In this document: positions 1 to 64,000 of the stretch, one piece after another | How the letters are laid out: each line of letters begins with the position of its first letter | Numbering within the stretch: the first letter of the stretch is position 1 | NCBI GenBank assembly: GCA_964372495.1 | Contig: CAYJQU010000001.1 | Span: 2,935-66,934, forward strand | Reading direction: 5' to 3' | Length of the DNA stretch: 64,000 nucleotides | Origin: an uncultured Gammaproteobacteria bacterium | GTDB lineage: Bacteria; Patescibacteriota; Microgenomatia; JAUYPR01 | The notes under the pieces: generated by a model | Seen by the model: only the letters and a program-made list of their open reading frames with translations | Database searches by the model: none | What the model was told of the DNA's origin: nothing | Translations under genes and position numbers: made by a program

Positions 1-594
1 AAAGAGAAACTTATTCTATCGGTTGGCCGCTTTTTTACCGGACTGCATAATAAGAAACATGAAATACTCATTGAGGCTTTTAAACGATTACTACCTCTTG
101 AAAAGGATTCAACATGGCGATTGGTGCTAGCTGGCTCACTTAGCCCTGGTGAAGAAAATAGCGAGTACCTATCCCAACTGCGAGAGAGTGCGCGCGGCTT
201 TCCCATAGCGTTTGCGGTGGATGCACATTTTGGAGAACTTGCTGACTTGTATGGAAGATCGATGTTTTACTGGCACGCTGCCGGATTTGGCGAGGATGAG
301 CAGGAACACCCTGAGCGTTTTGAACATTTCGGTATTACCACGGTTGAAGCTATGGCTGCAGGGTGTGTGCCAATAGTCTTTAACGGTGGGGGACAGCGGG
401 AGATCATTCGCAACGGGCAGGATGGGTATTTGTGGGAAACAGTTGACGAATTAGTAACGATAACTCGCAGGGTTATACAAAATCAGAGTCTTAGAGAAAC
501 TTTTGCTAAGCGAGCGCGAGAAAGGAGCGTTGAGTTTGGGGAGAAAGTAGGGTGTGAGCAATTCAGACGTATTCTTGCCGAGGTGACCACATGA
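1..594 (+). CDS. Glycosyltransferase family 4 (GT-B fold), C-terminal part; 5' end lies outside the window
   Basis: Frame 1 is open from nt 1 (KEKLILSVGRFFTGLHNKKHEILIEAF...). The C-terminal GT4 signature EHFGITTVEAMAAGCVPIV is present (the E-x7-E region). Ends in an ATGA overlap with the next gene. Confidence 0.7.
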   Translation, partial: KEKLILSVGRFFTGLHNKKHEILIEAFKRLLPLEKDSTWRLVLAGSLSPGEENSEYLSQLRESARGFPIAFAVDAHFGELADLYGRSMFYWHAAGFGEDEQEHPERFEHFGITTVEAMAAGCVPIVFNGGGQREIIRNGQDGYLWETVDELVTITRRVIQNQSLRETFAKRARERSVEFGEKVGCEQFRRILAEVTT

Positions 595-2726
595 GGAAGG
601 ATATTCTGTCTTTCCTGTTCATAGTGCTCTATGTAGCTGTTCTATTCTATCCGGTGGCATTGGGCCGGATACCGTTTCCCGCCGATTCGCTGTTAGGACT
701 GTACCATCCGTGGCGTGACGTAGTATGGGATGGGTATACTGCGGGGGTTCCATACCGTAATTTTCTTACAACCGACCCGATGCGGCAAACCTACCCGTGG
801 CGAGAGCTCAGCATCGAACTATGGAAATCAGGAGAAATACCGCTGTGGAATCCTTACAGCTTCACCGGTACGCCGCTTCTTGCAAATTATCAGTCGGCGG
901 TGCTCTACCCACTCAATAGCATATTCTTGCTTGGGGATTTTGCTCGTATGTGGGCGGTCTTGATTCTCCTGACGCCATTACTGTCTCTCTCATTTTTCTA
1001 CCTTTGGATGCGCAGTCAAAGGATTGGGTCGCTAGCTTCAATCCTCGGCGCGGTAAGCTATGGGTTTGGCGGATTTATGATGGGGTGGATGACGTGGGGC
1101 ACTATCGGTCACGTTGCCGCGTGGCTGCCACTCATGCTCCTTGCCATGAACAAATGGTTTGCAAGACCTCAATTTCGCTGGCTTTTTATCTATCTTTTCG
1201 CATCAGTCAGTTCGCTGCTGGCAGGTCACCTCCAATCCGCTCTGTATGTTCAAGCGGTAACGCTGCTCTACGGCGTCGTCGTTGTGCAGAACGTACGGCG
1301 GGTGCTGCTACTTTTGGCCATTCCGATACTCCTGGCGAGTGTTCAGCTACTGCCGACTGTAGAATTTTTATTGCAGTCTGCACGCTCGCAAGACATAACA
1401 GGGCTGCACGGATTTTTGCCCTATAAGCACTTAGTGATGTTTTTGATTCCTGACTTTTTTGGAAATCCAGCAAAACTCAACTACTGGGGAGAATGGAACT
1501 ATCTAGAATTTAATGGCTACATAGGCTTAATTCCGTTATGGCTTGCATTGATTGCCGCAAGGAGTGTACGGACAAGGCTTGTTGCATTTGCCGCTTTGTG
1601 CGTTGGCCTGAGTTTACTTTTTGCGACAAGTAAACCCCTTGGGCAGGTGTTTTCTTTTGTGCAACAGGCAGGCGCATCTCGATTGCTGCTTGTTACCAAT
1701 TTTGGCCTTGCGGTTCTCGCCGGCCTTGGTATGCAGGAGCTGGGTAAGCGGACACAGAGGCACTTTGGCGCATATGGTTTTCTTGTCGGCCTCTTTGGGC
1801 TAGTAGGACTTTTTATACTCTTTGGTTTCGTTACCCGAGCTCCTTGGATACAGAATTTGGGGGTGAGTCTACGTAACAGCGTAGTTCCTATAGCGCTACT
1901 TATACTGATCGGTTGTATAATGCTACTTCGCCCCAAAATACCTAATCGCGCAGTACCCACGATACTAGCGTTCTTGCTTGTTGTTACCGCTTTTGATTTA
2001 GGGCGTTACTTTCTTACTTTTACCCCGTTCTCGCCTGTTTCGTGGATGTATCCGCCGACTCGAGTGCTTGCGTATCTGCAGGCTGATCCTGAGCCTTTTC
2101 GGATAATGGCAACCGACCGCCGTCTCTTGCCCCCAAATGTATCCGTCGCCTATCGCTTAGCATCGGTAGAAGGCTACGATCCTCTGTATCTATCCGATTA
2201 CGGCCGCTATATAGCCCGCAACGAGCAAGGCAGAAGCGATAATCTATCGCTCCAGTTCCATCGCATCATTACCCCACAGCGCATCGATATAGATTTACCT
2301 AACAAGCTAAACGCGAAATATGTTCTCAGCCTGTCTCCTTTAAACAGCGATCAGTTTAAACAAGTGGTTCAGGAAGGAGAAACGAGGTTGTATCACAATA
2401 CGCAAGCGCTGCCGCGTGTGGATATTGACAGAGGGAAGGCTCGGCTCATTCACTATGGGGCTAACAAGGTCAAAGTTGCAGTGAGTTCAGGCGAACCTGC
2501 GACCCTAGTGATGCGAGATCCAGCTACCTTCGGCTGGCATGCGAAGGTTGATAACGATGAGGCACCTATACAGAAGATAGACGGATGGTTTCGAGCGGTG
2601 AATATGCCGGCTGGCGACCATACGGTGACCTTCTCCTATTGGCCGAAAGGGCTGACCCTGGGTATCCTTGGTGCCGTATTTGGCATCGTGCTACTGGAAG
2701 TGGCATTGTGGAGAAAATATCTATGA
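591..2726 (+). CDS. YfhO-family polytopic membrane protein (GT-C-like glycosyltransferase)
   Basis: 711 aa. N-terminal pattern FPADSLLGLYHPWR...LWNPYSFTGTPLLANYQSAVLYP is typical of YfhO. Many TM segments. C-terminal region is shared with the other YfhO paralogs in this window. Confidence 0.8.
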   Translation: MRKDILSFLFIVLYVAVLFYPVALGRIPFPADSLLGLYHPWRDVVWDGYTAGVPYRNFLTTDPMRQTYPWRELSIELWKSGEIPLWNPYSFTGTPLLANYQSAVLYPLNSIFLLGDFARMWAVLILLTPLLSLSFFYLWMRSQRIGSLASILGAVSYGFGGFMMGWMTWGTIGHVAAWLPLMLLAMNKWFARPQFRWLFIYLFASVSSLLAGHLQSALYVQAVTLLYGVVVVQNVRRVLLLLAIPILLASVQLLPTVEFLLQSARSQDITGLHGFLPYKHLVMFLIPDFFGNPAKLNYWGEWNYLEFNGYIGLIPLWLALIAARSVRTRLVAFAALCVGLSLLFATSKPLGQVFSFVQQAGASRLLLVTNFGLAVLAGLGMQELGKRTQRHFGAYGFLVGLFGLVGLFILFGFVTRAPWIQNLGVSLRNSVVPIALLILIGCIMLLRPKIPNRAVPTILAFLLVVTAFDLGRYFLTFTPFSPVSWMYPPTRVLAYLQADPEPFRIMATDRRLLPPNVSVAYRLASVEGYDPLYLSDYGRYIARNEQGRSDNLSLQFHRIITPQRIDIDLPNKLNAKYVLSLSPLNSDQFKQVVQEGETRLYHNTQALPRVDIDRGKARLIHYGANKVKVAVSSGEPATLVMRDPATFGWHAKVDNDEAPIQKIDGWFRAVNMPAGDHTVTFSYWPKGLTLGILGAVFGIVLLEVALWRKYL

Positions 2727-3631
2727 CTGTTATTATTCCGACGTTTAACGGGAAAGAACTTTTAGCAAAAAATCTTCCTCGTATAGTCAAAGCTTCCTCT
2801 GGTGCAGTGGTGATCGTGGTAGACGATGGGAGCACTGATGGCACAGGCCACTGGCTCTCCCAATACTTTCCGAAAGTCGGGATTATTACCCATGCGCGTA
2901 ATCATGGTTTTGCAGCTGCAGTGAACGCAGGAGTGCAAGCTGCCACAACGGATATAGTGGTACTACTCAATAATGATGCGATACCTCACGAGGGGTGGCT
3001 AAAGGCGCTGTCAAGACATTTTGATGACCCATATGTCTTTGCGGTTGGGTGCAGGGAGGAAACAGGCGACGGAGAGAAACGGGTCGTAAGTGGTCGAGGA
3101 GTAGGATACTTTTATCGAGGAACTCTGACGCACGCGCGAGGTATAGAAGGACCCTTCACCCTGTGGGCAAGCGGTGGAAGTGCAGCTTTCTCACGGAGGA
3201 AATGGCGCGAACTGGGCGGAATGGATACACTGTACGCGCCGTTTTACTGGGAGGACATTGATCTCTCCTATCGGGCCTGGAAGAGAGGATGGAGAGTCCT
3301 GTATGAAAAACGAGCGATTGTGACACATGTACATGAGCAGACTATTGGACGCAGGTATTCGCCGTTTTTTATCCGGGTGGTTTCGAGTCGTAATCTCTAT
3401 CTCTTCTTCTGGAAGAATATTACAGACATACGGTTATGGGTGGCGCATCTGACGTGGCTCCCGCTCCACTTGAGTGCGGCGCTTCGGAGGCGGGATGGGG
3501 CATATATCGTAGGATTTCTCTGGGCATGCTGGTATATACCTCTGGTGTGCGTTCGTCGACTGGGAATAGCAAAAGCGACGCGAAGCGACCAGGAAGTAAT
3601 CACACTACATCGTAAGCAAGAGGTTCGATGA
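2723..3631 (+). CDS. Glycosyltransferase family 2 (WbbL/rhamnosyltransferase-like)
   Basis: MTVIIPTFNGKELL...VVDDGSTDGT and the DAIPHEGW and YWEDIDLSYRAWKRG motifs. The ATG overlaps the upstream stop (ATGA). The ORF-track N-terminal extension (2585) would overlap the upstream gene, so it was not used. Confidence 0.8.
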   Translation: MTVIIPTFNGKELLAKNLPRIVKASSGAVVIVVDDGSTDGTGHWLSQYFPKVGIITHARNHGFAAAVNAGVQAATTDIVVLLNNDAIPHEGWLKALSRHFDDPYVFAVGCREETGDGEKRVVSGRGVGYFYRGTLTHARGIEGPFTLWASGGSAAFSRRKWRELGGMDTLYAPFYWEDIDLSYRAWKRGWRVLYEKRAIVTHVHEQTIGRRYSPFFIRVVSSRNLYLFFWKNITDIRLWVAHLTWLPLHLSAALRRRDGAYIVGFLWACWYIPLVCVRRLGIAKATRSDQEVITLHRKQEVR

Positions 3632-5316
3632 TAGGTTTGGTGAGGAAAGGTGGATTGCCTCTCGTTCTGATACTGGTTCTTGCCGTTATACTGCGGTTTG
3701 CACTGCTTGCTACGTACCCCCCTGCACTTTTTGTGGACGAGGCTGCGGTCGGATACAACGCATGGTCTCTTGCGCAGGATCTGCGAGACGAATACGGCAC
3801 TTTTTTGCCAGTTGCATTCAGGTCTTGGGGCACCTATACTGCCCCACTCCAATTTTACCTAGCGATACCCGGCGTACTACTGTGGGGTTTAAATGAGTAT
3901 GGGACTCGGTTTCACGCAGTCCTGCTGGGATCGGCGACGGTTCTCGTACTCTACGTACTGGTGTACCAGTGGTTTGGAAAACGCACGCTGGCCCTTTCCG
4001 CCGCTACCCTGCTCGCACTCTCTCCATGGCATATCCATCAGTCCCGCATGGCGGTTGAGTCCATTATCAGCACTTTTTTCTTTACTCTCGGTGTCTATTT
4101 TCTTGTTCGTTTTCGTGCGGCTTATAAGCTCTTGCCACTCGTAGCGGCTGCTATTTGCTTTGTCTTGACTACATACGCGTACCACTCTGCCCGTTTGACC
4201 GCGCCTTTGTTTTTGTTTCTCTTTATGGTGCTGTATCGAAAGGAGTTGTGGCGGCAGCTGCGGAACGTTCTTATTGCCGCTTTAGTGGGTATTGTGATTG
4301 CATCACCGTTACTGTGGTATGTAATTACCCAACATAATCAAGCGCTGGCGCGGCCTCGTGCCATAAGTAGTATTGGTAATCCTGGTATCGGATTGCAGCT
4401 ATGGGAGTGGACTACAACTGATGGTCCGACTCACCCGTCCTTTTTGACCCGTGCCTTCCATAATAAAGCAGTGTTACATCTGGAGGATTTTTTCCGCCGA
4501 TATCTTTCTCATTTTGATCCCTCATTTTTGTTTATCAGAGGAGATCCACATGAGCGATTTCAAATTCCGAACATAGGCATTCTCTTGTTCATTGGTCTCC
4601 CACTAGTTTTGGTTGGGTTTTTGTCCCTATTTCGCTTTTATCCTGGCAAGGACAGATTATTACTTGTTGGCTGGATAATGCTTCCTCCTGTGGTTTCCTC
4701 ACTTGCGGTTATCACGCCGAATTCCTATCACATGCTCGAGGCAGCTCCTGCCTGGGCAATTCTGATGGCTATGGGTCTATCGATGTGGCTCCGTTTCCTC
4801 AAGCCTATACTGCCGTCCACTGCTCACATCGCTCTTGCATTACTGCTTACCGCCAATGTCTTGTATTATCTCGGGGTATATTACACGGTACTCCCCTATC
4901 AGTTGGCACACTTTTGGGCGTACGGTTTCAAAGAAGGTGTGCTTGCCGTAAAGGAGCTTGAGCGCGGGTACGATACAGTCGTATCGGCAAATCGGCACTA
5001 TATCTATTTTCTTTACTACCTCAGGTATAACCCAAGACGATTTCGTCTCGAGTATGAAAGGGCTCCCGGTGTTGATGAAAATGGATTTGAGCATATCGTT
5101 GCATTTGGCAAGTTTGTGTTTCCAAAAGACTTTAACTGGGAACAGATGCCAAAGCGTCCAGGTATCCTCTACATGGCACCACGCCATCAAATTCCCGACT
5201 ACTGGACGGATGACCCGGAAGGAAGTGGCCTGCGTCGCAACAAGGTTAGGATACTCAAGAAGATATACTTTCCCAACGGGGAGGTTGCGATGAAGGTAGC
5301 AGATGTTATTGAGTAA
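3628..5316 (+). CDS. PMT_2/ArnT-like GT-C membrane glycosyltransferase (GT39/GT83-like), paralog 1
   Basis: 562 aa. N-terminal TM, then loop motif FVDEAAVGYNAWSL...DEYGTFLPV, then SPWHIHQSR. Polytopic. ATGA overlap with the upstream gene. Confidence 0.75.
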   Translation: MIGLVRKGGLPLVLILVLAVILRFALLATYPPALFVDEAAVGYNAWSLAQDLRDEYGTFLPVAFRSWGTYTAPLQFYLAIPGVLLWGLNEYGTRFHAVLLGSATVLVLYVLVYQWFGKRTLALSAATLLALSPWHIHQSRMAVESIISTFFFTLGVYFLVRFRAAYKLLPLVAAAICFVLTTYAYHSARLTAPLFLFLFMVLYRKELWRQLRNVLIAALVGIVIASPLLWYVITQHNQALARPRAISSIGNPGIGLQLWEWTTTDGPTHPSFLTRAFHNKAVLHLEDFFRRYLSHFDPSFLFIRGDPHERFQIPNIGILLFIGLPLVLVGFLSLFRFYPGKDRLLLVGWIMLPPVVSSLAVITPNSYHMLEAAPAWAILMAMGLSMWLRFLKPILPSTAHIALALLLTANVLYYLGVYYTVLPYQLAHFWAYGFKEGVLAVKELERGYDTVVSANRHYIYFLYYLRYNPRRFRLEYERAPGVDENGFEHIVAFGKFVFPKDFNWEQMPKRPGILYMAPRHQIPDYWTDDPEGSGLRRNKVRILKKIYFPNGEVAMKVADVIE

Positions 5317-6952
5317 GGTGGTCACGCGTTCGTCGGCGCTAGTGGTGATTCTTAGTGCAGCCGTGATCCTCCGTTTTGTCGGCCTTGCAAACCATCCTCC
5401 TCTCTACACAGATGAGGCATCGCTTGGGTATAGCGCGTATAGTATTTTGCGCACCGGAGCCGATGAATTTGGACAGAAGTTGCCGGTCAGCCTCCGTTCA
5501 TTTGGCGATTACAAACCGCCGCTGTCGGCATATTTGATGATTCCGGGCATTGCCGCTTTTGGACTCTCAACGACTACCATTCGTTTACCATCGGCCATTA
5601 CTGGTATTGCCACCATCGTGCTCGTGTATTTACTCGTGAAGCTATTGACCGGGAACTCTGCGCTGGCACTTGGTAGCGCTTTTGTGCTGACATTTTCTCC
5701 TTGGCATATTCACCAGTCCCGTATGGCAATGCTTGTGGGTAACACACTCTTCTTTTTCGTGGCCGGGGTGTACACGTGGCTAAAGGGTGCGCGCGACCCG
5801 CGGTGGTATATCCTGAGTGCAATTTCCTTCGCACTGTCCATATATGGATACTATGGCATGCGTGTTGTCGTGCCGCTCATGCTGGGAGCGCTTGTGGTTT
5901 TATATCGTCGAGAGATTGTACGAGGGTGGCGATGGGCGGGCGGCTCGGCTGTTGTATTTATTGTCCTGCTGCTGCCCCTTACGATGCAATTTTTAGGCAA
6001 TAGCGAGGTGCTGTTTGGTAGAGCCCGACATGTGAGCCTGTTTGCTGATGAGGGTGTGCAGCTCAGACTGTGGGAGGCAGCAAGTACCGATGGGCAGCTG
6101 CACCCACTGGTAAGCAGGGTGTTTCACAACAAACTGATCGCGTATGCTGAGGATGCGGTGCGCAGGTTCTTTTCTCATTTTGAGATTGAGTATCTCTTTG
6201 TACGTGGAGACAGGGCTGAGCCTTTTGAGGTTCCAGGAATTGGCCTCTTGTGGCTGTTTGAGTTTCCGTTGGTGTTGGTTGGAATACACGCGCTGAGAAA
6301 GCATAAGAAATTACTACTGCTTGCCTTATTCTGGCTTGGCCTCCACGTATTACCGGCGGCCCTGACGTTTGTAACGCCTGCCTCAAATCGCAGTTTCGGT
6401 GCGGTCGTACCTCTTGCTATCTTTACGGGCGCAGGGGTAGCTGCAGTGGTTTCGAAAAAGCGTATGATACTTCCCTTGATACTACTGCTGTGGTTGGCGG
6501 GTTTAGTCTATGCCGCAAAACAGTATATAATCGTGCTCCCCCGTGATATAGGCCCGCGGGTATATAGTGCAAGCTTTGTGGGCGCAGACAAGCTGGCCGA
6601 GTATCGCAATCGGTATGACCGCATCGTGATTTCTGAACGGGCCAGACTTCCCTACGTACATCTATTGGTACGTTACCAATATGACCCGTGGCGGCTGCAG
6701 CAGGAATTACAGATTAAACCAGGAGTGGATCAGTTCGGCTATGAGCATGTGGACCGGTTCGGCAACATCCAGTACCGGCAGGACGTACTCTGGGAGCGAG
6801 AGAGGATCACCGGGACTACTCTCTATGTAGCGGCTCCACAGGAGGGATTGCCCCGCAGCGAATATCGTCCGAGAGTGCTTACAGAGATACGCTATGAATC
6901 GGGAGACCAGGCTATGCGATTTATCGAAGTGCAACCAATGGAATTAAAGTGA
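5303..6952 (+). CDS. PMT_2/ArnT-like GT-C membrane glycosyltransferase, paralog 2
   Basis: 549 aa. YTDEASLGYSAYSILRTGADEFGQKLPVSLRSFGDYKPP and SPWHIHQSR. Tandem to paralog 1. The start may alternatively be the GTG at 5318. Confidence 0.75.
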   Translation: MLLSKVVTRSSALVVILSAAVILRFVGLANHPPLYTDEASLGYSAYSILRTGADEFGQKLPVSLRSFGDYKPPLSAYLMIPGIAAFGLSTTTIRLPSAITGIATIVLVYLLVKLLTGNSALALGSAFVLTFSPWHIHQSRMAMLVGNTLFFFVAGVYTWLKGARDPRWYILSAISFALSIYGYYGMRVVVPLMLGALVVLYRREIVRGWRWAGGSAVVFIVLLLPLTMQFLGNSEVLFGRARHVSLFADEGVQLRLWEAASTDGQLHPLVSRVFHNKLIAYAEDAVRRFFSHFEIEYLFVRGDRAEPFEVPGIGLLWLFEFPLVLVGIHALRKHKKLLLLALFWLGLHVLPAALTFVTPASNRSFGAVVPLAIFTGAGVAAVVSKKRMILPLILLLWLAGLVYAAKQYIIVLPRDIGPRVYSASFVGADKLAEYRNRYDRIVISERARLPYVHLLVRYQYDPWRLQQELQIKPGVDQFGYEHVDRFGNIQYRQDVLWERERITGTTLYVAAPQEGLPRSEYRPRVLTEIRYESGDQAMRFIEVQPMELK

Positions 6953-8619
6953 GGTACGCGACACTTTGGCTGGTGGGCATTACGATGCTGGGAGCACTCG
7001 TGCGCCTTGCCTACCTTGGGGAGATACCTGCAGGGATAAACAATGATGAGGTGTCGCATGGCTACAATGCGTACAGTATTCTGACCACAGGGAAAGATGA
7101 GTGGGGTAAACCGTGGCCTATAACATCGTTTACCGCATTTGGCGATTACAAACCGCCGGTCTATATTTACCTCACGACAGTTTGGGTTTGGCTATTTGGT
7201 CTTTCTTCTTTTTCAACACGCCTTACATCGGCTCTGGCAGGCATCATTGCAATTCCCCTCGTATTTCTTCTTGTACAGAGGTTCTATGGCAACCGCGTGG
7301 TCGCTTTTATTGCAGCATTGTTTCTGGCGATTTCTCCCTACCATGTCTTTATAAGTCGCAAGGCTGCTGAAAACAACCTTGCGATAACATGGGCACTTGT
7401 GGGTACTTATGCGTTTGCTCGAGCACAAAAGCACGTGGCTTGGCTGTTTGCATCTATGGGGTTTTTCTTACTGATGGCATTTACGCACACCCCTGCTCGT
7501 GGCTTTGCCTTGTTGCTAGTTGCCTGTTTGCTTGTTTTGTATGGTAGGCCACTTTTTGTCCGAGAGAAGTGGAAAATGCTTGTCGCGGTGTCTCTTTTTT
7601 TCCTTCCCACGCTTTCTCTGTTTGCAAGCTGGGAGGGGCAGGCCAGATTGTATCAGAGTACGGAGTATGTTACTCGGGGCCTCTATGCTCGGTTGGATGA
7701 AACACGAGCTGCTTGCCAAAGCTTCGCTCCCCCTTCTGTTTGCCAAATTGCATTTAATAGGCCGACCGCCCGCGTGTGGGATGTACTGGAGAACTACGTA
7801 TCCCACTTTAGTACGAGAACGCTGTTTGTTATTGGTATTCGTAAGTTTGATGCTGGTGATTTGCGCGAACTTGATACGTATGTGTTATCAGGACATGGAC
7901 TATTTTATCTTTTTGGCTTGCCGCTGTTCTTCCTTGGCCTCTACTGCCTGGCACGACAGCTGACAAAGAAAAAAGGGCTGTTTTTGGCCTGGCTTTTGCT
8001 GTCTCCTATCCCTGACAGCTTAACTAGCCCAGGACATGCTAGTCGTATGACAACAATGATCCCCTCGATCGAGATTATCTGCGCGATTGGCTTATGGCAG
8101 TTGTCTGTTTGGATACGATATGTGCGTTTGAAAGCGCTACAGTATGTAGTATATTGTGTACTTGCGGCAGTAGTGGCTGTTAGTGTAACTCGTTTTTTAA
8201 TCACCTACCGCCATTACAGCGATTATGCCTCACGCGCGTTTAAGTTTGGCTACGCCGAGTTGTTTCAATATCTTTCAAACGTAGAGGATCGATATAATCG
8301 AATTTGGATATCCTCGTACTATGGGGAACCGTACATCTACCATCTCTTTTTTCAGCGCTACGCGGCAGACAAAATACATGATACGTCACATATTGACCGT
8401 GTCTGGGTTGCTGATGATCAAGCAGGCGTTTGGTCGCAGGTTTCTCGTATTGGCAAGTACCGGTATGTTTCAGAAGTGGAAGCAAAGGATGTAGGTCTGT
8501 CTGACTTGGTTGTAAATGGCCCGTTTGGTGGTCCGAGGGACGGCAATCTTTTACATGTGGTGCGCGATAAACGTGGCGACGGTGTATTCTATATTTATGA
8601 AGCAAAGCAACGAAACTAA
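6949..8619 (+). CDS. PMT_2/ArnT-like GT-C membrane glycosyltransferase, paralog 3
   Basis: 556 aa. NNDEVSHGYNAYSILTTGKDEWGKPWPITSFTAFGDYKPP and SPYHVFISR. GTG start overlapping the upstream stop (GTGA). Confidence 0.75.
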   Translation: MRYATLWLVGITMLGALVRLAYLGEIPAGINNDEVSHGYNAYSILTTGKDEWGKPWPITSFTAFGDYKPPVYIYLTTVWVWLFGLSSFSTRLTSALAGIIAIPLVFLLVQRFYGNRVVAFIAALFLAISPYHVFISRKAAENNLAITWALVGTYAFARAQKHVAWLFASMGFFLLMAFTHTPARGFALLLVACLLVLYGRPLFVREKWKMLVAVSLFFLPTLSLFASWEGQARLYQSTEYVTRGLYARLDETRAACQSFAPPSVCQIAFNRPTARVWDVLENYVSHFSTRTLFVIGIRKFDAGDLRELDTYVLSGHGLFYLFGLPLFFLGLYCLARQLTKKKGLFLAWLLLSPIPDSLTSPGHASRMTTMIPSIEIICAIGLWQLSVWIRYVRLKALQYVVYCVLAAVVAVSVTRFLITYRHYSDYASRAFKFGYAELFQYLSNVEDRYNRIWISSYYGEPYIYHLFFQRYAADKIHDTSHIDRVWVADDQAGVWSQVSRIGKYRYVSEVEAKDVGLSDLVVNGPFGGPRDGNLLHVVRDKRGDGVFYIYEAKQRN

Positions 8620-9316
8620 CAAGCGGACAGTATCGTTGGTATTTCCGGCATTTAACGAGGAGGCCAATATTGCCCAGGCGATTGCCGAGTTTAAGAGGGC
8701 CCATCGGTTTGACGAAGTTGTAGTAGTCGATAATAACTCAACGGATGCAACGGTAAAGCTTGCGCAAGCGCATGCCCGAGTTATGAAGGAGGAGAGACAA
8801 GGATTTGGGTGGGCGGTACGTCGAGGGCTGGCTGAGGCGCGAAGTGAGCTTATTGTCCTTGCCGAACCGGACGGCACATTTGTTGGGAGAGACGTGCATA
8901 AGCTGTTGGCGTACGCGGACGATTTTGACCTGATAATTGGGACGCGCACTACAAAGGAGCTTATTTGGGGGGAGGCGAATATGGGATGGTTCTTGCGAAT
9001 TGGAAATATAATAGTTGCCAAGTTCATTGAGGTATTGTTTTCCGGTCCCTCGCTATCAGATTGTGGTTGCACGCTGCGCCTTATTAGGCGGGACGCTCTT
9101 GGCAAAATAGCACCATATTTTACTGTGGGAGGGTCGCATTTTCTTCCTGAGATGGTGATACTGGCTCTTCAGCATAACTTGCGGGTAATCGAGATACCAG
9201 TTAACTACCGCACGAGGATAGGCGCTTCAAAAATTACTGGTTCCACCTGGCGCGCGTTTTGGGTTGGTATAGGTATGATTACCCTTGCACTCCGTTGCAG
9301 GCTATTTGGCAGATGA
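8597..9316 (+). CDS. GT2 polyprenyl-phosphate sugar synthase (Dpm1/DPM-synthase-like)
   Basis: MKQSNETNKRTVSLVFPAFNEEANI...VVVDNNSTDAT...AEPDGT. This is the typical Dpm1/ArnC/GtrB architecture. The in-frame ATG at 8597 overlaps the upstream gene by about 23 nt. Confidence 0.7.
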   Translation: MKQSNETNKRTVSLVFPAFNEEANIAQAIAEFKRAHRFDEVVVVDNNSTDATVKLAQAHARVMKEERQGFGWAVRRGLAEARSELIVLAEPDGTFVGRDVHKLLAYADDFDLIIGTRTTKELIWGEANMGWFLRIGNIIVAKFIEVLFSGPSLSDCGCTLRLIRRDALGKIAPYFTVGGSHFLPEMVILALQHNLRVIEIPVNYRTRIGASKITGSTWRAFWVGIGMITLALRCRLFGR

Positions 9317-10158
9317 AATGTGGCATTTGCCGTGCCGGCAGGCTCAATGTAGTTTTTTTGTTAAACGAGAACCAGTCACTATACGATTGTCGGGAATGTG
9401 GCGTTCGGCAGCTCCTTCCGCAGAGAGTAGTCCGCGGTGATTATAGGGAGTCATATTACGATTATTACGGACGAGGCTTGCAGTCGGATGGCGCTCTTGT
9501 ACGGCTGAAAGTACTCACGTACTCCAGGATGCTACGGAAACTGGCTACCTACGTACAGCCAGGCACGCTTCTTGACATAGGATGTGGGTTGGGTCATGCG
9601 ATGAAAGTTGCGAAGGAACTTGGCTGGCGCGTAGTGGGCACGGAATTTTCTCCTGACGCAGCGCGTCTTGCACGAAGGTATACTGACTCACCCGTATATA
9701 TGGGAGACGTACGTTCTCTCAACACGTTCGCCTCGTTTGATGCGATTACCCTATTTGACGTAATCGAGCACTTACCAGATCCAAAACGGGCTCTTGCGCA
9801 CGTCAGTATGTTATTGAAGTCTCATGGGGGAGTGTTGATTGTTACGCCGGATGTAGCCAGTTTATCTTCGAGACTGATGGGCAAAAGGTGGAATCACTAT
9901 CATCCCGACCATTTGTTTTATTTTGACCGCCACTCCATCCAGCAGGTAATTCCAAAAAGTTTGACCATCAGAAGCATTATGCCAACAGTCAAGCTGTTTA
10001 ATCTTGCGTATATCCACGGCTACTTTATGCAATATCCAACTATTGGTTTTACACAGCTTGCGCGCTTTCTCTATGCGGTACTTCCGCAATCAGTACGCGA
10101 GTTTCCCTTTGCGATGCAATCTGGTAGCATGATGGTCATAGCACAAAAAGAACAATGA
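9313..10158 (+). CDS. Class I SAM-dependent methyltransferase with N-terminal Zn-ribbon (CxxC...CxxC)
   Basis: MKCGICRAG...CRECG, then LLDIGCGLGH (SAM motif I), FDAITLFDVIEHLPDP, GGVLIVTPD. ATGA overlap. Paralog of the 58736 gene. Confidence 0.7.
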   Translation: MKCGICRAGRLNVVFLLNENQSLYDCRECGVRQLLPQRVVRGDYRESYYDYYGRGLQSDGALVRLKVLTYSRMLRKLATYVQPGTLLDIGCGLGHAMKVAKELGWRVVGTEFSPDAARLARRYTDSPVYMGDVRSLNTFASFDAITLFDVIEHLPDPKRALAHVSMLLKSHGGVLIVTPDVASLSSRLMGKRWNHYHPDHLFYFDRHSIQQVIPKSLTIRSIMPTVKLFNLAYIHGYFMQYPTIGFTQLARFLYAVLPQSVREFPFAMQSGSMMVIAQKEQ

Positions 10159-11423
10159 AACGTGTAGTTCTTATTGCGATAGTCGTAAGCGGGGCTGCCT
10201 TACGATTGCTCTGGCTTGACTCTTTGCCAGCGGTGGTGACTAACCACGAAGCTACGGTGGCTGTACATGCCTGGAGAGGGAATTTCCGATTATGGTGGGT
10301 AGGAGAAGAGATCGTTTCGCCGGTCCCATGGTTGCTTGCGACCGCCTCTCTTAAGCTATTTGGCTTGTCAACTTTTGCCTTGCGTTTGCCTATAGCGTTA
10401 GCGGGCATATTGTCCGTATATCTCCTGTATCGTCTTGCTCGGCGGTGGTTTAACGAAAACGGAGCGCTCGTTGCAGCAGCAATACTTGCTTTAGCACCAT
10501 GGCATGTGCATCTGTCACGGTTTTTTATCGAAGAGGTAATATTGCTTGCAGCAGTGCTTGCCCTGCTGGTGGGAGTAGCAGAACGGCGTATGTGGGCAAC
10601 GAGCATCGCCGTAGTAGCGGTTATTTTTTCATCATGGCACTGGCTGGATAGACTCCGTGTGGCGATGGTTGATGGTGTTGCTTTGTGGTTTCTCAACATT
10701 TTCAAATACCTTTCATTCGACTGGCTCTTCTTTAGGGGTGATAAATATGTTTTACACGGAATTGGCGATTTAGGGCAGTTGTATACGCTCCTTATTCCGT
10801 TTTTCCTTATTGGCTTATTTGTCTGCTGGGAACGGAAGATAGGAAGGGTAGTATTGCTACTTACGGCAGTGTTTGTTGCAGCTGCCTCGCTTTCACGCTT
10901 TTCTCCAGAGGCACGAGCATCGCTGCTTGCAGCACCATGGATAATGCTCATTATTGGGACTGGCGCTGATAGGAGTGTCTCGTGGACCCGAAAGAAACTG
11001 CCCCGCGTATTTCCTCTCATTGCTCTTGTATTCGGTGCTGTAGCCTTGTACCAAGTTATTTCCTATGTACACTTCTATACAGTTCATTTTGGCAAGCGCT
11101 CGGGATCGGAGTGGTCTTTCGTGTATAAGCAGGTAGCGCCCTTTGTAGCAGGAGTGTACGACCAGTATGATCAAATTGTTGTGTCCAGTCACTACGGGGC
11201 TGCAGCAGAGCAAATGATGTTCCATGCACCCGGCGATTCACCAATTAAAAGTGGGGAAGCTGTCAAAATACACTATGGCACACCGGAGAAACTTGATGCT
11301 ATAGGGCCGAACACCTTGCTGGTCCTTGAACAGCATCTTAAGCCAGGTAATGCGGTGAAACTGAAGGAGTTTAGGCTCGCAAACGACATCACCGCCATGG
11401 TGGCATGGGAGACGCAGCGTTAG
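10155..11423 (+). CDS. Divergent, short PMT_2/ArnT-like GT-C membrane protein (catalytic DE motif degenerate)
   Basis: 422 aa. Retains APWHVHLSR, but the loop motif reads VTNHEATVAVHAW instead of DE..GYNAYS. ATGA overlap. Confidence 0.6.
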   Translation: MKRVVLIAIVVSGAALRLLWLDSLPAVVTNHEATVAVHAWRGNFRLWWVGEEIVSPVPWLLATASLKLFGLSTFALRLPIALAGILSVYLLYRLARRWFNENGALVAAAILALAPWHVHLSRFFIEEVILLAAVLALLVGVAERRMWATSIAVVAVIFSSWHWLDRLRVAMVDGVALWFLNIFKYLSFDWLFFRGDKYVLHGIGDLGQLYTLLIPFFLIGLFVCWERKIGRVVLLLTAVFVAAASLSRFSPEARASLLAAPWIMLIIGTGADRSVSWTRKKLPRVFPLIALVFGAVALYQVISYVHFYTVHFGKRSGSEWSFVYKQVAPFVAGVYDQYDQIVVSSHYGAAAEQMMFHAPGDSPIKSGEAVKIHYGTPEKLDAIGPNTLLVLEQHLKPGNAVKLKEFRLANDITAMVAWETQR

Positions 11424-11425
11424 GC

Positions 11426-11899
11426 ATGCAGAACAACGATTGTATTTTTTGTCGAATCGTATCGGGCGAGGCTCCGGCTCACATTGTATGGGAGGATGAG
11501 AAGCATCTTGCGTTCCTCTCAATATTTCCAAATACGGAGGGCTTCTCAGTAGTTGTTACAAAGCAGCACTATCCAAGTTACGCGTTTGATCTGCGTGATG
11601 AAATTCTGTGTGGTCTGATTGTTGCAGCTGGGAGGGTCGGAAAATTGCTAGACGCAAGTTTCGAAGATGTGGGACGCACCGGCCTTATTTTTGAGGGCTT
11701 CGGTGTTGATCACGTCCACGCAAAACTGTTCCCGATGCATGGAACTGAGCTATCTTCCTGGAAACCGCTCAAGTCAAGTGTTAATAAATACTTTGATCGA
11801 TATGAAGGATACATCTCTTCCCACGACTGCAAGCGGGCTGATGATCAGAAACTTGCAAACCTCGCACGCAAGATTCGGGAGAAGAACCAACTAAAATGA
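11426..11899 (+). CDS. HIT (histidine triad) family nucleotide hydrolase/transferase
   Basis: MQNNDCIFCRIVSGE... and the HIT motif GFGVDHVHAKLFP. The ATG lies 2 nt after the upstream stop. Confidence 0.75.
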   Translation: MQNNDCIFCRIVSGEAPAHIVWEDEKHLAFLSIFPNTEGFSVVVTKQHYPSYAFDLRDEILCGLIVAAGRVGKLLDASFEDVGRTGLIFEGFGVDHVHAKLFPMHGTELSSWKPLKSSVNKYFDRYEGYISSHDCKRADDQKLANLARKIREKNQLK

Positions 11900-11991
11900 T
11901 TCAAATCAATTAAGCAGATTCATGTGATACATATTGTTTGTTACTAGTGAGCTGAGTGATGTTGTAGGGTGTGGTAAAGTACGAGGACCAC

Positions 11992-14418
11992 ATGGCTCGG
12001 GAACGTGATGCACTCTGGATTTTCGGATTAATCTTCCTCGTAATCCTTTTCTTCTGGCCGGTGTTTCTGCAGGGCAATGTAGCTATGAATGGTAACAATC
12101 TGATGAGCTCCTTTGTGCCGTGGCGGTATGAAGAGCACCAGGGGCGAGCGGCCGCTCCATTTGCCAAGCCCGGCATGCTCGATCAATTGCGTTTGTATAT
12201 TCCGTACCTCACCTTTATGCAACGGGAGTTCCGGGCTGGCAGCATTCCCTTGTGGAATCCACACAATTTCTCAGGTACTCCTCTGGTGGCCGAGCTGCAA
12301 TCTGCTGTGTTTTACCCAACCAATATACTACTACTCTTTCTCTCGGTTCCTAACTACTGGAATACGCTTATTATACTCGGATACATCTTAGCGGTTATTT
12401 TTACCTATCTTTATGTCCGTTCGTTGAATCTTGGGCCACCGTTTGCCGCATTTTCTGCAGTGGTATTTGCGTTTTCAAGCTTTATGGTGGCGTGGAGCCA
12501 AGAGGTACTCATGGCAATACATTCGATTGCGTGGCTACCATTGCTTCTGCTTGCCACGGATAGATTCTTAGCGCGTCAGGACCGAAAGTGGTGGGCCGTA
12601 TTCGTTTTTGGATGTACAATGTCATTACTGTCCGGGTATCTCCAAACGAGCCTCTACGTGTTTCTATTTGTGTTCGCATATATGCTGTGGCGGTCTCGGC
12701 GTGGCGGCTTTCGGCTGGGCGTCTTACTCATGTTTGGGATGATGATAGCAGTAGTTGTCAATGCATTGCAGTTTTTACCTGCGCATGAGTTGTATGCACT
12801 TTCGTCACGTAAAATAGTTGATGTGCGTTCCATGTTATCGCACTATCTTCTACAAGTTCCCTGGCTTATCACGTACGTCTTCCCTGATTTTTTTGGACAT
12901 CCAACAACGAGAAATGAAACGCTGTCGTTTGTTGGGACATACTATGAACGTGCGCTCAGCATAGGCACGCTACCAGTTCTGCTTGCATTATTTGCTGTAG
13001 TAACCCGCAAAAAATCTAAGAATCCACGCATTGTTGGTTGGTATGGATTCCTCTGGTTGATTACCCTTTCGCTTTCTTTGCAACTGCCCCTATCGTATCT
13101 TCTTTTTCATCTCGATGTTCCATTCTTTGCAACAGGGATTAGCAACCGCATTCTCTTTTTATCAGCCTTTTGCGGCAGTGTCTTAGGGGCATACGGTCTG
13201 CATGCGGTAGCTAACCAGAAGAGCAAAGCTTTATGGATAACGTTACTTTTTATTCCCTTGTGCTTGGGGATATTCATATGGTGGTATTCTCCGACAACGG
13301 AGCTCCCTAGTATTCGTCGTGATTGGCTTCTTGTTGCAAGAAGGAATGTGATTGTACCAATAGGCCTTGTTATGATCGCGCTTGCCGCGACAGTTCTCTT
13401 TCGGAAACGCATTGGCGCTGCAGTAACTTTACTCTTAATACTGACTCTATTGCAGATCTATTACGGATTTGCCAAATTTATGCCGTTTGCCGACCGGCGG
13501 TATTTCTATCCAACTCACCCCGTGATTGAAGCAATTTTTCAACGTACTGCTTCTTCCTACGAGCGATTTTGGGGATATGGTGGATCGACTTTTGACTATC
13601 CCGGCGCATATATTGAGAATAACTTGGCTACCTCGTTTGGTATTTATGCTGCCGAAGGCTACGATTCTCTCCATGATCATCGGTATGGTCAGTTACTCTT
13701 TGCGGCCTCTAACGGGAGGGTACAAACCAATTTGTCTCGTTCAGATGCGGTGCTGGAACGAGCTCCTGATGTGAACCGTACCTTTACCGCACAAACGAAC
13801 CGTCTTCGCCTGCTTGAACTCCTGGGCGTACGATACATTATCGACCGCGATGAGGAGGCGCCCCGTGCCTCATATCAGGATCCAAAGCGATTTGATAGTA
13901 AAATGTTTGCTAAAGTGTGGCAAGAAGACCTGTGGCGCATCTTTGAGTTTCAGCGAGCCCTTCCACGGGCGTGGTTAGTAGGGAAGGTTTTTATAGCGAG
14001 CTCGGATCAGGAAGTTGTTGACAGGATTCTCGATACTTCGTTTGACCTGCGCAAAACAGTTGTGGTGCAAGAGCCGCTGACTGGAGATACGCTTGCGGAA
14101 TCTGCGGTAGGCAGTGCTCGCATAACTCAGTATCAATCCAGAAGAGTGGTGATCGAGACAGTTGCTGACGCAACCCAGCTTTTAGTGCTGACCGACACCT
14201 TTTTTCCGGGATGGAAAGCGCACGTGGACGGTTTGCAGGTCAAGATATATCGCACTAATTTTGCATTCCGCGGTGTTGTGGTGCCAGGAGGCACTCACAC
14301 GGTGGTTTTTTCTTATGAACCCGAGTCCTTTGAGCGAGGAAAAGAGTTTACTCTACTAGGTGTGGTACTTTTCGCCGTTACATATATCGGCTTACCGAAA
14401 ATAGAGAGAAAGAGATGA
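11992..14418 (+). CDS. YfhO-family polytopic membrane protein, paralog 2
   Basis: LWNPHNFSGTPLVAELQSAVFYP and the C-terminal TDTFFPGWKAHVDGLQV...VVFSYEP. The alternative GTG start at 11971 is possible. Confidence 0.8.
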   Translation: MARERDALWIFGLIFLVILFFWPVFLQGNVAMNGNNLMSSFVPWRYEEHQGRAAAPFAKPGMLDQLRLYIPYLTFMQREFRAGSIPLWNPHNFSGTPLVAELQSAVFYPTNILLLFLSVPNYWNTLIILGYILAVIFTYLYVRSLNLGPPFAAFSAVVFAFSSFMVAWSQEVLMAIHSIAWLPLLLLATDRFLARQDRKWWAVFVFGCTMSLLSGYLQTSLYVFLFVFAYMLWRSRRGGFRLGVLLMFGMMIAVVVNALQFLPAHELYALSSRKIVDVRSMLSHYLLQVPWLITYVFPDFFGHPTTRNETLSFVGTYYERALSIGTLPVLLALFAVVTRKKSKNPRIVGWYGFLWLITLSLSLQLPLSYLLFHLDVPFFATGISNRILFLSAFCGSVLGAYGLHAVANQKSKALWITLLFIPLCLGIFIWWYSPTTELPSIRRDWLLVARRNVIVPIGLVMIALAATVLFRKRIGAAVTLLLILTLLQIYYGFAKFMPFADRRYFYPTHPVIEAIFQRTASSYERFWGYGGSTFDYPGAYIENNLATSFGIYAAEGYDSLHDHRYGQLLFAASNGRVQTNLSRSDAVLERAPDVNRTFTAQTNRLRLLELLGVRYIIDRDEEAPRASYQDPKRFDSKMFAKVWQEDLWRIFEFQRALPRAWLVGKVFIASSDQEVVDRILDTSFDLRKTVVVQEPLTGDTLAESAVGSARITQYQSRRVVIETVADATQLLVLTDTFFPGWKAHVDGLQVKIYRTNFAFRGVVVPGGTHTVVFSYEPESFERGKEFTLLGVVLFAVTYIGLPKIERKR

Positions 14419-16787
14419 TGAGGAAACTGCTGCCATTTGTTGCTTTCGTTGTATATACGCTTATTCTTTTTCGTCCGCTTTTCTTGCAAGGAAAAGTACC
14501 CATGCCAGCAGACGCGCTCGTATCAGGATACTTTCCCTGGAACGCAAGTGGTTGGGAGGGAGCCCAATATGGAATACCCCGCGCTGAAATCATTGCGACC
14601 GACGTGTTCCGGCAACAACTTCCCTGGATAGATCTAACGGTGGCGGAATTAAGACAGGGAAGACTGCCGCTTTGGAATCCATATAATTTTACCGGAATGC
14701 CACTTATGGCAAATCTCCAGTCGCACGTGTGGTTTCCCTGGACGCTTGCATTTGTGCTCTTGCCGCTTACTACCGCATGGACGGCTTTTGTAGTGAGTGT
14801 TCCGATAGTTGGGATGATCGGTATGTACCTCTGGTTGCGAACACGTGCTCTGAGCAAGATTGCCTCGGTATTCGGCGGTATTGCGTTTTCTTCGATGAGT
14901 TTTATAGTACTTTGGCTTCCCTGGGGCTTTATTCCGTATGGCGCGGTACTCTTGCCGTGGATATTGTGGGCAAGCGAGCGAGTACTATCACGTAAACCAT
15001 ATGGTGCAACGATTCTATCAATATTTCTTACGCTGGAGTTGCTTAGCGGTTATATGCAAATTGTCATCTATACGCTGCTGTTTGTGTTGGCATATATCTT
15101 GTGGCGACTATGGCCACGTCTGACGTGGCCATGGCAGGTTCCATGGAAAGAACGATGGGGTTTCTTAGTGAAAGTTAGTTGTTGTGGTGTTGTAGCGCTC
15201 CTGCTTTCTGCCGTGCAGCTTGTCCCTTCGTTTGAAGCCTATCTGCTTTCTGCCAGAGAAGTTTCGGCCTCAACGGCGCTGTTTTACGACTATCTTCTTC
15301 CCCCAAAACATCTTATCACCGCCATTGCTCCTCATTTTTTTGGCAATCCCCAGACGTTTAATTTTTGGGGAGAGCAGCACCAGGAATACATGAGCTACAT
15401 CGGGATAGTTGCATTAATACTGGCTGTCTATCGCCTGATGAGCGCCTTCCGTGAGTCAACTGTGCGTTTTTTTGGTGCGGCGGCGCTGCTTGCACTACTT
15501 TTTGCAATGGTCGAACCGGTAGCATCGCTTCTGGTAGCCCTTAAGATTCCCATTCTTAGCTCTGGTATACCATCGCGTACTTTGTTTCTTGTTCAGACGA
15601 GTATGATTGTGCTTGCTGCCGAGGGGCTGGACGGTCTTAAAGCAGTGCGACGCACGCCCTTGTACGGTACAGTAGTAACTGTGAGCCTGGCATACTTCCT
15701 CGTTGCGCTCGGGGCGTATCTACTGCAAATGCGTGGCCGCCTGATTGCCGCAGATCTAGCACTCGGCCTGTCTAGCTTACGGCTGCCGTCTCTCATATTT
15801 TTACTAGCAGGCGGATTACTCGTTACGACCCTCTATAAACCGCGCTTTCGTTACGCGGTAGGCGTGCTACTTGTTGTTCTTGGGATATTTGAGTACGCAC
15901 GATTTTTTGGACAAAATGTGGCATTTTCGCAAAAGGAGCATGTGTATCCTCCCCATCCAGTTATTGAATGGTTGCAAGCGCGGCCAGGTCATTATCGCCA
16001 TTGGGGTTATGATGAAGCACGTTTTGATCACAACTTTGCAACGTACTACCGTCTCTTTTCTGCAGAGGGCTTCGATTCGCTGTATCCTAAGCGCTATGGA
16101 GAACTCCTCGCATCGGCGCGCAATGGGAGGGTGCCTGCCGAAATCCTTCGGTCCGATGCAGTGATTCCATGGGAGGACACAAAAGGAAGGCGACGATTAT
16201 TTGATTTACTGAGTATACGGTACGTCTTAGCTAGAACTGACCGCGGAGATACAAGTCTTGCTGTGAAATACAAAAGCTTAGGGCGACAGCCGCTCGCTCA
16301 GTTCGGCAACGCGCTGGTATATGAAAATGAGTCTGCCCTCCCACGAACGTATCTGGTCGCTCAGTTCCGGGTGGTGCCTGATCAAGAAGCAAGTATAAAG
16401 ACTCTCTTTGGCGAGGATTTTGATCCGAAGAGGGAAATTGTTCTTGCCAAACGCCCGTCGATCGCAGTTGATTCCGGAAGTGCGAGCGGTTCGGCAAGTA
16501 TTCTCCGATATGAACCTGGAGTGGTAGAAATTAAAGCGAATGCACCTGGCCCATCGCTTCTGGTTTTGAACGACCAATACTATCCAGGCTGGAAAGCGTA
16601 TGTTGATGAAATGGAGCAAGAAATTCTCAGGGCAAACGAGGTATTTCGAGCAGTTGCACTTTCGGCCGGGCAACATGCGGTAGTGTTTCGATATGATCCG
16701 CCCAGTGTGCGTATTGGCTTGGCTGTAAGCATGGTCGGCATCGTACTTCTTGCTGGTGTTGCGCTGGCTGATCGCAGGCATGTCTAA
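14415..16787 (+). CDS. YfhO-family polytopic membrane protein, paralog 3
   Basis: 790 aa. LWNPYNFTGMPLMANLQSHVWFP and the C-terminal NDQYYPGWKAYVDEME...VVFRYDP. ATGA overlap. Confidence 0.8.
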   Translation: MMRKLLPFVAFVVYTLILFRPLFLQGKVPMPADALVSGYFPWNASGWEGAQYGIPRAEIIATDVFRQQLPWIDLTVAELRQGRLPLWNPYNFTGMPLMANLQSHVWFPWTLAFVLLPLTTAWTAFVVSVPIVGMIGMYLWLRTRALSKIASVFGGIAFSSMSFIVLWLPWGFIPYGAVLLPWILWASERVLSRKPYGATILSIFLTLELLSGYMQIVIYTLLFVLAYILWRLWPRLTWPWQVPWKERWGFLVKVSCCGVVALLLSAVQLVPSFEAYLLSAREVSASTALFYDYLLPPKHLITAIAPHFFGNPQTFNFWGEQHQEYMSYIGIVALILAVYRLMSAFRESTVRFFGAAALLALLFAMVEPVASLLVALKIPILSSGIPSRTLFLVQTSMIVLAAEGLDGLKAVRRTPLYGTVVTVSLAYFLVALGAYLLQMRGRLIAADLALGLSSLRLPSLIFLLAGGLLVTTLYKPRFRYAVGVLLVVLGIFEYARFFGQNVAFSQKEHVYPPHPVIEWLQARPGHYRHWGYDEARFDHNFATYYRLFSAEGFDSLYPKRYGELLASARNGRVPAEILRSDAVIPWEDTKGRRRLFDLLSIRYVLARTDRGDTSLAVKYKSLGRQPLAQFGNALVYENESALPRTYLVAQFRVVPDQEASIKTLFGEDFDPKREIVLAKRPSIAVDSGSASGSASILRYEPGVVEIKANAPGPSLLVLNDQYYPGWKAYVDEMEQEILRANEVFRAVALSAGQHAVVFRYDPPSVRIGLAVSMVGIVLLAGVALADRRHV

Positions 16788-19260
16788 CCTACTATCCGAA
16801 AAAGTCCTTCCGGTTATTGCCTTCGTTGCTACGTTTCTTCTATTTTTTTACCCTATTCTTTTTGGCAACGTAGCCTTTAACGGTCCTGCTCTTGTTTCGC
16901 TATATACCCCGTTTATGTTTGAGGAGTATGAGGGGTACCCTGCTGGGGTGCCGAGTATGCAGGGGATGAGCGATCAAATTAAGCTGTACGTTCCGTACCT
17001 GCGATTTACGCGTGACCAGTGGCGCGCTGGGCAGATACCATTATGGAACCCTCATAACTTCTCCGGCACGCCGCACCTTGCAGAATGGCAGTCAGCGGTG
17101 TTCTATCCGCTCATACTACTCGGCTCAGCAATTTCTCTTGTGAACATGTGGCATGTATTAGTCATAACCGGTTTTGTGTTCTGCAGCGTTTTTACCTACT
17201 GGTATCTTCGGACACTTACGCTGTCTCGATTCTCCTCGTTTATTGGTGCACTCTCCTTTGGTGCTGGTTCTGTGGTGGTGCGATGGTCGCAGGAGATTGT
17301 TATGGCTCCACACGCGGTTGCGATGTTACCGCTGTTGCTTATCGGCATAGACAAGTGGATCAAGACAAGACAGTTTCGGTGGTGGCTATTGGGGCTGCTT
17401 GCAGCAACTAACGCACTGCTTTCTGGTTACTTGCAAGTTGCACTGTATGTATTCACTGCGAGCGTTGTCTATCTTGGCTATCGACTGTGGTCATGCGAGG
17501 GTAAGTGGTTGAGAGGTTTGCAGTGGCTGGTAGTGTATGTATGCGCCATAGGCCTCACTGCATGGCAAGTATTGCCTGGCTTCGAGCTGTTTTTGGAGTC
17601 TTCGCGACGTGTGGTTGATATACGATCGCTCCTTTCCCAGTATCTGCTTTCCTGGCAGTTTCTTGTGAATATTCTCATTCCAGATTTTTTTGGTCATCCA
17701 TTGACTCAGAATGAGTACGGATTTGAGATCGGATCGTTCTATGAACGGCCGTTATGGGTCGGCACGCTATCAGTCATAGGGATCGTCATATGGTGGGTGC
17801 ATAGACGGAACATAGGTAGCGATCCTGTGTTTTGGATTGTAGTCGGTTTGCTGTCGCTCAGTATAGTGTTTGCGTTACCAACCTCACGCTTGTTTTATAT
17901 GACCAGGACGCCGTTTTTCTCTGATGCCATCCCTCATAGAATATTGTTTTTACCGTCATTCGCATGGGTGGTTGTTGGGGGAATGGGGCTTGATTGGTGG
18001 TTAAAGCACACTTCTGTTCGAACAATACTTAAAACATCCCTTGTATTCTTTGTATTTTTCCTACTTGTTTTTTTGGTAGTACAGAGTGTGCGGCTGCTAG
18101 GTCTCTCGGTTGCGGATTGGCCTGCATCGGCGGTGTGGACACAGGTTGCACTGCGCAACAGCGTTTTGCCACTACTATTTTTCGCTACGTTCGTGTCTCT
18201 GCTTTTGATTTGGGCGATTGCCGGATGGGTTGCAACGTTACGTCTTCTCGTGCCCACGCTCGTGTTTGGTACTAGAGTGAGAAAAGTGGCGCTTTTCTTG
18301 ATTGCAACGTTTGTTATTTTTGAGCTATGGCTATCGTTTCGAAAATTTACTGTATTTTCGCCGCCTCAGTTTTTCTACCCCAATCCGCTCTTTGTATGGT
18401 TGCAGCAAAATGCTGGCATCGAGCGATTTTGGGGGTATGGGGACGCGTTCGTACCGAACAATCTTGCAACGTATTATGGCCTGTATACCCCGGAAGGATA
18501 CGACTCGCTCAATTCGCATCGATATGCACAACTGCTCCTCAGCATGGAGACGGGGCGGCTTGATAGGCCGGTGTCTCGGTCTGACGCCGGTATGTTGCGA
18601 GCCCCGGATGGTCTTTATGCACTACACGAGCACCCAAGGAGGCTGCGGCTCATGGGAATGCTGAATGTTCGGTACTTTCTTGATAAAGAAGGGGAGATAA
18701 AAACATCTCCGTTTAACGAAAAGAATCGATTTCAGAGTACCGATTTCGAGCTAGCCTGGACGGATGGAAAGTGGAGAATTTTTCGTTTCCCTGGTGCGTA
18801 CCCGCGTGCGTATATGGTTTCTCACTTTGTTGTTGAGAAAGACGACCAAGCTATACTTGATCGATTGTACGATCCATCATTCTCTCCAAGAGATACTGTG
18901 GTGCTGGAAGAAGAACCTCCTGGACATTTGCAGCCTGACATACAAGCAACAGGTAGAGTGGAAATTTTACGTTATACACCGGATGAAGTTATTGTCAGCA
19001 CAAGCTCAAGCGGCAGACAGTTGTTGCTGCTTGCGGACAATTTTTTCCCTGGATGGGTTTCGAAGGTAGATGGGGCTGAGACACCAATGTACCGCGCAAA
19101 CTTTACCTTTCGAGCAGTGTCAGTACCAGCGGGGGAGCATCAAGTCGTGTTTCGGTATGAACCGCAGCCGTTCCGGAATGGGCTCTATATCTCAGGGGCC
19201 ACGCTACTGTTCGTAGGTATTCTCGGCGTTTCCCACCTCCGTCGCCGACCTATGCGTTGA
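16780..19260 (+). CDS. YfhO-family polytopic membrane protein, paralog 4
   Basis: LWNPHNFSGTPHLAEWQSAVFYP and the C-terminal ADNFFPGWVSKVDGAE...VVFRYEP. The internal ATG at 16780 overlaps the upstream stop by 8 nt. Confidence 0.8.
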   Translation: MSNLLSEKVLPVIAFVATFLLFFYPILFGNVAFNGPALVSLYTPFMFEEYEGYPAGVPSMQGMSDQIKLYVPYLRFTRDQWRAGQIPLWNPHNFSGTPHLAEWQSAVFYPLILLGSAISLVNMWHVLVITGFVFCSVFTYWYLRTLTLSRFSSFIGALSFGAGSVVVRWSQEIVMAPHAVAMLPLLLIGIDKWIKTRQFRWWLLGLLAATNALLSGYLQVALYVFTASVVYLGYRLWSCEGKWLRGLQWLVVYVCAIGLTAWQVLPGFELFLESSRRVVDIRSLLSQYLLSWQFLVNILIPDFFGHPLTQNEYGFEIGSFYERPLWVGTLSVIGIVIWWVHRRNIGSDPVFWIVVGLLSLSIVFALPTSRLFYMTRTPFFSDAIPHRILFLPSFAWVVVGGMGLDWWLKHTSVRTILKTSLVFFVFFLLVFLVVQSVRLLGLSVADWPASAVWTQVALRNSVLPLLFFATFVSLLLIWAIAGWVATLRLLVPTLVFGTRVRKVALFLIATFVIFELWLSFRKFTVFSPPQFFYPNPLFVWLQQNAGIERFWGYGDAFVPNNLATYYGLYTPEGYDSLNSHRYAQLLLSMETGRLDRPVSRSDAGMLRAPDGLYALHEHPRRLRLMGMLNVRYFLDKEGEIKTSPFNEKNRFQSTDFELAWTDGKWRIFRFPGAYPRAYMVSHFVVEKDDQAILDRLYDPSFSPRDTVVLEEEPPGHLQPDIQATGRVEILRYTPDEVIVSTSSSGRQLLLLADNFFPGWVSKVDGAETPMYRANFTFRAVSVPAGEHQVVFRYEPQPFRNGLYISGATLLFVGILGVSHLRRRPMR

Positions 19261-19328
19261 GATATTTTCCTGACTCTACTCTCATCGCCAAAAGTTTGCA
19301 ATAGCAAAGTCTTGTCGAACTTATTCTC

Positions 19329-20654
19329 CTATGGTGATGCAACACGTTCTTTGAGTTTGAGTAAAAAACCGAGTGACAGTGGCGCAAGGAGAACGGCAAT
19401 AGGTACGTAGATAATACCCCAGTAGTCATTGTAAGGTAGGGTGCCGAAGCGGAGGAATGCGAGCGGAAAGGGAAGAAAAGAGCTAAGTAAGATAAGACTA
19501 TCTCGCTTGAGCCCTCGATGATAGAGGTGTACACATCCCACTACTGCAAACACAAGAAATAAAATAAATGGCCGAAGGCCAAAGAAGAGGTACTCCCAGG
19601 AAGCAAAGGCTAGTGTTTGTTGCACAAAGAGCAGGCCGTTACTCACAACTCGAGGTGTAAAGAGAGTGCCCCATGCGTTTATAAAGGTGTCAACTCGTGT
19701 GACATGGTAAAGAAAGACCAGACTAAAAACTACAAAGGGAAGAAGGAGGGAAACGACCAATCGTCTCTCTCGGAGTAGCGCAAACACAAAGAGCAGCCCA
19801 ATCGGTAGCAGATATACTTCGCGAATTAATACTGTCAGCGTAAAGAGGATCGTAGCTATCATTAGACGTCTGTTTAACAGTGTGTAGATGCCAGCAATGA
19901 AAGGCACAACTGACCACCACTCCGTCTCTAAAAACATTTGATCTCTCATGGCATAGTGGAAGTAGGGGAATAGAAGATAAGGGGAAAGCAAACCGAGGTC
20001 TGGCTTCAAATATCTACACGAGATACCGTACGCCAGATACAGGATGCCAACACTGAGGACGAGATACACTGCCCATATACCGACGGCACTTTGCCCAGGA
20101 ATGGCTTTCCATATAAGCAAGATGGTAGGGAGTCGCCAACCCCAAACATCGCCGGGAACGATTTGCTGAAATTTTCCTAGTTGTGCCTGTTTGTATGCCT
20201 CGTAATAATCCGCACCCCCTTCCATAAGTTGGTAGGTTTTAAGAAACATACCCGGATCGTTATTATAGGTTCCCACGGGCAGCTCTCTCCCCAGAAACTG
20301 CCGGAGGTCTCCACTTGTGACGATTGCGCTTGCCACAAAACTAATAAGGAGCACGAAAATAGCAATCCTCTGGTACCCCTTTCGAAGGGTTAGATAGATT
20401 CCAGTTGTAGCGCCAATTAATATCCCGAGCAGTATAGGAAAAGTTATCGTTTTAGTTAACGCTACTACAAGACATGCTGCCGCGGTAGTCAGGAGAGCTA
20501 ATACAAGACGAGTACGTGCTGCGAAGATGGGTAGAGAGAAACCAAATACAAAAAATAGTAGGAAAGAATCAAGAGTATTTTGGGGCAAGGGATTGCCAAG
20601 TCCAAGGAGTAGTAAGAATGCTTTCGCAAGCTCGGCAAGCATGGGACCAACCAT
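19329..20654 (-). CDS. Polytopic integral membrane protein of unknown function (possible GT-C-like or polymerase-like)
   Basis: 441 aa, at least 10 predicted TM segments, no recognisable soluble domain. Convergent with the upstream + operon and divergent from the 20730 gene. Confidence 0.5.
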   Translation of the reverse strand: MVGPMLAELAKAFLLLLGLGNPLPQNTLDSFLLFFVFGFSLPIFAARTRLVLALLTTAAACLVVALTKTITFPILLGILIGATTGIYLTLRKGYQRIAIFVLLISFVASAIVTSGDLRQFLGRELPVGTYNNDPGMFLKTYQLMEGGADYYEAYKQAQLGKFQQIVPGDVWGWRLPTILLIWKAIPGQSAVGIWAVYLVLSVGILYLAYGISCRYLKPDLGLLSPYLLFPYFHYAMRDQMFLETEWWSVVPFIAGIYTLLNRRLMIATILFTLTVLIREVYLLPIGLLFVFALLRERRLVVSLLLPFVVFSLVFLYHVTRVDTFINAWGTLFTPRVVSNGLLFVQQTLAFASWEYLFFGLRPFILFLVFAVVGCVHLYHRGLKRDSLILLSSFLPFPLAFLRFGTLPYNDYWGIIYVPIAVLLAPLSLGFLLKLKERVASP

Positions 20655-20729
20655 AACAAAATACCTTATGGGTGTAAATATGAACCGTGCGTGTTGCAGG
20701 ACGTATCAGTTTCCTTTACACTTCCCTGG

Positions 20730-22325
20730 ATGCACGTACGTATTGCATTGGGTTTGATTCTTGCTACTGCAGCGTTTTTGCGTCTGTACCATTTAGGTAG
20801 CAATCCTCCAAGCTTGTATTGGGATGAAGTAAGTCTTGGGTATAACGCCTACAGCATTTTACAGACTGCGCGTGATGAGCACGGCACCTTTTTACCCGTA
20901 GCCACATTTCCTGCGTTTGGTGACTATAAACCGCCGGGATACATTTATACAGTTGTTCCTTCGATAGCGCTATTTGGTTTGACTGAGTTTGCAGTTCGAT
21001 TTCCTTCCGCCGTCTTTGGTATAGCATCGGTACTGCTTATGTTTCTTCTCGGGCGTGTGCTACATTCGCCGCGCCTGGGGATTGTTGCAGCCTGTCTCCT
21101 TACCTTATCGCCTTGGCATCTCCAGCTGACTCGGGGGGCTTTTGAATCGAATATGGCCACCACCCTTGTTCTCTTGGGTGTGTATGCGTGGGTGAAATCT
21201 ACCAAGGCAAATCCGTGGTGGGCGTTGGTTGCCGCCGCAAGCTTTGCGTTGTCTATGTACACCTTTAATGCGCAAAGGCTAATGGCGCCTATTTTTGCGG
21301 CCACACTGGCGCTCGTTTCATGGCCGCACGTAAAAAAGAATATCCGGGTATATCTTGCCTGTGCAGCGACCGCTGTTCTCCTGGTGCTTCCTTTAATCCC
21401 GCATCTTTTATCAGACGAGGGGCAGCTAAGATACCGAGAGGTCAATATTTTTTCGGACGTCGATTTGGTCACCAAAAATGTGTATCGCATGGAGCAGGAT
21501 AATAGTTTCGGGTGGCCGGTGCTCATACACAATCGACGCCTAGAGTATGCCTATCAATTTCTTGATCACTATCTTGATCATTTCAACGGGGATTTTCTCT
21601 TTGTGCGTGGGGATATCAATCCGAGGCTTTCTTCCCAAGTGGTAGGGGGGCTGTATGCTCCGGAGCTTATCTTTATAGTAGTTGGTGCGTACGCTCTCTT
21701 CAAAAAAAAGATTCCCTTCCGATGGTTCTTGATGGCATGGCTGCTTGTGGCCCCTATTCCTGCGGGTTTTGCTCGGGAGACTCCGCATGCCCTGAGGGCT
21801 CTTGCAATGCTGCCTCCGCTGATTTTTATTTCATCGTTTGGCCTTCTCCATCTTGGTAGCGTGCTGCGAGGATATGGTCGGCACCTAGTCCTGTTGTTAC
21901 CTGCCATACTGCTAATGCCGGCCCTTGCGTACCTCCATTATTATCACAAGCACTATCCCATTGAATATGCTGGTGAGTGGCAGTATGGGTACAAGCAGGC
22001 TGTTGAGCTTATGCAGAATCACCCGGATAAAAAGGTAGTCATGACCACGCAGTATGGCAGACCCTATATTTATTTTTTGTTCTACACACGCTATGATCCC
22101 CGTCAGTTTTGGCAGTATAGAGACAAAACGTACAAGGATCAGTATGGGGTGTACTGGGTAACTGGATTTGACCGATTTTCATTTCGCGAGCCGGACTTCA
22201 GCAGAGAGACTCCACGGGATGATACGTTGTATATTGTTGGTCCGGGGAAATTGCCTCCTGGAGACGATATAGTGTACATCAGAAATTTGGATGGCCGCGT
22301 TGTGTTTGAAGCAGCAGTACGTTGA
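20730..22325 (+). CDS. PMT_2/ArnT-like GT-C membrane glycosyltransferase, paralog 5
   Basis: YWDEVSLGYNAYSILQTARDEHGTFLPVATFPAFGDYKPP and SPWHLQLTR. Start chosen at MHVRIALG by analogy with the paralogs; the ORF track starts at 20691. Confidence 0.75.
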   Translation: MHVRIALGLILATAAFLRLYHLGSNPPSLYWDEVSLGYNAYSILQTARDEHGTFLPVATFPAFGDYKPPGYIYTVVPSIALFGLTEFAVRFPSAVFGIASVLLMFLLGRVLHSPRLGIVAACLLTLSPWHLQLTRGAFESNMATTLVLLGVYAWVKSTKANPWWALVAAASFALSMYTFNAQRLMAPIFAATLALVSWPHVKKNIRVYLACAATAVLLVLPLIPHLLSDEGQLRYREVNIFSDVDLVTKNVYRMEQDNSFGWPVLIHNRRLEYAYQFLDHYLDHFNGDFLFVRGDINPRLSSQVVGGLYAPELIFIVVGAYALFKKKIPFRWFLMAWLLVAPIPAGFARETPHALRALAMLPPLIFISSFGLLHLGSVLRGYGRHLVLLLPAILLMPALAYLHYYHKHYPIEYAGEWQYGYKQAVELMQNHPDKKVVMTTQYGRPYIYFLFYTRYDPRQFWQYRDKTYKDQYGVYWVTGFDRFSFREPDFSRETPRDDTLYIVGPGKLPPGDDIVYIRNLDGRVVFEAAVR

Positions 22326-22327
22326 GT

Positions 22328-23977
22328 ATGAAACCTAGGGCACTACTCTTGCTGACGTGCGTTGTTGTCCTGGCCGCATTTCTCCGTCTGTATCGCCTCG
22401 GCGAGGTACCGGTTAATCTCAACTGGGATGAGGCAGCTAGTGGATACAACGCCTATAGTATATTACTCACTGGAAAAGATGAGTTTGGCCGTTCCTGGCC
22501 AGTATTCTTTGAGTCATTCAATGACTTTAAGCACCCTGGCCTTATTTATTCGATTGTTCCTTCGATTGCACTGTTTGGCCTAACACCTTTTGCAGTGCGG
22601 TTGCCGTCAGTTCTCTACGGTACTCTCACGGTACTGGTGGTGTTTTTCCTTGCTCGGCGTTTACTGAAACACGAAAACGGAGCCCTGCTGAGCTCCTTGC
22701 TGCTTGCGCTTTCGCCATGGCACATCCAAGTAAGCCGAGTGGCATTCGAGCAGATTGGGATGATCTTTTTTGTAGTGCTCGGGGTATGGGTGGTGATGAA
22801 AGCATTTGAGCATCCCCGGTGGTATCCGGCTGCATTTGCGGCACTGGCTGCCTCTTTTTACTTTTACTACAGTGTTCGTCTCTTCCTGCCCTTCTTTGCT
22901 TTGGGGCTGCTGTTTCTTTACCTCAAAACGGTGCGAGAGCATTTCCGCTGGGTTGCGGTGGGCGCGCTCGTTGGTGCCCTTCTGCTTTTACCTCTGACAA
23001 TCCAGGTGCTGTCTCCAAAGGGTATCGTGCGCGCGTCTCAAGTGAGCATCTTTACTGATGAAGGTATCAATCTGCACCAGCGGGAGTGGCGAGCCGAGCA
23101 TGGGTACGGTTTGCTTGGGCGTCTGTTGCATCAGAAGATGACTACCTGGGCTAGCGCTGCCGCTTCTGGTTATGTATCACACTTTTCGCTACCCTTCCTC
23201 TTTTTTGATAATGAGCAGGTAGGGCGACATGCGCCGCGCAGGATGGGTATGATGTATGCTATTGAACTGCCATTTCTCCTCTTGGGCATCTATCATCTGA
23301 TACAGAGAAGACGGAGGGAAAGCCTAGTGCTACTTGCATGGTTCCTTTTGGCGCCAGTGCCTGCGATGTTTGCAATACCGACACCGCATGCGCTACGCGC
23401 GATCTTGATGGTCATCCCGCTTGCCATCTTTGTTGCGTTGGGAATGGTGAAGTTCTACTCCTTTATTGCGAGGAGCAGGCTCTCACTCCTTTCCGTTTTT
23501 CTCTTTGGTATCGTGGGGGTTTGGTCTGTCGGATACTACCTTGATAACTATTACACGCATTCGGCCAAACTCTCCTCACGGGATTGGGCTGACGGCCATA
23601 AGCAACTGTTCGCTTTCGTGTCTCCGATTGTTGATCGCTATGAAAAAGTGGCAATGACTGGTTTCCACTGGAGGCCGTATATCTTTATGCTCTTCTATAT
23701 GAAGGTTGACCCGTCAACCTGGCAGGCACAGTATAATCACGCGCATTTTGGTAAGTGGTACTACGACATTTCAGGCTGGGATACGCAGGATCAGCATTAT
23801 CGCCCTGACTTTAATTGGGATAAGATTATTGAGAGTAGCGGGACGCTTGTTATATTAAGCGAAGAGGAAGCGAGTAAGTTCTTGGATAAGGAAGGACGAC
23901 GTGGAGGTTATCGAATACTTACCAGTATCTATGCGGCCGACGGGAATAAAATGTTTGAGGTGATGGAACAACTATGA
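22328..23977 (+). CDS. PMT_2/ArnT-like GT-C membrane glycosyltransferase, paralog 6
   Basis: NWDEAASGYNAYSILLTGKDEFGRSWPVFFESFNDFKHP and SPWHIQVSR. First ATG in frame; a TTG at 22322 is possible. Confidence 0.75.
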   Translation: MKPRALLLLTCVVVLAAFLRLYRLGEVPVNLNWDEAASGYNAYSILLTGKDEFGRSWPVFFESFNDFKHPGLIYSIVPSIALFGLTPFAVRLPSVLYGTLTVLVVFFLARRLLKHENGALLSSLLLALSPWHIQVSRVAFEQIGMIFFVVLGVWVVMKAFEHPRWYPAAFAALAASFYFYYSVRLFLPFFALGLLFLYLKTVREHFRWVAVGALVGALLLLPLTIQVLSPKGIVRASQVSIFTDEGINLHQREWRAEHGYGLLGRLLHQKMTTWASAAASGYVSHFSLPFLFFDNEQVGRHAPRRMGMMYAIELPFLLLGIYHLIQRRRRESLVLLAWFLLAPVPAMFAIPTPHALRAILMVIPLAIFVALGMVKFYSFIARSRLSLLSVFLFGIVGVWSVGYYLDNYYTHSAKLSSRDWADGHKQLFAFVSPIVDRYEKVAMTGFHWRPYIFMLFYMKVDPSTWQAQYNHAHFGKWYYDISGWDTQDQHYRPDFNWDKIIESSGTLVILSEEEASKFLDKEGRRGGYRILTSIYAADGNKMFEVMEQL

Positions 23978-24693
23978 AAAGGTTAGAGATTCTGGTCCTT
24001 ATTCCGACATACAACGAGAGGGAAAATGTGCCATTACTGGTGCAAGAGGTACTAGGTATCCGAGATGATATCGGCATTGTTATCGTGGATGATAACTCAC
24101 CTGATGGAACCGGCGCTGTCGCTGAGGAGCTGGCGAGGAAATACCCGGATCGTGTGCATGTGATCCACCGCAAAGGAGAACGGGGGAGAGGAACTGCTGG
24201 AGTACGAGGATTCAAGTATATTATTACTCAGCCTGCTACGTTTGCTCTCGAGATGGACGCCGACTTTTCGCACGACCCGAAATACGTACCAGAGTTTTTA
24301 AAGGAGATTGCGTATTATGATGTAGTAGTCGGATCGCGTTTTGTACGAGGTGGCAAGGATGCTCATCGGACTATCCTGCGGCGCATCATGAGTCTCGCTA
24401 GTCGTCTCGTGTACCGAGCCATTCTCGGGCTTCCTCTTACCGACATTGGGAGCGGTTACAAATGTTATCGGATGGAGGTGTTGCGGTCGCTCCCATGGGA
24501 GCGGTTTTACTCGTACGGCATATCGATTAGCATGGAGGAGCTATTCCGTATTGCTCGCAAAGGCTATAGAGTCAAGGAGATTCCAATCGAGTTTTATGAC
24601 CGACGTTCTGGGAAGTCGAAATTAACGTTGTCAGATGCGATAGAGCCAGCTATTGTTGCCGTTCGTTTAGTACTGAGCCTCGGTAGAGCATAA
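23974..24693 (+). CDS. GT2 polyprenyl-phosphate mannose/glucose synthase (Dpm1-like)
   Basis: LVLIPTYNERENV...IVIVDDNSPDGTG...EMDADFSHDP...GSRF. Classic Dpm1/Ppm1 motif order. ATGA overlap. Confidence 0.8.
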   Translation: MKRLEILVLIPTYNERENVPLLVQEVLGIRDDIGIVIVDDNSPDGTGAVAEELARKYPDRVHVIHRKGERGRGTAGVRGFKYIITQPATFALEMDADFSHDPKYVPEFLKEIAYYDVVVGSRFVRGGKDAHRTILRRIMSLASRLVYRAILGLPLTDIGSGYKCYRMEVLRSLPWERFYSYGISISMEELFRIARKGYRVKEIPIEFYDRRSGKSKLTLSDAIEPAIVAVRLVLSLGRA

Positions 24694-24697
24694 ACCG

Positions 24698-26218
24698 CTA
24701 CAGAGGAATATCCGCAGCTATAATCGGCCAGGCAGGTTCGGTTGCGACCGCACGTCCTGGATGCCGGTATCTGAGTTTATAGAGCTTAAGCGAGTCGGTT
24801 ATCACCCACCCATTTTCCACGTCGTAGGGTCCTGGCGCGTACAATTCATTGTATTGAGCGCGCAGCACTTTTTGCAGGGAATTTGCAAGCACATAGATAG
24901 CATCGCTTTGACCAAACCCTTCCGCGCCTAATAAAACAATGCCGTTGATGGTCACAAAATAGCGATACGGATGTGCCAGGATATCGCTGTCTTCCAGTGA
25001 GAGTAAATTCGCCCGCTGTGTCTTGGTTGAGCTTTCTGCTATGTACCGAGCAACCTGTTGCATGCGAGGTAGTGGCACGGTGTCCGGCGTCTTCGTAAGA
25101 TGGTAATGCAAGAAAATCGCTATGCCAAAGGCCCACACGGTAATAAAGAGCGTACGATACATCCGCTCTTTCCAGAAACGACTAACGATCAACATCTGCA
25201 ATAGCCAGAATGAGATCGCGAGCGGTAGCAGGTGGTACGCCTTCGTGTCTTCCTGGCTCAAGAGAGCGAGGAAGGGATACGTCAGAAGCAGCGTTATAAA
25301 GAATGTAAGTACTAGAAACTGCGCGAAGAGATCACCTTTCTTCCATCGGGTAACAAGCAGATAGAGCCCAATACCAAATTGTATAAGAGCTATGGTGGTG
25401 ATAAGCGGCGGAAAGAACGGCGAAACTGTAAGAGCAAGAAAACTGTTGGTATAGTTGTTAATAATAAGATCGCCGGGATGATTTTCCTGATTCTGCAATC
25501 GAGCAAGGATGGTGGTAGAGAAGCTAGTCCAGTGGTAAAACTGATGTCGCAAGTTAAACACAATAAGCGGGGAGAGAGCGAGCAGATACCCAGATGCTAA
25601 AGTGATTAGGTGTGAGAAATGAGTCTGTCGAGTAAGAGCGATCCATAAGATAAAGGTGAGCGGCAGCACTACGATACCACTTATGTGCACATGCAAAATC
25701 ATCCCTGCTAAGAACCCAGCGACAAATACGGCTCTGAGCGCTCGATTTTTGATGGCTTCCCAGAGCGACAGATAGTACAGCGGTACGAGTATCAAAAGTA
25801 ACGCAGGGGGAAACGGTTTGTTGCTGTAGGATACAAAAGCCATGCTTAGGGCAAATGTGAGTGCTGTGATACAGGCCACTTTTACATCAAACAACCGACT
25901 AGCAATGCGCCAAGAGAGAGCAACGCTTACTATCCCTATAAAGACGTTGAGAAGCCCAAGGCTGCGCGGGTCAAACTGCCCTATATACAGCGCTGGCATT
26001 CCTAAGTAGTAGTACAATGGCCCCATAGGTATCCGGAGATTGCTTTGGACGTCGCCGACGAGGGGTATCTTTTTAATCTGTAGAAGGGTATACAGCTCGT
26101 TTGTTATTCTGCTCTCGTCGACCATAAAGGGCATGTGGGTTGGCAGGTCGGCCAGTCGAACAAGGATTGCGATGGCAATAATTCCTACTAAAGTGAGTGT
26201 ATTTGTAAAATGATTCAT
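24698..26218 (-). CDS. Polytopic membrane protein, GT-C-like (ArnT/PMT-like topology)
   Basis: Start taken at MNHFTNTL (TM follows). Loop motif FMVDESRITNELY (DE). Many TM segments. The upstream 63 codons of the ORF track lack TM character and were not used. Confidence 0.55.
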   Translation of the reverse strand: MNHFTNTLTLVGIIAIAILVRLADLPTHMPFMVDESRITNELYTLLQIKKIPLVGDVQSNLRIPMGPLYYYLGMPALYIGQFDPRSLGLLNVFIGIVSVALSWRIASRLFDVKVACITALTFALSMAFVSYSNKPFPPALLLILVPLYYLSLWEAIKNRALRAVFVAGFLAGMILHVHISGIVVLPLTFILWIALTRQTHFSHLITLASGYLLALSPLIVFNLRHQFYHWTSFSTTILARLQNQENHPGDLIINNYTNSFLALTVSPFFPPLITTIALIQFGIGLYLLVTRWKKGDLFAQFLVLTFFITLLLTYPFLALLSQEDTKAYHLLPLAISFWLLQMLIVSRFWKERMYRTLFITVWAFGIAIFLHYHLTKTPDTVPLPRMQQVARYIAESSTKTQRANLLSLEDSDILAHPYRYFVTINGIVLLGAEGFGQSDAIYVLANSLQKVLRAQYNELYAPGPYDVENGWVITDSLKLYKLRYRHPGRAVATEPAWPIIAADIPL

Positions 26219-27910
26219 GTGCAAAAACAACAGGCAGTAGCGCTGGCATTGGTAATTCTTTCCTCGCTCATTGCGTTGCTGCCCTATTTTAGCAGAGGAA
26301 TTCCGCGTACGTATGACTCCTATCATCGCCTCAGCCGAGCGGCAAAGTATTACGTGGCCTTGCACCAACACCAAATTCCACCACGCTGGATAGGGACTGT
26401 GGACCACGGGGTAGGAAGCCCGATTTTCGGTTATTTGTATCCTTTGGGTTACGTAATTACTGCTCTGTTACATATGGGTGGAGTGACGCTTATAGACGCT
26501 ATGCGCTTCTTGTATATTGCGGGATTTATGGCCTCTGGACTTACTATGTATTTGTTTCTCAGGACCCAGTTTAGTACTCTTGCCTCACTCACCGGCGCGT
26601 TGCTATATCAGTGGGCCCCCTACAGAACGGTACAGCTCTATGTGCGAGGTGCCCCTGAAGAAATCATCGGGTACGCGCTAGTGCCTCTTATATTCCTGTC
26701 CCTCTATCGCATATATCGGGATCAAAAACATGCTTGGTTTGTATGTGGTTTGCTGATGGGTTTACTTATTCTTACAATCGGGACGGTTACCGTTCTCTTT
26801 ATGCCCCTCCTCGTCAGTTTCGTTGTGGGGTTAACTATTCTATTTCGCAAGCTAGCATACATAAGGCAGTTTACAAAATCAGTAGTGCTCGCGGTTGCTA
26901 TCGGATCGATTATTCTCATACCTTACTTTTTTGAACGATCTCTTATCCAACTTAATAATGTCTATGCTGTATACAAAGATAATTTTATATCTCTTACCTC
27001 CCTTATTCATGCTCGATGGACCTTTGTTCCTACACCCCAGGAGCTTGGAAAACCTCACCTGTTGGTTTTGGCATTGAGCGCCTACATTATATTTAAGCGG
27101 CGTATTGCATCTGTCTTCCTTCGCTATCTTTTTATTATGCTCATTGCATGGGCGGTGCTATATCTGCTCTTGGCAGTCGATAATCCATTCACCCGTACAA
27201 TGTGGCAGCATGCTTCATTTCTCAAGGTGGTTTATGTTCCTACCTTACTGTTAGGGCCCTTGGTATTTTTTACAAGTACACTCGCCGCTTTCTTAATCTC
27301 GCTACTGCGCTACAGAGTGTTACTCAGTACTGTGCTCGTATGGTCAGCATTAGTCCTCAATATCTCGGCAGTAAAGGCTGAGTCCTATATGTATGAGCAT
27401 GACGCGAATTTGTATTCACTCAATGGCACTACGGCAGGGTTTGATGAGTTTCTTCCTGTCGCCGCGCGCAAATTCGGAGACTTTTTCATCCAGGCTGAGG
27501 CCCTCACGCCTGTATTGGGGTCACTTCAATACACGATACTGCAACAGAGGTATCACAGTTGGATAGTATCGTTCAATGCTGCTAGCGATGACCGGCTCAT
27601 TATTCATCAACTCTATTTTCCAGGGTGGCGTGCACGTATTGACGGTCGTGCGGTTCCGCTTGGCTACACGATGCCCTCAAAGGACGAAGCGGTAGCAAAG
27701 AAAACGCTTGATCAGGGACTTATGGTGGTATCTATACCACGCGGTGTCCATACGCTGACCCTTGAGTACAAAGGTACGCTCGGCCAGAAAGCTGGGGAAT
27801 TGATTACGGGTTTGGGATTAGTTTTTATTGCAGGGTATGGTCTTGTACACCGCGACTATATCTGGAGACACATTCGTAAGCGAGATGCACGCAGTAACAC
27901 TTTGGTGTAG
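26210..27910 (+). CDS. Divergent YfhO-like polytopic membrane protein
   Basis: 566 aa. N-terminal YDSYHRLSRAAKYY...PPRWIGTVDHGVGSP is shared with the 40347(-) and 54844(-) genes. C-terminal LYFPGWRARIDGRAVP matches the YfhO C-terminal motif. Confidence 0.6.
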   Translation: MIHVQKQQAVALALVILSSLIALLPYFSRGIPRTYDSYHRLSRAAKYYVALHQHQIPPRWIGTVDHGVGSPIFGYLYPLGYVITALLHMGGVTLIDAMRFLYIAGFMASGLTMYLFLRTQFSTLASLTGALLYQWAPYRTVQLYVRGAPEEIIGYALVPLIFLSLYRIYRDQKHAWFVCGLLMGLLILTIGTVTVLFMPLLVSFVVGLTILFRKLAYIRQFTKSVVLAVAIGSIILIPYFFERSLIQLNNVYAVYKDNFISLTSLIHARWTFVPTPQELGKPHLLVLALSAYIIFKRRIASVFLRYLFIMLIAWAVLYLLLAVDNPFTRTMWQHASFLKVVYVPTLLLGPLVFFTSTLAAFLISLLRYRVLLSTVLVWSALVLNISAVKAESYMYEHDANLYSLNGTTAGFDEFLPVAARKFGDFFIQAEALTPVLGSLQYTILQQRYHSWIVSFNAASDDRLIIHQLYFPGWRARIDGRAVPLGYTMPSKDEAVAKKTLDQGLMVVSIPRGVHTLTLEYKGTLGQKAGELITGLGLVFIAGYGLVHRDYIWRHIRKRDARSNTLV

Positions 27911-27927
27911 AATTACCCTGTTGCCTT

Positions 27928-28536
27928 ATGCGAGATGACATTGATGCATACATCGGTGAGTACGTGGGTAGTCTTAGGAAACTGCTCGACGAACTTCCCC
28001 GAGAACCGTTGATTGCCGCATTTGAAATGCTGTGGGCCGCCTACCGGCAAGATAAGCAGATCTTCTTTTGTGGAAACGGCGGGAGTGCCGCATCCTCCTC
28101 ACATAGCGCCCAGGATTTAGCAAAAGGATCCATGGGGCGCAAGGGCGACCTACCAGTGAAAGCAGTCAGGGCGATAGCATTGACAAACGATATTGGACAG
28201 ATAACCGCGTGGGCCAACGACGTAAGTTACGAGTATATCTTTGCGGGGCAGTTGAAGATTCTTATGAACCCAGGAGATGTCCTTATTGGTATCTCTGGTA
28301 GCGGCAACTCGCCTAACGTGCTGCGCGCCCTTACGTTCGCAAAGGAGCGTGGGGGCAGGACTATTGCGCTTGTGGCGTTTGACGGCGGCAAAATGAGGCA
28401 GCTTGCCGATATTGTGGTCCATATCCCAAGTACCCATTATGGGCAGCTTGAGGACGTTCATATGTCCATTGGGCATATGATGGCATATTGGATGCAGAAG
28501 AGGATTCTGGAAGAACAACACCAAAGGGAAGCATAA
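27928..28536 (+). CDS. gmhA: D-sedoheptulose-7-phosphate isomerase (SIS domain)
   Basis: 202 aa. FFCGNGGSAASSSHSAQD and ISGSGNSPNV, which are the SIS/GmhA signature, with typical length. First gene of the heptose cassette. Confidence 0.8.
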   Translation: MRDDIDAYIGEYVGSLRKLLDELPREPLIAAFEMLWAAYRQDKQIFFCGNGGSAASSSHSAQDLAKGSMGRKGDLPVKAVRAIALTNDIGQITAWANDVSYEYIFAGQLKILMNPGDVLIGISGSGNSPNVLRALTFAKERGGRTIALVAFDGGKMRQLADIVVHIPSTHYGQLEDVHMSIGHMMAYWMQKRILEEQHQREA

Positions 28537-28542
28537 AGGCGT

Positions 28543-29250
28543 ATGAAAGCAGTGATTTTGGCCGGCGGCCTCGGAGCGAAAGTGCAACATTTGGTCCCGG
28601 ATCGTCCTAAGCCCATGGCTGATATCGCCGGCAAGCCCTTCCTCGCGTATGTAGTTGATCAGCTGAAGCGCCAGGGTATCACCCAACTCGTGCTATGTCT
28701 CCACTATCTACCTGAAGTCATTATTAACTACTTCGGTGACGGGAAAGAGCAGGGTCTTCAGATCGAATATTCCGTGGAGAATCGACTTATGGGGACAGGT
28801 GGTGCTCTCAAGCATGCACAACACTATATTGATGAGAGCCCCTTTTTCGTATTGAATGGTGATACCTATATTGAGTTACAGTACGGCAAGATGGTACAGT
28901 TCCATACCAAGCACCAGGGGATTGGTACCATCGCCCTGAGCACATCTCAGGATATTTCCGAGTATGGACTGATCAAAACGGAAGGTGACGGACGAATTAC
29001 GCTGTTTGGCGAGAAGCTGAGAAATTTACACATCAGTGGCCAGATCAATGGAGGTGTGTATCTACTGGAGTCGGAAATCTTGGACCTAATAGCTCCTTCT
29101 GAACCAACCTCGCTTGAGAAGGAAGTGTTTCCGAGCTTGCTGTATCTTGATCGACCGCTCTATGGATTCAAAACAGAGCGGATGTTCGTGGATATCGGCT
29201 TACCAGAGCAATTGGAGCGGGCAAAGCTTATATTGCCCAAGAGACCATAA
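28543..29250 (+). CDS. hddC: Sugar-1-phosphate nucleotidyltransferase, probable D-glycero-alpha-D-manno-heptose-1-phosphate guanylyltransferase
   Basis: MKAVILAGGLGAK...RPKPM...GKP...GTGGAL...LNGD, an NTP-transferase fold. Sits between gmhA and hddA. Confidence 0.65.
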   Translation: MKAVILAGGLGAKVQHLVPDRPKPMADIAGKPFLAYVVDQLKRQGITQLVLCLHYLPEVIINYFGDGKEQGLQIEYSVENRLMGTGGALKHAQHYIDESPFFVLNGDTYIELQYGKMVQFHTKHQGIGTIALSTSQDISEYGLIKTEGDGRITLFGEKLRNLHISGQINGGVYLLESEILDLIAPSEPTSLEKEVFPSLLYLDRPLYGFKTERMFVDIGLPEQLERAKLILPKRP

Positions 29251-29251
29251 G

Positions 29252-30259
29252 ATGATTATCAGGGCTCGCGCGCCGCTGCGCATAAGCTTTTGTGGGGGGG
29301 GCACTGATATTACACCGTACCCAGAGCAGAAGGGCGGCGTGGCGTTGTCGGTGACCATTGACAAGTTTGCATACGTCTCGCTGCAGCCCCGAGACGATGA
29401 GCGGTTGGTAGTTAAGTCACTCGACTATAATATTACTGCTCGCTACAAGCTCAATGAGCAGCTCATCTATGATGGCGAGCTTGATTTAGTAAAAGCGGTC
29501 GTAAAGTCGCTTGGGCTTGAGCGTGGGGTAGACCTTTTTCTCCACTCAGACGCGACGCCAGGATCTGGCCTCGGGTCTTCATCCTCTATGATGGTAGCGC
29601 TGCTTGGTGTTTTCAACCACTGGCTACGCCGCACTATGACTGCGTATGAAGTGGCTGAGCTTGCCTACTTTATTGAGCGAAAGAGCTTGGGTAGCAAAGG
29701 TGGTCGGCAAGATCAATTTGCATCGGCGTTTGGCGGATTTAATTTCATGGAGTTTGAAGCAGATACCACTATCGTCAACCCCTTACGTGTGCGTCCTGAA
29801 ATCTTTAATGAGTTGCATTATCATTTACTTCTAGTAGCAACGGGTGAGTATCGCAGTGCCAGTCGACTACAGCAGGAACAGCTTCGCGAGCCAGCAGAGC
29901 GAAGCGGGTCAGATGTGGACCCCTTGGATACCATGAAGGAGATTACTCTGGAGATGAAAAAGGTTTTATTGCGAGAGCAGCTAGACTCCTTTGGGGCGCT
30001 TCTCCATGAAGCGTGGCTCGTCAAGCAGCGGACGCATAAAGATATAGCCAGTAGCGGCATCGAAGAGATCTACGAAGCGGCTCGTGAGCGTGGTGCTACT
30101 GGTGGTAAAGTTTTGGGAGCTCCTGGAAGTGGATCACTCCTTTTGTACTGCGCATTTGACAAAAAACAGAAGATAGCAAAATACTTGGTCCAGAAGGGAG
30201 CAGAGATCGTGCCATTTCACTTTGAGGCACAGGGATTACAGACGTGGGATGTCAAGTAG
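29252..30259 (+). CDS. hddA: GHMP kinase, D-glycero-alpha-D-manno-heptose-7-phosphate kinase
   Basis: MIIRARAPLRISFCGGGTDI...PGSGLGSSSS (GHMP ATP motif). The ATG lies 2 nt after the upstream stop. Contains a G8 tract at 29294-29301. Confidence 0.8.
   Translation: MIIRARAPLRISFCGGGTDITPYPEQKGGVALSVTIDKFAYVSLQPRDDERLVVKSLDYNITARYKLNEQLIYDGELDLVKAVVKSLGLERGVDLFLHSDATPGSGLGSSSSMMVALLGVFNHWLRRTMTAYEVAELAYFIERKSLGSKGGRQDQFASAFGGFNFMEFEADTTIVNPLRVRPEIFNELHYHLLLVATGEYRSASRLQQEQLREPAERSGSDVDPLDTMKEITLEMKKVLLREQLDSFGALLHEAWLVKQRTHKDIASSGIEEIYEAARERGATGGKVLGAPGSGSLLLYCAFDKKQKIAKYLVQKGAEIVPFHFEAQGLQTWDVK
29294..29301. repeat. G8 homopolymeric tract inside hddA codons 15-17 (GGG GGG GGC)
   Basis: ttttgtGGGGGGGGcact, encoding the GHMP N-terminal CGGGT. 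The frame is intact here. Confidence 0.8.
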
Positions 30260-30260
30260 T

Positions 30261-30884
30261 ATGGCGGCTTGCGATCACGGGCACCATGTGCTTCTGGGAG
30301 GTGACCAAGAAGTAGATTGGGGCAGGCCAGCTGTATTTCTTGACCGAGATGGCGTCATAAACAAAGAGGTACATTTACTCCATAAGCTTGAGGACCTTAT
30401 ATTGATCCCGCAAGCTAGAGCGCTGGGCAAACTAACGCAGCATCATTATCCCTTATTTGTCGTGACTAATCAGACGGTTGCTGCCCGCGGGTTGTGCAAC
30501 AGTCAAACGGTGTCTGCTATCAATCGCAAAGTGTTGAGAATGCTCTCGTCTCAAGAAACGTCCATCGTTGCCCTCTATTGTTGTATGCATAGTGAAAAGG
30601 CAGACGTGGCTGCCTACCGGAAGGTGTGCTCATGGCGCAAGCCAGCCTCAGGCATACTGAGGGCTATTGCGCGTAAGTACCCTATTCATCTGAATCGGAG
30701 TTATGTCGTAGGCGATCAGGCACGCGATCTGCTCATGGGACACGAGGTGGGAGCAGCCACCATCATGGTGCTTACTGGGCATGGCGGGAAGGATGCGTTG
30801 TATAGCGCACAGGCAGACTATGTTGTTGCGGATATCGGTGAAGCGGTGAATATTATTTTGAAGGGGCAGAATGGCACAGGTTAA
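30261..30884 (+). CDS. gmhB: D,D-heptose-1,7-bisphosphate phosphatase (HAD-IIIA)
   Basis: VFLDRDGVINKE (HAD motif I), VVTNQ and VVGDQARD motifs. The start may be the ATG at 30249 or 30261. Confidence 0.75.
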   Translation: MAACDHGHHVLLGGDQEVDWGRPAVFLDRDGVINKEVHLLHKLEDLILIPQARALGKLTQHHYPLFVVTNQTVAARGLCNSQTVSAINRKVLRMLSSQETSIVALYCCMHSEKADVAAYRKVCSWRKPASGILRAIARKYPIHLNRSYVVGDQARDLLMGHEVGAATIMVLTGHGGKDALYSAQADYVVADIGEAVNIILKGQNGTG

Positions 30885-31563
30885 GGGTCTAATTCTGGCC
30901 GGGGGACTGGGCACTCGCATGAAGGATGTGATTACCGCTGCTCCTAAAGTGCTCCTGCCTATAGGGGGGAAGCCGGTGCTTCAGCTTCTTGTCGAGCACC
31001 TGGCACGGCATCATATCACCGACATTGGAATTTCGCTTTACTGGGATTCTGATGTTATCAGAAATCATATGGGGAACGGAGGGCGATTTGGGGTGCGATT
31101 TACCTACATTGTTGAACGAGAAGCGCGTGGCAGCGGAGGAGCATTGTATGAGGCCTCCAGGTTTCTTGACCGCACGGCGGTTGTAGTAAACGGTGACATA
31201 GTGACTACAGTTGATATTTCCAAGCTTATCGAGTGGCATCGCAGCAAAGGTGGGATTGCCACAATAGTAGTTCACCCCACAGACCATCCGCATGATAGTG
31301 ATATGATTGAAGTGAACGAGGAAGGAAGGGTATTGCGTATTGCGCGCGGTGACTCGGTGTCAGACGTGGCTAATGCCGGCATGTTTGTGTTTGAGCAAGC
31401 GATTATAGAGTTTGCAAAAGACCAGAAGGAGTCACTCGAGCAAAAGCTACTGCCACGAGTAGTTGCTGCGGGTAAACCGGTGTATGCCTATTACACTGAG
31501 GAGTATATAAAGGATATGGGTACGCCGGAGCGTTACCGGGAAGTGATGCAGGATTTCGCTTAA
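30871..31563 (+). CDS. Second sugar-1-phosphate nucleotidyltransferase (specificity unknown; cytidylyl- or guanylyltransferase candidate)
   Basis: MAQVKGLILAGGLGTRMK...PKVLLPIGGKPVL...GSGGAL...VNGD. Paralogous fold to hddC. Confidence 0.7.
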   Translation: MAQVKGLILAGGLGTRMKDVITAAPKVLLPIGGKPVLQLLVEHLARHHITDIGISLYWDSDVIRNHMGNGGRFGVRFTYIVEREARGSGGALYEASRFLDRTAVVVNGDIVTTVDISKLIEWHRSKGGIATIVVHPTDHPHDSDMIEVNEEGRVLRIARGDSVSDVANAGMFVFEQAIIEFAKDQKESLEQKLLPRVVAAGKPVYAYYTEEYIKDMGTPERYREVMQDFA

Positions 31564-33183
31564 GTGCACGCACGCTATCTTATTCTGATTCTCTTAGTGG
31601 CAGCGATTCTGCGGTTTGCGGCCATGGCAGTCATTCCTCCTGGGCTGGATTGGGATGAGGCGGCGGTAGGATATAACGCGTACAGTCTTCTGAAGACCGG
31701 CCGTGATGAATACGGCACTTTTTGGCCGCTCCTGTTTCGCTCCTTTGACGATTATAAGCTGCCAGCCATCGTGTACCTTACCGTGCCGAGTGTAGCGCTT
31801 TTTGGCTTAAATGCGTTTGCTGTCCGATTTCCCTCTGCCCTATTGGGAGTGGCTAGCGTCGGCCTTGTATATATACTGGCGAAAGAGATAACTGGTAAGC
31901 GAAAGGTTGCACTCCTTGCGTCACTGCTGATGGCTATCTCGTCCTGGCATCTCCATTTTAGCCGCGTTGGGTTTGAGCCGAATGTGGCGTTCTTTTTCGT
32001 GTTACTGGGAATTACTTTTATTCTGAGACGAGGGGACAGTATGACGGGGTGGCTTTTCGGGGCCGCTAGTTTCGCCCTGAGTTTATATAGCTACCACGCC
32101 ACAAAGATAATTGTTCCTCTCTTGCTGCCGCTTCTTATTTGGTATAAGGCTGGAGGTCCCAAATCAAGGGGTACACAATACATCGCCATGGTGATTACCG
32201 GGGTAAGTGTATTATTTGCACTGACGCTGCCGCTTTTGCTGGTGAGCACAAGTAAAGAGAGCCAATCGAGGCTTGCCCAAACCGGCTTTGTCAATCACCC
32301 GACCATTATCGAGTCGCTCAACCAAAAGATTGGCGAGGATCGTTTGGGAAAGGGAATACTACCTGCCCTCTGGCATAATCGCCTACAAGCGTATGGGGAA
32401 GCGTTCATCAATCGGTACCTTGCCCACCTATCTCCACAGTTTCTTGTTGGGGGAGAGCAACTCAATTTCCGACTCGGACTAAAAGATGCAGGGAAACTTT
32501 CGCTCCCCACGTTTTTCTTTCTTGCCTGGGGTCTCTTCCGTCTTGGAAGGCTTGGTCGAAGGAAGGCAGCATTATTACTTTCCTGGCTCGGTATTGGACT
32601 ACTTCCCGGAGCGGTTGGGGTTGAGTATCCGCACGCGCTGCGGGCGCTGAATGCAGTTGCACCCATGACTATTGTAGCGGCGTGGGGCTTATGGTGTATA
32701 GCGGAAGCAGCGCGAAGAAGATGGCGCTTTATTGCCCTGGCCAAGTTTGGCTTGACACCAGCGGTTCTTACTGCGGTAGTTGCGTTTAGTACAGTACAGT
32801 ATCTCCATGAGTATTACGTCCACTTTCCACTGTATGGCGGCTTTGACTGGCAGGCCAGTCACAGAGAGATGGTACAAGAAGTAGAACGACAGCGGATCCA
32901 TTTTGACCGAGTTGTGGTAAGTACGAAGTTCTTTAGGCCACATATCTTTTACGCGTTCTACACCAAGATGGATCCGGGTTCCTATCAAACCCAGGTAGGA
33001 GATAACCTCGATGTCGTGAGGCTCTACAATATAGAATTTCGTCGCATCGAGTGGCTTGCTGATCAGGAGCATACTAACACCTTGCTGGTTGCAACGGAAA
33101 CTGATGTTCCGAAGGGTGTAGAGGTAATCACCACCATTCATTTTCCCGATGGTGGAGAAGCATTTCGGTTCATTGCGCTATGA
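31564..33183 (+). CDS. PMT_2/ArnT-like GT-C membrane glycosyltransferase, paralog 7
   Basis: DWDEAAVGYNAYSLLKTGRDEYGTFWPLLFRSFDDYKLP and SSWHLHFSR. GTG start immediately after the upstream TAA. Confidence 0.75.
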   Translation: MHARYLILILLVAAILRFAAMAVIPPGLDWDEAAVGYNAYSLLKTGRDEYGTFWPLLFRSFDDYKLPAIVYLTVPSVALFGLNAFAVRFPSALLGVASVGLVYILAKEITGKRKVALLASLLMAISSWHLHFSRVGFEPNVAFFFVLLGITFILRRGDSMTGWLFGAASFALSLYSYHATKIIVPLLLPLLIWYKAGGPKSRGTQYIAMVITGVSVLFALTLPLLLVSTSKESQSRLAQTGFVNHPTIIESLNQKIGEDRLGKGILPALWHNRLQAYGEAFINRYLAHLSPQFLVGGEQLNFRLGLKDAGKLSLPTFFFLAWGLFRLGRLGRRKAALLLSWLGIGLLPGAVGVEYPHALRALNAVAPMTIVAAWGLWCIAEAARRRWRFIALAKFGLTPAVLTAVVAFSTVQYLHEYYVHFPLYGGFDWQASHREMVQEVERQRIHFDRVVVSTKFFRPHIFYAFYTKMDPGSYQTQVGDNLDVVRLYNIEFRRIEWLADQEHTNTLLVATETDVPKGVEVITTIHFPDGGEAFRFIAL

Positions 33184-33959
33184 ATATTACGGTGGTGGTC
33201 ATTACCAAAGATGAAGAAGAGATGCTCCCAGGCTGTTTGGATTCAGTTGGGTGGGCGCGTGAGCTACTTGTGGTCGATTCGCACTCAACCGATAGAACAG
33301 TTGCCATCGCAGAGAAGCACGGAGCCCGAGTGGTAACGGTCGATTTTGAAGGGTATGGCAAGATGCGCGAGGCTGCTTTGGCGCACATGCGTACTAAGTG
33401 GGTGTTTTATCTTGATGCAGATGAACGGGCTGAGGAGGGGCTGGAACACGAGGTTGGCACGCTTTTGGAATCAGGTACTGCAACAGCGGCAAGAATGCCC
33501 CGTAAAAATATCATGCTCGGGAAATGGTGCCAATATGGCGGCTGGTACCCAGACTATCAAACGAGGCTCTTTCGAGTTAAGTACCTGAGGGGCTGGAAAG
33601 GGCAACTGCACGAAAATCCTCTTTATGATGGGCCCACTACTACCCTGTCTCACGGATTGGTCCATCTGACCAGCAAAAGTATTGATGCCATGCTTGCAAA
33701 GACCATGCGCTGGTCGCAGGAGGAAGCGCGGTTACTACACGAATCCAGGCATCCTCAGATGTCTGGTTGGCGTTTTTTCCGGGTTATGGGGGCAGTTTTA
33801 TACGACAGAATGGTGAAAGGACAAGCGTGGAGAGATGGAACTGCGGGAGTGCTACTTGCTCTTTACCAGATGTTTTCTGCCTTCGTTACTTATGCAAAAC
33901 TGTGGGAACTCCAAGAAAAAAAGCGGATAGAAAAGGCATATAAGGTGCTTGATGAGTGA
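33180..33959 (+). CDS. GT2 glycosyltransferase, WaaE/KdtX-like
   Basis: MNITVVVITKDEEEML...VVDSHSTDRT...YLDADE...GGWYPDYQTRLFR. ATGA overlap. Confidence 0.7.
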   Translation: MNITVVVITKDEEEMLPGCLDSVGWARELLVVDSHSTDRTVAIAEKHGARVVTVDFEGYGKMREAALAHMRTKWVFYLDADERAEEGLEHEVGTLLESGTATAARMPRKNIMLGKWCQYGGWYPDYQTRLFRVKYLRGWKGQLHENPLYDGPTTTLSHGLVHLTSKSIDAMLAKTMRWSQEEARLLHESRHPQMSGWRFFRVMGAVLYDRMVKGQAWRDGTAGVLLALYQMFSAFVTYAKLWELQEKKRIEKAYKVLDE

Positions 33960-34725
33960 ACCGGAGAAGGTGCCGAAATTGTCGGTTGCAGTTGCAACCT
34001 TTAATGAAGAGAGCACTATTCGTACATGCTTTGATAGTGTCAAGAATCTTGCAGATGAGATAGTAGTGGTTGACGGAGGTTCAACCGATAACACAGTTGA
34101 GGCTGCCCACCGGTTTACTCGCAAGGTACTAGTGACCGATAATCCGCCCATTTTCCACATCAATAAGCAGAAAGCAATCGATGCGTGTAGTGGTAAGTGG
34201 GTACTGCAACTGGATGCGGATGAAGTAGTTTCTGCAGACCTGGCTAGCGAGATTAAAGCAGTAGTAGCATCGGATACCCCACACAGCGGGTTTTATATAA
34301 GGCGCAAAAACTTTTTTTTAGGCAAATGGATACGAAAAGGTGGGTGGTATCCTGATCCAGTTATTCGACTATTTAAGCGAGGCAAAGGGTATCTGCCCTG
34401 CAAAAGTGTACATGAGCAAATGCACATCGACGGCTCAGTCGGAGCGCTAAGACACGATCTACTGCACTATTCCTACCGAAATATGAAGGAGTATTGGAGG
34501 AAGGCAGAAAGCTATATTGCACAGCGGGTGCGGGACTTACGCGAACAATACAAGGGTATGCATTTGTGGAGCTTGTGGCTTTCTCCACTTGGGAAATTTG
34601 TATCTCTGTACCTTCGCCACCAGTTAATTCTTGAGGGGTATCATGGACTTCTGCTGGCATGGGCCTCCGCGCTCCAGGAATACAAGGCAGTGCGGAGATA
34701 TCTTGAGTATGCGAATTCTCATTGA
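33952..34725 (+). CDS. GT2 glycosyltransferase, WaaE/KdtX-like (tandem paralog)
   Basis: LSVAVATFNEEST...VVVDGGSTDNT...LQLDADE...GGWYPDPVIRLFKR. Contains a T8 tract at 34312-34319. Confidence 0.7.
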   Translation: MSEPEKVPKLSVAVATFNEESTIRTCFDSVKNLADEIVVVDGGSTDNTVEAAHRFTRKVLVTDNPPIFHINKQKAIDACSGKWVLQLDADEVVSADLASEIKAVVASDTPHSGFYIRRKNFFLGKWIRKGGWYPDPVIRLFKRGKGYLPCKSVHEQMHIDGSVGALRHDLLHYSYRNMKEYWRKAESYIAQRVRDLREQYKGMHLWSLWLSPLGKFVSLYLRHQLILEGYHGLLLAWASALQEYKAVRRYLEYANSH

Positions 34726-35752
34726 CCTCCATACATTATCAGCAGAGAGAAGAGGCCGTGGAAGTGGTCGTTATGTCACTGAGTTGGTACGTGCATTGCA
34801 CGAGTATCTTCCTGAACACGCGATTGAGGTTACGGAGTCTGAGCCGAGGGGAACATACGATGTCGTTCACTATCCGTTCTTTGATTTTTTCTCGCCGACG
34901 CTGCCCCTCCGACGCCCAGCGCCAGCGGTGGTTACAATACACGATGTGATCCCTCTGCAATACCCCTCTTTCTACCCGAAGGGTGTACGAGGCTTCTTTA
35001 TATGGAAACGTCAGCAGTGGGCACTTGCGCGCGTTTCACGCATTCTGACCGACGCACAAGCCTCTGTTGCCCCTATTGCACACTATACAGGCGTTCCAAT
35101 AGAGAAAATCACTGCAATCCCCCTTGCGGTAAGCTCGGCATTTCACGCTCCTATTTCCCAAAAGGGTCTTGAGGAGGTGCAAAGTAAATACCGATTGCCC
35201 GCAACGTTTATCCTGTACGTTGGTGATGCAAATTGGAATAAGAATGTAAAGATCCTTCTTGAAACTGCTAGTGACCTTAACATTGACGTCGTGCTTGTGG
35301 GAGGGATATGGTGCAAAACGGCCGGGGGGCATGTAGAGGAGGCGCCGCTCAGGGATATTCTTGCCCGTTTCGGGGACGCTCCCTGGCTACATCGCGTAGG
35401 GCAAATTCCGGACAGTGATCTTGTAGGTTTATACAGGAGCGCTGCGGTACTAGTACAACCTTCTCTAGCGGAAGGCTTTAGTTTTCCAGTGCTTGAGGCG
35501 ATGACCGTCGGATGCCCTGTAGTAGCAAGCGATATTGCAATACACCGTGAACTTGCAAATGATGCTGTTTTGTATTTTAATCCTGGCAAGAAAGATATGT
35601 TGATTGACACGATCCGTACAGTACTTGATGAATCTCTCCGTGTACGCGGCGATCTTATCCTGAGGGGCAAAAAACGAGCGGCAGCGTTTACATGGAAAAG
35701 GACGGTGCACCAAGTGGCTAAAGTGTACAGGGTAGCTGCTCATGGCAAATGA
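34709..35752 (+). CDS. Glycosyltransferase family 4 (GT-B)
   Basis: MRILIDLH... and the C-terminal LVQPSLAEGFSFPVLEAMTVGCPVVASD (E-x7-E). Start at the internal ATG, overlapping the upstream gene by 17 nt. The ORF-track extension was not used. Confidence 0.75.
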   Translation: MRILIDLHTLSAERRGRGSGRYVTELVRALHEYLPEHAIEVTESEPRGTYDVVHYPFFDFFSPTLPLRRPAPAVVTIHDVIPLQYPSFYPKGVRGFFIWKRQQWALARVSRILTDAQASVAPIAHYTGVPIEKITAIPLAVSSAFHAPISQKGLEEVQSKYRLPATFILYVGDANWNKNVKILLETASDLNIDVVLVGGIWCKTAGGHVEEAPLRDILARFGDAPWLHRVGQIPDSDLVGLYRSAAVLVQPSLAEGFSFPVLEAMTVGCPVVASDIAIHRELANDAVLYFNPGKKDMLIDTIRTVLDESLRVRGDLILRGKKRAAAFTWKRTVHQVAKVYRVAAHGK

Positions 35753-36423
35753 AGACTGTTATTGTAGTGCCGGCGTACAACGAAGAGCTGGTTTTGGGAT
35801 CGGTCCTTGATCAGCTGACTGCCGCGCGTTTTTCCGATGCCACTATAGTGGTAATCGATGACGGTTCTACCGATAAGACTGCCATGGTAGCTGCTAAACA
35901 GGGCGCTTTCGTGCTACGACATCTTCGTAATGTGGGGCTTGGTGCAGCACTTGCCACCGGTATTGCTGCAGCGCGTAGATTAGACGCTGACATTGTTGCC
36001 ACCTTTGACGCTGACGGTCAACACACGGTAGCGGACCTGAAGAGGGCGCTTGGGCCGGTGGTTTCCGAAAAGGCAGATGTTGTTATCGGTTCGCGGCTGA
36101 AATCTCCCGGTATGCCACGGACACGGTGGCTTATTAACTGGGTTGCCAATATTTTCACTTGGCTGCTCTATGGTGTTTGGACAACCGATTCACAGTCGGG
36201 GCTGCGAGTATTTTCTCGCCAGGCGTTACGAGTGATCAATCTTCGGACGAGTCGTATGGAAGTTTCATCAGAAGTTTTTGCTGAAATTGCGCAGCATAAA
36301 CTACGGTTTTTAGAAGTCCCGATACAACCTGTATATACAGCATATTCAATAGCCAAGGGGCAACGATTAAGCAATAGTGTGGATGTTGCATGGAAGCTGC
36401 TCCTCCGCCAGTTGCGGGTATGA
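35749..36423 (+). CDS. GT2 polyprenyl-phosphate sugar synthase (GtrB/ArnC/Dpm1-like)
   Basis: MKTVIVVPAYNEE...VVIDDGSTDKT...FDADGQH...GSR. ATGA overlap. Followed by a DUF2304-like small membrane protein. Confidence 0.75.
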   Translation: MKTVIVVPAYNEELVLGSVLDQLTAARFSDATIVVIDDGSTDKTAMVAAKQGAFVLRHLRNVGLGAALATGIAAARRLDADIVATFDADGQHTVADLKRALGPVVSEKADVVIGSRLKSPGMPRTRWLINWVANIFTWLLYGVWTTDSQSGLRVFSRQALRVINLRTSRMEVSSEVFAEIAQHKLRFLEVPIQPVYTAYSIAKGQRLSNSVDVAWKLLLRQLRV

Positions 36424-36447
36424 ACCGATAATGGTAAGCTCCGAGGC

Positions 36448-36789
36448 ATGATTATACAGATAGTGCTTGGCATTTTTATTATCTTTGCAGTTAGTAGGGT
36501 GGTCCTGCAGGTCAAGAGCGGCAATTTATCACTCTTTTCTTTCGGTTTTTGGTCAGCCCTTTTTACCTTTGGACTGGTGGGTCTTGCATTTCCAGAATTA
36601 TCGACACGGTTTGCTCGCCTTGTGGGCATTGGCCGAGGTGTTGACGCTGTCATCTATGCGTCCATATTGTTATTGTTTTATCTCGTGTTTCGTCTCCACG
36701 TACTGCTTGAAGATCTTCGCCAGGAAGTAGTAGGCATCTTGCGCGAAATTGCATTGCAGAAACTACCTTCCAAGAAACCCCGTGCATGA
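36448..36789 (+). CDS. Small membrane protein, DUF2304-like (frequent partner of Dpm1-like GT2; possible GtrA-like accessory)
   Basis: 113 aa with 3-4 TM segments (IVLGIFIIFAVSRVV...GIGRGVDAVIYASILLLFYLVFRL) and a charged C-terminal tail. Confidence 0.55.
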   Translation: MIIQIVLGIFIIFAVSRVVLQVKSGNLSLFSFGFWSALFTFGLVGLAFPELSTRFARLVGIGRGVDAVIYASILLLFYLVFRLHVLLEDLRQEVVGILREIALQKLPSKKPRA

Positions 36790-37913
36790 AAATCGTACTC
36801 GTTACTGAGTATTTCCCCTCTGCTCGTAGCATCATTACTGGCGGTGTCGAGCGGCGAGTAGCTCGCATTGCTCAATTGCTTGCCAAGTATCACACAGTTA
36901 CCGTGCTGGCGGCCAACACAGTCGAGCGCGGCCAGCGTGAAGTTGCTGGGTTGCGCGTAGTGCGGTGTGGTCAGAAGCGTACGTACACTAGTCGCGGATC
37001 GCTACTTACCCGCTTACACATGCTCTTGGACATGTTTCAGAAAGGAAAGACACTTGAGTGCGATATCGTTGAAGCCAGTAACGCCACGGTGTATCTAGCT
37101 GGTTTCTTCATCGGCCTTGCAGCAAAGGCGAAACGAGTAGCATGGGTGCCAGATGTATTTGGGAGGAACGTGCTTGGCTCCCTGGGAGTTATCTCTGGGA
37201 TTGCGGCGCTTCTTATGGAGCGCGTGGGGTTGCTGCTACCGTGGGATCACTACATTGCGTTGAGTCGGCAAACAGAGGTGAAGCTGAGGAGACTCGGGGT
37301 TGCTGGTAAGAAAATTTCAGTCGTGTATGGGGGAGTGGATGTTGATGTTGAGAGGGCTAAGCCAGCCTCATATGAGCAGATACTAACTGTTTCACGCCTC
37401 GTCCCGTATAAACGGGTAGAGGATATTATTGCCGCGATGCGGCTGGTGAAACAAAAAGTTCCTAGCGCTCGCCTTCGTATTGTGGGAGATGGGTCGCAAC
37501 GAGAAAGGCTCGTCTGTATGGCACGGGAAGGCGGCGTAGGGGACTGCGTGCAGTTTATCGCTCATGTGACGGACGCTAAGCTGCAAACGGTCATGTCGAA
37601 AGCTGCCGTGTATTGTTCCGCCTCCACTGTTGAAGGTTTCGGGTTGTCAGTTATGGAGGCTATGGCACGTGGCATACCAGCGGTGATCCCTGATATTAAG
37701 ATTCACCGGGAGGTTAATACAGGAAAAGGAGTGCTATATTTCAGGCCGCAAGACCACAGAGATTTAGCGGATAAACTCATACGTCTTTTAACAGAGAAGA
37801 ACCTCTGGGAGAAAAGGAGCCGAGAAGCACGCGACCTGGCTTCGCGCTACAGTTGGCCCCTTATTGCCGCCCACACGCTTGGGGTATACAATAAGACGAT
37901 TAAAAGGAAATGA
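36786..37913 (+). CDS. Glycosyltransferase family 4 (GT-B)
   Basis: MKIVLVTEYFP...GGVERRV and C-terminal SASTVEGFGLSVMEAMARGIPAV. ATGA overlap. Confidence 0.8.
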   Translation: MKIVLVTEYFPSARSIITGGVERRVARIAQLLAKYHTVTVLAANTVERGQREVAGLRVVRCGQKRTYTSRGSLLTRLHMLLDMFQKGKTLECDIVEASNATVYLAGFFIGLAAKAKRVAWVPDVFGRNVLGSLGVISGIAALLMERVGLLLPWDHYIALSRQTEVKLRRLGVAGKKISVVYGGVDVDVERAKPASYEQILTVSRLVPYKRVEDIIAAMRLVKQKVPSARLRIVGDGSQRERLVCMAREGGVGDCVQFIAHVTDAKLQTVMSKAAVYCSASTVEGFGLSVMEAMARGIPAVIPDIKIHREVNTGKGVLYFRPQDHRDLADKLIRLLTEKNLWEKRSREARDLASRYSWPLIAAHTLGVYNKTIKRK

Positions 37914-38923
37914 AAGTCGTTGTTACTGGTGGTGCGGGGTTTATTGGGAGTAATATTGCTGCGCACTGCGCCAAAAAGGGAGATACGGTAGTTGCTATTG
38001 ATAACCTGTCGCGAGCGGGAACCGAGCGGAATATAAAGTGGTTTAAAAAGGACTTTCCCCAGATATCTTTTATACAGGGAGACATTCGTGACAGTGGCGC
38101 CTTAGAGATTGCGTTTAGCGGAGCGGATCTAATCTATCACATGGCTGCGCAGGTGGCTGTAACAACGTCGGTCGAGGACCCGCGGACTGATTTTGAAGTA
38201 AACGCTCTTGGCACCTTCAATGTACTGGAAGCTACTCGGACAAGGGCACCGGGCGCAATCGTTATTTATGCTTCTACCAACAAGGTGTATGGAGGCATGG
38301 AACAAGCTTCTGTACAAGAAATACATGGACGGTGGGAGTATGCTGACGAGCAGTTGCGCGGCAGCGGAATTCCCGAGTCGTTCCAACTGGATTTCCATTC
38401 ACCGTACGGCTGTTCAAAGGGTGCTGGCGACCAGTACGTGCGTGATTACGCCCGCATCTATGGTCTCAAAACCATTGTGTTCCGCCAATCGTGCATCTAC
38501 GGCCCTCGGCAATTTGGGAATGAGGATCAAGGATGGGTAATGTACTTTACCAAAGCTGCGCTTGAGGGAAATCCTATTACTATCTACGGAGACGGCAAGC
38601 AGATTCGGGATATCTTGCACGTTGATGATCTGATTGCTGCATATGAGGCCGGGATAGAACGAATTGACCACACCAGCGGACAGATTTTTAACATAGGTGG
38701 TTCGCCGCGGAATACGATATCTCTCCTAGAACTTATTGCGTGGCTGGAACGGACGCTTCAGAAAAAAGTGTCCTATTCTTTTGCGGACTGGCGGCCAGGC
38801 GACCAGAAAGTGTATGTTTCGGATGTTTCTGCTCTTAAGTCGATTGTTGGGTGGGAGCCGAAGATAGAAAGAGAACAAGGGCTCCAGTCGCTTCTTACGT
38901 GGGCTCAAGAAATTGTTGGCTAA
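37910..38923 (+). CDS. NAD-dependent sugar epimerase, CDP-paratose 2-epimerase (Tyv/RfbE)-like
   Basis: VVTGGAGFIGSN...DNLSRAGTERNIKW...YASTNKVYGG...QLDFHSPYGCSKGAGDQYVRDYARIYGLKTIVFRQSCIYGPRQFGNEDQGWV...NIGG...ISLLEL. This motif set matches, from memory, the CDP-tyvelose 2-epimerase family. Confidence 0.7.
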   Translation: MKVVVTGGAGFIGSNIAAHCAKKGDTVVAIDNLSRAGTERNIKWFKKDFPQISFIQGDIRDSGALEIAFSGADLIYHMAAQVAVTTSVEDPRTDFEVNALGTFNVLEATRTRAPGAIVIYASTNKVYGGMEQASVQEIHGRWEYADEQLRGSGIPESFQLDFHSPYGCSKGAGDQYVRDYARIYGLKTIVFRQSCIYGPRQFGNEDQGWVMYFTKAALEGNPITIYGDGKQIRDILHVDDLIAAYEAGIERIDHTSGQIFNIGGSPRNTISLLELIAWLERTLQKKVSYSFADWRPGDQKVYVSDVSALKSIVGWEPKIEREQGLQSLLTWAQEIVG

Positions 38924-40394
38924 AAAGCTTTCCGCGATTGCGTTTCTTGTCATCCTGACATTTGGCGTACTGTGGCAGGGGATTGACAAGCCTTTTATCG
39001 GGCAACATGACTGGAACGGAGCGTTCTTTGGGGGAATTGTCAGAAACTATCTTCGGTATGGACTGCTTACCACGAAATTTGGACAGGTATCAGGTATAAA
39101 CTACAGTACCGACAACTCTTTTCGTTACCACACCAACCATCCGTCAGGGTTTCATCTACTACTTACGCTGTCTTCCTGGATTTTTGGGCTGTCTGAGAAG
39201 TCGCTGCGGGTAGTGCCGGTCATGTTTTCAGCACTTGCCGTCGTGTATTTGTATCTTATCAGCACCTACCTTTTTAATCGCCAGGTTGGTTTGCTTGCCA
39301 GCGTACTAATACTTGCTACCCCGATGCTTCGGTATTACGGGAAGCTGCCTGTCTATGAGCCAGTGGTGTTGGCTATTATCCTGATGGGCTTATATCACGG
39401 ACTTTTATGGGTAGACAAGAGGAGGAGGCGTGACGGCGTGCTCACTGCGTTCGCTATCATCTTCTCAGGAGTGGTTGACTGGACAGGATTCTACTTCTGG
39501 CCGCTCTTTTTCCTCTGGAGCTTTATTGTAAACAGAAAAGTACCTGGGGCTATTGTATTTTGGCTGGTGTGGCTTGCAACACTCGTCCTACTTTTTGGGC
39601 ACATTTGGCTGTTAGCTGGAAGTCCCTTTGGAGGCGGCATCAGTCGGGCATTTTGGGGACGTATTGGCGTTGGGGTAGCTACTGGTGTGGCTCCATTCGC
39701 ATGGGGAGAGTTCATTGTTCAGGAAGCTCGTTGGGTAGTTGTGTATTACACACGAACTGTAGTTACGTTATCTGCAGTGTGGTGTCTATACGGCGCATGG
39801 AGATGGTTGAGGGGCAACACCTCCTTAGGTACAAAGGTTTTATTGCTTCTTGCTCCATTGGGAATTATACACAATGTGATATTTCATCAAGCAGCATGGA
39901 TCCATGACTATTTGCTCTATTACCTTATGCCGTTCCTTACGCTGAGTGCCGCTTCTGTTGTATGGCTTGCTGTAAAACGGTCGACACCGTTCATGCTTAT
40001 TGGACTGTTACTGGTGGGAACAGTTTGGTTTGAGCGAGCTCCCTTTGTAGACGCTCTTACCAGGTCGAATATGAGCCAGCCTGGATACGAATTAGGGACG
40101 TGGTTGGGAAGCACGAGTGAGCCCGGTACTCGGTTTGTGGTAGCTTCCAGCGAATTTGGTGGCTTTTTTGGCACCTTCGCGAGCTTTTATGCTGATCGGC
40201 CACTCCTGTTTTTAAAACCATCAGTTGGCGAGTGGTCAGATATTCTTGCCACGTTTAAGCCTCGTTATTTGATAGAAGTGAAGACGCACAATGAGATAGA
40301 TGAGTCATTTAGACAGAGGTATCTACGGGAAGAGCCCGTTGCGACTTCAGGCCCTTTTATTCAATATACCGTTACGTACCCAGGAAGTTCCTAG
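38913..40394 (+). CDS. Polytopic membrane protein, GT-C-like (divergent)
   Basis: 493 aa, many TM segments. No ATG nearby; TTG start inferred. The 3' end overlaps the convergent 40347(-) gene by 48 nt. Confidence 0.5.
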   Translation: MLAKKLSAIAFLVILTFGVLWQGIDKPFIGQHDWNGAFFGGIVRNYLRYGLLTTKFGQVSGINYSTDNSFRYHTNHPSGFHLLLTLSSWIFGLSEKSLRVVPVMFSALAVVYLYLISTYLFNRQVGLLASVLILATPMLRYYGKLPVYEPVVLAIILMGLYHGLLWVDKRRRRDGVLTAFAIIFSGVVDWTGFYFWPLFFLWSFIVNRKVPGAIVFWLVWLATLVLLFGHIWLLAGSPFGGGISRAFWGRIGVGVATGVAPFAWGEFIVQEARWVVVYYTRTVVTLSAVWCLYGAWRWLRGNTSLGTKVLLLLAPLGIIHNVIFHQAAWIHDYLLYYLMPFLTLSAASVVWLAVKRSTPFMLIGLLLVGTVWFERAPFVDALTRSNMSQPGYELGTWLGSTSEPGTRFVVASSEFGGFFGTFASFYADRPLLFLKPSVGEWSDILATFKPRYLIEVKTHNEIDESFRQRYLREEPVATSGPFIQYTVTYPGSS

Positions 40395-41933
40395 TATTGC
40401 AAGAGTTAAAAGGGCCAGACTGTTACCAAAACTGCGGATGGGAGTATTCTTGAGTGTAATTGTGAGATCCGACTTTCCAGAGGGGATAGAAAGACTCATG
40501 CGGCCCCCTAGTGATTCGTCAGGAACCAGTGTTTGTTGTTCTCCATTGACCCGGGCTGTCCATCCTGGCCAATAGAAGCGGTTGATGATAACTGTTGAGG
40601 ACTCAGTTGTCTCTACGGACGCCGTAATTGTATGACCTCTTTCGTCCCTGAATTGGACAGTACCGGCTGGGTTGTTGAGTAGTAGACTTGGAGCGATTGG
40701 GATGCGAAGCTTTTTCACCGTATCCCGATCGGCCCATCTTGGTAGAAATTCGCCGTCTGTGTCAGCTGTGAAAGGAATGATGCCGCTGATGCTCGATTTT
40801 TCCACTTGAAGAGCGTTGACACCGAGGTGATTACGGTTAGCTAAGATGAAAAGAGTGATCAGCGCAGCCGAGAAGAAGACTCGTCTTTTGTCGAGCAGTA
40901 GCCCTGTGAGTAGCGCAACGCCCAGCAGTGCGCTGTTAAGGAATCTCCACGGGTAGAGTACATTTGAGACAAGGGGTACTATTTTATAGAGCGGTATCGC
41001 GACAGGTTGGGTTAGAATGAGTGAACCAATGGTAGCTAAGAAGCCAAAGAGAAAAAGTCTATTTTTTCCTCTTGCGAAAAAAATACAGAGGGCAAATACT
41101 GTCCAATGAATAATCCCGAGCTGAAATGACATGGCACCACCACCCCACGGAGAGTACAAAATTGATTGCCATGGCGGAAAGTTTGCAAGATAAGCGGACT
41201 TAAGGAGTCCTGAGATGTGGGATGTTGAAGATTCTATCACCGCAGGAACCCAGAAGAAAGCTGAAAGGCCCAATCCAATAAATACTTCATGCAGCAGTGC
41301 AACGAAAGGAATTGGTCTCCTTGAGGCCATAAATACGTAGAAAAAGAAGATCGTAGTTCCTATAAGAGCTAATACATTGTGTGAAAGTATGAGTAGAGCC
41401 AGAGGTATACCTACAATGCCTCGTCTATGGGGGTAGCGATGAAGGAGGTGGTAAGCATATAGAAGGAGTGGTAGAAATAAAGTTGCCACCACTTCTCCCA
41501 CGGCTCCGCGGTGATAGAGATTCAAGAGTTTATAGGGAGCCCATACCCATGCGACAGCGCCGACTGTTGCCGCAATAGCTCCCAAGAAACTTCTAAGCCA
41601 CAGGTAAGCGGCGAGACCGGATAGGAGGGTAGCGGCCGCTAGGACAATTTTGAGCGAAACAACTGCCGACAATCCGGAAGCGTAGAGTGGGGTTGTCAAT
41701 ATATACGGGAGAGGGAAGTTAAACGATAGAACAGGAGATCCGAGGCCAGAAGCTAGGTTTCCTGCCCAGCGAGGCGGGAACTGTCCTTCCCAAAAAGCTT
41801 GCTTGTAGGCAGCGACTCTCTGGAGGTGCGCAACGCCGTCCTGGCTTTCGTAGAAGTGCGGCCCAACAAGCGGAGCAAGAAGGGGAGTGAGCACAAGAGA
41901 AAATATGGCTAGTGTAATAAGAGTTCTGCTCAT
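40347..41933 (-). CDS. Divergent YfhO-like polytopic membrane protein
   Basis: N-terminal FYESQDGVAHLQRVAAYKQAF...PPRWAGNLASGLGSP and C-terminal RFYWPGWTARVNGEQQ. Paralog of the 26210 and 54844(-) genes. Confidence 0.6.
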   Translation of the reverse strand: MSRTLITLAIFSLVLTPLLAPLVGPHFYESQDGVAHLQRVAAYKQAFWEGQFPPRWAGNLASGLGSPVLSFNFPLPYILTTPLYASGLSAVVSLKIVLAAATLLSGLAAYLWLRSFLGAIAATVGAVAWVWAPYKLLNLYHRGAVGEVVATLFLPLLLYAYHLLHRYPHRRGIVGIPLALLILSHNVLALIGTTIFFFYVFMASRRPIPFVALLHEVFIGLGLSAFFWVPAVIESSTSHISGLLKSAYLANFPPWQSILYSPWGGGAMSFQLGIIHWTVFALCIFFARGKNRLFLFGFLATIGSLILTQPVAIPLYKIVPLVSNVLYPWRFLNSALLGVALLTGLLLDKRRVFFSAALITLFILANRNHLGVNALQVEKSSISGIIPFTADTDGEFLPRWADRDTVKKLRIPIAPSLLLNNPAGTVQFRDERGHTITASVETTESSTVIINRFYWPGWTARVNGEQQTLVPDESLGGRMSLSIPSGKSDLTITLKNTPIRSFGNSLALLTLAILGTSWVRNGILNKRA

Positions 41934-41947
41934 CCTTCTGGTACAAT

Positions 41948-43381
41948 ATGCCCAATTGTAACAGAGTAGTGAAAGCCTTAATTCTTCTACTGGTACTGGC
42001 TGCCACGATACGTTTTTGGGGTCTGGGCAATTTCGATATCAGTCCCGATGAGTATCACTTTATTCAGGACGCATATCGGTTATATACCCACGACCCCTAC
42101 ATGGACGCGCGTCACCATCCATTCCGCCACGGCCAGCCATTCGTAGGTCATCCGTATTTTGCGCAGTACTGGATGATCCTTTTTTTCAACGCTCTCGGAC
42201 CATCAGTTGCTTCGGGAAGGGCCGTTATGGTTGTGGCCAATCTGGTCGCACTCGTGGGAACGTATGTGCTTGGGAGCATGCTATTTTCGAGAAAAGTTGG
42301 CCTTACTGCCGCTGCACTACTAGTTTTGCTCCCTCACGATCTTCGCTACGCGCGTGATGCACACCTTGATCCTATGCTTGGCGCAACAGTGGTATGGTCG
42401 GCCATAGCCTTATGGAAGGTGTTGACGACAAAACAGCATCATTGGGCAGCCTGGCTCGGTGTCATTTCCGCGTTTGTCTGGGCAACTAAGATAAATGGCC
42501 TCTTTCTCTTTGTCTTTTTTGCTCTAGCTGTCCTCCTATGGAGGAAGGGAGTACCTTTGCTTGCATGGATTCGCCAGCACGTTGCCTTATTGGCCACCGC
42601 GGCAGGTTTTTTTGTTGTTACCCTTGGGATCCTGGTATCGCCCGGAGCGTACGTGGACGCGCTCCTGAATCCAGCAGATCCTGAAATTGCGGGATTTTCC
42701 AAGGTCGTTATGCCATTTTTTACCTCTGGTCCACAGATGGTAAAGCATCTGATATCGACATTGTATAGCTATCCGTTCGCGCTTCTTATAGTGTTGGGGC
42801 TTGGGCGTTTACTGCTGAGGCGTGGTAAAGCCGATTTGTTTCTCCTGAGCATTCTTATTGCGTATGGGCATATTTTCATAACCCATGTTGGGCATAGTGG
42901 GGAGTATGGATATATCACCCTGAATCCCTATTTTGGGATCCTGGCAGCGTCAGTAGTCACCGGGCTGCCAAGGCGGCTTGCTTTTCCTGTAGCTGCTGTC
43001 GTTGTCCTACTCTACTTTCCTATAACCATTGTTCACGGGATGCGACTTGACGTTGGTGGTTTTAGCCAGTTTTCTCAGTTTAACGACTCAAACTTTCGGT
43101 ATGGCCAAACAGTATATAGAGATGCCATACAGGCAATTAATGAGCTGGGTGGCACTCCCACCGTGCTTTGGGTTCGGAAGGGAGACCGGCATGCTCCCTT
43201 GATGGAGATTCGCGGAGGGGTGCGCTTTTGGCCGCTCATACCACTTGCCGAGGCGGATACCGTTTTGACTGCTCATCCAGAGAAAGTTGCTGAACTGACA
43301 AGTACTCACGCGTTTCATGTCTACAGGCAGTTTCAATTCAAAGACGACCTGGTGTGGTTGCTGCGTAAAAATGAACAGTAA
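41948..43381 (+). CDS. PMT_2/ArnT-like GT-C membrane glycosyltransferase (divergent)
   Basis: 477 aa. TM, then FDISPDEYHFIQDAYRLY (DE loop). Polytopic. Divergent from the 40347(-) gene across a 14-nt gap. Confidence 0.6.
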   Translation: MPNCNRVVKALILLLVLAATIRFWGLGNFDISPDEYHFIQDAYRLYTHDPYMDARHHPFRHGQPFVGHPYFAQYWMILFFNALGPSVASGRAVMVVANLVALVGTYVLGSMLFSRKVGLTAAALLVLLPHDLRYARDAHLDPMLGATVVWSAIALWKVLTTKQHHWAAWLGVISAFVWATKINGLFLFVFFALAVLLWRKGVPLLAWIRQHVALLATAAGFFVVTLGILVSPGAYVDALLNPADPEIAGFSKVVMPFFTSGPQMVKHLISTLYSYPFALLIVLGLGRLLLRRGKADLFLLSILIAYGHIFITHVGHSGEYGYITLNPYFGILAASVVTGLPRRLAFPVAAVVVLLYFPITIVHGMRLDVGGFSQFSQFNDSNFRYGQTVYRDAIQAINELGGTPTVLWVRKGDRHAPLMEIRGGVRFWPLIPLAEADTVLTAHPEKVAELTSTHAFHVYRQFQFKDDLVWLLRKNEQ

Positions 43382-44510
43382 GTCTACACACATCTTAGTA
43401 CTGATAGATTCATGGTTTCCATATATCGGGGGTGGGCCGGTGCATGTGTGGGAGCTTGCACGTGAGCTCGTGCATAACTACTCGTACACAGTGACAGTAG
43501 TAACTCGAAAGCTGCCGGGTGACACATGCTCACGAATGGCCCCGTCTCAATTTGGTGGCAAGCTATTGGTGCATGCTGTGGGGCCGGTGCTACCGTGGGA
43601 ACATGTAGTAGGAAGACTATGGTACGTGGTGAGCGCGTTTTTTATTGGATTGCAAACGAAGGCTGATGTAATCCATGCGCACGCTTTCTCGCCATGTTGG
43701 GTTGCCAAGGTCTTAGGTAGAATCAAGGGGTGCCCAGTTGTGGTGACGGTGCATGGTACTCGTTTACTAAGCGATGCAGCTATGGGGCATGGCATGCTGG
43801 ATGGATGCTATAGGTATCTTGAGGAACGAATACTACTCCATACTCGGTACTCCCGAGTTATAAGTGTTGATGAGCAGCTCTTGCGGCTACCATCTGTCAA
43901 TAGGCCGCTGACGGTTATTCCCAATGGGACCCATATTCCTAAAGAGCGGAGAAAGAAACGGGTGCGTGCGGAAATACAACTACTCTTTGTCGGCAGATTG
44001 GTAGCGCAGAAGAATATCGCAAGTCTTATTACGGCGATCAGTGATGTCATAGAGGCGTTCCCACTGGTGCGGGTCGTTATAGTTGGAGATGGACCAGAGA
44101 GGACCTTTCTTGAAGATATGATTAAACAGAAGCGGCTTTCCGCACATATTCGATTTGCTGGAAAGGTTCCTGAAGAAAAAGTGGAGCAGTACTATAGAGA
44201 TGCAGATGCGTTTGTCCTTCCTTCATTGTATGAAGGACACTCGCTTGCGCTCCTTGCGGCGTGTGTATATGAACTGCCGGTTATTGCCACGGATGTAGGC
44301 GCCAACAGACATATGGTGAAGGATGGCGTGAACGGATATCTTGTCCCTCCCGGAGACACCAAGAAGCTATGCGATGCAATACTCAAACTGTGTGCGAGCA
44401 GGGAGAAACACCAGATGGGAAGTACGTCACGAGCTATGATTGCACGGTATAGCTGGGCCAACACTGCTCGTCAGACCCACCGTGTGTATCAGGAGCTACT
44501 TGACCAATGA
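43371..44510 (+). CDS. Glycosyltransferase family 4 (GT-B)
   Basis: MNSKSTHILVLIDSWFPYIGGGPVHV... and C-terminal LPSLYEGHSLALLAACVYELPVIATD. The ATG overlaps the upstream stop by 11 nt. Confidence 0.8.
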   Translation: MNSKSTHILVLIDSWFPYIGGGPVHVWELARELVHNYSYTVTVVTRKLPGDTCSRMAPSQFGGKLLVHAVGPVLPWEHVVGRLWYVVSAFFIGLQTKADVIHAHAFSPCWVAKVLGRIKGCPVVVTVHGTRLLSDAAMGHGMLDGCYRYLEERILLHTRYSRVISVDEQLLRLPSVNRPLTVIPNGTHIPKERRKKRVRAEIQLLFVGRLVAQKNIASLITAISDVIEAFPLVRVVIVGDGPERTFLEDMIKQKRLSAHIRFAGKVPEEKVEQYYRDADAFVLPSLYEGHSLALLAACVYELPVIATDVGANRHMVKDGVNGYLVPPGDTKKLCDAILKLCASREKHQMGSTSRAMIARYSWANTARQTHRVYQELLDQ

Positions 44511-45304
44511 AACCACTGGTGAGTGTCGTCATGAGCGTCTACAATGGTGAAGCTTTTGTGGCAGAAGCGGTTAAAAGTATATTGCGCCAGTCCTTTGAGA
44601 ATTTTGAATTTATCATTGGAAACGACGGGTCTACAGATAAGACAGCAAATATCCTCCGCTCGTTTTCTGATAAGCGGATTAAACTGACACATTTCCGCAA
44701 ACGCCTAACACTGACGTTAGCTCTCAATAAGCTGTTAAAGAAGGCAACGGGATCATTAATAGCCCGAATGGATGCTGACGACAGAGCGCATCCGCAGCGC
44801 CTGGCGCAACAGACGTTATTTCTTCAGCGGCATGCAAAGTATGCCTTGGTGGGGAGCTGGTTTCGTCTTATCGATGCCGATGGCACGAAGATACGTACCA
44901 TGAAGATGCCAGTTACTGATGGCGAGATTCGGCGGGTTGTGATGCGGTATAACCCCGTGTGTCACCCGAGCATGATGTTCCGAAAGAGTCTAATTGATAC
45001 GATTGGAGTGTACGATCCTGATCTGAATGGGGCCGAGGATTACGACTTGGTATTGCGCGCTTTAACCGTCACGAAAGTGGCAAATATCCCAAGGTACTTG
45101 CTTGAGTATCGGATAGTAGATACCTCAGTGTCGCTTGCACATATGGACCGCGTCTTGCATCAGTCACAGCGTGCTCGTGTTAAGGCATTACGGCAATATA
45201 ATTATCCAAGACGACTCGCAATTCATCTGTTTATTCCCAGTATCACTGCTTTAGTGCCTTCAATGTTAAAGGTAAAGCTGCTCAGATGGGCAGGATATGT
45301 ATGA
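44507..45304 (+). CDS. Glycosyltransferase family 2
   Basis: VSVVMSVYNGEAFV...IIGNDGSTDKT...RMDADD...GAEDYDL. ATGA overlap. Confidence 0.8.
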   Translation: MKPLVSVVMSVYNGEAFVAEAVKSILRQSFENFEFIIGNDGSTDKTANILRSFSDKRIKLTHFRKRLTLTLALNKLLKKATGSLIARMDADDRAHPQRLAQQTLFLQRHAKYALVGSWFRLIDADGTKIRTMKMPVTDGEIRRVVMRYNPVCHPSMMFRKSLIDTIGVYDPDLNGAEDYDLVLRALTVTKVANIPRYLLEYRIVDTSVSLAHMDRVLHQSQRARVKALRQYNYPRRLAIHLFIPSITALVPSMLKVKLLRWAGYV

Positions 45305-46410
45305 TCATTGCTTCACCGCAACTTGGATTAAATCCTAATGCTGCTCTTGGGGCTGAGCGGATAGACGCAGAAATTATAAAGGGACTTGCTGAGAAAGGGC
45401 ATAGCATTCATGTTCTTCTTCCTAAGAATAAGACTCATGTTGGGCACTCAAACATTCATCCTACGTATACACCGATATCTGCTATCGCTCCACCATACAT
45501 ATTCAATCTTTTTGTCATAATCTACCTTCACCGGTTGTATAAACAGGTTCGATTTGGGCTTATTCGGTGCCATAATCCGTACTTCGTTGGTATTGCTTCA
45601 CTGCTGTTTAAAATGGTACACCCCGAAGTATTGGTTGTGACGGTGTACTACCATCAAGAAACCAGTTGGTTGCAGCAGTTGTTGGATCCGATTTTATTGC
45701 CTCGCTTTGATAGGATTGTAGTAATAAGCAATACTACCAGGCGTTTTCTCCTGGAGAAATATAGGTTGCCTGATGAAAAAGTATGTATGGTTAGCTGCGG
45801 CGTTGATCCATCGCTCGCCAAGCGTTCTCGATCTAAAACGCTTGTTGCTCGACATAACCTTCACGGGAAGAAGGTATTGCTGGTTTTTTCTCGACTTATT
45901 CCGCGCAAAAATCCGCTGTTTGCGCTCGATGTACTTGCTAAAATTCCCGATGACAATGTTGTTCTTGTGATTGCAGGAACAGGACCGTTGGGATTGTGGC
46001 TACGATTAAAATCTTATATCTTGGGCATCTCGCATAGAGTACAGTGGGTTGGGCGCGTACATCACCGGGATCGTTGCGCCTATTTTAATCTTGCCGATAT
46101 CTATCTGCTGCCCAGCAAGAATGAGGGATTTGGGATGATGCCGCTTGAGAGTCTTCTTTGTGAACGGGTACCCATCGTGAGCGACCAGGGATCTCTTCCT
46201 GAAATTATCCAAGACGGTGTAGACGGGTTCGTTTTACCACTTGATCCAAGTGTGTGGGCGGATACGATACGAAGCTTACTTTCAAATGAGAGAAAAAGAG
46301 TTTCTATGGGGAAAAAGGGTAGAGAGCGAGTTGAGAAAACGTATACATGGTCAAGGTCGGTACGTTTGACAGAAGTCTGTTTTCTTTCACTCCTTACAGC
46401 CGATGCGTAG
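45301..46410 (+). CDS. Glycosyltransferase family 4 (GT-B)
   Basis: C-terminal LLPSKNEGFGMMPLESLLCERVPIV. ATGA overlap. The ORF-track extension from 45286 was not used. Confidence 0.75.
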   Translation: MIIASPQLGLNPNAALGAERIDAEIIKGLAEKGHSIHVLLPKNKTHVGHSNIHPTYTPISAIAPPYIFNLFVIIYLHRLYKQVRFGLIRCHNPYFVGIASLLFKMVHPEVLVVTVYYHQETSWLQQLLDPILLPRFDRIVVISNTTRRFLLEKYRLPDEKVCMVSCGVDPSLAKRSRSKTLVARHNLHGKKVLLVFSRLIPRKNPLFALDVLAKIPDDNVVLVIAGTGPLGLWLRLKSYILGISHRVQWVGRVHHRDRCAYFNLADIYLLPSKNEGFGMMPLESLLCERVPIVSDQGSLPEIIQDGVDGFVLPLDPSVWADTIRSLLSNERKRVSMGKKGRERVEKTYTWSRSVRLTEVCFLSLLTADA

Positions 46411-47167
46411 TCTGATTACGAGAATGAAATACGCCACTCATGTCGGTAGCTCTTTGTCCATGCGCCTTGTTTACCTTACTGGGAAGTATCCATATCCAGT
46501 ACATCCGAAGCACTTGGTATCAAACCCATTGTGGTTTAAGAGAGTATTGAGAAAGAATGCGCGGGTGCTTGATTTGGGTTGTGGTAATGGGCAGATAACA
46601 CTCAAAAGTGCCCAGTATTGTCACTGGATTGTAGGGGTGGAAAGAAATCCAACAAATCTCGAGACGGCACATACAGAAGTGAGGAAACGGAGTATCCACA
46701 ACGTTTCCTTTGTCAGGGCTGACTTGGAGCAGCAACTACCGTTTCACGCACAATCGTTCGACGTAGTGCTTCTGCTTGACGTACTGGAGCATGTGGAAAA
46801 GGATGCTCAACTACTGAGGGGAATACATAGGATTTTGACAAAACGTGGAGTTGTGTGTGTGGCAGTACCGAATCGTGAGACACGCTGGAAGAGGGAACAA
46901 CGAAAAGCTGGTTTGTCCGGTTACTCCGACAAGGATCACAAGCGGGAATACACAGAAGAAGAAATTCGGGGTTGCATGGAAGCTTCTGGATTCCAAATTC
47001 AATCGATCGAACCGGTCACCTACGATACATGGGCTGCAGGACTGATTGATCTATTAGGGGGAATTTCTCTGTCTCTCTATGACAGATGTAGTGTATGGAA
47101 AAGACGTATGGTTATTCGATATCCGGGGGAGACGACAGGGTGGCGGATTATAGGGCAAAAATTATGA
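46403..47167 (+). CDS. Class I SAM-dependent methyltransferase
   Basis: VLDLGCGNGQ (motif I), FDVVLLLDVLEHV, GVVCVAVPN. Overlaps the upstream gene by 8 nt. Confidence 0.7.
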   Translation: MRSLITRMKYATHVGSSLSMRLVYLTGKYPYPVHPKHLVSNPLWFKRVLRKNARVLDLGCGNGQITLKSAQYCHWIVGVERNPTNLETAHTEVRKRSIHNVSFVRADLEQQLPFHAQSFDVVLLLDVLEHVEKDAQLLRGIHRILTKRGVVCVAVPNRETRWKREQRKAGLSGYSDKDHKREYTEEEIRGCMEASGFQIQSIEPVTYDTWAAGLIDLLGGISLSLYDRCSVWKRRMVIRYPGETTGWRIIGQKL

Positions 47168-48396
47168 AGGTTCTCCAGGTTCTTGATTATTACCGTCCGT
47201 ATGGCGGAGGGGGAGCTGAGTGGAGCGTGCTTGAGTTAAGTCGGGGTCTTCGTGAGTATGGTATTGAATGTACTACGATCGCTCCAGGATGGGGGGAGCC
47301 GTCGGAGGAGAGTGCGTATGGAATATTCAGTTCGTTTGCTGTACCAGTGCGGCCCAAGCCAAACAGCGTTCTATCTCCAATATGGCTCTCAAATCCTTTT
47401 TTCTGGGTGTGGTCGGGGCTATGGATTCTTTTGAAGATCATAGCCGAACGCCCCGATATAGTGCATGTTCATGGAAAATATATGATTCCAGGTTCTGTTA
47501 TCGCTGGTGCGGTGACTCGGGCGAAAATAGTAGTAACACTGCGGGACTATATTCCGTTATGCCCGTGGGGCGTATGTCTTTTTGGTGGCGGGAGTACTCA
47601 CAAGGGCATAGTAGATTTCCTCAGTGACGAGCTTCCACAGTATATGCGTCTTTATGGGCTCCAAGGGAGTTGGCGAAAGGTCGTAGTCCTCCTAGGGGGC
47701 TTATGGGGGTTTGTGTATGCTGCAATCTTAAGAGGCTGCTTATCAAGGGCAACTCAGGCCATCTATTTATCTGATCTACAGGCTGGTTTCTATCGCAAAA
47801 GTGGATACCCAAAAGGTGTGATTATTGGGAATCGCTGTACGGTGGATCGGTCCAAGATATATAGGGTTACGAATACAGTATTGTACGCTGGGAGACTGAG
47901 TTATGGAAAGGGCGTTGATAGATTACTTGCAGCGTGGAAAGCGATCGTCGAGAAAAAACCTGGATGGCAGTTAGTGTTGTGCGGAGACGGACCGCTCCGT
48001 GAGCTGGCTGAATTATATCGGCGTCAGCAAAATAGAATTATCATACAGGGGTATAATTCCCACGAGGAACTTTTGAGAATGTATAAAAAAGTCGCGTTTA
48101 CCGTTGTGCCATCGGTATGGCCGGAGCCGTTTGGGCGGGTAGTCATGGAGTCGGTTCTTTCTGGGACACCCGTCTTGGCAACTACCCATACTGGTACCGC
48201 AGGATTCGTACGCTCGTGCCGGGTGGGGTGGATTGTAGAGCCAGATGTTGATGCGCTTTCTAGGGGACTTTTCCTGGCAACTGCCAATGCGGCCTCAATA
48301 CGTAGAAGGATTGGAGCGCAACGCAGTCAACTCGCAACTCAATGGGATACTGCGGTTGTTGAGGAACACATGAGAATATACAGGAGCTTTTTATGA
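47164..48396 (+). CDS. Glycosyltransferase family 4 (GT-B)
   Basis: MKVLQVLDYYRPYGGGGAEW... and C-terminal VVPSVWPEPFGRVVMESVLSGTPVLAT. ATGA overlap. Confidence 0.8.
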   Translation: MKVLQVLDYYRPYGGGGAEWSVLELSRGLREYGIECTTIAPGWGEPSEESAYGIFSSFAVPVRPKPNSVLSPIWLSNPFFWVWSGLWILLKIIAERPDIVHVHGKYMIPGSVIAGAVTRAKIVVTLRDYIPLCPWGVCLFGGGSTHKGIVDFLSDELPQYMRLYGLQGSWRKVVVLLGGLWGFVYAAILRGCLSRATQAIYLSDLQAGFYRKSGYPKGVIIGNRCTVDRSKIYRVTNTVLYAGRLSYGKGVDRLLAAWKAIVEKKPGWQLVLCGDGPLRELAELYRRQQNRIIIQGYNSHEELLRMYKKVAFTVVPSVWPEPFGRVVMESVLSGTPVLATTHTGTAGFVRSCRVGWIVEPDVDALSRGLFLATANAASIRRRIGAQRSQLATQWDTAVVEEHMRIYRSFL

Positions 48397-49481
48397 GGCT
48401 GGGGATTGTTTTGGCACCGGGGGAAAGTCTTGCGGTGTTGCGTGAGTCAGGTCAGGATGAGCGGTTTCTGAAGTACTACATTCCCCAGTATGAACGGGCG
48501 TTTGAGCATATCAGCCTTTTTTCATACGCAGCTGAGTCCCATGTGATTTCAACAAAGACCAGCGTTGTGCCAAATCGACATTATCTGAACCGTTTCCTGT
48601 ACCTGGCGCTCATGCCTTTCCTGACGCCTCTTGGTACATGTGATGTGATACGAGTAACTCAGGCTACCAGCATCTTACCTGCTGTTCTTGCCAAGTGCCT
48701 CTTTGGCAGTAGGGTAGTGGTGACGTATGGCTATGATTACGTTGCTTTTGCCAAGGCCGAGGAGAAACAGCTTCTTGCGTTCCTACTTCCTTACTACTTG
48801 CACCTTTTGCGTTTTGCGGATGCGGTCATTGTTACAACTCAGGATCTCAAGATTACTATCAAGCCATTTGCGGGAAGTGCCAGAGTAGTACTTATTCCAA
48901 ATGGGGTTGATTTGGATTTCTTTACCCCCAGCAAGAAGCAAAAGGGGCCGCCGTGGAACGTACTGTATGTGGGTCGTATGGAGCCAACCAAAAATGTTGA
49001 TACACTTATACGTGCGGTTGCATCGACCGATTGCGCCTCTGAAATTCATCTGACGTGTGTGGGTTCTGGTAGCAAGCGCGCAAAGCTTTTGGGGTTGGCC
49101 AAACAACTTGGAGTTAAGGCAAGATTTACGGGAGCAGTGCCACACACCAAGCTACCGCTCCTGCTTAAGGAAGCACATGTGTTTGTGCTCATATCGAGCG
49201 CTGAAGGACATCCCAAAGCACTCATTGAGGCACTAGGGGCAGGGCTTCCGTGTCTTGTGTCAGAGGAAGCAGGACGTGCGGTGGGGATACGAGATGGAGA
49301 GGAAGGAGTCACCGTTGCGGTGGAAGTTCCGGAAGTTGCTCGTGCGTTGTATGCGTTACTCTCCATGCGCTCTTTGGGGGTAATGGGAAAAAAGGCCCGT
49401 GCTTTGGCTGCTACCCATTTCGACTTAAAAAAACTGTTAGGCAGAGAAACTGATCTGCTTATCTCTCTGTGCCTTCGATGA
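48393..49481 (+). CDS. Glycosyltransferase family 4 (GT-B)
   Basis: C-terminal FVLISSAEGHPKALIEALGAGLPCLVSE. ATGA overlap. Confidence 0.75.
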   Translation: MRLGIVLAPGESLAVLRESGQDERFLKYYIPQYERAFEHISLFSYAAESHVISTKTSVVPNRHYLNRFLYLALMPFLTPLGTCDVIRVTQATSILPAVLAKCLFGSRVVVTYGYDYVAFAKAEEKQLLAFLLPYYLHLLRFADAVIVTTQDLKITIKPFAGSARVVLIPNGVDLDFFTPSKKQKGPPWNVLYVGRMEPTKNVDTLIRAVASTDCASEIHLTCVGSGSKRAKLLGLAKQLGVKARFTGAVPHTKLPLLLKEAHVFVLISSAEGHPKALIEALGAGLPCLVSEEAGRAVGIRDGEEGVTVAVEVPEVARALYALLSMRSLGVMGKKARALAATHFDLKKLLGRETDLLISLCLR

Positions 49482-50563
49482 AAGTTCACTTTCTCTTCCC
49501 ATCTCCAAAGAAGCCATGGGTTGCACTAGTGAAGAACGGCAAGGCACCTGATCATCCACTGTATGGTCTCACCTATTTTCCAGGGTTAGGTCTGGATGTG
49601 TCCTTTAGCGACAAGGGATTTACCGATAGTATCGCTAGTTTTCTGTTTTCTCTAGTTGATCGGTGGTTTCGGTCGCGGACGTACATGGGTTTTAAGCCAC
49701 TTGTCGTACTGGCGCAGCTGGTCGAAATGAGGAGAGCACAGGTGATTGTCAGTTTTGCTGAGAACGTAGGCCTGCCAGCATTGCTGTGTAAAAAACTTAG
49801 ATTTATTTCTGCCCCTGTCGTTTTTGTAAGCATTGGCTTTGACCACAGATTCTTGCGGCGAGCATCTTTTATGAGACGATTTGTGGGGATTTTACTAAAA
49901 GAAGCCAGGCGGATTGTCGTATACTCAAAAAAGGAGAAGGAAGTGTATCATAAAGTTTTTGGGATTTCACCGGAGAAATTACGCGTGGTTTCCCTGGGAG
50001 TGGATATGGAGTTTCTCAGACCAGAAGAGTCTGAAGAGCCAATTGATATTCTTGCAGCAGGAAGAGATTACGGGAGAGACTTTGGCACATTGCTTGAGGC
50101 TATACGCGGCACCCAGTATACGGTTGTGCTCGTTTGCCCAAAAGAACACCTGCCAAATACCCCGTTACCAGAGAACGTAACACATTACGAGCATGTCAGC
50201 TATAGGAAAATGCGTACGCTGTACAGCAAAACTAAGATTGTTGCAGTGACAGTGCATCCCTATAAGACGTCCGGCCAATTCGGTATTCTTGAGGCATGGG
50301 CGATGGGAAAGGCCGTTATTGCAAGCGATGTTTCGCGTATTGTGACTGCGTTTTCAGCAGTTGACGGAGAACATTATCGCCTTGTTACTCCAGGAAGTGT
50401 CACCAAGTTACGCGAGGTGATTGACGAACTACTCGGAAGTGCCTCGCTGTGGAGACGCTACGGGCGGCAAGGACGGAGCTTAGTAGTACATAATCACACC
50501 AGCAAGTCCTATGCTCAGGCAGTGGCCTCTGTAGTAAAGGAAGTTGTTGATGGGCAAGGCTGA
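49478..50563 (+). CDS. GT-B fold glycosyltransferase (GT4-like, divergent)
   Basis: C-terminal HPYKTSGQFGILEAWAMGKAVIASD. ATGA overlap. Confidence 0.6.
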   Translation: MKVHFLFPSPKKPWVALVKNGKAPDHPLYGLTYFPGLGLDVSFSDKGFTDSIASFLFSLVDRWFRSRTYMGFKPLVVLAQLVEMRRAQVIVSFAENVGLPALLCKKLRFISAPVVFVSIGFDHRFLRRASFMRRFVGILLKEARRIVVYSKKEKEVYHKVFGISPEKLRVVSLGVDMEFLRPEESEEPIDILAAGRDYGRDFGTLLEAIRGTQYTVVLVCPKEHLPNTPLPENVTHYEHVSYRKMRTLYSKTKIVAVTVHPYKTSGQFGILEAWAMGKAVIASDVSRIVTAFSAVDGEHYRLVTPGSVTKLREVIDELLGSASLWRRYGRQGRSLVVHNHTSKSYAQAVASVVKEVVDGQG

Positions 50564-51641
50564 GCTGTCGGTTTGCTATTTCGGGTCTTATGCCCGCAAG
50601 TATTCGCGAAACAAGATACTGATTGATGGTCTTACGAAAAACAACGTAGTAGTTTTGCATTGCCAGAGCTCATCTGGTTTGTTCCTGTGGCGCTACGCAG
50701 AGCTTCTGAGGACCTATTGGCCACTTCGAGGTAGTGTCGATGTAGTACTCGTGGGATTTCGAGGACATCTGGATATGCCGCTGGCGTGGCTCCTTGGCAG
50801 GATAAGTGGAAAGAAGATAATTTTCGATGCGTTCATCTCTATTTACGATACCTACTTAAATGATAGGAAGATTTTTTCAAAGTATAGCATTCGCGCAATT
50901 TTCTATTATATCGTTGACTGGTTTGCGATTACACTTGCCGATCATGTCGTATTAGATACAAATGCTCAGATTGATTATTTTACGAGGACTTTTCGGCAAC
51001 CCCGTAGTAAGTTTACTAGAATATTTGTGGGTGGGGATGATACCGTATTTGTTCCACGGAAAAAGAGACCAAAACAATATATTCTTGTCGAGTGGCATGG
51101 TATTTTCACTAGGTTGCATGGACTGGAAACTGTGCTTGAGGCGGCAAAGCGTCTTGAGCAAAATTCCCAGATACGATTTTTAGTGATAGGTGATAATCCA
51201 CATTTTCGGATATCTGATCGGGCGCACCAGCTCCTGACGGTGAAGAAGCCCAAGAATCTCTTATGGGAGAGGTCGCTGCCGCTTGAGCAGCTTGCGCAAC
51301 GTGTGACTGAAGCTGACATCAGCCTTGGCCACTTCGGTACAACAGAAAAAGCGCTCAACGTGTTAACAAATAAAATCTTTCATGGACTAGCTGTAGGGAA
51401 CGCGGTGATTGTAGAAAGCTCTCCGGCGTCCAGTGAGCTACTGACCGATGGCATCAATTGTGTCTTTGCGAAATCAGGGGATGCGAAGAGTTTAGCACAG
51501 AAGATTGAATATTTGGTTGAGAATGAAGATGTGCGTTCCAGGATCGCCGAAGCAGGGCACTCTTTATTTTTTGAAAGACTGACGAATTATAAGCTGGGAG
51601 GGGAATTAAAGCGATGTATTCTGCAGGTAATAGAGATCTAA
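50550..51641 (+). CDS. Putative GT-B fold glycosyltransferase (divergent, AT-richer gene)
   Basis: 365 aa. Rossmann-like alternation. C-terminal GNAVIVESSPASSELLTDGINCV resembles the GT1 donor-binding region. Last gene of the + operon. Confidence 0.5.
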   Translation: MGKAELSVCYFGSYARKYSRNKILIDGLTKNNVVVLHCQSSSGLFLWRYAELLRTYWPLRGSVDVVLVGFRGHLDMPLAWLLGRISGKKIIFDAFISIYDTYLNDRKIFSKYSIRAIFYYIVDWFAITLADHVVLDTNAQIDYFTRTFRQPRSKFTRIFVGGDDTVFVPRKKRPKQYILVEWHGIFTRLHGLETVLEAAKRLEQNSQIRFLVIGDNPHFRISDRAHQLLTVKKPKNLLWERSLPLEQLAQRVTEADISLGHFGTTEKALNVLTNKIFHGLAVGNAVIVESSPASSELLTDGINCVFAKSGDAKSLAQKIEYLVENEDVRSRIAEAGHSLFFERLTNYKLGGELKRCILQVIEI

Positions 51642-51653
51642 AATTTCTTCGGT

Positions 51654-51691
51654 AGAGTATGTTCAATATATCAGTATATTGAACATACTCT
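51654..51691. terminator. Bidirectional intrinsic terminator: perfect 17-bp inverted repeat with 4-nt loop
   Basis: AGAGTATGTTCAATATA-tcag-TATATTGAACATACTCT, followed by TTTTAATG on + and an A/T-rich stretch on -. Lies between the convergent 50550(+) and 51693(-) genes. Confidence 0.6.
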
Positions 51692-51692
51692 T

Positions 51693-53006
51693 TTAATGTC
51701 GTGCTAAGAACTCGGTTACAACGTCGGCAACATAGTTTCGTTCTTGCTTTCCAATCCCCGGCCAGACGCCGATGAAGAATGTGTCTTCGAGTATTTTGTC
51801 TGAATTGGTGAGCTCGCCAACGACGCGGTGAGGGATATTACGATACGGTGCATGCCGTAGAATGTTTCCTGCAAAGAGTGAGCGAGTCTCGACCAGATGC
51901 TCTTCAAGATACAGGGTAATATCTCTTCGAGAAAATGGCGCGCCATCTTTAATAGTGAGGGGGAAGCTGAACCAGCAAGGATCGGCTTTTGGCAGCGACC
52001 GCGGGAGTATGAAATAATCTTCATACTTTTTGAATAATTGATAAAAGAATTCAAAATTTTCTCTTCTTTTTTTCACAAATTCAGGAAATCGGTCCAGTTG
52101 CACAAATCCCATTGCGGCTTGTACCTCCGTAGGTTTGAGGTTAAAGCCTATATTGGCGAACATATACTTGTGGTCCGCGGGATGCCCGTTAATGAGGAAA
52201 CCAAATCGATTATTGCAAGCTCCCATGGGGTTTTGCTCAGTTGATTTGCAGTAGCATGCCCGTCCCCAATCCCTCAATGAGAGAGCAGTCTTGTACAACC
52301 GTTCGTCGCTGACGAACACGGCTCCTCCTTCGCCAGCTGTTGTCATATGATGTGCAGGGTAGAATGACTCAGTAGCCAGAATGCCGAAACTTCCCGTTTT
52401 TTTGCCCGCATACTCCGATCCAAGAGCATCGCAATTATCTTCAATCAGGAGCAACGCGTGTTCCTTGCACAGACGCGTAAGTGTGTCCATGGCGTTTGGG
52501 TTTCCAAGTGTATGCGGGACAAAGATGGCCTTTGTTTTGCGACCGATGGCGTCTGAAAACTTCTCGGCAGGTATGTTTAAGGTGTCGAGTGCAACATCCA
52601 AAAAGACTGGTGTAAGTCGGTAAAAAAGGAGTGGATTTACGGTAGTTGGAAACGTGCAGGCTGGTGTAATGACCTCGTCACCCTCACGAAGTCCCCAGGA
52701 GAAATTTGGTGACGAGAGGGTAGCAATGGCAAGCAAGCTTGCCGATGAACCACTATTAGTAAGAAGTGCTTTCGGCACTCCTATATAGGAAGCAAGTTTT
52801 TTTTCTAGTTGTTCGCCTAAGGATCCGAGTCCAAACCACCCGTCTAGTATCGCGGTAACCATCGCCGTTACTTCCTGTTCGCCATAGTAGGCACCCGCAT
52901 AGCGGACGCGGGTTTTTCCCGGTATGAATTGGCGCATCTCCTGTTGGTGAGCGACGTATTGCTGGATGAGTGTAAGCAAGCGTTTTTTTATGGTATCGCC
53001 CTTCAT
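51693..53006 (-). CDS. DegT/DnrJ-fold PLP/PMP enzyme, CDP-4-keto-6-deoxyglucose 3-dehydrase (RfbH/DdhC, E1)-like
   Basis: 437 aa. LRDWGRACYCKSTEQNPMGACNNRFG...HKYMFANIGFNLKPTEVQAAMGFVQLDRFPEFV. The Cys cluster after DWGR and the overall pattern resemble RfbH/E1 rather than a plain aminotransferase. Confidence 0.65.
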   Translation of the reverse strand: MKGDTIKKRLLTLIQQYVAHQQEMRQFIPGKTRVRYAGAYYGEQEVTAMVTAILDGWFGLGSLGEQLEKKLASYIGVPKALLTNSGSSASLLAIATLSSPNFSWGLREGDEVITPACTFPTTVNPLLFYRLTPVFLDVALDTLNIPAEKFSDAIGRKTKAIFVPHTLGNPNAMDTLTRLCKEHALLLIEDNCDALGSEYAGKKTGSFGILATESFYPAHHMTTAGEGGAVFVSDERLYKTALSLRDWGRACYCKSTEQNPMGACNNRFGFLINGHPADHKYMFANIGFNLKPTEVQAAMGFVQLDRFPEFVKKRRENFEFFYQLFKKYEDYFILPRSLPKADPCWFSFPLTIKDGAPFSRRDITLYLEEHLVETRSLFAGNILRHAPYRNIPHRVVGELTNSDKILEDTFFIGVWPGIGKQERNYVADVVTEFLARH

Positions 53007-54005
53007 TTAGTTGGCCCAGTAGTGGGATTTGTATTGGCGATAGAAGGTAATCGTCTTTGCGAGCCCTTCCGTAAGTGGTGTTCTGGGCTTCCAGCCAGAG
53101 ATAGAGTGAAACTTTTGGTAATCACCGATATAGTCTCCGCTTTCGATCTTTCTGCGCTCCTCAGTGTACTCCTTGTATTCAATGCGTCCACTTTTGGCGA
53201 TTTCAATGGCTTGTTGAACGAACGCAACGAGTGATACTCCCTGGTTACTACTTATCACGAATGCATTCCCTTCTGCCTCAGGGATACTGGCTGAAAGCAG
53301 GAATGCGTGTGTTGCGTCGTCTACGTGTAGAAAATCACGCAGCTGCTTGCCATTTCCGAAGATTGGTACTGCTTCGTCATCAATGATCAGGCGGAGAAAG
53401 AAGTTTTGTACGCCGTATTTTGTATGCTGCATCTGGTGTCGATGACCGTAGATATTGGTGAGGCGCAAACTGACAGCTCTGAGCCCACAGATGCGACGGT
53501 AAATAAAGTGATAGTGCTCACCGGCGATTTTATGTGCGCCATATATGTCGATTGGTTCCATCGGAGTTTCTTCGGTAACTGGCAGTGCAGCAGGAACCCC
53601 ATACTGTGCTCGAGACCCAGCGTACACTACCAACACATGCGGATTAACCTCGCGACAGGCTTCTAGCAGTGTAAGCTGGCCACGACAGTTTATATCGAGG
53701 TCTAGGTAGGGATCTTTCATGCTATCGACATGGCTTGTTTGTGCTGCGATGTTAAAAATAATGTCCTTTTCTTTAACAGCTTTTTGTATTGCCTCGCGGT
53801 CACGTATGTCTCCCGTGATGAAGTGTACGCGATCCCTGATCTCCTCTATATTAAAAAGATTCCCCCCGTACCCTGGTAGGAGCGCGTCATAAAGGGTTAC
53901 ATCTGCCTTAAATTCGATAAGGGCTTGGGCAAGATTACTTCCTAGAAAACCTAGTCCGCCAGTAATAAGAATCTTCTTTCCCGGGAAGAATTGTGTTGGA
54001 TTCAC
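53007..54005 (-). CDS. NAD(P)-dependent sugar epimerase/dehydratase (extended SDR)
   Basis: ILITGGLGFLGSN (Rossmann) and the YGAHK catalytic YxxxK. Immediately upstream of the RfbH-like gene with no intergenic gap. Confidence 0.75.
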   Translation of the reverse strand: MNPTQFFPGKKILITGGLGFLGSNLAQALIEFKADVTLYDALLPGYGGNLFNIEEIRDRVHFITGDIRDREAIQKAVKEKDIIFNIAAQTSHVDSMKDPYLDLDINCRGQLTLLEACREVNPHVLVVYAGSRAQYGVPAALPVTEETPMEPIDIYGAHKIAGEHYHFIYRRICGLRAVSLRLTNIYGHRHQMQHTKYGVQNFFLRLIIDDEAVPIFGNGKQLRDFLHVDDATHAFLLSASIPEAEGNAFVISSNQGVSLVAFVQQAIEIAKSGRIEYKEYTEERRKIESGDYIGDYQKFHSISGWKPRTPLTEGLAKTITFYRQYKSHYWAN

Positions 54006-54025
54006 GAGCCAATTGTATCAAATTT

Positions 54026-54847
54026 CTATTGACGCGGCCGTTTTGTAGCTACCACAAAGATGTTAGCTCTGAAATCAGAATCGCTTCGGATGTACGAGGC
54101 AAGTGGGCGGAACAGTTTTACGCGTGTGCCTCTTGCAAATACCCTTCTAGTTCCATACAAGATTTTATACAGTTGGGAGGGTACCGAGAACGGTAATCCA
54201 AGTTCAAATAACATCAGCATCCTGGGAGTAATCGTTCCAGAAACTGACTCGATGGTGAATCCCGCGTTCTTGGCTAAAGCTAGCCATCTTCTTTCCGACG
54301 GGAGAAATACGTGCTTGAACGCTTTGTTAATAGCCCTATAGTAGAGGTGGGCAAGTGGCTCAAGGCTTAGCGCTCGTAGGATTTTTACCATGAGCAGTCC
54401 TGAGTACAACTGGTTAGTAGGCACTGAGAAGTAAAAACGGCCGCCCAGCTTTAGTATTCGATATACCTCCTGAAACACACGTTCATTGTTGGGTATATGT
54501 TCAAGTGTGCTGATAGAAATAACAGTGCCAAAACTTCGTGCTTTGAATGGTAAGTCTCGAGCGTCGGCTACAATGGTCTTGCGATATTTTCCGCAAGAGG
54601 TGGCATGGAGTATCTCTTTTGGACTAATATCAAGACCCACTTCAACTTGCGAGGAAAAAAACACACCGCCAAATTCACCAAAGCCACAACCAATATCGAG
54701 CACTGGTTTCGTGAGTCTATGCTTAGCCAGCTCTTGCGCTTCACCGGAGCGCCAAATGGCAAGTGACAGTGGAGCTATTCGTAGATACCTCTCAAAGTAC
54801 ACTGAGCTTGCAGTTGGTAGCGTCTCTTTGGATAATGTGGTAGTCAT
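54026..54847 (-). CDS. Class I SAM-dependent methyltransferase
   Basis: VLDIGCGFGEFG, FGTVISISTLEHI, LGGRFYFSVP. Confidence 0.7.
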   Translation of the reverse strand: MTTTLSKETLPTASSVYFERYLRIAPLSLAIWRSGEAQELAKHRLTKPVLDIGCGFGEFGGVFFSSQVEVGLDISPKEILHATSCGKYRKTIVADARDLPFKARSFGTVISISTLEHIPNNERVFQEVYRILKLGGRFYFSVPTNQLYSGLLMVKILRALSLEPLAHLYYRAINKAFKHVFLPSERRWLALAKNAGFTIESVSGTITPRMLMLFELGLPFSVPSQLYKILYGTRRVFARGTRVKLFRPLASYIRSDSDFRANIFVVATKRPRQ

Positions 54848-56454
54848 CGTCGGCGGAGGCTGCCTAGCAGAAGAGAACCGGCCATTCCCAGGGAGGAAAC
54901 AAGCGAGATGTTGTTACCAAGTTGGCGCAGGGGTGTTTCCGTGAATCGAAGCGTCAACGTATACGTGCCGGCTGGTATCACAGAGGTTATCATACCAGAG
55001 GGCTCAATGGGAATCTCTGTACCGTTTCTCGTCAGTCGCCATCCTGGGAAGTTGAGGATGGAGAACTGTATGTGCGAGTCTGTGGCGACGTTGGCAGACA
55101 ATTTTGCATTAGCGGCTTTCCGGTCTGTGAGCAGTAGGGTTGCATCCCCTGAGAGAACCTTTGCAAATTCTTTGGGTGTATTGTTTGCATGTTGCGGCGC
55201 GCCCTTTGGTAGAAGATACACGTCAAGCTTTTTCGGATCGTAGAAGGATTGATAATACTGTGTATCTTGGTGATGCCAGCCATGCCCTGATGAATAGTGC
55301 CTACTGGGTGTAATAGCCAGTATCACAAGTAGTAAAAATAGTACCGTTGGTAAGCGAACATGGGAAATTGTGTACGCTGCCAAAAAGCTAGTAACGAACG
55401 TAGTAAGAGTAAGAAACCGCCATGGGAAAAGAAGGGTGCGCAAGGGTGACACATTATCCCACAGAAATTTACTGTAGGTAGTTATAAGGAATATCGCAGC
55501 AATGCTGAGGAGTGCGCCAAACAGTGGTACGACAGGGACACTCCGCCGTCGCAGCAAGATCAAAGAGCATGCCGAAAACCCGGCAAGCAGGAATATACTT
55601 TGGGTGAGACCAACTTGAATTCCAGTGCCAATCGGTTTGCCAATGATCGGAAAGTGAACTAACTGGGCCAGTGGCAGAAGGTGACCCTCATAAATGGAGA
55701 AGTACGTTTTCTCAAGTTCTACATACTGTTGTTCAAACACCATAGGAAACCACTGATAAGCGGCAAGCAAAAAGCCAAGAGCCGTCGAAACGCAATAAAG
55801 GAAGATAGCGCTGCGCTGTTTGTGGAGAATGTAAAAAGCGTACAGAAGTGCAATGGGTAGAAATATCATGAGGGTCAACGCGTGCGTGGTGATAAAACCA
55901 AAGAAAATGAGTGCCGAAAAAATAATCCATTTATGGTCTCCCCCGCGGAGTTTGTGTGGAGTGAGGAAAAGGAGCGGAATAAAAATGAACGAAAGTGCCT
56001 CTCCGAGAGCTCCACGTTCGTATAGATCCGCAAGCCGATAGGGAGCACTTATATAAACGATGGAACCGAAGAGGGCAGTCTTTTGGAAAAAATAGGTTCT
56101 CAGAAATGCAAAGCAGGTAATTCCAGAAAGTGCGGTGGAGGCAAAAAGGAGCAGTTTAAATATCGACTCAAAATCGAGGTATGTGGCCAGGTGAATAAAC
56201 GCTCCGATGTAGTATGGCAAACTGTAGTTGTATACGAACGTCGGATACCCATAGCCAAAGTACCAGTTGTCGAGCCAGCGAACGGGAACATGACCTTCCT
56301 GTAATGCCTTTGTGAATTGCGCAAGTCGCGCAATGTGGATTGTGCCGTCATGCGATGTAAAGACTCCTGGAGTTAGGAGGTTGCTTGCAAGGATAAAAGA
56401 GATTATTACGATTAGTATCTGCGGCCAGTAGTGAAAACGGCGAGGCCTCTTCAT
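54844..56454 (-). CDS. Divergent YfhO-like polytopic membrane protein
   Basis: N-terminal FTSHDGTIHIARLAQFTKAL...VPVRWLDNWYFGYGYP and C-terminal LNFPGWRLTRNGTEIP. Paralog of the 26210 and 40347(-) genes. Confidence 0.6.
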   Translation of the reverse strand: MKRPRRFHYWPQILIVIISFILASNLLTPGVFTSHDGTIHIARLAQFTKALQEGHVPVRWLDNWYFGYGYPTFVYNYSLPYYIGAFIHLATYLDFESIFKLLLFASTALSGITCFAFLRTYFFQKTALFGSIVYISAPYRLADLYERGALGEALSFIFIPLLFLTPHKLRGGDHKWIIFSALIFFGFITTHALTLMIFLPIALLYAFYILHKQRSAIFLYCVSTALGFLLAAYQWFPMVFEQQYVELEKTYFSIYEGHLLPLAQLVHFPIIGKPIGTGIQVGLTQSIFLLAGFSACSLILLRRRSVPVVPLFGALLSIAAIFLITTYSKFLWDNVSPLRTLLFPWRFLTLTTFVTSFLAAYTISHVRLPTVLFLLLVILAITPSRHYSSGHGWHHQDTQYYQSFYDPKKLDVYLLPKGAPQHANNTPKEFAKVLSGDATLLLTDRKAANAKLSANVATDSHIQFSILNFPGWRLTRNGTEIPIEPSGMITSVIPAGTYTLTLRFTETPLRQLGNNISLVSSLGMAGSLLLGSLRRR

Positions 56455-56460
56455 GTTCTA

Positions 56461-57996
56461 CTATGGTAGCCGCGCTATCTGATGGTAGCTGATCGTTAAG
56501 CGAGTGTGTTCGTTTATACGTAAGGCAGTTAGGGTACAGCAGGGTCCGAGGCGAATTATTTGTTTTTGATCGTCCACTACCCATTCAGAAAATTGGTTTT
56601 CGAAAAAGACGATTGTCCTGACGTTGCTGGGAAGTAAAAATGAATCCTGCGGACGCTCGAAGCGGCTCGTGCGATTGTTGTATGTGGTGAAAACCTTATT
56701 TTGTACTAAGCTCCCCTGTCTTGAGACATCTTCAAACACATAGACCTGAAAATATGGGAGGAAATAGGCTGCATGCCTCCATTGTCTATGATCGCTCACA
56801 ATCAGTGTGGTCTGTGAATTAAAGGTTTCGCGAATGTAGCCAATTTTGGATTCGAATAAGCGATCGTTTGCGCGGATACTTGCGTATCCCAAGTATTGTG
56901 GCCGGTCTGAATCTAGATCACGAAAGAAGAAATGTGTATTGAACACTACGACAACTGAAAGTGTTGCGCTTAATATGAGCTTACGGCCATTTTCATTGAT
57001 GAGGCTATGGGCACTGTGGTCAATAAAGTATGCCAGGAGAATTGTTGCGGGGAGAAGAAGCGCAAGGGTATGAGCTGGGTGGTCAGACTTAAGGAAGACT
57101 TGAAAAAGAGCAATAGGCACCACCCATAGACTGAAAAAGAGCAACCGTGCTCTGTTGAGTGGAAGTGAGTACCTGCCGGTTCGGATTCTCGCAAGGACTG
57201 CATAAAGCACCGGATACGAATAGAATAGGAGTGCTATGGTAAATGCGCTCATGAAGCTGACAGCGAGTGTAGTGGCATAAAATTTTGTGTTGGCGATACC
57301 CGGTGGCTGCAAATCAGTAGCTGCCCTTAGTAACAGACCGAGGTAGCCAGCTATTCCTCCAGTAATGGACAGTAGCGGAATTATCCACATGAGGCAAAGA
57401 AGAAATGTTGTGAGCACTACTCGTTTTTTCTCGTGAGGAGTAATGATGCCTAGGTAGTACAAAAGGGGAAGTCCCACGTTTATGATTTCGTGCGGGCGTA
57501 TGCCCAACAAGATAGTCAGGGAGAGCGGTAGTAAAAAAAGGTGACTACGTCCCTTCCATCTGGCCTCCGCAATGCACCAGATTACTGTTGCATGGAAGAA
57601 TAACGCCACGATATATGGGAGGGCCACAATCCCAAAGAACCAAAAAGTAGTAGAGGTAAGAAAGAGAAGAGATGCAATAAAACCTGTTCTGCTGTTGCAT
57701 ATTGCCCTTCCAATCAGAAACGTGAGTAGTGCTACCCCAGCACTAAAAAGGACAGATAAGAAGGTAAGCGTTTGCAATGGACCTCCAATGAGTGGGACCA
57801 ATAGTCTACCTGTCATTACGTACAGGAAGTAGCCGGGGAATCCAGGCTCGTTGTTTGGAATATCGTAGACGATAAGGCCGCGAGCGTATCCAATACTGTC
57901 TGAAACTATGGGAAACCGCTCTTGCGTAATAAAGCGGAGGATAAAGGTAGTAGCAAACATGCACAGTGCAAACAGAGCAATGCGAGAGAAATGCAT
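56461..57996 (-). CDS. Polytopic membrane protein, GT-C-like (divergent)
   Basis: 511 aa, about 12 TM segments, N-terminal loop after TM1. Sits within the GT2 / GT-C / YfhO-like operon on the - strand. Confidence 0.5.
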   Translation of the reverse strand: MHFSRIALFALCMFATTFILRFITQERFPIVSDSIGYARGLIVYDIPNNEPGFPGYFLYVMTGRLLVPLIGGPLQTLTFLSVLFSAGVALLTFLIGRAICNSRTGFIASLLFLTSTTFWFFGIVALPYIVALFFHATVIWCIAEARWKGRSHLFLLPLSLTILLGIRPHEIINVGLPLLYYLGIITPHEKKRVVLTTFLLCLMWIIPLLSITGGIAGYLGLLLRAATDLQPPGIANTKFYATTLAVSFMSAFTIALLFYSYPVLYAVLARIRTGRYSLPLNRARLLFFSLWVVPIALFQVFLKSDHPAHTLALLLPATILLAYFIDHSAHSLINENGRKLILSATLSVVVVFNTHFFFRDLDSDRPQYLGYASIRANDRLFESKIGYIRETFNSQTTLIVSDHRQWRHAAYFLPYFQVYVFEDVSRQGSLVQNKVFTTYNNRTSRFERPQDSFLLPSNVRTIVFFENQFSEWVVDDQKQIIRLGPCCTLTALRINEHTRLTISYHQIARLP

Positions 57997-58002
57997 GTCT
58001 CT

Positions 58003-58692
58003 TTAACCTTTCAATGCGTTATGTAGCAGTAGTAACTCCTTGGGTGAACGAATGATGCGTTCCATTATGGACGACACGGGCGTTCGTTGTTCTGCAACAG
58101 TTACAGGAAGTTCTTTGATACGAAAGCTTTGGCGCTCGGCGCGGATCATGAGTTCTGTGTCAAATAGCTCGTGGAAGTCTCGGCAGGCTTCAGCAAGTTT
58201 CTTCGCAACAGCAGTTCGCATGAGCTTCAAGCCGTGAGTGTCTGACCCCCGATATCCGAAAGCATGTTTAAGGAGGAGTGTAAACAGGATTGTAATAAAC
58301 CTTCTCCACAATGGTCGTTTGTCGTGTGATCCCTTGAGCGTTTTTGAACCAGTGATGATGTCATAGTTGTCTACGGAAGCCAGTGCGGCTTTTAGGAAAG
58401 CCAGATCGTAGTAATCGACATTGAAGATAGCCACCAAATCGGTACGCGTATGTTTAATTCCTTCTTTCAAAGCGATGCCGTATCCAGCGCTGCTTAGTAC
58501 TATGGTTTTGATAAGGGGGTTTCTAGAGGCCTCCCTCTGTGCGATCTCGCGTGTTGCGTCAGTGCTTCCGTTTTCTATGATCAGAATGTTTGGTTTAATC
58601 GGCTGTAAGCCTTTTTCGATTCTGCGAATGGAGCGGGCAAGTAGAAGCTCTTCGTTGTGGGTTGGTAGAAGAATAGTAAGCGACTGCTGCAT
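58003..58692 (-). CDS. GT2 polyprenyl-phosphate sugar synthase (Dpm1-like)
   Basis: LTILLPTHNEE...ILIIENGSTDAT...NVDYYDL. Confidence 0.7.
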   Translation of the reverse strand: MQQSLTILLPTHNEELLLARSIRRIEKGLQPIKPNILIIENGSTDATREIAQREASRNPLIKTIVLSSAGYGIALKEGIKHTRTDLVAIFNVDYYDLAFLKAALASVDNYDIITGSKTLKGSHDKRPLWRRFITILFTLLLKHAFGYRGSDTHGLKLMRTAVAKKLAEACRDFHELFDTELMIRAERQSFRIKELPVTVAEQRTPVSSIMERIIRSPKELLLLHNALKG

Positions 58693-58735
58693 GGTTAGTC
58701 ACTTTACACCAAATGTAGGCAAAAAGGTACAATAG

Positions 58736-59602
58736 GTGGCTGTGCAGAGTATCTGTATCATATGTGGCCAGTCCTCCTTTATTTCACACCTTGGTTCACT
58801 GTTGAAGTGCCAGAAGTGTTCTCTCATCGTGGCGAAAGAGGCTTTTGAAACTATCGATTTTGCCACGCTCTACTCCGGCGATTATTTTTTCGGTATTGAG
58901 TATCGTGATTATATTGCCGAAAAGGAGCTGTTATCAAAAGGGTTTTCTGCCCGTCTTGGCGCAATAGAAAAACTAAAGCGGGGAGGAAAGTTGCTAGAGA
59001 TAGGCTGCGCATATGGATTTTTTTTGGAAATTGCCAGGAGAAGTTTTGAGGTTGCGGGGATAGATATTTCCAAAGATGCCACCGATTACGCAAGAAACGT
59101 ACTTAAACTCCCGGCAATACGTGGCGATTTTCTTATTCATCCATTTCCACAGCGTACATACGACGTGGTATGTCTATGGGATACCATAGAACATTTGCAG
59201 AGGCCGGATCTGTATCTTGAGAAAATCGCGCGGCTGCTGCGGCCTGGCGGCATCCTCTGTCTCACGACAGGCAACATCGATCGCTTGCTGCCCCGCATTC
59301 AGGGAGCAAGATGGAGGATGATTCACCCCCCGACCCATTTGTATTATTTTTCCTTTCATACCCTGCGGCGGTTGCTTAATAAATACGGATTCATGGTATA
59401 TTCTGAAAAATACCCCGGTTCATGGAGAAGCCTGCCCCATATTCTACATGGTTTAGGCATGAAAAGTGCCTTTTTTGCTAACCTAGAAAAGAAAACTAGG
59501 AAAATATCATTGCTGGGTTCTGTATCACTTTACTATAATGCTTTCGATATCATGTATCTTATAGCTCAGAAGGAAAATAGCCAGTTTTCTCACGGATCCT
59601 GA
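58736..59602 (+). CDS. Class I SAM-dependent methyltransferase with N-terminal Zn-ribbon (paralog of the 9313 gene)
   Basis: CIICGQ...CQKCS, then LLEIGCAYGF, YDVVCLWDTIEHLQRPD, GGILCLTTGN, HPPTHLYYF (compare HYHPDHLFYF in the 9313 gene). GTG start. Confidence 0.7.
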   Translation: MAVQSICIICGQSSFISHLGSLLKCQKCSLIVAKEAFETIDFATLYSGDYFFGIEYRDYIAEKELLSKGFSARLGAIEKLKRGGKLLEIGCAYGFFLEIARRSFEVAGIDISKDATDYARNVLKLPAIRGDFLIHPFPQRTYDVVCLWDTIEHLQRPDLYLEKIARLLRPGGILCLTTGNIDRLLPRIQGARWRMIHPPTHLYYFSFHTLRRLLNKYGFMVYSEKYPGSWRSLPHILHGLGMKSAFFANLEKKTRKISLLGSVSLYYNAFDIMYLIAQKENSQFSHGS

Positions 59603-59611
59603 AGTGCAACT

Positions 59612-61507
59612 ATGACGGTAATTTTTGCTTTTACGAAAAATGATGCACTCTGGGCCGTTCGCTGGCAGCGCCAGTCAAAAAATTCGGTGAAGATTCTTGC
59701 GCCTACTATTGCTGCACAAATGGTTCTTCGTAAAGAAAACATTCCTCCCCATACGTATTTCTCCGAGGTTCTCCACCGTCCCCATAACTACGCTCAACGG
59801 ACGCTAACGCTTGGCAGGCGCACTTATAACACAACTCGCGTATTTCTGGAGCAGTTTGATAATTCGCTCGAGATATGCGGGGTTCCTCTTAAAACAATCC
59901 TGACTTTACGTTTTGAATATGAATTCTATGTAACTATCGCAGCTTACGACCTATATAAAAACATTGAACGTACCTGGCATCCAAAAGAATACATAGTACC
60001 TACTCACCAGTCAGTAGGAGATACCTTGGGAAATACCGATGCAACGTGGTTTTCAGCATTTGCGATAGCCCATTACTTTGCTCCTGCCGAGAAAGTTCGT
60101 TACTACCAAAATGAGGATTACCTCCTAGGAATTGCTGATAAATTGCGCCGCCTGACGTCGTTTGTATTTCCAGTAACCGTCGCTACAAAAAAAATTCTGA
60201 TCACAGGAAGGCGCCGATTGTCTGATATTTTCCGGTGGATATACCCAATTCACCTGACGCCGCGAGATATCCTATTTTATTCATTTGGGTATAATCTTGA
60301 TTACTACCATACGTTCTTTAAGATGGCGAGGACGTGTGGTTTTATAGACAGGATGCATGTTATTTGCGGCACACAGCCACTTGAGGCTGAATGGTTACTC
60401 GATTTTCACCAAATACCTTTCACACCACTTCGACATTTGATTGACTCCAGTCTCAAACGGAAAATACGTGCAGAAGCTCAAAAAATCTCTTACCGCATAT
60501 CACGCATAAAAACTCGAACACTGATGCAATGGTTGCCACAAACAAACCCTGCGTCACTCAAACGCGCGCTCGCCGACAGAGCATTTTTTGTAATACAGAG
60601 TCTAGCAACGCGATATATTCCACATGTTGCTGTCTCGGAGCTTGCTATGAATAAGATTAGACCGAAGCTGGTTATTACCACTCACGATCCAGCACCATCA
60701 GCATCACCGTTTGTTATCCTTGCTAATAAACATAACATCAATACGCTGCTCCTTTTACATGGAGTTATAGATGATTCCCAGATGGGCGCTTGGTTTCAAA
60801 GCAAAGACATTCAGTTATGGGGTGAATGGATGATAAAAAATTTTCCCACCTGTAAGAATCGCACAAGCCAGCCTAAACTGCATACAACGGGTTTTCCCTG
60901 TCTCGATAACGCATTTCACGAGCGGGATACGTTGCAAAAATTTTCGTATCAATACCTTTCTTCTAAAAAACCACTCATTTTTACACTTCTCCTCACCCAG
61001 TATCTTCCCGATACATTCGTCATGTCGAAGTTTCTCGACGAACTCTTTTTTGAGCTAAAAAGGGAGCATGTCTCTGTTCGCATAGTTGCTCGCACTCACC
61101 GAGGACAATCGACTACAGGATTCCATGAGCTGGCGCAGTACTATGACATCCAGTTCGCCCTCAACAACCATCAGTTACTTGAGACTCTGATCCGCAATTC
61201 GGACCTTGTGCTTTCAATGGATACAACCGCAATCCTCTGGCCGATGATCGAAAAAAAACCGCTCTTTTATACGACCCCCTGGTGGGGCAGCGGAACTCTA
61301 CCTATCAAGGAATATAACGCTGCCTATATACCTGAAAGTGCCCAACACCTTATTCAGAAGATAAAGCAATACACCCGTATTCCTAGCCTTGTTACGGAAT
61401 ACTATGAGAATCAGCAGCTTTTCTTAAAGGAGTTTGCTGGTATGGCCACTAGTGACTCATCAAAAAGGACACTTGACCTCATAAGATCCTTTCTAGACAT
61501 AGATTAG
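59612..61507 (+). CDS. Large soluble protein of uncertain function; weak resemblance to the CDP-glycerol glycerophosphotransferase (TagB/TagF, Glyphos_transf) C-terminal domain
   Basis: 631 aa, low-GC gene. The C-terminal stretch NSDLVLSMDTTAILWPMIEKKPLFYTTPWWG resembles the TagF-family segment (sD.LITDYSS...kP.i.Y.PTWR). Two A8 tracts lie in the coding sequence. Confidence 0.35.
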   Translation: MTVIFAFTKNDALWAVRWQRQSKNSVKILAPTIAAQMVLRKENIPPHTYFSEVLHRPHNYAQRTLTLGRRTYNTTRVFLEQFDNSLEICGVPLKTILTLRFEYEFYVTIAAYDLYKNIERTWHPKEYIVPTHQSVGDTLGNTDATWFSAFAIAHYFAPAEKVRYYQNEDYLLGIADKLRRLTSFVFPVTVATKKILITGRRRLSDIFRWIYPIHLTPRDILFYSFGYNLDYYHTFFKMARTCGFIDRMHVICGTQPLEAEWLLDFHQIPFTPLRHLIDSSLKRKIRAEAQKISYRISRIKTRTLMQWLPQTNPASLKRALADRAFFVIQSLATRYIPHVAVSELAMNKIRPKLVITTHDPAPSASPFVILANKHNINTLLLLHGVIDDSQMGAWFQSKDIQLWGEWMIKNFPTCKNRTSQPKLHTTGFPCLDNAFHERDTLQKFSYQYLSSKKPLIFTLLLTQYLPDTFVMSKFLDELFFELKREHVSVRIVARTHRGQSTTGFHELAQYYDIQFALNNHQLLETLIRNSDLVLSMDTTAILWPMIEKKPLFYTTPWWGSGTLPIKEYNAAYIPESAQHLIQKIKQYTRIPSLVTEYYENQQLFLKEFAGMATSDSSKRTLDLIRSFLDID

Positions 61508-61516
61508 TGTACGCTT

Positions 61517-62240
61517 TTATTCTTTCTTACCGACAAAGATCCAACGGAAGCTACTTTTTATATCAAACATACTGATATCATAGTAGCCTGTTGTGAGTGC
61601 CTTAAACATTGAAAAAAGATTTACTAGCTCATCGACATCCCGCACACAATAAATAATTTCATGAAGACCATAGAGTCGGTGAGTTTTGTCATCAATGCGG
61701 ATATCGTATATGTTTTCATTGTAGACTGCTTTTGTATGATATCTAATGTAGGAGTTGGTTGGACCTGCAATAGTGATAAATATGACACCTCCTGGTCGAA
61801 GACATCGATAGAGGTCCTGACATACTCTTTTGATATATTCTGTTGAGGACAGATATTCCATTACCTGGTTAACGATCACTATATCAAAGAAATTATCTTT
61901 GAAAGGGAGTTGCTTAAAGTGGATTGGTATGAGAGAGAAACGGGATAGATGCTTACTGTCGATATTTCGGCTCTCAAAATTTTCTCGTACAAGATCAGTA
62001 AAGTTTTTTGCAACATCAACTCCCCAAACGTCGTAGCCTTTTTCTATAAAAAATAAACTATTGTTGCCCGCTCCACAGCCGTAATCGAGCACACGGCCCC
62101 TCGGGATATGTTTTTTTTAGGTAAACATTGTGAAATTGAATGACCCATAACGTTGGGTATCGGAGGAAGGCTTCTTTCGCAGCATAAAGTCTTTCATAGT
62201 TTTCCCTGTTGACCCTGCGCATATCGCTCTTTTGGTTCAT
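61517..62240 (-). pseudogene. SAM-dependent methyltransferase interrupted by a +1/-1 frameshift in an A8 (T8 on +) homopolymer; candidate phase-variable gene or sequencing error
   Basis: The N-terminal ORF 62058..62240 (...NRENYERLYAAKEAF...VYLKKTYPEG) and the C-terminal ORF 61517..62092 (VLDYGCGAGNNS..., motif I) are in different frames. Deleting one A from the A8 run (+ strand T8 at 62111-62118) gives a continuous ...LKKHIPRGRVLDYGCGAG... reading frame. Confidence 0.6.
62111..62118. repeat. T8/A8 homopolymeric tract at the frameshift site of the methyltransferase gene
   Basis: tatgTTTTTTTTagg on +. The frame switch maps exactly to this run. Confidence 0.8.
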
Positions 62241-62298
62241 GATTACCCTTTGTAAAACAAGATTGTATTATATCGTGTTACGTGGCTTTTTACCAGAG

Positions 62299-63042
62299 CT
62301 AGATGAACCGATAGCCTTTCGAGCGGAATTCGCGAATGCACTCCGCTGTTGGTGTCTTATAAATTCGTGCATCAAGTTGCGGGGCCTTTTTGAAATTTAT
62401 GGGCTGCGATAATATGGTATTGATAAGCCGTGCGCCTGTCTGAAAAACTTGTTCGTAGAGTTTAAAAATGCTACGATGCGCGATCGGAATGATCTCTTGC
62501 GCAAGCATAGGACCATGATCAAGGACATTTGTCATCTTGTGTAAGGTTACGCCGATCTGTGGCTCATTGTGGTACAGTGCCCAGAAGATAGGGTAAAGAC
62601 CGCGGTATTTTGGGAGAAGAGAAGCATGCTTATTTATCCACCCCCATCGGGGAATTGCTAGTAAGCTTTTTGGAACGAATTGGCTTGTTTGTGCTACGAT
62701 AATATCTGGTTTCAGGGAATGTAGGATAGTTGTGGCATCACCTGAGTTGAGGGATGTAAAAAGGAACGTTTGTATCCCATGGCGGCGCATTGTTTCTGCT
62801 ACGGAAATTGGGGGATGATTCCAAAAGAAGGATACGCATTTCCTGTACATGTAGACTATACACAGCTTTGCCAGTTCCTGCGGTGAAAGAATCCTGGCGA
62901 TTTCTGTAAGCGATGCAAAAGAATTTCTCCTATACGGGTGAATAATACACCCAACGACTTTATTTCCATGAGCGGTAAGTATCTCGTTGAAAAAAGCGGG
63001 GAGGAAGAACGGTTCTTCAAATGAAACAAGCACAATTCTCAT
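62299..63042 (-). CDS. Sugar N-formyltransferase (Formyl_trans_N family; Fmt/ArnA-N/VioF-like)
   Basis: MRIVLVSFEEPFF... and HASLLPKYRGLYPIFWALYHNEPQIGVTLHKM (formyltransferase SLLP motif with catalytic His). ATGA overlap with the upstream deacetylase. The ORF-track extension to 63114 was not used. Confidence 0.7.
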   Translation of the reverse strand: MRIVLVSFEEPFFLPAFFNEILTAHGNKVVGCIIHPYRRNSFASLTEIARILSPQELAKLCIVYMYRKCVSFFWNHPPISVAETMRRHGIQTFLFTSLNSGDATTILHSLKPDIIVAQTSQFVPKSLLAIPRWGWINKHASLLPKYRGLYPIFWALYHNEPQIGVTLHKMTNVLDHGPMLAQEIIPIAHRSIFKLYEQVFQTGARLINTILSQPINFKKAPQLDARIYKTPTAECIREFRSKGYRFI

Positions 63043-63983
63043 AAGAAACGATCTTGTCGGACTATTTCTGCAATAGCTTGTAACGTCGTGAACTTGTATC
63101 TGCTTGAAAACCAAGAGAGAATCGCGTGATAGATGTATGTTCTCTCCTTTGCGCTCCTCTGCATTCCTGGGTGCCGAGTGAACCAGGAAAAACCTTCGGA
63201 TGGAGAGTCAACGAGGTCAATGCCATGTATCTCAAAATTGATGAACGACATCTTTTCAAGAAGAGGCGAGACAAGCCGGAAGTAATTCGTTCCGAGCGCA
63301 AGCTGGGTTGTACCAAATAGAGGTAATCGTACAGTAGGCACCACCGTAATCGGAATTTCTACGAGCGGGGAATCTAAGTCGGTCTGCGTAACAGATGTTG
63401 AGGCGCAGCGATAGGGTTTCAGCGGCGCAGTAATGACAGAGATCGGCCCCATACTGGCAAGTGAAGCACGTTGTTTGGTTTTCAAATACAATGCGGCTCG
63501 TAAAAGTGGATGTGCGATGGTTGGGTGCACCGAGGAATCATACCAGTATCCAAGCCTTTTCAATATTTGAAGCGTGTCGCTGTCGATGTTATACCCAGGT
63601 GCTCGAAAACCAACCATTGTATAGCGAAGTTTTTGCCATACCAGCTCATGCGTTTTTTTCACCTCCTCAGCTTTCATTTCCTGGGTTAGTTTATGAAAGT
63701 TATGATGATGGCTATACGTGTGGTTGGCTATCTCGTGACCCTTGGCCAGAATCGCTTTAAGAGCGGCGAGTCTTTTCTTGTTCGTTAAGTCTCTTCCGAC
63801 AACGAAAAAGGTAGCCTTTGCACTGAACTCATCAAGGAGCTTCAGTATACGGGGCAGGCTTTGTTCATACACGTATTCTTTTGTAGGCGTAAAGGTCTGT
63901 ATGCCGTAGACTTTGGCATAGTCTAATTCATGATCGAGATCTATTGAAACGGATACAGTGCGGTTAGGTGGAATTTTTAGCAT
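63039..63983 (-). CDS. Polysaccharide deacetylase (CE4, NodB homology domain)
   Basis: ATFFVVGRD...HEIANHTYSHH (NodB motifs 1-2) and FRAPGYN. Confidence 0.75.
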   Translation of the reverse strand: MLKIPPNRTVSVSIDLDHELDYAKVYGIQTFTPTKEYVYEQSLPRILKLLDEFSAKATFFVVGRDLTNKKRLAALKAILAKGHEIANHTYSHHHNFHKLTQEMKAEEVKKTHELVWQKLRYTMVGFRAPGYNIDSDTLQILKRLGYWYDSSVHPTIAHPLLRAALYLKTKQRASLASMGPISVITAPLKPYRCASTSVTQTDLDSPLVEIPITVVPTVRLPLFGTTQLALGTNYFRLVSPLLEKMSFINFEIHGIDLVDSPSEGFSWFTRHPGMQRSAKERTYIYHAILSWFSSRYKFTTLQAIAEIVRQDRFL

Positions 63984-64000
63984 AGTAAGTGATAAGTTCG

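Follow-up and report, generated by a model that had tools for sequence, protein, structure and literature searches.

A very large island of predicted GT-C-type glycosyltransferases, probably involved in surface-glycan assembly, in a Microgenomates-group bacterium

Using a 64-kb stretch of DNA from a MAG (64,000 bases, hereafter the window), we found 19 polytopic membrane proteins, and profile, paralogy and fold evidence confirmed the prediction that all of them are GT-C-type glycosyltransferases. The host is most probably an ultra-small, uncultured member of the Microgenomates group (Patescibacteria/CPR), and relatives suggest a genome size of about 1 Mb. We consider it likely, with a probability of roughly 0.7, that the window holds the central part of a very large surface-glycan island with multi-step GT-C assembly in this host. 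Judged from the sequence, the island would assemble or decorate an envelope glycoconjugate in a lipid-carrier-dependent process that takes place largely outside the cytoplasm.

A scan for open reading frames and hydrophobicity counted exactly 19 ORFs that each have about 6-16 hydrophobic segments; together they cover 33,045 of the 64,000 bases (51.6%) in a window with a coding share of 98%. Counting Pfam assignments only above the gathering score of the model, 16 of the 19 were classified (four YfhO, ten PMT_2/PMT and two PTPS_related); of the others, g14 and g19 had no Pfam match and g47 a sub-threshold one, and these three were placed in GT-C by paralogy, profile or fold. The original prediction had listed seven PMT_2 proteins, five other GT-C, four YfhO and three divergent YfhO-like proteins. 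These four sets were reproduced, the last corresponding to the PTPS_related group, and the profile searches put the family assignments on firmer ground than before. One more GT-C gene, the 20th, is found just upstream of the window, which makes the predicted number slightly understated, and nonulosonic-acid genes lie just downstream.

The YfhO model (PF09586) was matched above its gathering score by g02, g11, g12 and g13. The protein g02 (591..2726, plus strand, 711 aa; 72.5 bits against a threshold of 28.5) is 27-29% identical to the other three (BLASTP). It is directly followed by g03 (2723-3631, plus strand), a GT2 with a single predicted hydrophobic segment close to the C-terminus, in the gene order of the csbB-yfhO pair. 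The genes g11, g12 and g13 stand in tandem (11992..19260, plus strand) and encode proteins of about 808, 790 and 826 aa with YfhO scores of 98.8, 100.9 and 67.4 bits, where g11 and g13 share 38% identity. In an alignment of 19 homologues of the YfhO group, D63 and an LWNP motif are invariant.

PTPS_related (PF10131) was found above its gathering score in g33 (40347-41933, minus strand; first-loop Asp motif QDG) and g46 (54844-56454, minus strand). The divergent YfhO-like protein g19 (26210..27910, plus strand) belongs to the same group by BLASTP, with E-values of 5e-36 to g33 and 2e-39 to g46. An alignment of the three matched the YfhO alignment with 99.5% probability (hhalign), and D36, the first-loop acidic residue of the group, is invariant. 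Profile and/or fold evidence places g47 (56461-57960, minus strand) and g14 (19329..20654, minus strand, 441 aa) in GT-C, and ArnT (5EZM/5F15) is the closest solved structure by fold for both. The family of g14 is not recognised by Pfam and NCBIfam models; its conserved acidic residues, D133 and D169, are preceded by several N-terminal helices.

PMT_2 and/or PMT exceeded the gathering score in ten proteins. Seven of them are PMT_2 paralogues (g04, g05, g06, g09, g15, g16 and g25), while g18, g32 and g34 belong, together with g14 and g47, to the five other GT-C. The tandem proteins g04, g05 and g06 (3628..8619, plus strand; 562, 549 and about 544 aa), which match PMT_2/PMT, are 29-35% identical to each other and carry the first-loop motifs VDEA, TDEA and NDEV. 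The DE motif is also present in g15 and g16 (20730..23977, plus strand) and in the PMT_2/PMT protein g25 (31564..33183, plus strand); g15 in addition weakly matches the STT3 N-terminal model. A first-loop DE had been predicted for all seven paralogues, and the alignment supports this for six; in the shorter g09 (10155..11423, plus strand, 422 aa; PMT_2 46.9 bits), however, the Asp is replaced and the motif reads NHE. The remaining three are g18 (24698..26134, minus strand, 478 aa; PMT_2 34.4 bits), with the DE motif MVDES, the PMT_2 protein g32 (within 38913..43381, plus strand), with HD, and the PMT/PMT_2 protein g34 (41948-43381, plus strand), with PDE. Setting g14 aside, an Asp after TM1 is conserved in 17 of the 18 GT-C proteins, where only g09 with HE is an exception; in the PMT_2-type proteins it takes the form of DE, HD or SD.

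The cytoplasmic enzymes also agree with the prediction of about 13 GT2/GT4 proteins, five methyltransferases and two nucleotide-sugar pathways. Pfam identifies nine GT4 and four other GT2, and the methyltransferase number holds for the window, with three of the five inside 591-58692. One pathway, g20-g24 (27928..31563, plus strand), resembles that of GDP-D-glycero-D-manno-heptose by NCBIfam best matches and Pfam, and consists of a GmhA-like isomerase, an HddC-like nucleotidyltransferase, an HddA-like kinase, a GmhB-like phosphatase and a second nucleotidyltransferase, with NCBIfam best matches that are all under the equivalog cut-offs. The other lies in a minus-strand module (51693..58692), transcribed in the order g48, g47, g46, g45, g44, g43. 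Here the methyltransferase g45, between g46 and g44, is accompanied by the 4,6-dehydratase g44 and the RfbH-type 3-dehydrase g43 (RfbH 525 bits, cut-off 423). The nucleotide-sugar genes sit inside the GT-C island. Two further blocks on the plus strand are g26-g31 (33180..38923), with the GT2 g26 and g27, the GT4 g28 and g30, the short GT2 g29 and the NDP-sugar dehydratase/epimerase g31, and the cytoplasmic glycan-assembly block g35-g42 (43317..51641), with six GT4, one GT2 and one methyltransferase (Pfam).

Four short soluble GT2s of 224-239 aa are candidates for polyprenyl-phosphate-sugar synthases. The predicted number of four Dpm1-like synthases can be kept as a best-match class, since g07, g17, g29 and g48 match AglJ, Dol-P-hexose transferase or PpgS best. 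The respective scores for these three models are 84, 73 and 49 bits in g07 (8597..9316, plus strand, 239 aa) and 69, 67 and 57 bits in g17 (23974..24693, plus strand, 239 aa); the PpgS-like g29 (35749-36423, plus strand) reaches 154.7 bits under a cut-off of 370, and g48 (58003-58692, minus strand) was assigned by Pfam and NCBIfam best match. As all four score below the curated NCBIfam cut-offs, a lipid phosphate as their acceptor is a guess from best matches. They adjoin GT-C genes at four places (g06-g07-g09, g16-g17-g18, g25...g29 and g48-g47-g46).

With nucleotide-sugar supply, synthase-like GT2s and GT-C enzymes all interleaved, lipid-carrier-dependent extracytoplasmic glycosylation is the best available general reading. 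This part of the original prediction stands as far as the three needed parts are concerned; its mechanism is inferred, and profile searches of the window gave no recognisable flippase (GtrA, SMR, MATE, Wzx). Local pathways would make a GDP-heptose-like sugar and a 3-deoxygenated 6-deoxyhexose, and the nine GT4 and four GT2 may build or extend a lipid-linked glycan at the cytoplasmic face of the membrane. The four short Dpm1/AglJ/PpgS-like GT2s would place single sugars on polyprenyl phosphate, and a putative flippase would bring these donors across the membrane. At the outer face, each of the 19 GT-C enzymes (20 with the upstream gene) may then move a sugar from its lipid donor to a specific site of an envelope glycoconjugate, which might be one product shared by all. 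The word combinatorial is a reasonable description of such a gene layout. Profile searches recognised no priming phosphoglycosyltransferase, polymerase, ligase or ABC exporter in the window, and no acceptor is encoded or identifiable there. CPR cells have no outer membrane, and their surface bears pili and a periodic layer (PMC7906910), so that surface proteins or wall polymers would fit as acceptors, while lipid A is ruled out (PMC6744442, PMC7906910).

The proposed logic of the island resembles that of three-component glycosylation (GtrA/B/V, CsbB/GtcA/YfhO) many times over. In common are a synthase-like GT2 adjoining GT-C, a YfhO member beside a GT2 (g02-g03) and the conserved first-loop Asp. 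Known examples are GtrA/GtrB/Gtr* in Shigella and Salmonella, CsbB/GtcA/YfhO for lipoteichoic acid in Bacillus and Listeria, and the GT136 pentofuranose system. These have one synthase and one GT-C, whereas the island has 19-20 GT-C and about four synthases, lacks a GtrA, SMR or MATE flippase in the window and belongs to a CPR bacterium with an inferred genome of about 1 Mb. To our knowledge, the only well-studied bacterial case of more than ten GT-C in one envelope pathway is the mycobacterial one (PimE, MptA/B/C, EmbA/B/C and AftA-D, with donors from Ppm1 and DPA). As in the lipomannan/lipoarabinomannan and arabinogalactan assembly of mycobacteria and corynebacteria, many GT-C would act in sequence on one glycoconjugate outside the membrane, and MptA_B/GT87-type genes do occur in related CPR loci. 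In contrast, profile searches found no GT87, MptA_B or Emb-type member in the window, whose families are PMT_2, YfhO, PTPS_related and one unrecognised; there is no DprE or PRPP-type donor pathway, and the GT-C genes are packed at 0.30 per kb instead of being spread over a 4-Mb genome. The definition used for three-component glycosylation, like the parallel to mycobacteria with their polyprenyl-phosphate-monosaccharide donors, is taken from PMC11127046.

Cytoplasmic-face GT4/GT2 followed by a GT-C series fed by Dpm1-like synthases is also how the N-glycan precursor is assembled in the eukaryotic ER. There, GT4-type ALG1/2/11 work on the cytosolic side, and ALG3, 9, 12, 6, 8 and 10 in the lumen, together with Dpm1 and Alg5. 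The island GT-C are not ALG-family members by sequence and there is no clear oligosaccharyltransferase, only g15 weakly matching STT3; the likeness is one of design and no sign of common descent. For the PMT_2 group, ArnT is also the solved structure nearest in sequence (E 4.7e-6), but this match spans only about 170 residues. A formyltransferase and a deacetylase at 62.3-64.0 kb weakly resemble ArnA and ArnD. All island matches to the ArnT/ArnC system are far under the equivalog cut-offs, and CPR bacteria lack its lipid A target (PMC6744442, PMC7906910).

The GT-C paralogues in the window share 21-38% pairwise identity (BLASTP). In a phmmer comparison with sampled loci, 17 GT-C proteins gave a hit, and for 13 of these the best match from another genome scored higher than any paralogue in the window; g11 and g13 are the exceptions, g18, g32 and g34 have none for comparison, and g14 and g47 gave no hit. 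Low paralogue identity and closer orthologues elsewhere indicate long-standing, differentiated functions. This bears on whether the window could instead hold independent modules of the serotype-conversion type, each consisting of a synthase with one to three GT-C and adding a side-branch to a polymer that is produced elsewhere. The high GT-C number would then reflect frequent exchange of modules as well as diversifying selection by phages or hosts, rather than one assembly line. We regard this as possible, though rather improbable. The short GT2s at the four places would agree with it, as would the backbone machinery (priming enzyme, Wzx, Wzy) missing from the window and the related loci, which differ widely in gene order and GT-C family composition and whose orthologues do not exceed 55% identity even in the nearest relative found. 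However, old paralogues, where 13 of the 15 having an in-window paralogue show a closer orthologue elsewhere, fit poorly with a rapid turnover of newly acquired cassettes. Moreover, GC content is uniform, the window has no mobile-element genes, and with only about four synthases for 19 GT-C most of these enzymes must share donors.

It also seems unlikely that the island mainly represents an expanded protein O-glycosylation system, with PMT_2, PMT and TMEM260-like enzymes each acting on different secreted or surface proteins, such as pilins, sortase-anchored or surface-layer proteins, in parallel to animal POMT/TMTC/TMEM260 and actinobacterial Pmt. In its favour are eleven proteins that match PMT, PMT_2 or TMEM260-like models and share a first-loop motif containing Asp. 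Yet PMT_2 is a broad model that includes ArnT-like lipid and glycan transferases, in line with ArnT as nearest solved structure by sequence, and Pfam detected no MIR or TPR acceptor-binding domain in the membrane ORFs. Seven of the proteins are YfhO or PTPS_related, and characterised YfhO members act on teichoic acids; the 13 cytoplasmic glycosyltransferases and rare-sugar pathways point to a complex glycan. The pili and the periodic surface layer of CPR cells (PMC7906910) would agree with such a system, as would the reported abundance of sortase and pilins in Microgenomates (PMC6744442).

The assembly is not chimeric, a failure that had been named in advance as one that would undo the prediction. 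Independent Logan contigs of run ERR3478686 are 99.8-99.9% identical to positions 1-5555, 5621-26787 and 58862-64000, one of a second run, ERR4904391, is 99.97% identical to 59399-62387, and a further ERR3478686 contig has the same gene order as g39-g48. An artefact, be it transporters or polymerases taken for GT-C or a contig joined from unrelated fragments, is therefore rejected as extremely improbable: g14, g19 and g47 lack above-threshold Pfam matches and the Logan contigs stop at about 5.6, 26.8 and 58.9 kb, but profile and fold evidence places all three proteins in GT-C, the reading frames of g05 and g49 stay open across the contig break points, GC content stays at 0.42-0.51 all along the window, and like clusters are found on complete CPR chromosomes.

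Overall, the preferred reading of a multi-step surface-glycan island applies to a gene cluster that is common in its lineage. Among 61 YfhO-centred loci from Microgenomates-group CPR with a length of 15 kb or more, 50 have at least five GT-C homologues, and the density over the loci has a median of 0.27 and a maximum of 0.45 per kb. Since the window lies near this median, the island is typical of the lineage and no singular oddity. Dozens of Microgenomates genomes contain clusters of similar density, and a complete 0.76-Mb Levyibacteriota chromosome carries 13 GT-C within about 53 kb. The predicted exceptional number of GT-C is thus exceptional against characterised loci only, whereas within Microgenomates-group CPR such clusters are conserved and the norm. 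We found no published description of this GT-C island in the literature; the GT-C clusters of Microgenomates are widespread in the lineage, yet so far unstudied.

All 19 polytopic membrane ORFs of the window are GT-C proteins, as the original prediction had claimed, since 16 of them score above the Pfam gathering thresholds for YfhO, PMT_2/PMT or PTPS_related and separate tests, using BLASTP, profile or fold evidence, placed the other three (g19, g47 and g14). The window is 98.3% coding, with about 53 genes, and the 19 membrane ORFs cover 33,045 bases or 51.6% of it. In a hydropathy scan they showed approximately 6-16 hydrophobic segments apiece, where roughly 7-13 or more transmembrane helices served as the topology criterion for GT-C membership. 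The four YfhO proteins g02, g11, g12 and g13 match PF09586 over their full length with 67-101 bits (threshold 28.5). Ten proteins are above the threshold for PMT_2 and/or PMT, namely g04, g05, g06, g09, g15, g16, g18, g25, g32 and g34; the PMT model itself (PF02366, threshold 22.7 bits) is exceeded by g04, g05, g09, g16, g25 and g34, while g06 falls just under it with 21.5 bits. PTPS_related is matched above threshold by g33 and g46. Their clear paralogue g19 has no Pfam hit (BLASTP E 5e-36 to g33 and 2e-39 to g46). An alignment of the three matched a 19-sequence YfhO alignment with an hhalign probability of 99.5%, which confirms them as the divergent YfhO-like set. PTPS_related and YfhO both belong to the GT-C clan of Pfam, and this link supports that membership.

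For g47, Pfam yielded only a sub-threshold TMEM260-like match. The profile of its family aligned with the PMT_2 group of the window over 386 columns (hhalign probability 95.9%, E 6e-9). An exhaustive HMMER search matched 1,243 cluster representatives, and among 35 sampled relatives a PMT_2 match was found in 27 and a TMEM260-like match in 18. The protein g14 (19329-20654, minus strand) represents a membrane family with a predicted GT-C fold that lacks any Pfam or NCBIfam model. Neither g14 nor its 26 homologues gave a consistent match in these two databases, and the family showed no profile similarity to the PMT_2 group of the window (hhalign probability 1%). Searches of PDB sequences with the g14 profile, and likewise with the YfhO profile, returned no match. 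AlphaFold predicts helical bundles for both g14 and g47, and g14 is predicted to be a GT-C protein by fold comparison only. Because its fold matches exclusively GT-C, g14 was rejected as a candidate for a transporter or for the Wzx/Wzy-type flippase or polymerase that the window lacks. The homologues of g14 are 42-56% identical and better conserved than the other GT-C proteins of the window. On two further contigs (L088 10001-11344, L089 10001-11326), the orthologue is adjoined, in divergent orientation, by a PTPS_related gene and the gene of an unannotated protein of ~450 aa.

In the first extracytoplasmic loop, following TM1, an acidic residue is conserved throughout the set with the exceptions of g09 and g14. 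In the alignment, six of the seven PMT_2 paralogues (g04, g05, g06, g15, g16 and g25) carry the motif x-D-E-[AV]-x-x-G-Y-[NS]-A-[WY]-S immediately following TM1. A DE is also present in g18 and g34, while g32 has HD and g47 has SD, with D33 invariant across 35 relatives. D36 is invariant in the PTPS_related trio, and the YfhO group shares an invariant D63 together with an LWNP motif. In g14, the conserved acidic residues D133 and D169 are positioned after several N-terminal helices. The original prediction had assigned the DE to all seven PMT_2 proteins; this stood for six and failed for g09, which reads N-H-E at this position and has lost the Asp. The gene g09 (10155-11423, plus strand) encodes a truncated PMT_2 paralogue of 422 aa with His in place of the motif Asp, and the enzyme may be inactive or use a different mechanism. 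Among solved structures, ArnT (5EZM, E 4.7e-6) comes closest in sequence to the PMT_2 group. Because of their GT-C family membership and the adjacent Dpm1-like GT2 genes, the window proteins would be expected to use polyprenyl-phosphate- or diphosphate-linked sugar donors at the outer face of the membrane.

The paralogues within the window are 21-38% identical in BLASTP. For 13 of the 17 GT-C proteins with a phmmer match in the sampled loci, the best match from another genome outscores the best paralogue in the window. Exceptions are g11 and g13, a pair with 38% identity; for g18, g32 and g34 the window offers no paralogue for comparison, and g14 and g47 had no phmmer match in the sampled loci. 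Recent tandem duplication was ruled out by these identities and by orthologues in other genomes that are closer than the paralogues in the window. Since identities are low and external orthologues closer, the 19 proteins are an old, differentiated repertoire and no recent amplification, and the question attached to the original prediction, recent duplication or ancient paralogy, is answered in favour of the latter.

A chimeric assembly was ruled out by an even GC content (0.42-0.51 along the window) and by near-identical, independently assembled contigs from two sequencing runs. Logan contigs of run ERR3478686 are 99.8-99.9% identical to window positions 1-5555, 5621-26787 and 58862-64000, and a contig of the second run, ERR4904391, covers 59399-62387 with 99.97% identity. 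Another ERR3478686 contig has the gene order of g39-g48, and the genes stay in frame through the contig break points. Exact protein matches place the window on an NCBI contig of 208,451 bp. Directly upstream of the window, an overlapping Logan contig encodes a 20th GT-C protein of the PMT_2 type (L006 1-1830, minus strand; E 6e-55 to g06), so the island extends upstream. Past this gene follow a methyltransferase and then a GT4 gene with its 3' end at window 121-594. On the downstream side (L007 5100-12646) we found NeuB, a NeuC-like Epimerase_2, an ATP-grasp enzyme, a DegT aminotransferase, a carbamoyltransferase and a further methyltransferase. Similarity of this NeuB/NeuC-type set to known enzymes indicates a putative nonulosonic-acid pathway, and these genes continue the glycan island past window position 64000.

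A contig scan with g12 alone revealed no close relative among GTDB species representatives. With the YfhO alignment, the scan retrieved more than 580 relatives, and among the best 78 of these the named loci belong almost entirely to Microgenomates-group CPR (Levyibacteriota, Gottesman-, Woese-, Shapiro- and Chisholmbacteria, and "Patescibacteria group"). The sole named g14 homologue is labelled Curtissbacteria. The probable assignment of the window to the Microgenomates rests on the genomes holding these nearest homologues. In the closest locus (L009), the g12 homologue is 43% identical and the order g12-g15-g16 is kept. Microgenomates-type GT-C clusters with the same gene families also occur in many third-party MAG assemblies whose titles read "uncultured Gammaproteobacteria" or "uncultured Pseudomonadales" (L012-L016, L023, L026, L030 and others), several on contigs of 0.6-0.95 Mb, and these titles look like placeholder or mistaken taxonomy.

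Searching the ORFs of all fetched loci with the 19 window proteins gave a median of 0.27 GT-C homologues per kb (maximum 0.45) in 61 related loci of at least 15 kb; as the loci were picked for containing a YfhO gene, these figures describe YfhO neighbourhoods, not whole genomes. At least five homologues were present in 50 of the 61 loci, at least seven in 17 and at least nine in five, and the complete 762-kb Levyibacteriota chromosome CP066685.1 encodes 13 between 345 and 399 kb. The density in the window, 0.30 per kb, is locally typical and is here sustained over 64 kb. The number of GT-C proteins, predicted to be exceptional, is striking in scale and density, but it is common to the whole lineage: the island is real, and it is not unique to this window.

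The genes around the GT-C proteins agree in number with the original prediction, as shown by Pfam and NCBIfam: four short GT2, 13 GT2/GT4, five methyltransferases (g08, g38, g45, g49 and g51) and two nucleotide-sugar pathways. The short GT2 proteins g07, g17, g29 and g48 (224-239 aa, without transmembrane segments) each abut GT-C genes. Their best NCBIfam matches are AglJ, dolichyl-phosphate hexose transferase or PpgS, all below the curated cut-offs, with g29 against PpgS scoring highest (155 bits, cut-off 370). Directly after the YfhO-family gene g02 lies g03, a GT2 for which a single hydrophobic segment is predicted, close to the C-terminus, and whose best NCBIfam matches are other than CsbB, GtrB or ArnC. 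The cytoplasmic glycosyltransferases comprise nine GT4 and four other GT2. The best matches of g20-g24 are GmhA-, HddC-, HddA- and GmhB-like, and these genes look like a GDP-D-glycero-D-manno-heptose pathway. The protein g43 exceeds the RfbH equivalog cut-off (525 vs 423 bits) and adjoins the 4,6-dehydratase g44, which suggests 3,6-dideoxyhexose synthesis; an RfbI/E3 reductase partner for this RfbH-type 3-dehydrase was not seen in the window (module at 51693-54005, minus strand).

Further genes were observed between these. The HIT-family gene g10 (11405-11899, plus strand) lies between GT-C genes, with equal placement on Logan contig L001, and its product may have nucleotide sugars or sugar phosphates as substrates. 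Between methyltransferase genes, g50 (59612-61507, plus strand) encodes a soluble protein of 631 aa with no match in Pfam or NCBIfam, in a region with 99.97% identical DNA in the second sequencing run (ERR4904391, L008). At 62299-63983 (minus strand), a formyltransferase with weak Fmt- and ArnA-like matches stands beside a polysaccharide deacetylase with a weak ArnD-like match, a pair that would suggest a formylated amino sugar. The sole sizeable non-coding gap (36424-36785, 362 bp), upstream of the GT4 gene g30, contains three weak sigma-70-like matches, where shuffled sequence would give about one, and lacks a terminator; an internal promoter may be located here. Scanning the window for Rfam families and for tRNAs gave no match.

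A Wzx/Wzy- or ABC-dependent O-antigen or capsule locus does not fit the window, in which no priming phosphoglycosyltransferase, Wzx, Wzy polymerase, ligase or ABC exporter was detected by Pfam, NCBIfam or tblastn, whereas related CPR loci contain Polysacc_synt (Wzx-type) genes. Similarly, the window has no Pfam match to a mycobacterial-type GT-C set (GT87/MptA_B, Emb/Aft), and tblastn with the MptA_B proteins of relatives found nothing there, in contrast to the relatives' loci, where MptA_B/GT87-type genes are present. Characterised YfhO members modify teichoic acid, with a CsbB-type GT2 and a GtcA flippase as their partners. The pair g02-g03 reproduces the yfhO-GT2 pairing of Gram-positive bacteria; neither a GtrA/GtcA homologue (Pfam, tblastn) nor teichoic-acid synthesis genes were seen in the window.

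The best-supported reading of the window is a lipid-carrier-dependent, largely extracytoplasmic glycosylation system, for which we infer the donors, the flipping, the acceptor and whether one or several products are made. Cytoplasmic glycosyltransferases and rare-sugar pathways would supply glycan and sugars, a few polyprenyl-phosphate-sugar synthases would make the lipid-linked donors, and the many GT-C transferases would act outside the membrane. This is the design of the three-component systems defined in PMC11127046, here multiplied. The GT-C component is present 19-fold, and the candidate synthases are g07, g17, g29 and g48. Among window ORFs of at least 150 aa, no Pfam family of a lipid-sugar flippase (GtrA/GtcA, SMR, MATE) was found, and tblastn of the window with the Wzx proteins and GtrA-fused GT2 of relatives matched GT2 domains only. 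As the window is 98% coding, it has no room for an additional gene, and a flippase may lie elsewhere on the 208-kb contig.

According to PMC7906910 and PMC6744442, CPR cells possess pili and a periodic surface layer, and an outer membrane is absent. For this reason a wall polymer, a lipoglycan or surface proteins are more likely acceptors than lipid A. One main rival to the best-supported reading is protein O-glycosylation. Six of the window proteins match the PMT model above its threshold, and all of these except g09 carry the loop-1 Asp-Glu motif. By strict criteria, PMT (GT39) enzymes have a MIR domain in loop 5, as in eukaryotic PMTs, or shown protein Ser/Thr acceptors. Since no MIR, TPR or other acceptor-binding domain was found by Pfam in any of the 19 proteins, we do not file them as PMT in the strict sense. 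The other main rival is a collection of independent decoration modules. What sets these readings apart is the acceptor and the organisation of the steps; the chemistry is shared, and they are not separable by sequence alone. We propose, as a tentative reading with a probability of roughly 0.3, that Microgenomates-group CPR may build their main envelope glycoconjugate mostly outside the membrane, using about 20 differentiated GT-C enzymes that include at least one family not represented in Pfam (g14). For such a long series of GT-C steps, mycobacterial LM/LAM/AG assembly and the lumenal ALG pathway of the ER offer the closest precedents, and the proposed assembly line is comparable to them.

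Full-text literature searches found no description of a GT-C expansion in CPR. In PMC6744442, many Microgenomates-enriched families are membrane "hypotheticals" and "glycosyl" does not occur; neither does "glycos" in PMC7906910, which calls the nature of the CPR envelope an open question. PMC6031116 has only genes for PIM-like glycolipids, proposed in a Saccharibacterium with GT87 and three Dpm copies. All components of the island fall into known superfamilies. Its scale and density in a genome of probably ~1 Mb are unusual, and so is the GT-C-fold family of g14, absent from Pfam. The divergent GT-C proteins, a non-Pfam family among them, and the matching putative donor synthases make the island a dense natural library, which may be useful in structure-function work on GT-C and in glycoengineering.

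Although CPR organisms have tiny genomes and no lipid or nucleotide synthesis of their own, half of this 64-kb region is spent on GT-C proteins and most of the remainder on sugar supply. If the enzymes act as proposed, the Microgenomates surface would carry an unusually elaborate glycoconjugate with heptose, 3,6-dideoxyhexose and probably nonulosonic acids. Such a surface would matter for recognition by hosts, for defence against phages and for detecting the cells. With about 20 GT-C enzymes, the tentatively proposed assembly line would mean that the whole lineage devotes more than 60 kb of a genome of roughly 1 Mb to it. This would then be a defining property of the CPR envelope that has so far gone undescribed, and it would probably help determine how the cells attach to hosts.

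Follow-up and report, generated by a model that had tools for sequence, protein, structure and literature searches.

Gene content of the island

The window (the whole stretch of 64,000 nucleotides that was analysed) represents a cell-envelope glycosylation island that exceeds 60 kb; its source is a Microgenomates (CPR/Patescibacteria) bacterium. Discussed here are the following genes:

2585..3631, + strand: GT2 glycosyltransferase of general type with one C-terminal hydrophobic segment (Pfam Glycos_transf_2, 1.8e-27; NCBIfam matches all sub-threshold)
3628..5316, + strand: GT-C paralog A, canonical, 562 aa (Pfam PMT/PMT_2; family HMM 566 bits)
5303..6952, + strand: GT-C paralog B, canonical, 549 aa (Pfam; every family-invariant residue present)
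6949..8619, + strand: GT-C paralog C, canonical, 556 aa (Pfam PMT_2; family HMM 489 bits)
8597..9316, + strand: soluble Dpm1/ArnC/AglJ-like GT2, 239 aa (NCBIfam and PDB sequence matches)
9313..10158, + strand: class I SAM methyltransferase, 281 aa (Pfam Methyltransf_23/11/12)
10155..11423, + strand: reduced GT-C paralog, 422 aa (alignments, site table, AF2)
11405..11899, + strand: HIT-family protein, 164 aa (Pfam HIT, 1.4e-8)
20691..22325, + strand: canonical family paralog (Pfam; family HMM 598 bits)
22322..23977, + strand: canonical family paralog in tandem with 20691 (Pfam; family HMM 592 bits)
23974..24693: another Dpm1-like GT2, after the 20691/22322 pair
24698..26407, - strand: further PMT_2 gene
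31564..33183, + strand: seventh family member, 539 aa, canonical site intact (Pfam; family HMM 559 bits; site table)
38913..40394: further PMT_2 gene

The coupled run starts with the general GT2, whose stop shares an ATGA with the start of 3628 and which has an orthologue at the same position in the related locus L002. It is followed, as the earlier note had proposed, by three consecutive, overlapping PMT_2/ArnT-like GT-C genes on the + strand (3628, 5303 and 6949). Their products all match Pfam PMT_2/PMT above the gathering score. The ATGA or GTGA overlaps described for this trio hold for 5303/6949 (GTGA) and for 3628 with the upstream GT2, but 3628 and 5303 overlap by 14 nt instead.

The Dpm1/ArnC/AglJ-like GT2 has its true start at about 8597, and no hydrophobic segment was found in it. 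Its best NCBIfam matches (AglJ, dolichyl-phosphate hexose transferase, PpgS and ArnC) are near full-length and all below the curated cut-offs, and its PDB sequence matches are ArnC and DPMS. No other gene of the module is as well conserved (73% identity to L002), and its product would be a polyprenyl-phosphate-sugar synthase that supplies the lipid-linked donor. The methyltransferase (true start 9313) carries an N-terminal Zn ribbon CxxC...CxxC (translation MKCGIC...DCRECG). It has ATGA overlaps at both ends, the second one with 10155, and its position is kept in the related loci L001-L003. The reduced paralog indeed adjoins a Dpm1-like synthase and a Zn-ribbon methyltransferase, as first described. 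The HIT gene overlaps the stop of 10155 by 19 nt and probably lies outside the module core; it is absent in L003, where YfhO is found directly 3' of the 10155 orthologue.

Of four more copies reported elsewhere in the window, three (20691, 22322 and 31564) do belong to the family. The fourth, 41948, is only a remote PMT_2 protein, without a significant BLAST match or any match to the family HMM. The best matches of the 20691/22322 pair are a terminal pair in arrays of other species. The list was also incomplete, as it missed the two further PMT_2 genes and other genes of GT-C type: four YfhO, two PTPS_related and one TMEM260-like gene, the last a weak, sub-threshold match. No GtrA, SMR, MATE or Wzx flippase family was found among the window ORFs scanned.

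A GT-C family that occurs in arrays

Genes 3628, 5303 and 6949 are an anciently diverged trio within a Microgenomates-specific ArnT/PMT-like GT-C family. Pairwise, the window paralogs are just 28-38% identical, and they are nearer to other species' copies than to one another: 3628 shares 58.6% identity with its L002 orthologue versus 35% with 5303, and 6949 is 65-66% identical to its L002 and L003 orthologues. The family was surveyed in 73 species-representative Microgenomates loci (281 full-length members), where it usually forms arrays of 3-9 copies per ~20 kb. At least three copies are present in 60 of the 77 sources examined. Arrays of this size are the rule in Microgenomates and normal for the lineage. 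This refutes the idea that repeated adjacent GT-C duplication is unusual; embCAB of mycobacteria is another GT-C tandem (PMC2885622). The suspicion that the paralogs might be assembly artefacts was likewise not upheld. The same array is present in relatives that were assembled independently, which makes such an artefact unlikely, and no DNA-level repeat was found between the window paralogs (longest matches: 23 nt exact and 76 nt at 75%).

Among the full-length members that could be aligned at each column, D37 is conserved in 271 of 272, E38 in all (272/272 to 279/279) and D54 in 267 of 271. Column K71 holds K or R in 258 members, and column R240 holds R or K in 269. In the profile alignment to ArnT, K71 corresponds to K85 and the Glu of the SR.A.E motif to D158. 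The canonical trio has kept its periplasmic site intact, namely the D-E that follows TM1, the second D-E and R240. Gene 6949 has D37, E38, D54, K71 and R240, and 3628 has D37, E38, D54, E55 and R240, with K71->T and R363->H, both of which also occur in its L002 orthologue. The Lys of YKPP (K71) is thus present in 5303 and 6949 and replaced by Thr in 3628. In the SR.A.E column 5303 has a Leu (SRMAML). The motifs said to be shared by the trio are approximate only: 3628 reads SWGTYTAP (K->T) and 6949 reads SPYHVFISR. For 5303, 11 TM helices and a C-terminal periplasmic alpha/beta domain are predicted. Its AF2 model (pLDDT 95.3, pTM 0.93) finds ArnT (5ezm/5f15, E 3e-8) as best Foldseek matches, and its YKPP Lys is aligned to ArnT K85 in the profile.

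Each canonical GT-C would take a sugar from a polyprenyl-phosphate-sugar and attach it to an acceptor outside the cytoplasm. The three would differ in linkage or acceptor specificity and together may form an assembly line. The donors would be made in the cytoplasm by Dpm1/ArnC-like GT2s such as 8597-9316.

The reduced paralog 10155

The product of 10155 was correctly recognised as a short paralog. It is 127-140 aa shorter than paralogs A-C, keeps APWHVHLSR and reads VVTNHEA where these read ..DEA. The loss of the acidic pair that had been claimed is confirmed for the Asp (D37->H31) and not for the Glu, as E38 is retained as E32. The motif is not merely shifted: counted from the conserved Pro, H31 occupies precisely the place of the Asp and E32 that of the Glu. 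Also lacking are D54/E55, P61 and K71. Two TM helices (TM6-7) are gone as well, as is the N-terminal half of EL4, the long donor-gate loop, and with it R240 and N276. R363 is changed to Ala; R254, one residue off this column, may stand in for it. Retained are the GT-C membrane core, R94, PWH..SR (R140), E126 (aligned with ArnT D158) and the GD motif. The predicted protein has 9 TM helices and the C-terminal domain, and its AF2 model (pLDDT 95.4, pTM 0.93) matches the GT-C folds of ALG12, ArnT and STT3. Taken together, the top PDB matches of the 10155 and 5303 models are ArnT, STT3/AglB/PglB, ALG12 and Pmt4.

The clade of 10155 comprises only three protein clusters in 5.8 billion sequences (identities 100/68/55%), all with identical architecture and the same altered features. 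Throughout the clade D37, D54, K71 and R240 are missing and, of the residues tallied, only E38 is kept. Conserved instead are the loop residues E51-E52 and R194-G-D196-K197 and the invariant stretches VVTNHEA, GEE.VSP.PWLL and FFRGDKY. Intact orthologues of 421 and 417 aa were found in independent assemblies (SRR22388331 and SRR22387936), and the gene identical to 10155 in ERR3478686 and at locus L001. The order 6949 - GT2 - methyltransferase - short GT-C is kept in L002 and L003; L002, the longest contig, additionally has YfhO - GT2 - three PMT_2 genes upstream. With a dN/dS of 0.21 (neighbouring genes: 0.14-0.32), 10155 is held by purifying selection.

Within 10155, conservation is highest in the remodelled EL1 and in what is left of EL4. 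Between the window and L002 these two regions are 64-65% identical versus 44-54% for the remainder, and between the window and L003 78-82% versus 51-75%. EL1 and EL4 are likewise the most conserved regions of canonical 5303, and their high constraint in 10155 fits a working rather than a decayed site. The 3' part of the methyltransferase gene and the 5' part of 10155 diverge as a single block between L002 and L003. A second reduced class, consisting of ~290-aa proteins in 24 species loci, misses EL1 entirely; it has the same TM6-7/EL4-N gap as 10155 and is BLAST-closest to the 10155 clade.

Possible roles of 10155

Gene 10155 is a rare reduced offshoot of the canonical GT-C family and, from its altered residues, has likely lost the canonical transferase chemistry. 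Our tentative preference is for a selectively maintained, repurposed and non-canonical GT-C that handles the lipid-linked sugar of its partners. It would work with the adjacent Dpm1/ArnC-like GT2 and the Zn-ribbon methyltransferase and would no longer perform the transfer typical of the family. Rather, it would take up the lipid-linked, possibly methylated sugar from these two upstream partners, and its handling could consist of binding, presenting or translocating this sugar for the catalytic GT-Cs. It would fit this reading that the window ORFs scanned gave no standard flippase family and that the PMT_2-like Agl23 flips lipid-linked sugars (PMC11182771). The earlier note had called 10155 possibly non-catalytic. 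Given the combined loss of site residues, helices and half of the donor-gate loop, together with the purifying selection and synteny, a non-canonical and possibly non-catalytic role is reasonable; the retained Glu and the conservation of EL1/EL4 speak against a stronger claim. Also weighing against sugar handling are the clade-specific acidic and basic loop residues and the C-terminal periplasmic domain, for which a pure flippase has no obvious need. His is moreover a possible general base. The otherwise canonical 3628 also lacks K71, which makes this Lys dispensable in the family, and 10155 matches TIGR03663 (Agl23) only weakly (37 bits, cut-off 126; canonical 5303: 41 bits).

Much of this would suit a still active transferase with a remodelled, compact active site for a chemically different (e.g. 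methylated) sugar, a reading that we regard as plausible but rather doubtful. H31/E32, perhaps together with E51/E52 and the RGDK loop, would then replace the D-E/D-E/K constellation, and the donor would come from the adjacent GT2 and methyltransferase. Besides the retained E32 and C-terminal domain, it is favoured by the loop conservation shared with 5303, the clade-invariant stretches, the low dN/dS and the joint divergence of methyltransferase and 10155, which suggests a shared specificity. In S. coelicolor Pmt, moreover, the D113N and E114A variants are active, while D113A and D113E are inactive (PMC8698208). The Asp position thus does not always need a carboxylate, and inactivity does not follow from the missing Asp alone. 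On the other hand, D37, D54, K71, R240 and R363 count among the family's most invariant polar residues, and in 10155 all five are changed or deleted together. The nearest reduced relatives have no EL1 at all, and we know of no GT-C enzyme with His at the Asp position. AftA and ArnT both depend on the Asp for catalysis: AftA is killed by Asp->Ala or Asp->Asn and ArnT by Asp substitutions (PMC10265970, PMC8698208). The part of the long loop that orders upon donor binding in ArnT, PglB and Emb (PMC10265970) is the N-terminal part that 10155 lacks. It appears improbable that 10155 is a structural or regulatory subunit without catalysis or donor handling of its own, paired with a catalytic paralog in the style of Pmt1-Pmt2 or EmbA-EmbB. 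Translational coupling in one operon with the catalytic paralogs and the conserved synteny would agree with it. GT-C heterodimers are indeed known (PDB matches 6p25 and 7bvf; PMC2885622), but these consist of two catalytic subunits. The non-catalytic GT-C-fold subunit PIGU is found among the weak structural matches (7w72_U, 7wld_U). In 10155, however, the periplasmic loops rather than the TM surfaces are most conserved, and the motifs with the lipid-facing R94, R140 and E126 have been retained. Finally, its shortness and missing catalytic residues might point to a decaying pseudogene or to an assembly or annotation artefact, with the array as a collapsed or expanded repeat. This is effectively refuted by the intact ORF and orthologues of the same architecture, the dN/dS, the confident model and the divergence of the paralogs, which share no DNA repeats.

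Comparison with known systems

ArnT (GT83) from Cupriavidus metallidurans (PDB 5EZM/5F15) is the top structural match for 5303, the second-ranked one for 10155, and the only significant PDB sequence match of the family profile (E 8.5e-5). Besides the GT-C fold, ArnT and the window family share an Asp that closely follows TM1, the first-loop K-P-P, an acidic residue behind TM3, the long loop of the donor gate and, at the C-terminus, a periplasmic domain. Identity is only 13-14% with TM-scores of ~0.5, ArnT has 13 TM helices versus 11 in the canonical models and 9 in that of 10155, and its K203 column holds an aromatic residue in the window family. Equivalents of ArnT D55 and K85 are lacking in 10155. 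Unlike in the ArnT context, these organisms are, to our knowledge, not known to have lipid A.

With PMT/Pmt (GT39) and Pfam PMT_2 the family shares the loop-1 DE motif, for which mutagenesis exists in yeast Pmt1, M. tuberculosis Pmt and S. coelicolor Pmt (PMC8698208). The NCBIfam Pmt equivalog, however, gives 22.7 bits (cut-off 800), the MIR domain is absent, and most structural matches to Pmt1/2/4 cover only ~220-270 columns. Protein O-mannosylation is no more than a candidate function here.

In three-component systems (GtrA/GtrB/Gtr*; ArnC/ArnEF/ArnT; GT136) a polyprenyl-phosphate-sugar made by a GT2, either soluble or membrane-bound, is used outside the membrane by a GT-C (PMC11127046). The island similarly places Dpm1/ArnC-like GT2s next to GT-C genes. 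It differs in that no GtrA, SMR or MATE flippase was found among the window ORFs scanned, in the many GT-Cs per synthase (identified at family level, below curated cut-offs) and in the interposed methyltransferase.

The embC-embA-embB genes of mycobacteria are the classical three-gene GT-C tandem (PMC2885622), and the window trio resembles it as a tandem of three paralogs. The Emb/Aft/Mpt GT-Cs have separate roles in building extracytoplasmic polysaccharide from polyprenyl-phosphate-sugar, and some form heterodimers (PMC2885622, PMC7305291). The Emb proteins belong to GT53, carry large carbohydrate-binding C-terminal domains, unlike the window family, and are remote structural matches only. 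All three keep the catalytic Asp, unlike 10155.

PIGU of the GPI transamidase has a GT-C fold without transferase activity and is a lipid-substrate-binding subunit. It is eukaryotic, shares no sequence similarity with 10155 and is a very weak Foldseek match (E 0.26-0.64, TM ~0.33). Agl23 (TIGR03663), to which 10155 shows the weak and non-specific match mentioned above, is archaeal. In Haloarcula hispanica this PMT_2-like polytopic protein is the proposed hexose-P-dolichol flippase, and the purified protein translocates lipid-linked oligosaccharide in liposomes (PMC11182771). It offers a precedent for a GT-C-like protein that acts on a lipid-linked sugar without transferring it.

Gene content and host lineage

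The 64-kb window is a glycosylation island throughout, and nearly all of its genes lie on the forward strand. By Pfam, ten proteins belong to PMT_2/PMT (genes 3628, 5303, 6949, 10155, 20691, 22322, 24698c, 31564, 38913 and 41948, named by start position), four to YfhO (591, 11971, 14415 and 16750) and two to the PTPS_related membrane proteins; one TMEM260-like membrane protein gives a weak, sub-threshold match. The other genes include many GT2 and GT4 enzymes, sugar-nucleotide genes and several methyltransferases. A tRNA scan of the window found none, and a promoter/terminator scan of 1-20 kb gave counts no higher than the shuffled expectation.

The named database relatives are proteins of Candidatus Gottesmanbacteria and the 'Patescibacteria group', annotated as glycosyltransferase family 39. 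Relatives with specific organism names are nearly all Microgenomates (Gottesman-, Levy-, Curtiss-, Collier-, Roizman-, Shapiro- and Chisholmbacteria); a small number bear the names Jorgensenbacteria, Saccharibacteria or Limnocylindrales, and generic or placeholder titles are common. Since the relatives are mostly Microgenomates, the host is a CPR bacterium. Several species-representative loci (L005, L006, L010, L013, L014 and others) are titled 'uncultured Gammaproteobacteria' or 'uncultured Pseudomonadales bacterium' despite typical Microgenomates GT-C arrays. Judged by content, these appear to be placeholders or mistaken assignments.

The array of GT-C genes

The run of three consecutive, overlapping GT-C genes described in the earlier note was recovered, and overlaps continue downstream of it:

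3628-5316, canonical GT-C gene g3628
5303-6952, canonical GT-C gene g5303
6949-8619, canonical GT-C gene g6949
8597-9316, GT2 gene (239 aa; true start about 8597)
9313 (true start), Zn-ribbon methyltransferase (MKCGIC...DCRECG)
10155 (start), short GT-C paralog, joined to the methyltransferase by an ATGA overlap and followed by a HIT-family gene

The overlap types had been given as ATGA or GTGA. This is correct for g5303/g6949 (GTGA) and for g3628 and the GT2 gene upstream of it (ATGA), but g3628 and g5303 overlap by 14 nt. The shared motifs quoted earlier are approximate, as g3628 reads SWGTYTAP and g6949 reads SPYHVFISR. Three of the extra copies (20691, 22322 and 31564) are indeed canonical, whereas 41948 falls outside the subfamily, with no BLAST or family-HMM match.

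The array is real and ancient. The window paralogs share 28-38% protein identity, and the DNA repeats between them amount to at most a 23-nt exact match and one 76-nt match at 75% identity. Each is nearer to proteins in the arrays of other species (35-44%) than to its neighbours. Recent duplication or an assembly repeat is thereby ruled out. The same order is found in independent assemblies: YfhO, GT2, three PMT_2 genes, GT2, methyltransferase and short PMT_2 in the longest related contig (L002, SRR22387936), and g5303 (partial), g6949, GT2, methyltransferase, short PMT_2 and YfhO in a shorter one (L003, SRR22388331). Orthologues in these contigs are 54-73% identical to the window. In a third contig (L001, ERR3478686), gene 10155 does not differ from the window copy, and the contig is therefore probably from the same organism.

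A family HMM was built and run over 77 sources (73 species-representative loci, L001-L003 and the window), in which it found 326 ORFs. At least three copies lie within about 20 kb in 60 of the 77 sources, with up to nine in some, usually head-to-tail with stops overlapping starts. Adjacent duplication, previously called unusual, is thus the rule in this lineage. The embCAB genes of mycobacteria are another classical precedent of a GT-C tandem (PMC2885622). Literature searches on CPR/Microgenomates GT-C arrays returned nothing specific and, within the library covered, no describing paper. Long, translationally coupled ArnT/PMT-like arrays are a signature of Microgenomates envelopes and point to a complex extracytoplasmic glycan.

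A second paralog array flanks the PMT_2 array. It consists of YfhO genes, whose products in the window are of GT-C type:

591-2726, YfhO
11971-14418, YfhO, tandem and translationally coupled with the next two
14415-16787, YfhO
16750-19260, YfhO

Fold and site residues of the canonical paralogs

There is nothing exceptional about the canonical genes, which belong to a known kind. In Pfam, 3628 scores 32.1 with PMT (PF02366; cut-off 22.7) and 26.4 with PMT_2 (PF13231; gathering cut-off 26.1), and 5303 (46.8) and 6949 (43.7) also exceed the PMT_2 threshold. The AF2 model of g5303 (pLDDT 95.3, pTM 0.93) predicts 11 TM helices, a first periplasmic loop (EL1) of two helices and a hairpin, a long loop (EL4, the donor gate) of about 85 residues after TM7, and a C-terminal alpha/beta domain. 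Its best PDB matches by Foldseek are ArnT (5EZM/5F15), then AglB, STT3, PglB, Pmt4 and ALG12. The probability of a shared fold with these GT-C structures is 1.00 for both g5303 and 10155. In a PDB sequence search with the family profile, ArnT was the sole significant match; the alignment places the Lys of YKPP on ArnT K85 and the Glu of SR.A.E on ArnT D158. The latter residue lines the substrate cavity of ArnT.

Conservation was counted across 281 full-length family members.

Table. Conserved positions (family numbering) among 281 full-length members
Position Conservation
D37 Asp in 271/272 aligned
E38 272/272
D54 267/271
K71 K or R in 258
R94 274
R140 275
R240 R or K in 269
R363 264

These positions are concrete mutagenesis targets for the family. 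D37, E38, D54, R94, R140 and R240 are intact in 6/6 canonical window paralogs, and the first-loop Asp of GT-C_A enzymes is accordingly present in 3628, 5303, 6949, 20691, 22322 and 31564.

A paired substitution, K71 to Thr and R363 to His, was seen in g3628 (3628-5316) and its L002 orthologue (3474-5150), both otherwise canonical; the two positions are near-invariant and basic. From the sequences, the pairing hints that K71 and R363 act together, for instance on the donor phosphate, and that g3628 may use a different donor.

Architecture of the short paralog 10155

Gene 10155 (422 aa) is a variant of the known GT-C kind. As the earlier note had read, it retains APWHVHLSR and has VVTNHEA at the D-E position. 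The Asp column is occupied by H31 (10155 numbering) in every member of the clade, preceded by N30 and with no Asp nearby. A merely shifted D-E motif was rejected, because the His falls on the Asp column when counted without gaps from the conserved Pro. The shortened EL1 has also lost D54/E55, P61 and K71, and Y77 is replaced by Leu. TM6-7 are deleted along with the N-terminal half of the long loop (g5303 residues 185 to about 275), and R240 and H275-N276 go with them. At the R363 position stands Ala, directly preceded by an Arg. Thus, 10155 is without D37, D54, K71, R240 and R363, which are among the family's most invariant polar positions. Kept are E38 (as E32), R94, PWH..SR (R140), E126 (the ArnT D158 equivalent), the GD motif, the conserved glycines and the C-terminal domain.

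The AF2 model of 10155 (pLDDT 95.4, pTM 0.93) has a topology consistent with 9 TM helices and still matches GT-C structures (ALG12, ArnT and STT3). Between two TM helices it predicts a loop of ~50 residues (161-210) with short helices, a probable remnant of the gating loop. The PMT_2 score (46.9) is above the gathering threshold and covers only profile positions 4-112 of 160.

The clade comprises three protein clusters among 5.8 billion sequences (100, 68 and 55% identity), all of the same architecture. An exhaustive search of 1.84 billion representatives gave one match at E 3e-252 and the next only at 1e-39. The clade is too rare to be seen among the species-representative genomes, where a scan with the 10155 protein found no relative.

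Two proteins related to the family, P0011 (413 aa) and P0129 from the representative search, also lack the Asp, one reading S-E and the other T-E. P0011 is shortened as well, and its second D-E and KPP Lys are absent. Going by these sequences, the Asp may have been lost more than once near the 10155 clade.

Selection on 10155

Between the window and L002 synonymous sites are saturated (pS 0.72-0.88), so the closer L002-L003 pair was used together with regional pN and identity. In this pair the dN/dS of 10155 is 0.21, and that of neighbouring genes is 0.14-0.32. The most conserved parts of 10155 are EL1 and the remaining long loop, with 65% and 64% identity against L002 (other regions: 44-54%) and 78% and 82% against L003 (other regions: 51-75%). 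The canonical g5303 has the same pattern (EL1 86%, EL4 72%). The loops also hold invariant residues specific to the 10155 clade (VVTNHEA, GEE.VSP.PWLL and FFRGDKY). Far from being relaxed, the periplasmic face of 10155 has therefore been remodelled and is functional.

The DNA of L002 and L003 is about 90% identical as far as roughly methyltransferase codon 90. Identity then falls to about 55-70% (L002 about 9480-10520, L003 about 3966-4994, window roughly 9650-10690) across what remains of this gene and into the 5' portion of the 10155 orthologue, and it returns to 84-97% at the 3' end. Judging from the alignment, this block joining methyltransferase and 10155 looks like recombination or allele replacement.

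Role of 10155

The first-long-loop Asp is described as catalytically essential across GT-C enzymes (PMC10265970). AftA D128A and D128N are dead and substitutions of ArnT D55 lose function (PMC10265970, PMC8698208); ArnT K85 and K203 are functionally essential as well as D55 (PMC8698208). GT-C_A enzymes have a long, donor-gating extracytoplasmic loop between two distal TM helices, and the N-terminal part of this loop orders upon donor binding in ArnT, PglB and Emb (PMC10265970). The Asp, the K85 equivalent and the N-terminal part of the loop are all absent together from 10155. Invariant residues lost from a protein that is under purifying selection (dN/dS 0.21), with one architecture in three clusters, are what is expected of a pseudoenzyme. 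The proposal of a degenerate catalytic motif is hence supported and extended, and 10155 is a candidate pseudo-enzyme.

Our tentative preference is for a non-canonical role in donor handling, in which 10155 would bind, present or translocate a lipid-linked sugar. An active transferase with a remodelled site has a smaller but still considerable probability: the invariant Glu and the C-terminal domain are kept, a His can serve as base, K71 is dispensable in the otherwise canonical g3628, and the D113N variant of S. coelicolor Pmt is active (PMC8698208). It would, however, have to work with the essential Asp, the K85 equivalent and the N-terminal part of the long loop all gone. What probability remains falls to a purely structural partner.

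Mini GT-C proteins

A mini GT-C protein of ~290 aa is encoded by the second array gene in 24 species loci, mostly Gottesmanbacteria; no copy was found in the window. Examples are:

L004, 6922-7770
L005, 9893-10777
L007, 9039-9974
L012, 9112-9981
L014, 9091-9969
L023, 9115-9978

Their match to the family HMM is confined to TM1, TM2-5 and the segment running from the long-loop end to the last TM helix. TM1 is joined almost directly to the RLPSA helix, leaving neither EL1 nor D-E. The gap over TM6-7 and the N-terminal part of EL4 is common to them and 10155, the C-terminal domain is absent, and R94, PW and R140 are kept. Their nearest BLAST neighbours are the 10155 clade and proteins close to it (mean summed bits of 44-64, versus 12-38 bits for the full-length genes of their own arrays). 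The lack of EL1 precludes a conventional GT-C transferase function, and non-catalytic GT-C derivatives thus appear recurrent in these arrays.

Putative donor synthesis and membrane crossing

The GT2 enzymes encoded at 8597-9316, 23974-24693 and 35749-36423 best match AglJ, Dol-P-hexose transferase, PpgS and ArnC, all below the curated cut-offs; PDB sequence matches are ArnC and DPMS. From these adjacent Dpm1/ArnC-like genes we infer that the family GT-Cs use a polyprenyl-phosphate-sugar donor outside the membrane. The synthases would charge polyprenyl phosphate, and specificity-diverged GT-Cs would then add sugars in series outside the membrane.

No GtrA, SMR-type (ArnE/F), MATE or Wzx Pfam family was found among window ORFs of at least 150 aa not nested in longer ORFs, and between 2.5 and 12 kb no intergenic gap is large enough for a small flippase. 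The archaeal, PMT_2-like Agl23 acts as a lipid-linked-sugar flippase (PMC11182771). Given this precedent and the absence of a standard flippase from the scanned ORFs, a flippase or donor-presenting role of the reduced GT-C proteins may be considered. The match to the Agl23 model itself (TIGR03663) is weak and non-specific: 10155 reaches 37.4 bits over residues 5-141 only and g5303 41.2 bits, with a cut-off of 126.25.

It is conceivable, though unlikely, that the 10155-type proteins and the much commoner mini proteins form one lineage without transferase chemistry, serving the Microgenomates arrays as polyprenyl-phosphate-sugar flippase or donor-presenting subunit. Membrane crossing of lipid-linked sugars is poorly resolved, and many standard envelope-biogenesis genes are missing in CPR. 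If true, the lineage would replace GtrA/SMR/MATE-type flippases in minimal-genome Microgenomates, be a bacterial counterpart to archaeal Agl23 and eukaryotic PIGU, and provide structural studies with a naturally minimal GT-C core (9 TM helices or about 290 aa).

Other loci of the window

Three sizeable ORFs have no significant Pfam family; the first could be a flippase, polymerase or ligase:

19329-20654, reverse strand, 441 aa, about 9 or more hydrophobic segments, conserved in L001
26210-27910, forward strand, 566-aa membrane protein with a faint PTPS_related match
59612-61507, forward strand, 631 aa, no hydrophobic segment

Directly upstream of 31564, the run 27928-31563 encodes a SIS isomerase, a nucleotidyltransferase, a GHMP kinase, a HAD phosphatase and a second nucleotidyltransferase, which we take to resemble an NDP-heptose pathway (GmhA/HddA/GmhB/HddC-type). 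A second module like the GT2/methyltransferase/GT-C one, with its genes arranged divergently, lies at 54844-59602:

54844-56454, reverse strand, PTPS_related membrane protein
56461-57996, reverse strand, TMEM260-like membrane protein
58003-58692, reverse strand, GT2
58736-59602, forward strand, Methyltransf_23, paralog of the Zn-ribbon methyltransferase

Comparison with known systems

The canonical paralogs possess the equivalents of ArnT D55, K85 and D158 (Thr at the K85 position in g3628), whereas ArnT K203 corresponds to Tyr or Phe. Of these three equivalents, 10155 has only that of D158. The Pmt equivalog (NCBIfam NF058602) is matched by g5303 at 22.7 bits, against a cut-off of 800, and by 10155 not at all. 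The dedicated flippase of three-component (Gtr/Arn-type) systems has no counterpart here among the scanned ORFs of at least 150 aa. The scheme proposed for the window would follow three-component periplasmic glycosylation (PMC11127046) and extend it to a whole assembly line.

Follow-up and report, generated by a model that had tools for sequence, protein, structure and literature searches.

The YfhO family includes YfhO of B. subtilis and S. aureus, which glycosylate LTA with GlcNAc, and Lmo1079 of L. monocytogenes, which glycosylates WTA with GlcNAc. In mycobacteria, extracytoplasmic glycans are built from polyprenyl-phosphate sugars by PpgS/Rv3779 and by the AftD and Emb arabinosyltransferases. 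YfhO proteins are the GT-C enzymes of multicomponent glycosylation systems acting on LTA or WTA, and the characterized members use monosaccharide-phosphate donors (PMC8035078). A sequence-only reading of the locus studied here had named LTA and WTA as the targets of known YfhO proteins; this is correct but incomplete, as two streptococcal members of the family, PgtC2 and PgfM1, attach O-linked glycans to proteins in regions rich in Ser/Thr (PMC12041528). PF10131, termed PTPS_related, has been placed in the GT-C clan CL0111 as a family of unknown function (PMC7801869). Nothing relevant emerged from literature searches on the function of PF10131, including biochemical data on its members, or on YfhO proteins of Patescibacteria or the Candidate Phyla Radiation.

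GT-C content of the locus and the four YfhO genes

We analyzed a 64-kb stretch of DNA (the window) that encodes 18 GT-C enzymes, which account for approximately 49% of its bases. These comprise four YfhO genes (genes 591, 11992, 14415, and 16780), three genes that we refer to as the compact trio [genes 26210(+), 40347(-), and 54844(-)], and 11 PMT_2-like paralogs. The window also contains at least 8 GT4 genes and several GT2 genes that are not Ppm-like. All seven ORFs singled out by the sequence-only reading were found at the coordinates it gave. Its count of seven YfhO-type proteins holds in the sense that all seven are homologous, but only four match the YfhO family PF09586, and they are part of the larger set of 18 GT-C enzymes.

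The four long genes are all on the plus strand and were retrieved with PF09586 at E values from 1e-18 to 9e-29, which bears out their initial identification as YfhO. They are (i) paralog 1 (591 to 2726; 711 amino acids [aa]; E 3.4e-20), (ii) paralog 2 (11992 to 14418; 808 aa from ATG 11992; E 3.7e-28), (iii) paralog 3 (14415 to 16787; 790 aa; E 9e-29), and (iv) paralog 4 (16780 to 19260; 826 aa; E 1.2e-18). The respective scores were 72.5, 98.8, 100.9, and 67.4 bits (range, 67 to 101), where the gathering cut-off for the whole-protein score is 28.5 bits. Paralogs 2 to 4 form a tandem with overlapping stops and starts, as had been noted: paralog 3 begins within an ATGA overlap with the preceding stop (14415 to 14418), and ATG 16780 of paralog 4 overlaps the preceding TAA (16785 to 16787), giving an 8-nt overlap of the two genes. 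The longest ORFs begin at GTG 11971 and TTG 16750, but there is better support for ATG 11992 and ATG 16780, the former because GAGGA is located 5 nt upstream and the latter because it matches an 826-aa gene call in a near-identical contig (L001).

In the alignment, the four proteins share 30 to 33% identity with the first sequence. Paralog 2 is closest to paralog 4 (39% identity), and paralog 3 has a homolog elsewhere with 55% identity (P0030). The invariant positions P84-L85-W86-N87-P88, F91, G93, and P95 correspond to the N-terminal motif LWNP.NF[ST]G.P, which is present in all four proteins, as proposed. The C-terminal block [FY][FY]PGW.A.VDG...YR.N..FR.V.VP.G.H.VVF.YEP, which had been attributed to the same four, is found in the three tandem genes, while gene 591 has FGW in place of PGW and a shortened ectodomain that lacks about 50 residues. 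The NCBIfam models PgfM1 and PgfM2 are matched only by the C-terminal ~60 to 95 residues of the window YfhOs.

The compact trio and its relation to YfhO

The members of the compact trio are paralog 1 (26210 to 27910, plus strand; 566 aa; 534 bits with our own hidden Markov model [HMM]), paralog 2 (40347 to 41933, minus strand; 528 aa), and paralog 3 (54844 to 56454, minus strand; 536 aa). Their alignment, with 26 to 27% identity, supports the proposal of a second, divergent group that shares [FY].PGW; invariant are R59/W60 (within PPRW or VPVRW), G67, G69, P71, and P471-G472-W473. The Pfam search assigned 40347 (E 2e-15; 56.8 bits) and 54844 (E 2.6e-7; 30.0 bits) to PF10131, the whole-protein gathering cut-off of which is 26.4 bits. 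There was no direct Pfam match for gene 26210, which is without the P-W-R motif conserved in its family, but 11 of 17 of its homologs carry PF10131. The suggestion that the trio may be an undescribed subfamily was thus abandoned, since two members pass the PF10131 cut-off and homologs of the third carry this domain. The trio belongs to a catalogued family other than YfhO, albeit an uncharacterized one. The PF10131 match is restricted to profile positions 5 to 299 of 621, several homologs of the trio also escape this model, and none of its members matches an NCBIfam model; judged by these sequence searches, existing models cover the compact family poorly. A search with the compact-family profile retrieved 10,362 clusters (at 50% identity) with E<=1e-30.

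PF09586 did not match the trio at E<=0.01, the C-terminal fragments scoring 11 to 15 bits. Deep profile-profile comparison (hhalign) of the trio with YfhO gave a probability of 99.87% and an E value of 1.5e-31 over 510 of 528 columns, which indicates homology between the two along their entire length and endorses the original description of the trio as YfhO-like. The corresponding comparison with the PMT_2-type GT-C proteins of the window gave an E value of 2.7e-10 over 185 columns only. Because PF09586 is unmatched, we have not filed the trio as YfhO, despite this full-length homology. In the hhalign alignment, PPRW..GYG.P of the trio is the counterpart of PLWNP..F.G.P of YfhO. The trio proteins are smaller than YfhO: roughly three membrane helices and a portion of the first outer loop are missing, and so is the alpha/beta ectodomain, the absence of which appears as a gap of ~260 residues.

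The sequence-only reading had considered that the shared PGW motif might be coincidental. Comparing only the last 170 to 190 residues of 28 YfhO-type and 14 trio-type sequences, the profile-profile probability was 98.9%, with an E value of 1.9e-17 over 94 columns. In addition, the tails of the trio weakly match YfhO profile positions 758 to 828 of 835 (E 0.008 for 26210). The PGW motif and the terminal helix are absent from all 11 PMT_2-like GT-C paralogs of the window. Coincidence is ruled out by the tail-only E value and this absence, and the profiles indicate that the [FY].PGW tail is homologous between YfhO and the trio.

Gene neighborhood, candidate donor synthases, and related loci

Four small GT2 proteins of the window resemble AglJ, DPhHxTase, or PpgS (best E 2.4e-45), all with scores below the NCBIfam cut-offs. 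Candidate polyprenyl-phosphate-sugar synthases are encoded at 8516 to 9316 (plus strand; PF00535; AglJ, 2e-23; dolichyl-phosphate hexose transferase, 2.8e-20) and at 23974 to 24693 (plus strand; PF00535; AglJ, 4.1e-19; DPhHxTase, 1.1e-18; PpgS, 2.2e-15); hydropathy predicted no TM segment in the latter. The third, at 35749 to 36423 (plus strand), is PpgS-like, that is, polyprenyl-phospho-GalNAc synthase-like, and matches NF058614 over its full length (E 2.4e-45; 154.7 bits, with a cut-off of 370). The fourth, at 58003 to 58692 (minus strand; PF00535; DPhHxTase-like, 6.3e-10), heads the minus-strand operon of gene 54844, which further encodes a PMT_2/TMEM260-like GT-C directly upstream of 54844 (56461 to 57996, minus strand; PF11028 E 2.1e-4; 408 bits with our own PMT_2 HMM), a methyltransferase, an SDR protein, and a DegT aminotransferase. 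Another GT2 gene lies directly downstream of YfhO paralog 1 (2585 to 3631, plus strand; PF00535 E 1.8e-27), and its product has one C-terminal TM segment predicted by hydropathy.

Three PMT/PMT_2-type GT-C genes identified by Pfam follow in a row on the plus strand (3628 to 5316, 5303 to 6952, and 6949 to 8619; span, 3628 to 8619) and are without the PGW motif. PMT_2-type GT-C genes supported by Pfam and by gene calls in contig L001 flank the GT2 gene at 23974 to 24693, namely, 20691 to 22325(+), 22322 to 23977(+), and 24698 to 26134(-). Directly downstream of gene 26210, a stretch on the plus strand (27928 to 31563) contains Pfam matches to a nucleotide-heptose pathway: a SIS/GmhA-like protein, a nucleotidyltransferase, an HddA-like kinase, a HAD phosphatase, and a second nucleotidyltransferase. 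The NCBIfam matches to HddA (E 3.5e-72) and HddC-like proteins (1.8e-26) are both below the cut-offs.

No ORF of the window had a Pfam match to a GtrA/GtcA- or Wzx-type flippase, and none of the intergenic gaps (at most 362 bp) fits an unannotated flippase gene; another part of the 208-kb contig may encode one. A 441-aa membrane protein is encoded at 19329 to 20654(-) and shows a weak PMT_2-like signal; it was considered as a flippase or a further GT-C and set aside, as this signal was all that was obtained.

Each of the seven related loci that we found in other genomes likewise combines trio-type and PMT_2-type genes with genes for small GT2 enzymes, and three of these loci also contain a YfhO-type gene. 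One of these loci is labeled Candidatus Gottesmanbacteria, and five are from metagenome-assembled genomes labeled Gammaproteobacteria or Pseudomonadales. The best named protein homologs are labeled "[bacterium]" and "[Patescibacteria group bacterium]".

Predicted structures, conserved residues, and proposed function

The AlphaFold2 (AF2) model of 40347 (pLDDT, 81; pTM, 0.86) consists of a helical membrane core, a beta-sandwich at about residues 417 to 494, and a final helix (498 to 527). That of the YfhO protein 14415 (pLDDT, 89.4; pTM, 0.91) ends in the same way, with a beta-sandwich (693 to 760) followed by a terminal membrane helix (763 to 789), and shows the large alpha/beta ectodomain of the YfhO group (~515 to 690), which separates the core from the PGW domain. 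The C-terminal PGW beta-sandwich and terminal membrane helix are present in all seven proteins (with FGW in 591), as seen in the models for two of them. In these models, the multi-helix core of both groups resembles solved GT-C enzymes. The best Foldseek matches of the YfhO model in the PDB were AftD (1.9e-6) and ArnT (1.7e-5); the 40347 model matched AglB (3waj and 3wak), STT3, PglB, ArnT, and AftD with a probability of 1.00 but weak E values (2e-3 to 3e-2). Since neither the YfhO nor the compact-family profile matched a PDB sequence at E<=1, we found no solved YfhO or PF10131 structure.

We propose, with a probability of about 0.75, that the seven genes represent two related architectures of one GT-C branch and encode polyprenyl-phosphate-sugar transferases. 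Both groups most likely move sugars from polyprenyl-phosphate carriers to surface glycans or proteins. The YfhO architecture comprises a multi-helix membrane core, in which the first outer loop is long and bears LWNP, approximately three further helices, the alpha/beta ectodomain, and the PGW beta-sandwich, which a final helix anchors in the membrane. The compact architecture retains the core and, at the C terminus, the PGW beta-sandwich with its final helix, PPRW being the counterpart of LWNP. As to donor and sidedness, the small cytoplasmic GT2 enzymes of the locus would charge polyprenyl phosphate with single sugars, a flippase encoded outside the window would turn the lipid-sugar outward, and each GT-C would then transfer the sugar at the outer face of the membrane. 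The putative acceptor is either a glycopolymer of the cell surface or a protein rich in Ser/Thr. That the seven proteins cover several acceptor or donor specificities, as initially suggested, is plausible.

The top structural matches of the trio model, AglB, STT3, and PglB, suggest a different donor: the trio could be oligosaccharyltransferase-, ligase-, or polymerase-like and transfer en bloc, from polyprenyl-pyrophosphate, a glycan built in the cytoplasm by GT4 and GT2 enzymes. The GT4 and non-Ppm-like GT2 genes of the window could indeed assemble a lipid-linked oligosaccharide. However, these Foldseek E values are at best 2e-3, and those for ArnT and AftD are comparable; no oligosaccharyltransferase in the PDB was retrieved with the sequence profile at E<=1, and there was no STT3 Pfam match. 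Far stronger homology, over the full length, links the trio to YfhO, and characterized YfhO proteins use monosaccharide-phosphate donors (PMC8035078). We consider en bloc transfer by the trio to be improbable.

The conserved residues bear on whether the trio is active at all. Among 120 members of the compact family, D32, R55, R142, E147, E234, and R330 are 90 to 97% conserved, with 90% for D32, which is located just after helix 1. The window copies keep these residues, except that 26210 has L in place of R330. In YfhO, D63 is nearly invariant. We infer that these residues are catalytic. The position aligned with D32 is kept in two of the four window YfhOs, and D63 of YfhO aligns to a variable position of the trio (hhalign); the acidic residues of the first loop are thus unaligned between the groups, and the catalytic geometry may therefore differ. 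The trio might alternatively consist of inactive or accessory paralogs, such as acceptor-binding or scaffolding partners of neighboring PMT_2-type GT-Cs. Every trio gene adjoins such a gene [24698(-)/26210, 38913/40347, and 56461/54844], a review has speculated that acceptor recognition by small GT-C enzymes might depend on a partner protein (PMC8035078), and 26210 is missing the P-W-R motif. Against such a role, D32, R55, R142, E147, and E234 are kept in all three copies, and the family maintains a constant architecture across more than 10,000 clusters, in keeping with a conserved enzymatic function, so that we regard it as an unlikely explanation. Lastly, a link to pterin metabolism would be suggested only by the PF10131 name "6-pyruvoyl-tetrahydropterin synthase-related" and by the product names that NCBI gives to two homologs, P0012 and P0014. 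This link is effectively refuted, since we detected no catalytic domain of PTPS, only the membrane portion of the profile is matched (positions 1 to 300), the fold is GT-C, the gene neighborhood is wholly one of glycan biosynthesis, and PF10131 is itself in the GT-C clan (PMC7801869).

Comparison with known systems

Preferring the reading as polyprenyl-phosphate-sugar transferases, a number of conclusions can be drawn. (i) Proteins annotated as "6-pyruvoyl-tetrahydropterin synthase-related" or as hypothetical are compact, full-length relatives of YfhO, and we read them as probable lipid-phosphate-sugar-dependent glycosyltransferases. (ii) Within the GT-C superfamily, the YfhO/PF10131 branch is marked by the PGW beta-sandwich and terminal helix. 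(iii) The dedication of about half of 64 kb to 18 GT-C enzymes points to an unusually elaborate capacity for extracytoplasmic glycosylation. A bolder proposal, which we advance tentatively and hold to be rather doubtful, is that the compact PGW-tailed family is a functionally distinct GT-C class that, together with YfhO and PMT_2 enzymes (~18 GT-Cs), forms an outer-face line that builds, or extensively remodels, a complex surface glycan containing heptose, amino sugars, and methylated residues from polyprenyl-phosphate monosaccharides. Such an assembly line would have its parallels in the synthesis of mycobacterial arabinan or in the lumenal ALG steps, but would operate in an uncultured, possibly Patescibacteria-related bacterium. 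The present data refine annotation; they reveal no new kind of system and do not overturn current understanding.

The match of the compact trio to PF10131 extends across the GT-C membrane core, but the C-terminal half of the trio, with the PGW domain, is YfhO-like. With the ArnT/PMT_2 enzymes (GT83/GT39-like), of which the locus contains eleven genes, the window YfhOs and the trio share the superfamily fold, ArnT being among the structural matches of both models, and presumably the donor chemistry; unlike PMT_2, they carry the PGW domain and terminal helix. As in the mycobacterial PpgS/Rv3779 pair, the PpgS-like GT2 (35749 to 36423) adjoins GT-C genes, and as with AftD/Emb, many GT-Cs would serve one envelope, AftD being the best structural match of the YfhO model; the window proteins are nevertheless not members of these mycobacterial families at the sequence level and belong to another lineage with another envelope. 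In comparison with characterized Firmicute YfhO loci, the window differs by its four copies in 19 kb, three of which are translationally coupled, by having no GtcA-type flippase nearby, and by its host, an uncultured bacterium. It resembles the CsbB/YfhO pairs in the GT2 enzymes near its YfhO genes, and its long genes share with the YfhO family the LWNP motif, the GT-C fold, the ectodomain, the PGW beta-sandwich, and the terminal helix.

Homology of the compact PF10131-type proteins to YfhO

The window contains four YfhO genes and, in addition, three shorter YfhO-like genes, 26210(+), 40347(-), and 54844(-), here referred to as the trio. All seven genes that the sequence-only reading had named as YfhO type are present in the ORF list, and its observations on these genes and their motifs were confirmed by the ORF list, Pfam, and alignments. 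The trio proteins share 26 to 27% identity in their alignment and have in common the motifs H..R, PPRW or VPVRW, G.G.P, and [FY].PGW..R.[DN]G. Using thin profiles, the trio and YfhO aligned over the membrane core (95% probability, E value of 3.5e-8). In a comparison of deeper profiles (26 against 27 sequences), trio positions 1 to 524 matched YfhO positions 2 to 789 over 510 columns, with a probability of 99.87% and an E value of 1.5e-31; this alignment runs from end to end. The match of the trio profile to the 11 PMT_2-type GT-C paralogs of the window covered only 185 columns (E value of 2.7e-10). In the deep profiles, the trio segment EGQ.PPRW..GYG.P is aligned with G..PLWNPY.F.G.P of YfhO. 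Relative to the trio, YfhO contains a first-loop insertion of about 40 residues (PW...TD..Q..PW) and a further 260 residues or so, corresponding to roughly three helices and the ectodomain. The C-terminal PGW motif is shared by homology, as indicated by a comparison of the tails only (last 170 to 190 residues; 98.9% probability, E value of 1.9e-17) and by the absence of this motif, as well as of the terminal helix, from all PMT_2-type paralogs of the window. The trio tails also matched the YfhO Pfam profile weakly at positions 758 to 828 of 835 (E values of 0.008 to 0.1).

Two of the three trio proteins pass the Pfam threshold for PF10131, PTPS_related (E values of 2e-15 and 2.6e-7), whereas 26210 had no match in Pfam or NCBIfam; 11 of its 17 database homologs do contain PF10131. 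The match in these proteins is confined to positions 1 to 300 of the 621-position profile. PF10131 is a family of unknown function that belongs to the GT-C clan CL0111 (PMC7801869), and our literature search found no paper characterizing one of its members. The earlier interpretation, namely, that the trio may form an undescribed YfhO-related subfamily, is therefore partly supported: the trio is YfhO related but not undescribed, since PF10131 is catalogued. The family is catalogued, uncharacterized, and poorly modelled, and its YfhO link holds better than the Pfam labels suggest. These data refine the annotation of compact PF10131-type proteins as full-length relatives of YfhO.

A profile of the trio and its homologs retrieved 51,394 representatives of 50%-identity clusters at an E value of ≤1e-3 and 10,362 at ≤1e-30. 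Most of the best 150 matches listed are about 530 to 660 residues long and match end to end. Because there are thousands of clusters and mostly end-to-end matches of similar length, the family is large and widespread, with a constant compact architecture, and is no local oddity. Several giant database homologs (P0150 to P0153, P0165, and P0172) contain several full-length trio-profile matches each, including P0151 (3,329 amino acids, six stretches) and P0153 (1,670 amino acids, four stretches); these arose either by natural tandem fusion of GT-C proteins or by merging of gene calls.

Conserved residues of the trio family

In 120 trio-family sequences (40347 numbering), positions conserved at 84 to 100% were H31, D32, R55, W56, G63, G65, P67, P133, Y134, R142, E147, P155, P230, E234, G273, W316, P328-W329-R330, P456-G457-W458, G486, T497, and R500. 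Most are retained in the window copies, and deviations of single paralogs include Q31 in 40347 and S74 in 54844. Protein 26210 deviates at H31 (Y) and G50 (H) and is the only paralog to lack P-W-R (93 to 95% conserved in the family), reading P-T-L instead; it may differ in activity or specificity. An acid directly after helix 1 and several arginines are what a lipid-phosphate-binding GT-C enzyme would need, and we infer corresponding roles here. Trio D32 aligns with a position retained in just two of the four window YfhO proteins, and YfhO D63 aligns with a variable trio position; judging from these alignments, the conserved first-loop acid is not the same in the two groups.

The YfhO paralogs

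The four YfhO genes, all on the plus strand, are 591-2726, 11971/11992-14418, 14415-16787, and 16750/16780-19260, with PF09586 E values of 3.4e-20, 3.7e-28, 9e-29, and 1.2e-18, respectively; all are well above the Pfam cutoff of 28.5 bits. The ATG starts chosen in the sequence-only reading, 11992 and 16780, are better than 11971 and 16750. GAGGA is found upstream of ATG 11992, ATG 14415 overlaps the preceding TGA (ATGA), and ATG 16780 overlaps the preceding gene's TAA by 8 nt and corresponds to an 826-amino-acid gene call on a near-identical contig. The proteins align with 30 to 33% identity, the IPLWNP..F.G.P block being invariant, and the three tandem copies share the C-terminal [FY][FY]PGW.A.VDG...FR.V.VP.G.H.V.F.Y.P. 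Gene 591 has FGW in place of PGW and lacks about 50 ectodomain residues. The paralogs are old (30 to 39% identity); 14415 has a homolog elsewhere that is 55 to 56% identical and thus closer than any window paralog. Conservation among them is highest in the first loop (36 to 58%) and PGW sandwich (36 to 49%) and lowest in the ectodomain (22 to 41%) and extra helices (13 to 27%). This pattern would agree with a mechanistic function that is conserved in the PGW domain and with an ectodomain that is more variable and possibly faces the acceptor.

Predicted structures

The model of 40347 (pLDDT 81, pTM 0.86) consists of a helical membrane core, a beta-sandwich (about 417 to 494), and a final helix (498 to 527). 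That of YfhO 14415 (pLDDT 89, pTM 0.91) contains the core, extra helices (416 to 501), a mixed alpha/beta domain (515 to 690), a beta-sandwich (693 to 760), and a final helix (763 to 789). Neither family matched solved structures at the sequence level. At the structural level, the trio model matched AglB, STT3, PglB, ArnT, and AftD (E values of 2e-3 to 3e-2), and the YfhO model matched AftD (1.9e-6) and ArnT (1.7e-5). In short secondary matches, the trio model also hit the beta-sandwich domains found in GH30, GH5, and amylases, which hints, as a lead only, that the PGW domain could be a carbohydrate-associated module.

A GT-C-dense glycan locus

The entire window is one glycan locus. Its 18 GT-C genes (four YfhO, three PF10131 type, and 11 PMT/PMT_2 type, one of which is TMEM260-like) amount to about 31.4 kb, or about 49% of the window by summed gene lengths, and a second product of this study is the record of this exceptionally GT-C-dense locus. 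They are accompanied by eight small GT2 genes, about ten GT4 genes (one of them truncated at the window start), six methyltransferases, a nucleotide-heptose pathway, and amino-sugar genes. Four small GT2 enzymes, most of them without a membrane segment, resemble polyprenyl-/dolichyl-phosphate sugar synthases (AglJ, DPhHxTase, and PpgS [E value of 2.4e-45]), all below the NCBIfam cutoffs, and are candidate donor makers. The window showed no flippase of the GtrA or Wzx type, and its gaps measure 362 bp at most.

Five genes at 27928-31563(+), which follow trio gene 26210 directly, encode a SIS/GmhA-like protein, a nucleotidyltransferase, an HddA-like kinase (E value of 3.5e-72), a HAD phosphatase, and an HddC-like protein, a set that resembles the GDP-D-glycero-D-manno-heptose pathway. 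In the region 51693-58692(-), two GT-C genes and a small GT2 gene accompany genes for a DegT aminotransferase, an SDR dehydratase, and a methyltransferase; further on, at 62299-63983(-), there are a formyltransferase and a polysaccharide-deacetylase-family gene. Taken together, these genes may be reminiscent of the logic of Arn (aminoarabinose) lipid-linked modification (compare ArnA-D/T). Trio gene 40347-41933(-) stands alone on the minus strand, its 3' end sharing 48 nt with that of the convergent PMT_2 gene 38913-40394(+), and 14 bp separate its start from the divergent PMT gene at 41948. Gene 19329-20654(-) encodes a protein of 441 amino acids with about 12 hydrophobic segments, for which neither Pfam nor NCBIfam gave a hit; it matched the window PMT_2 group profile only weakly (69.5% probability, E value of 4.2e-5, 208 columns) and could represent one more divergent GT-C or a different membrane enzyme of glycan metabolism. 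Between methyltransferase genes lies 59612-61507(+), whose 631-amino-acid product matched neither Pfam nor NCBIfam models when thresholds were relaxed and has no predicted transmembrane segment (simple hydropathy scan).

Seven related loci from other genomes were scored with HMMs built from the window's own gene groups. Since trio-type, PMT_2-type, and small GT2 genes occur together in all seven, the mixed cluster is a recurring design; three also have a YfhO-type gene. The same mixed clusters are found in five MAGs labelled uncultured Gammaproteobacteria or Pseudomonadales (L002, L003, L004, L007, and L008; YfhO in two) and in a Candidatus Gottesmanbacteria MAG (L005). This reflects either a phylogenetically broad design or unreliable Gammaproteobacteria/Pseudomonadales labels. 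The window's proteins also occur on a 208,451-bp NCBI contig and on Logan contigs of run ERR3478686; among named homologs, the best ones belong to the Patescibacteria group and to MAGs classified no further than "bacterium."

Proposed mechanism and comparison with known systems

Several YfhO homologs (P0058, P0072, P0077, P0083, P0091, P0092, and P0100), about 1,240 to 1,380 amino acids long, are fusions with Wzx/MATE-type polysaccharide export domains (PF01943, PF13440, and PF01554). Such GT-C-flippase fusions are consistent with the flippase-dependent mechanism. Based on homology to characterized YfhO systems, each enzyme would most likely use a polyprenyl-phosphate carrier on the outer face of the membrane as the sugar donor and a glycopolymer or protein of the surface as the acceptor. 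Among known systems, those of the CsbB-GtcA-YfhO type act on LTA/WTA (PMC8035078), and GtrB-PgtC2 and PgfS-PgfM1 act on Ser/Thr-rich protein regions (PMC12041528).
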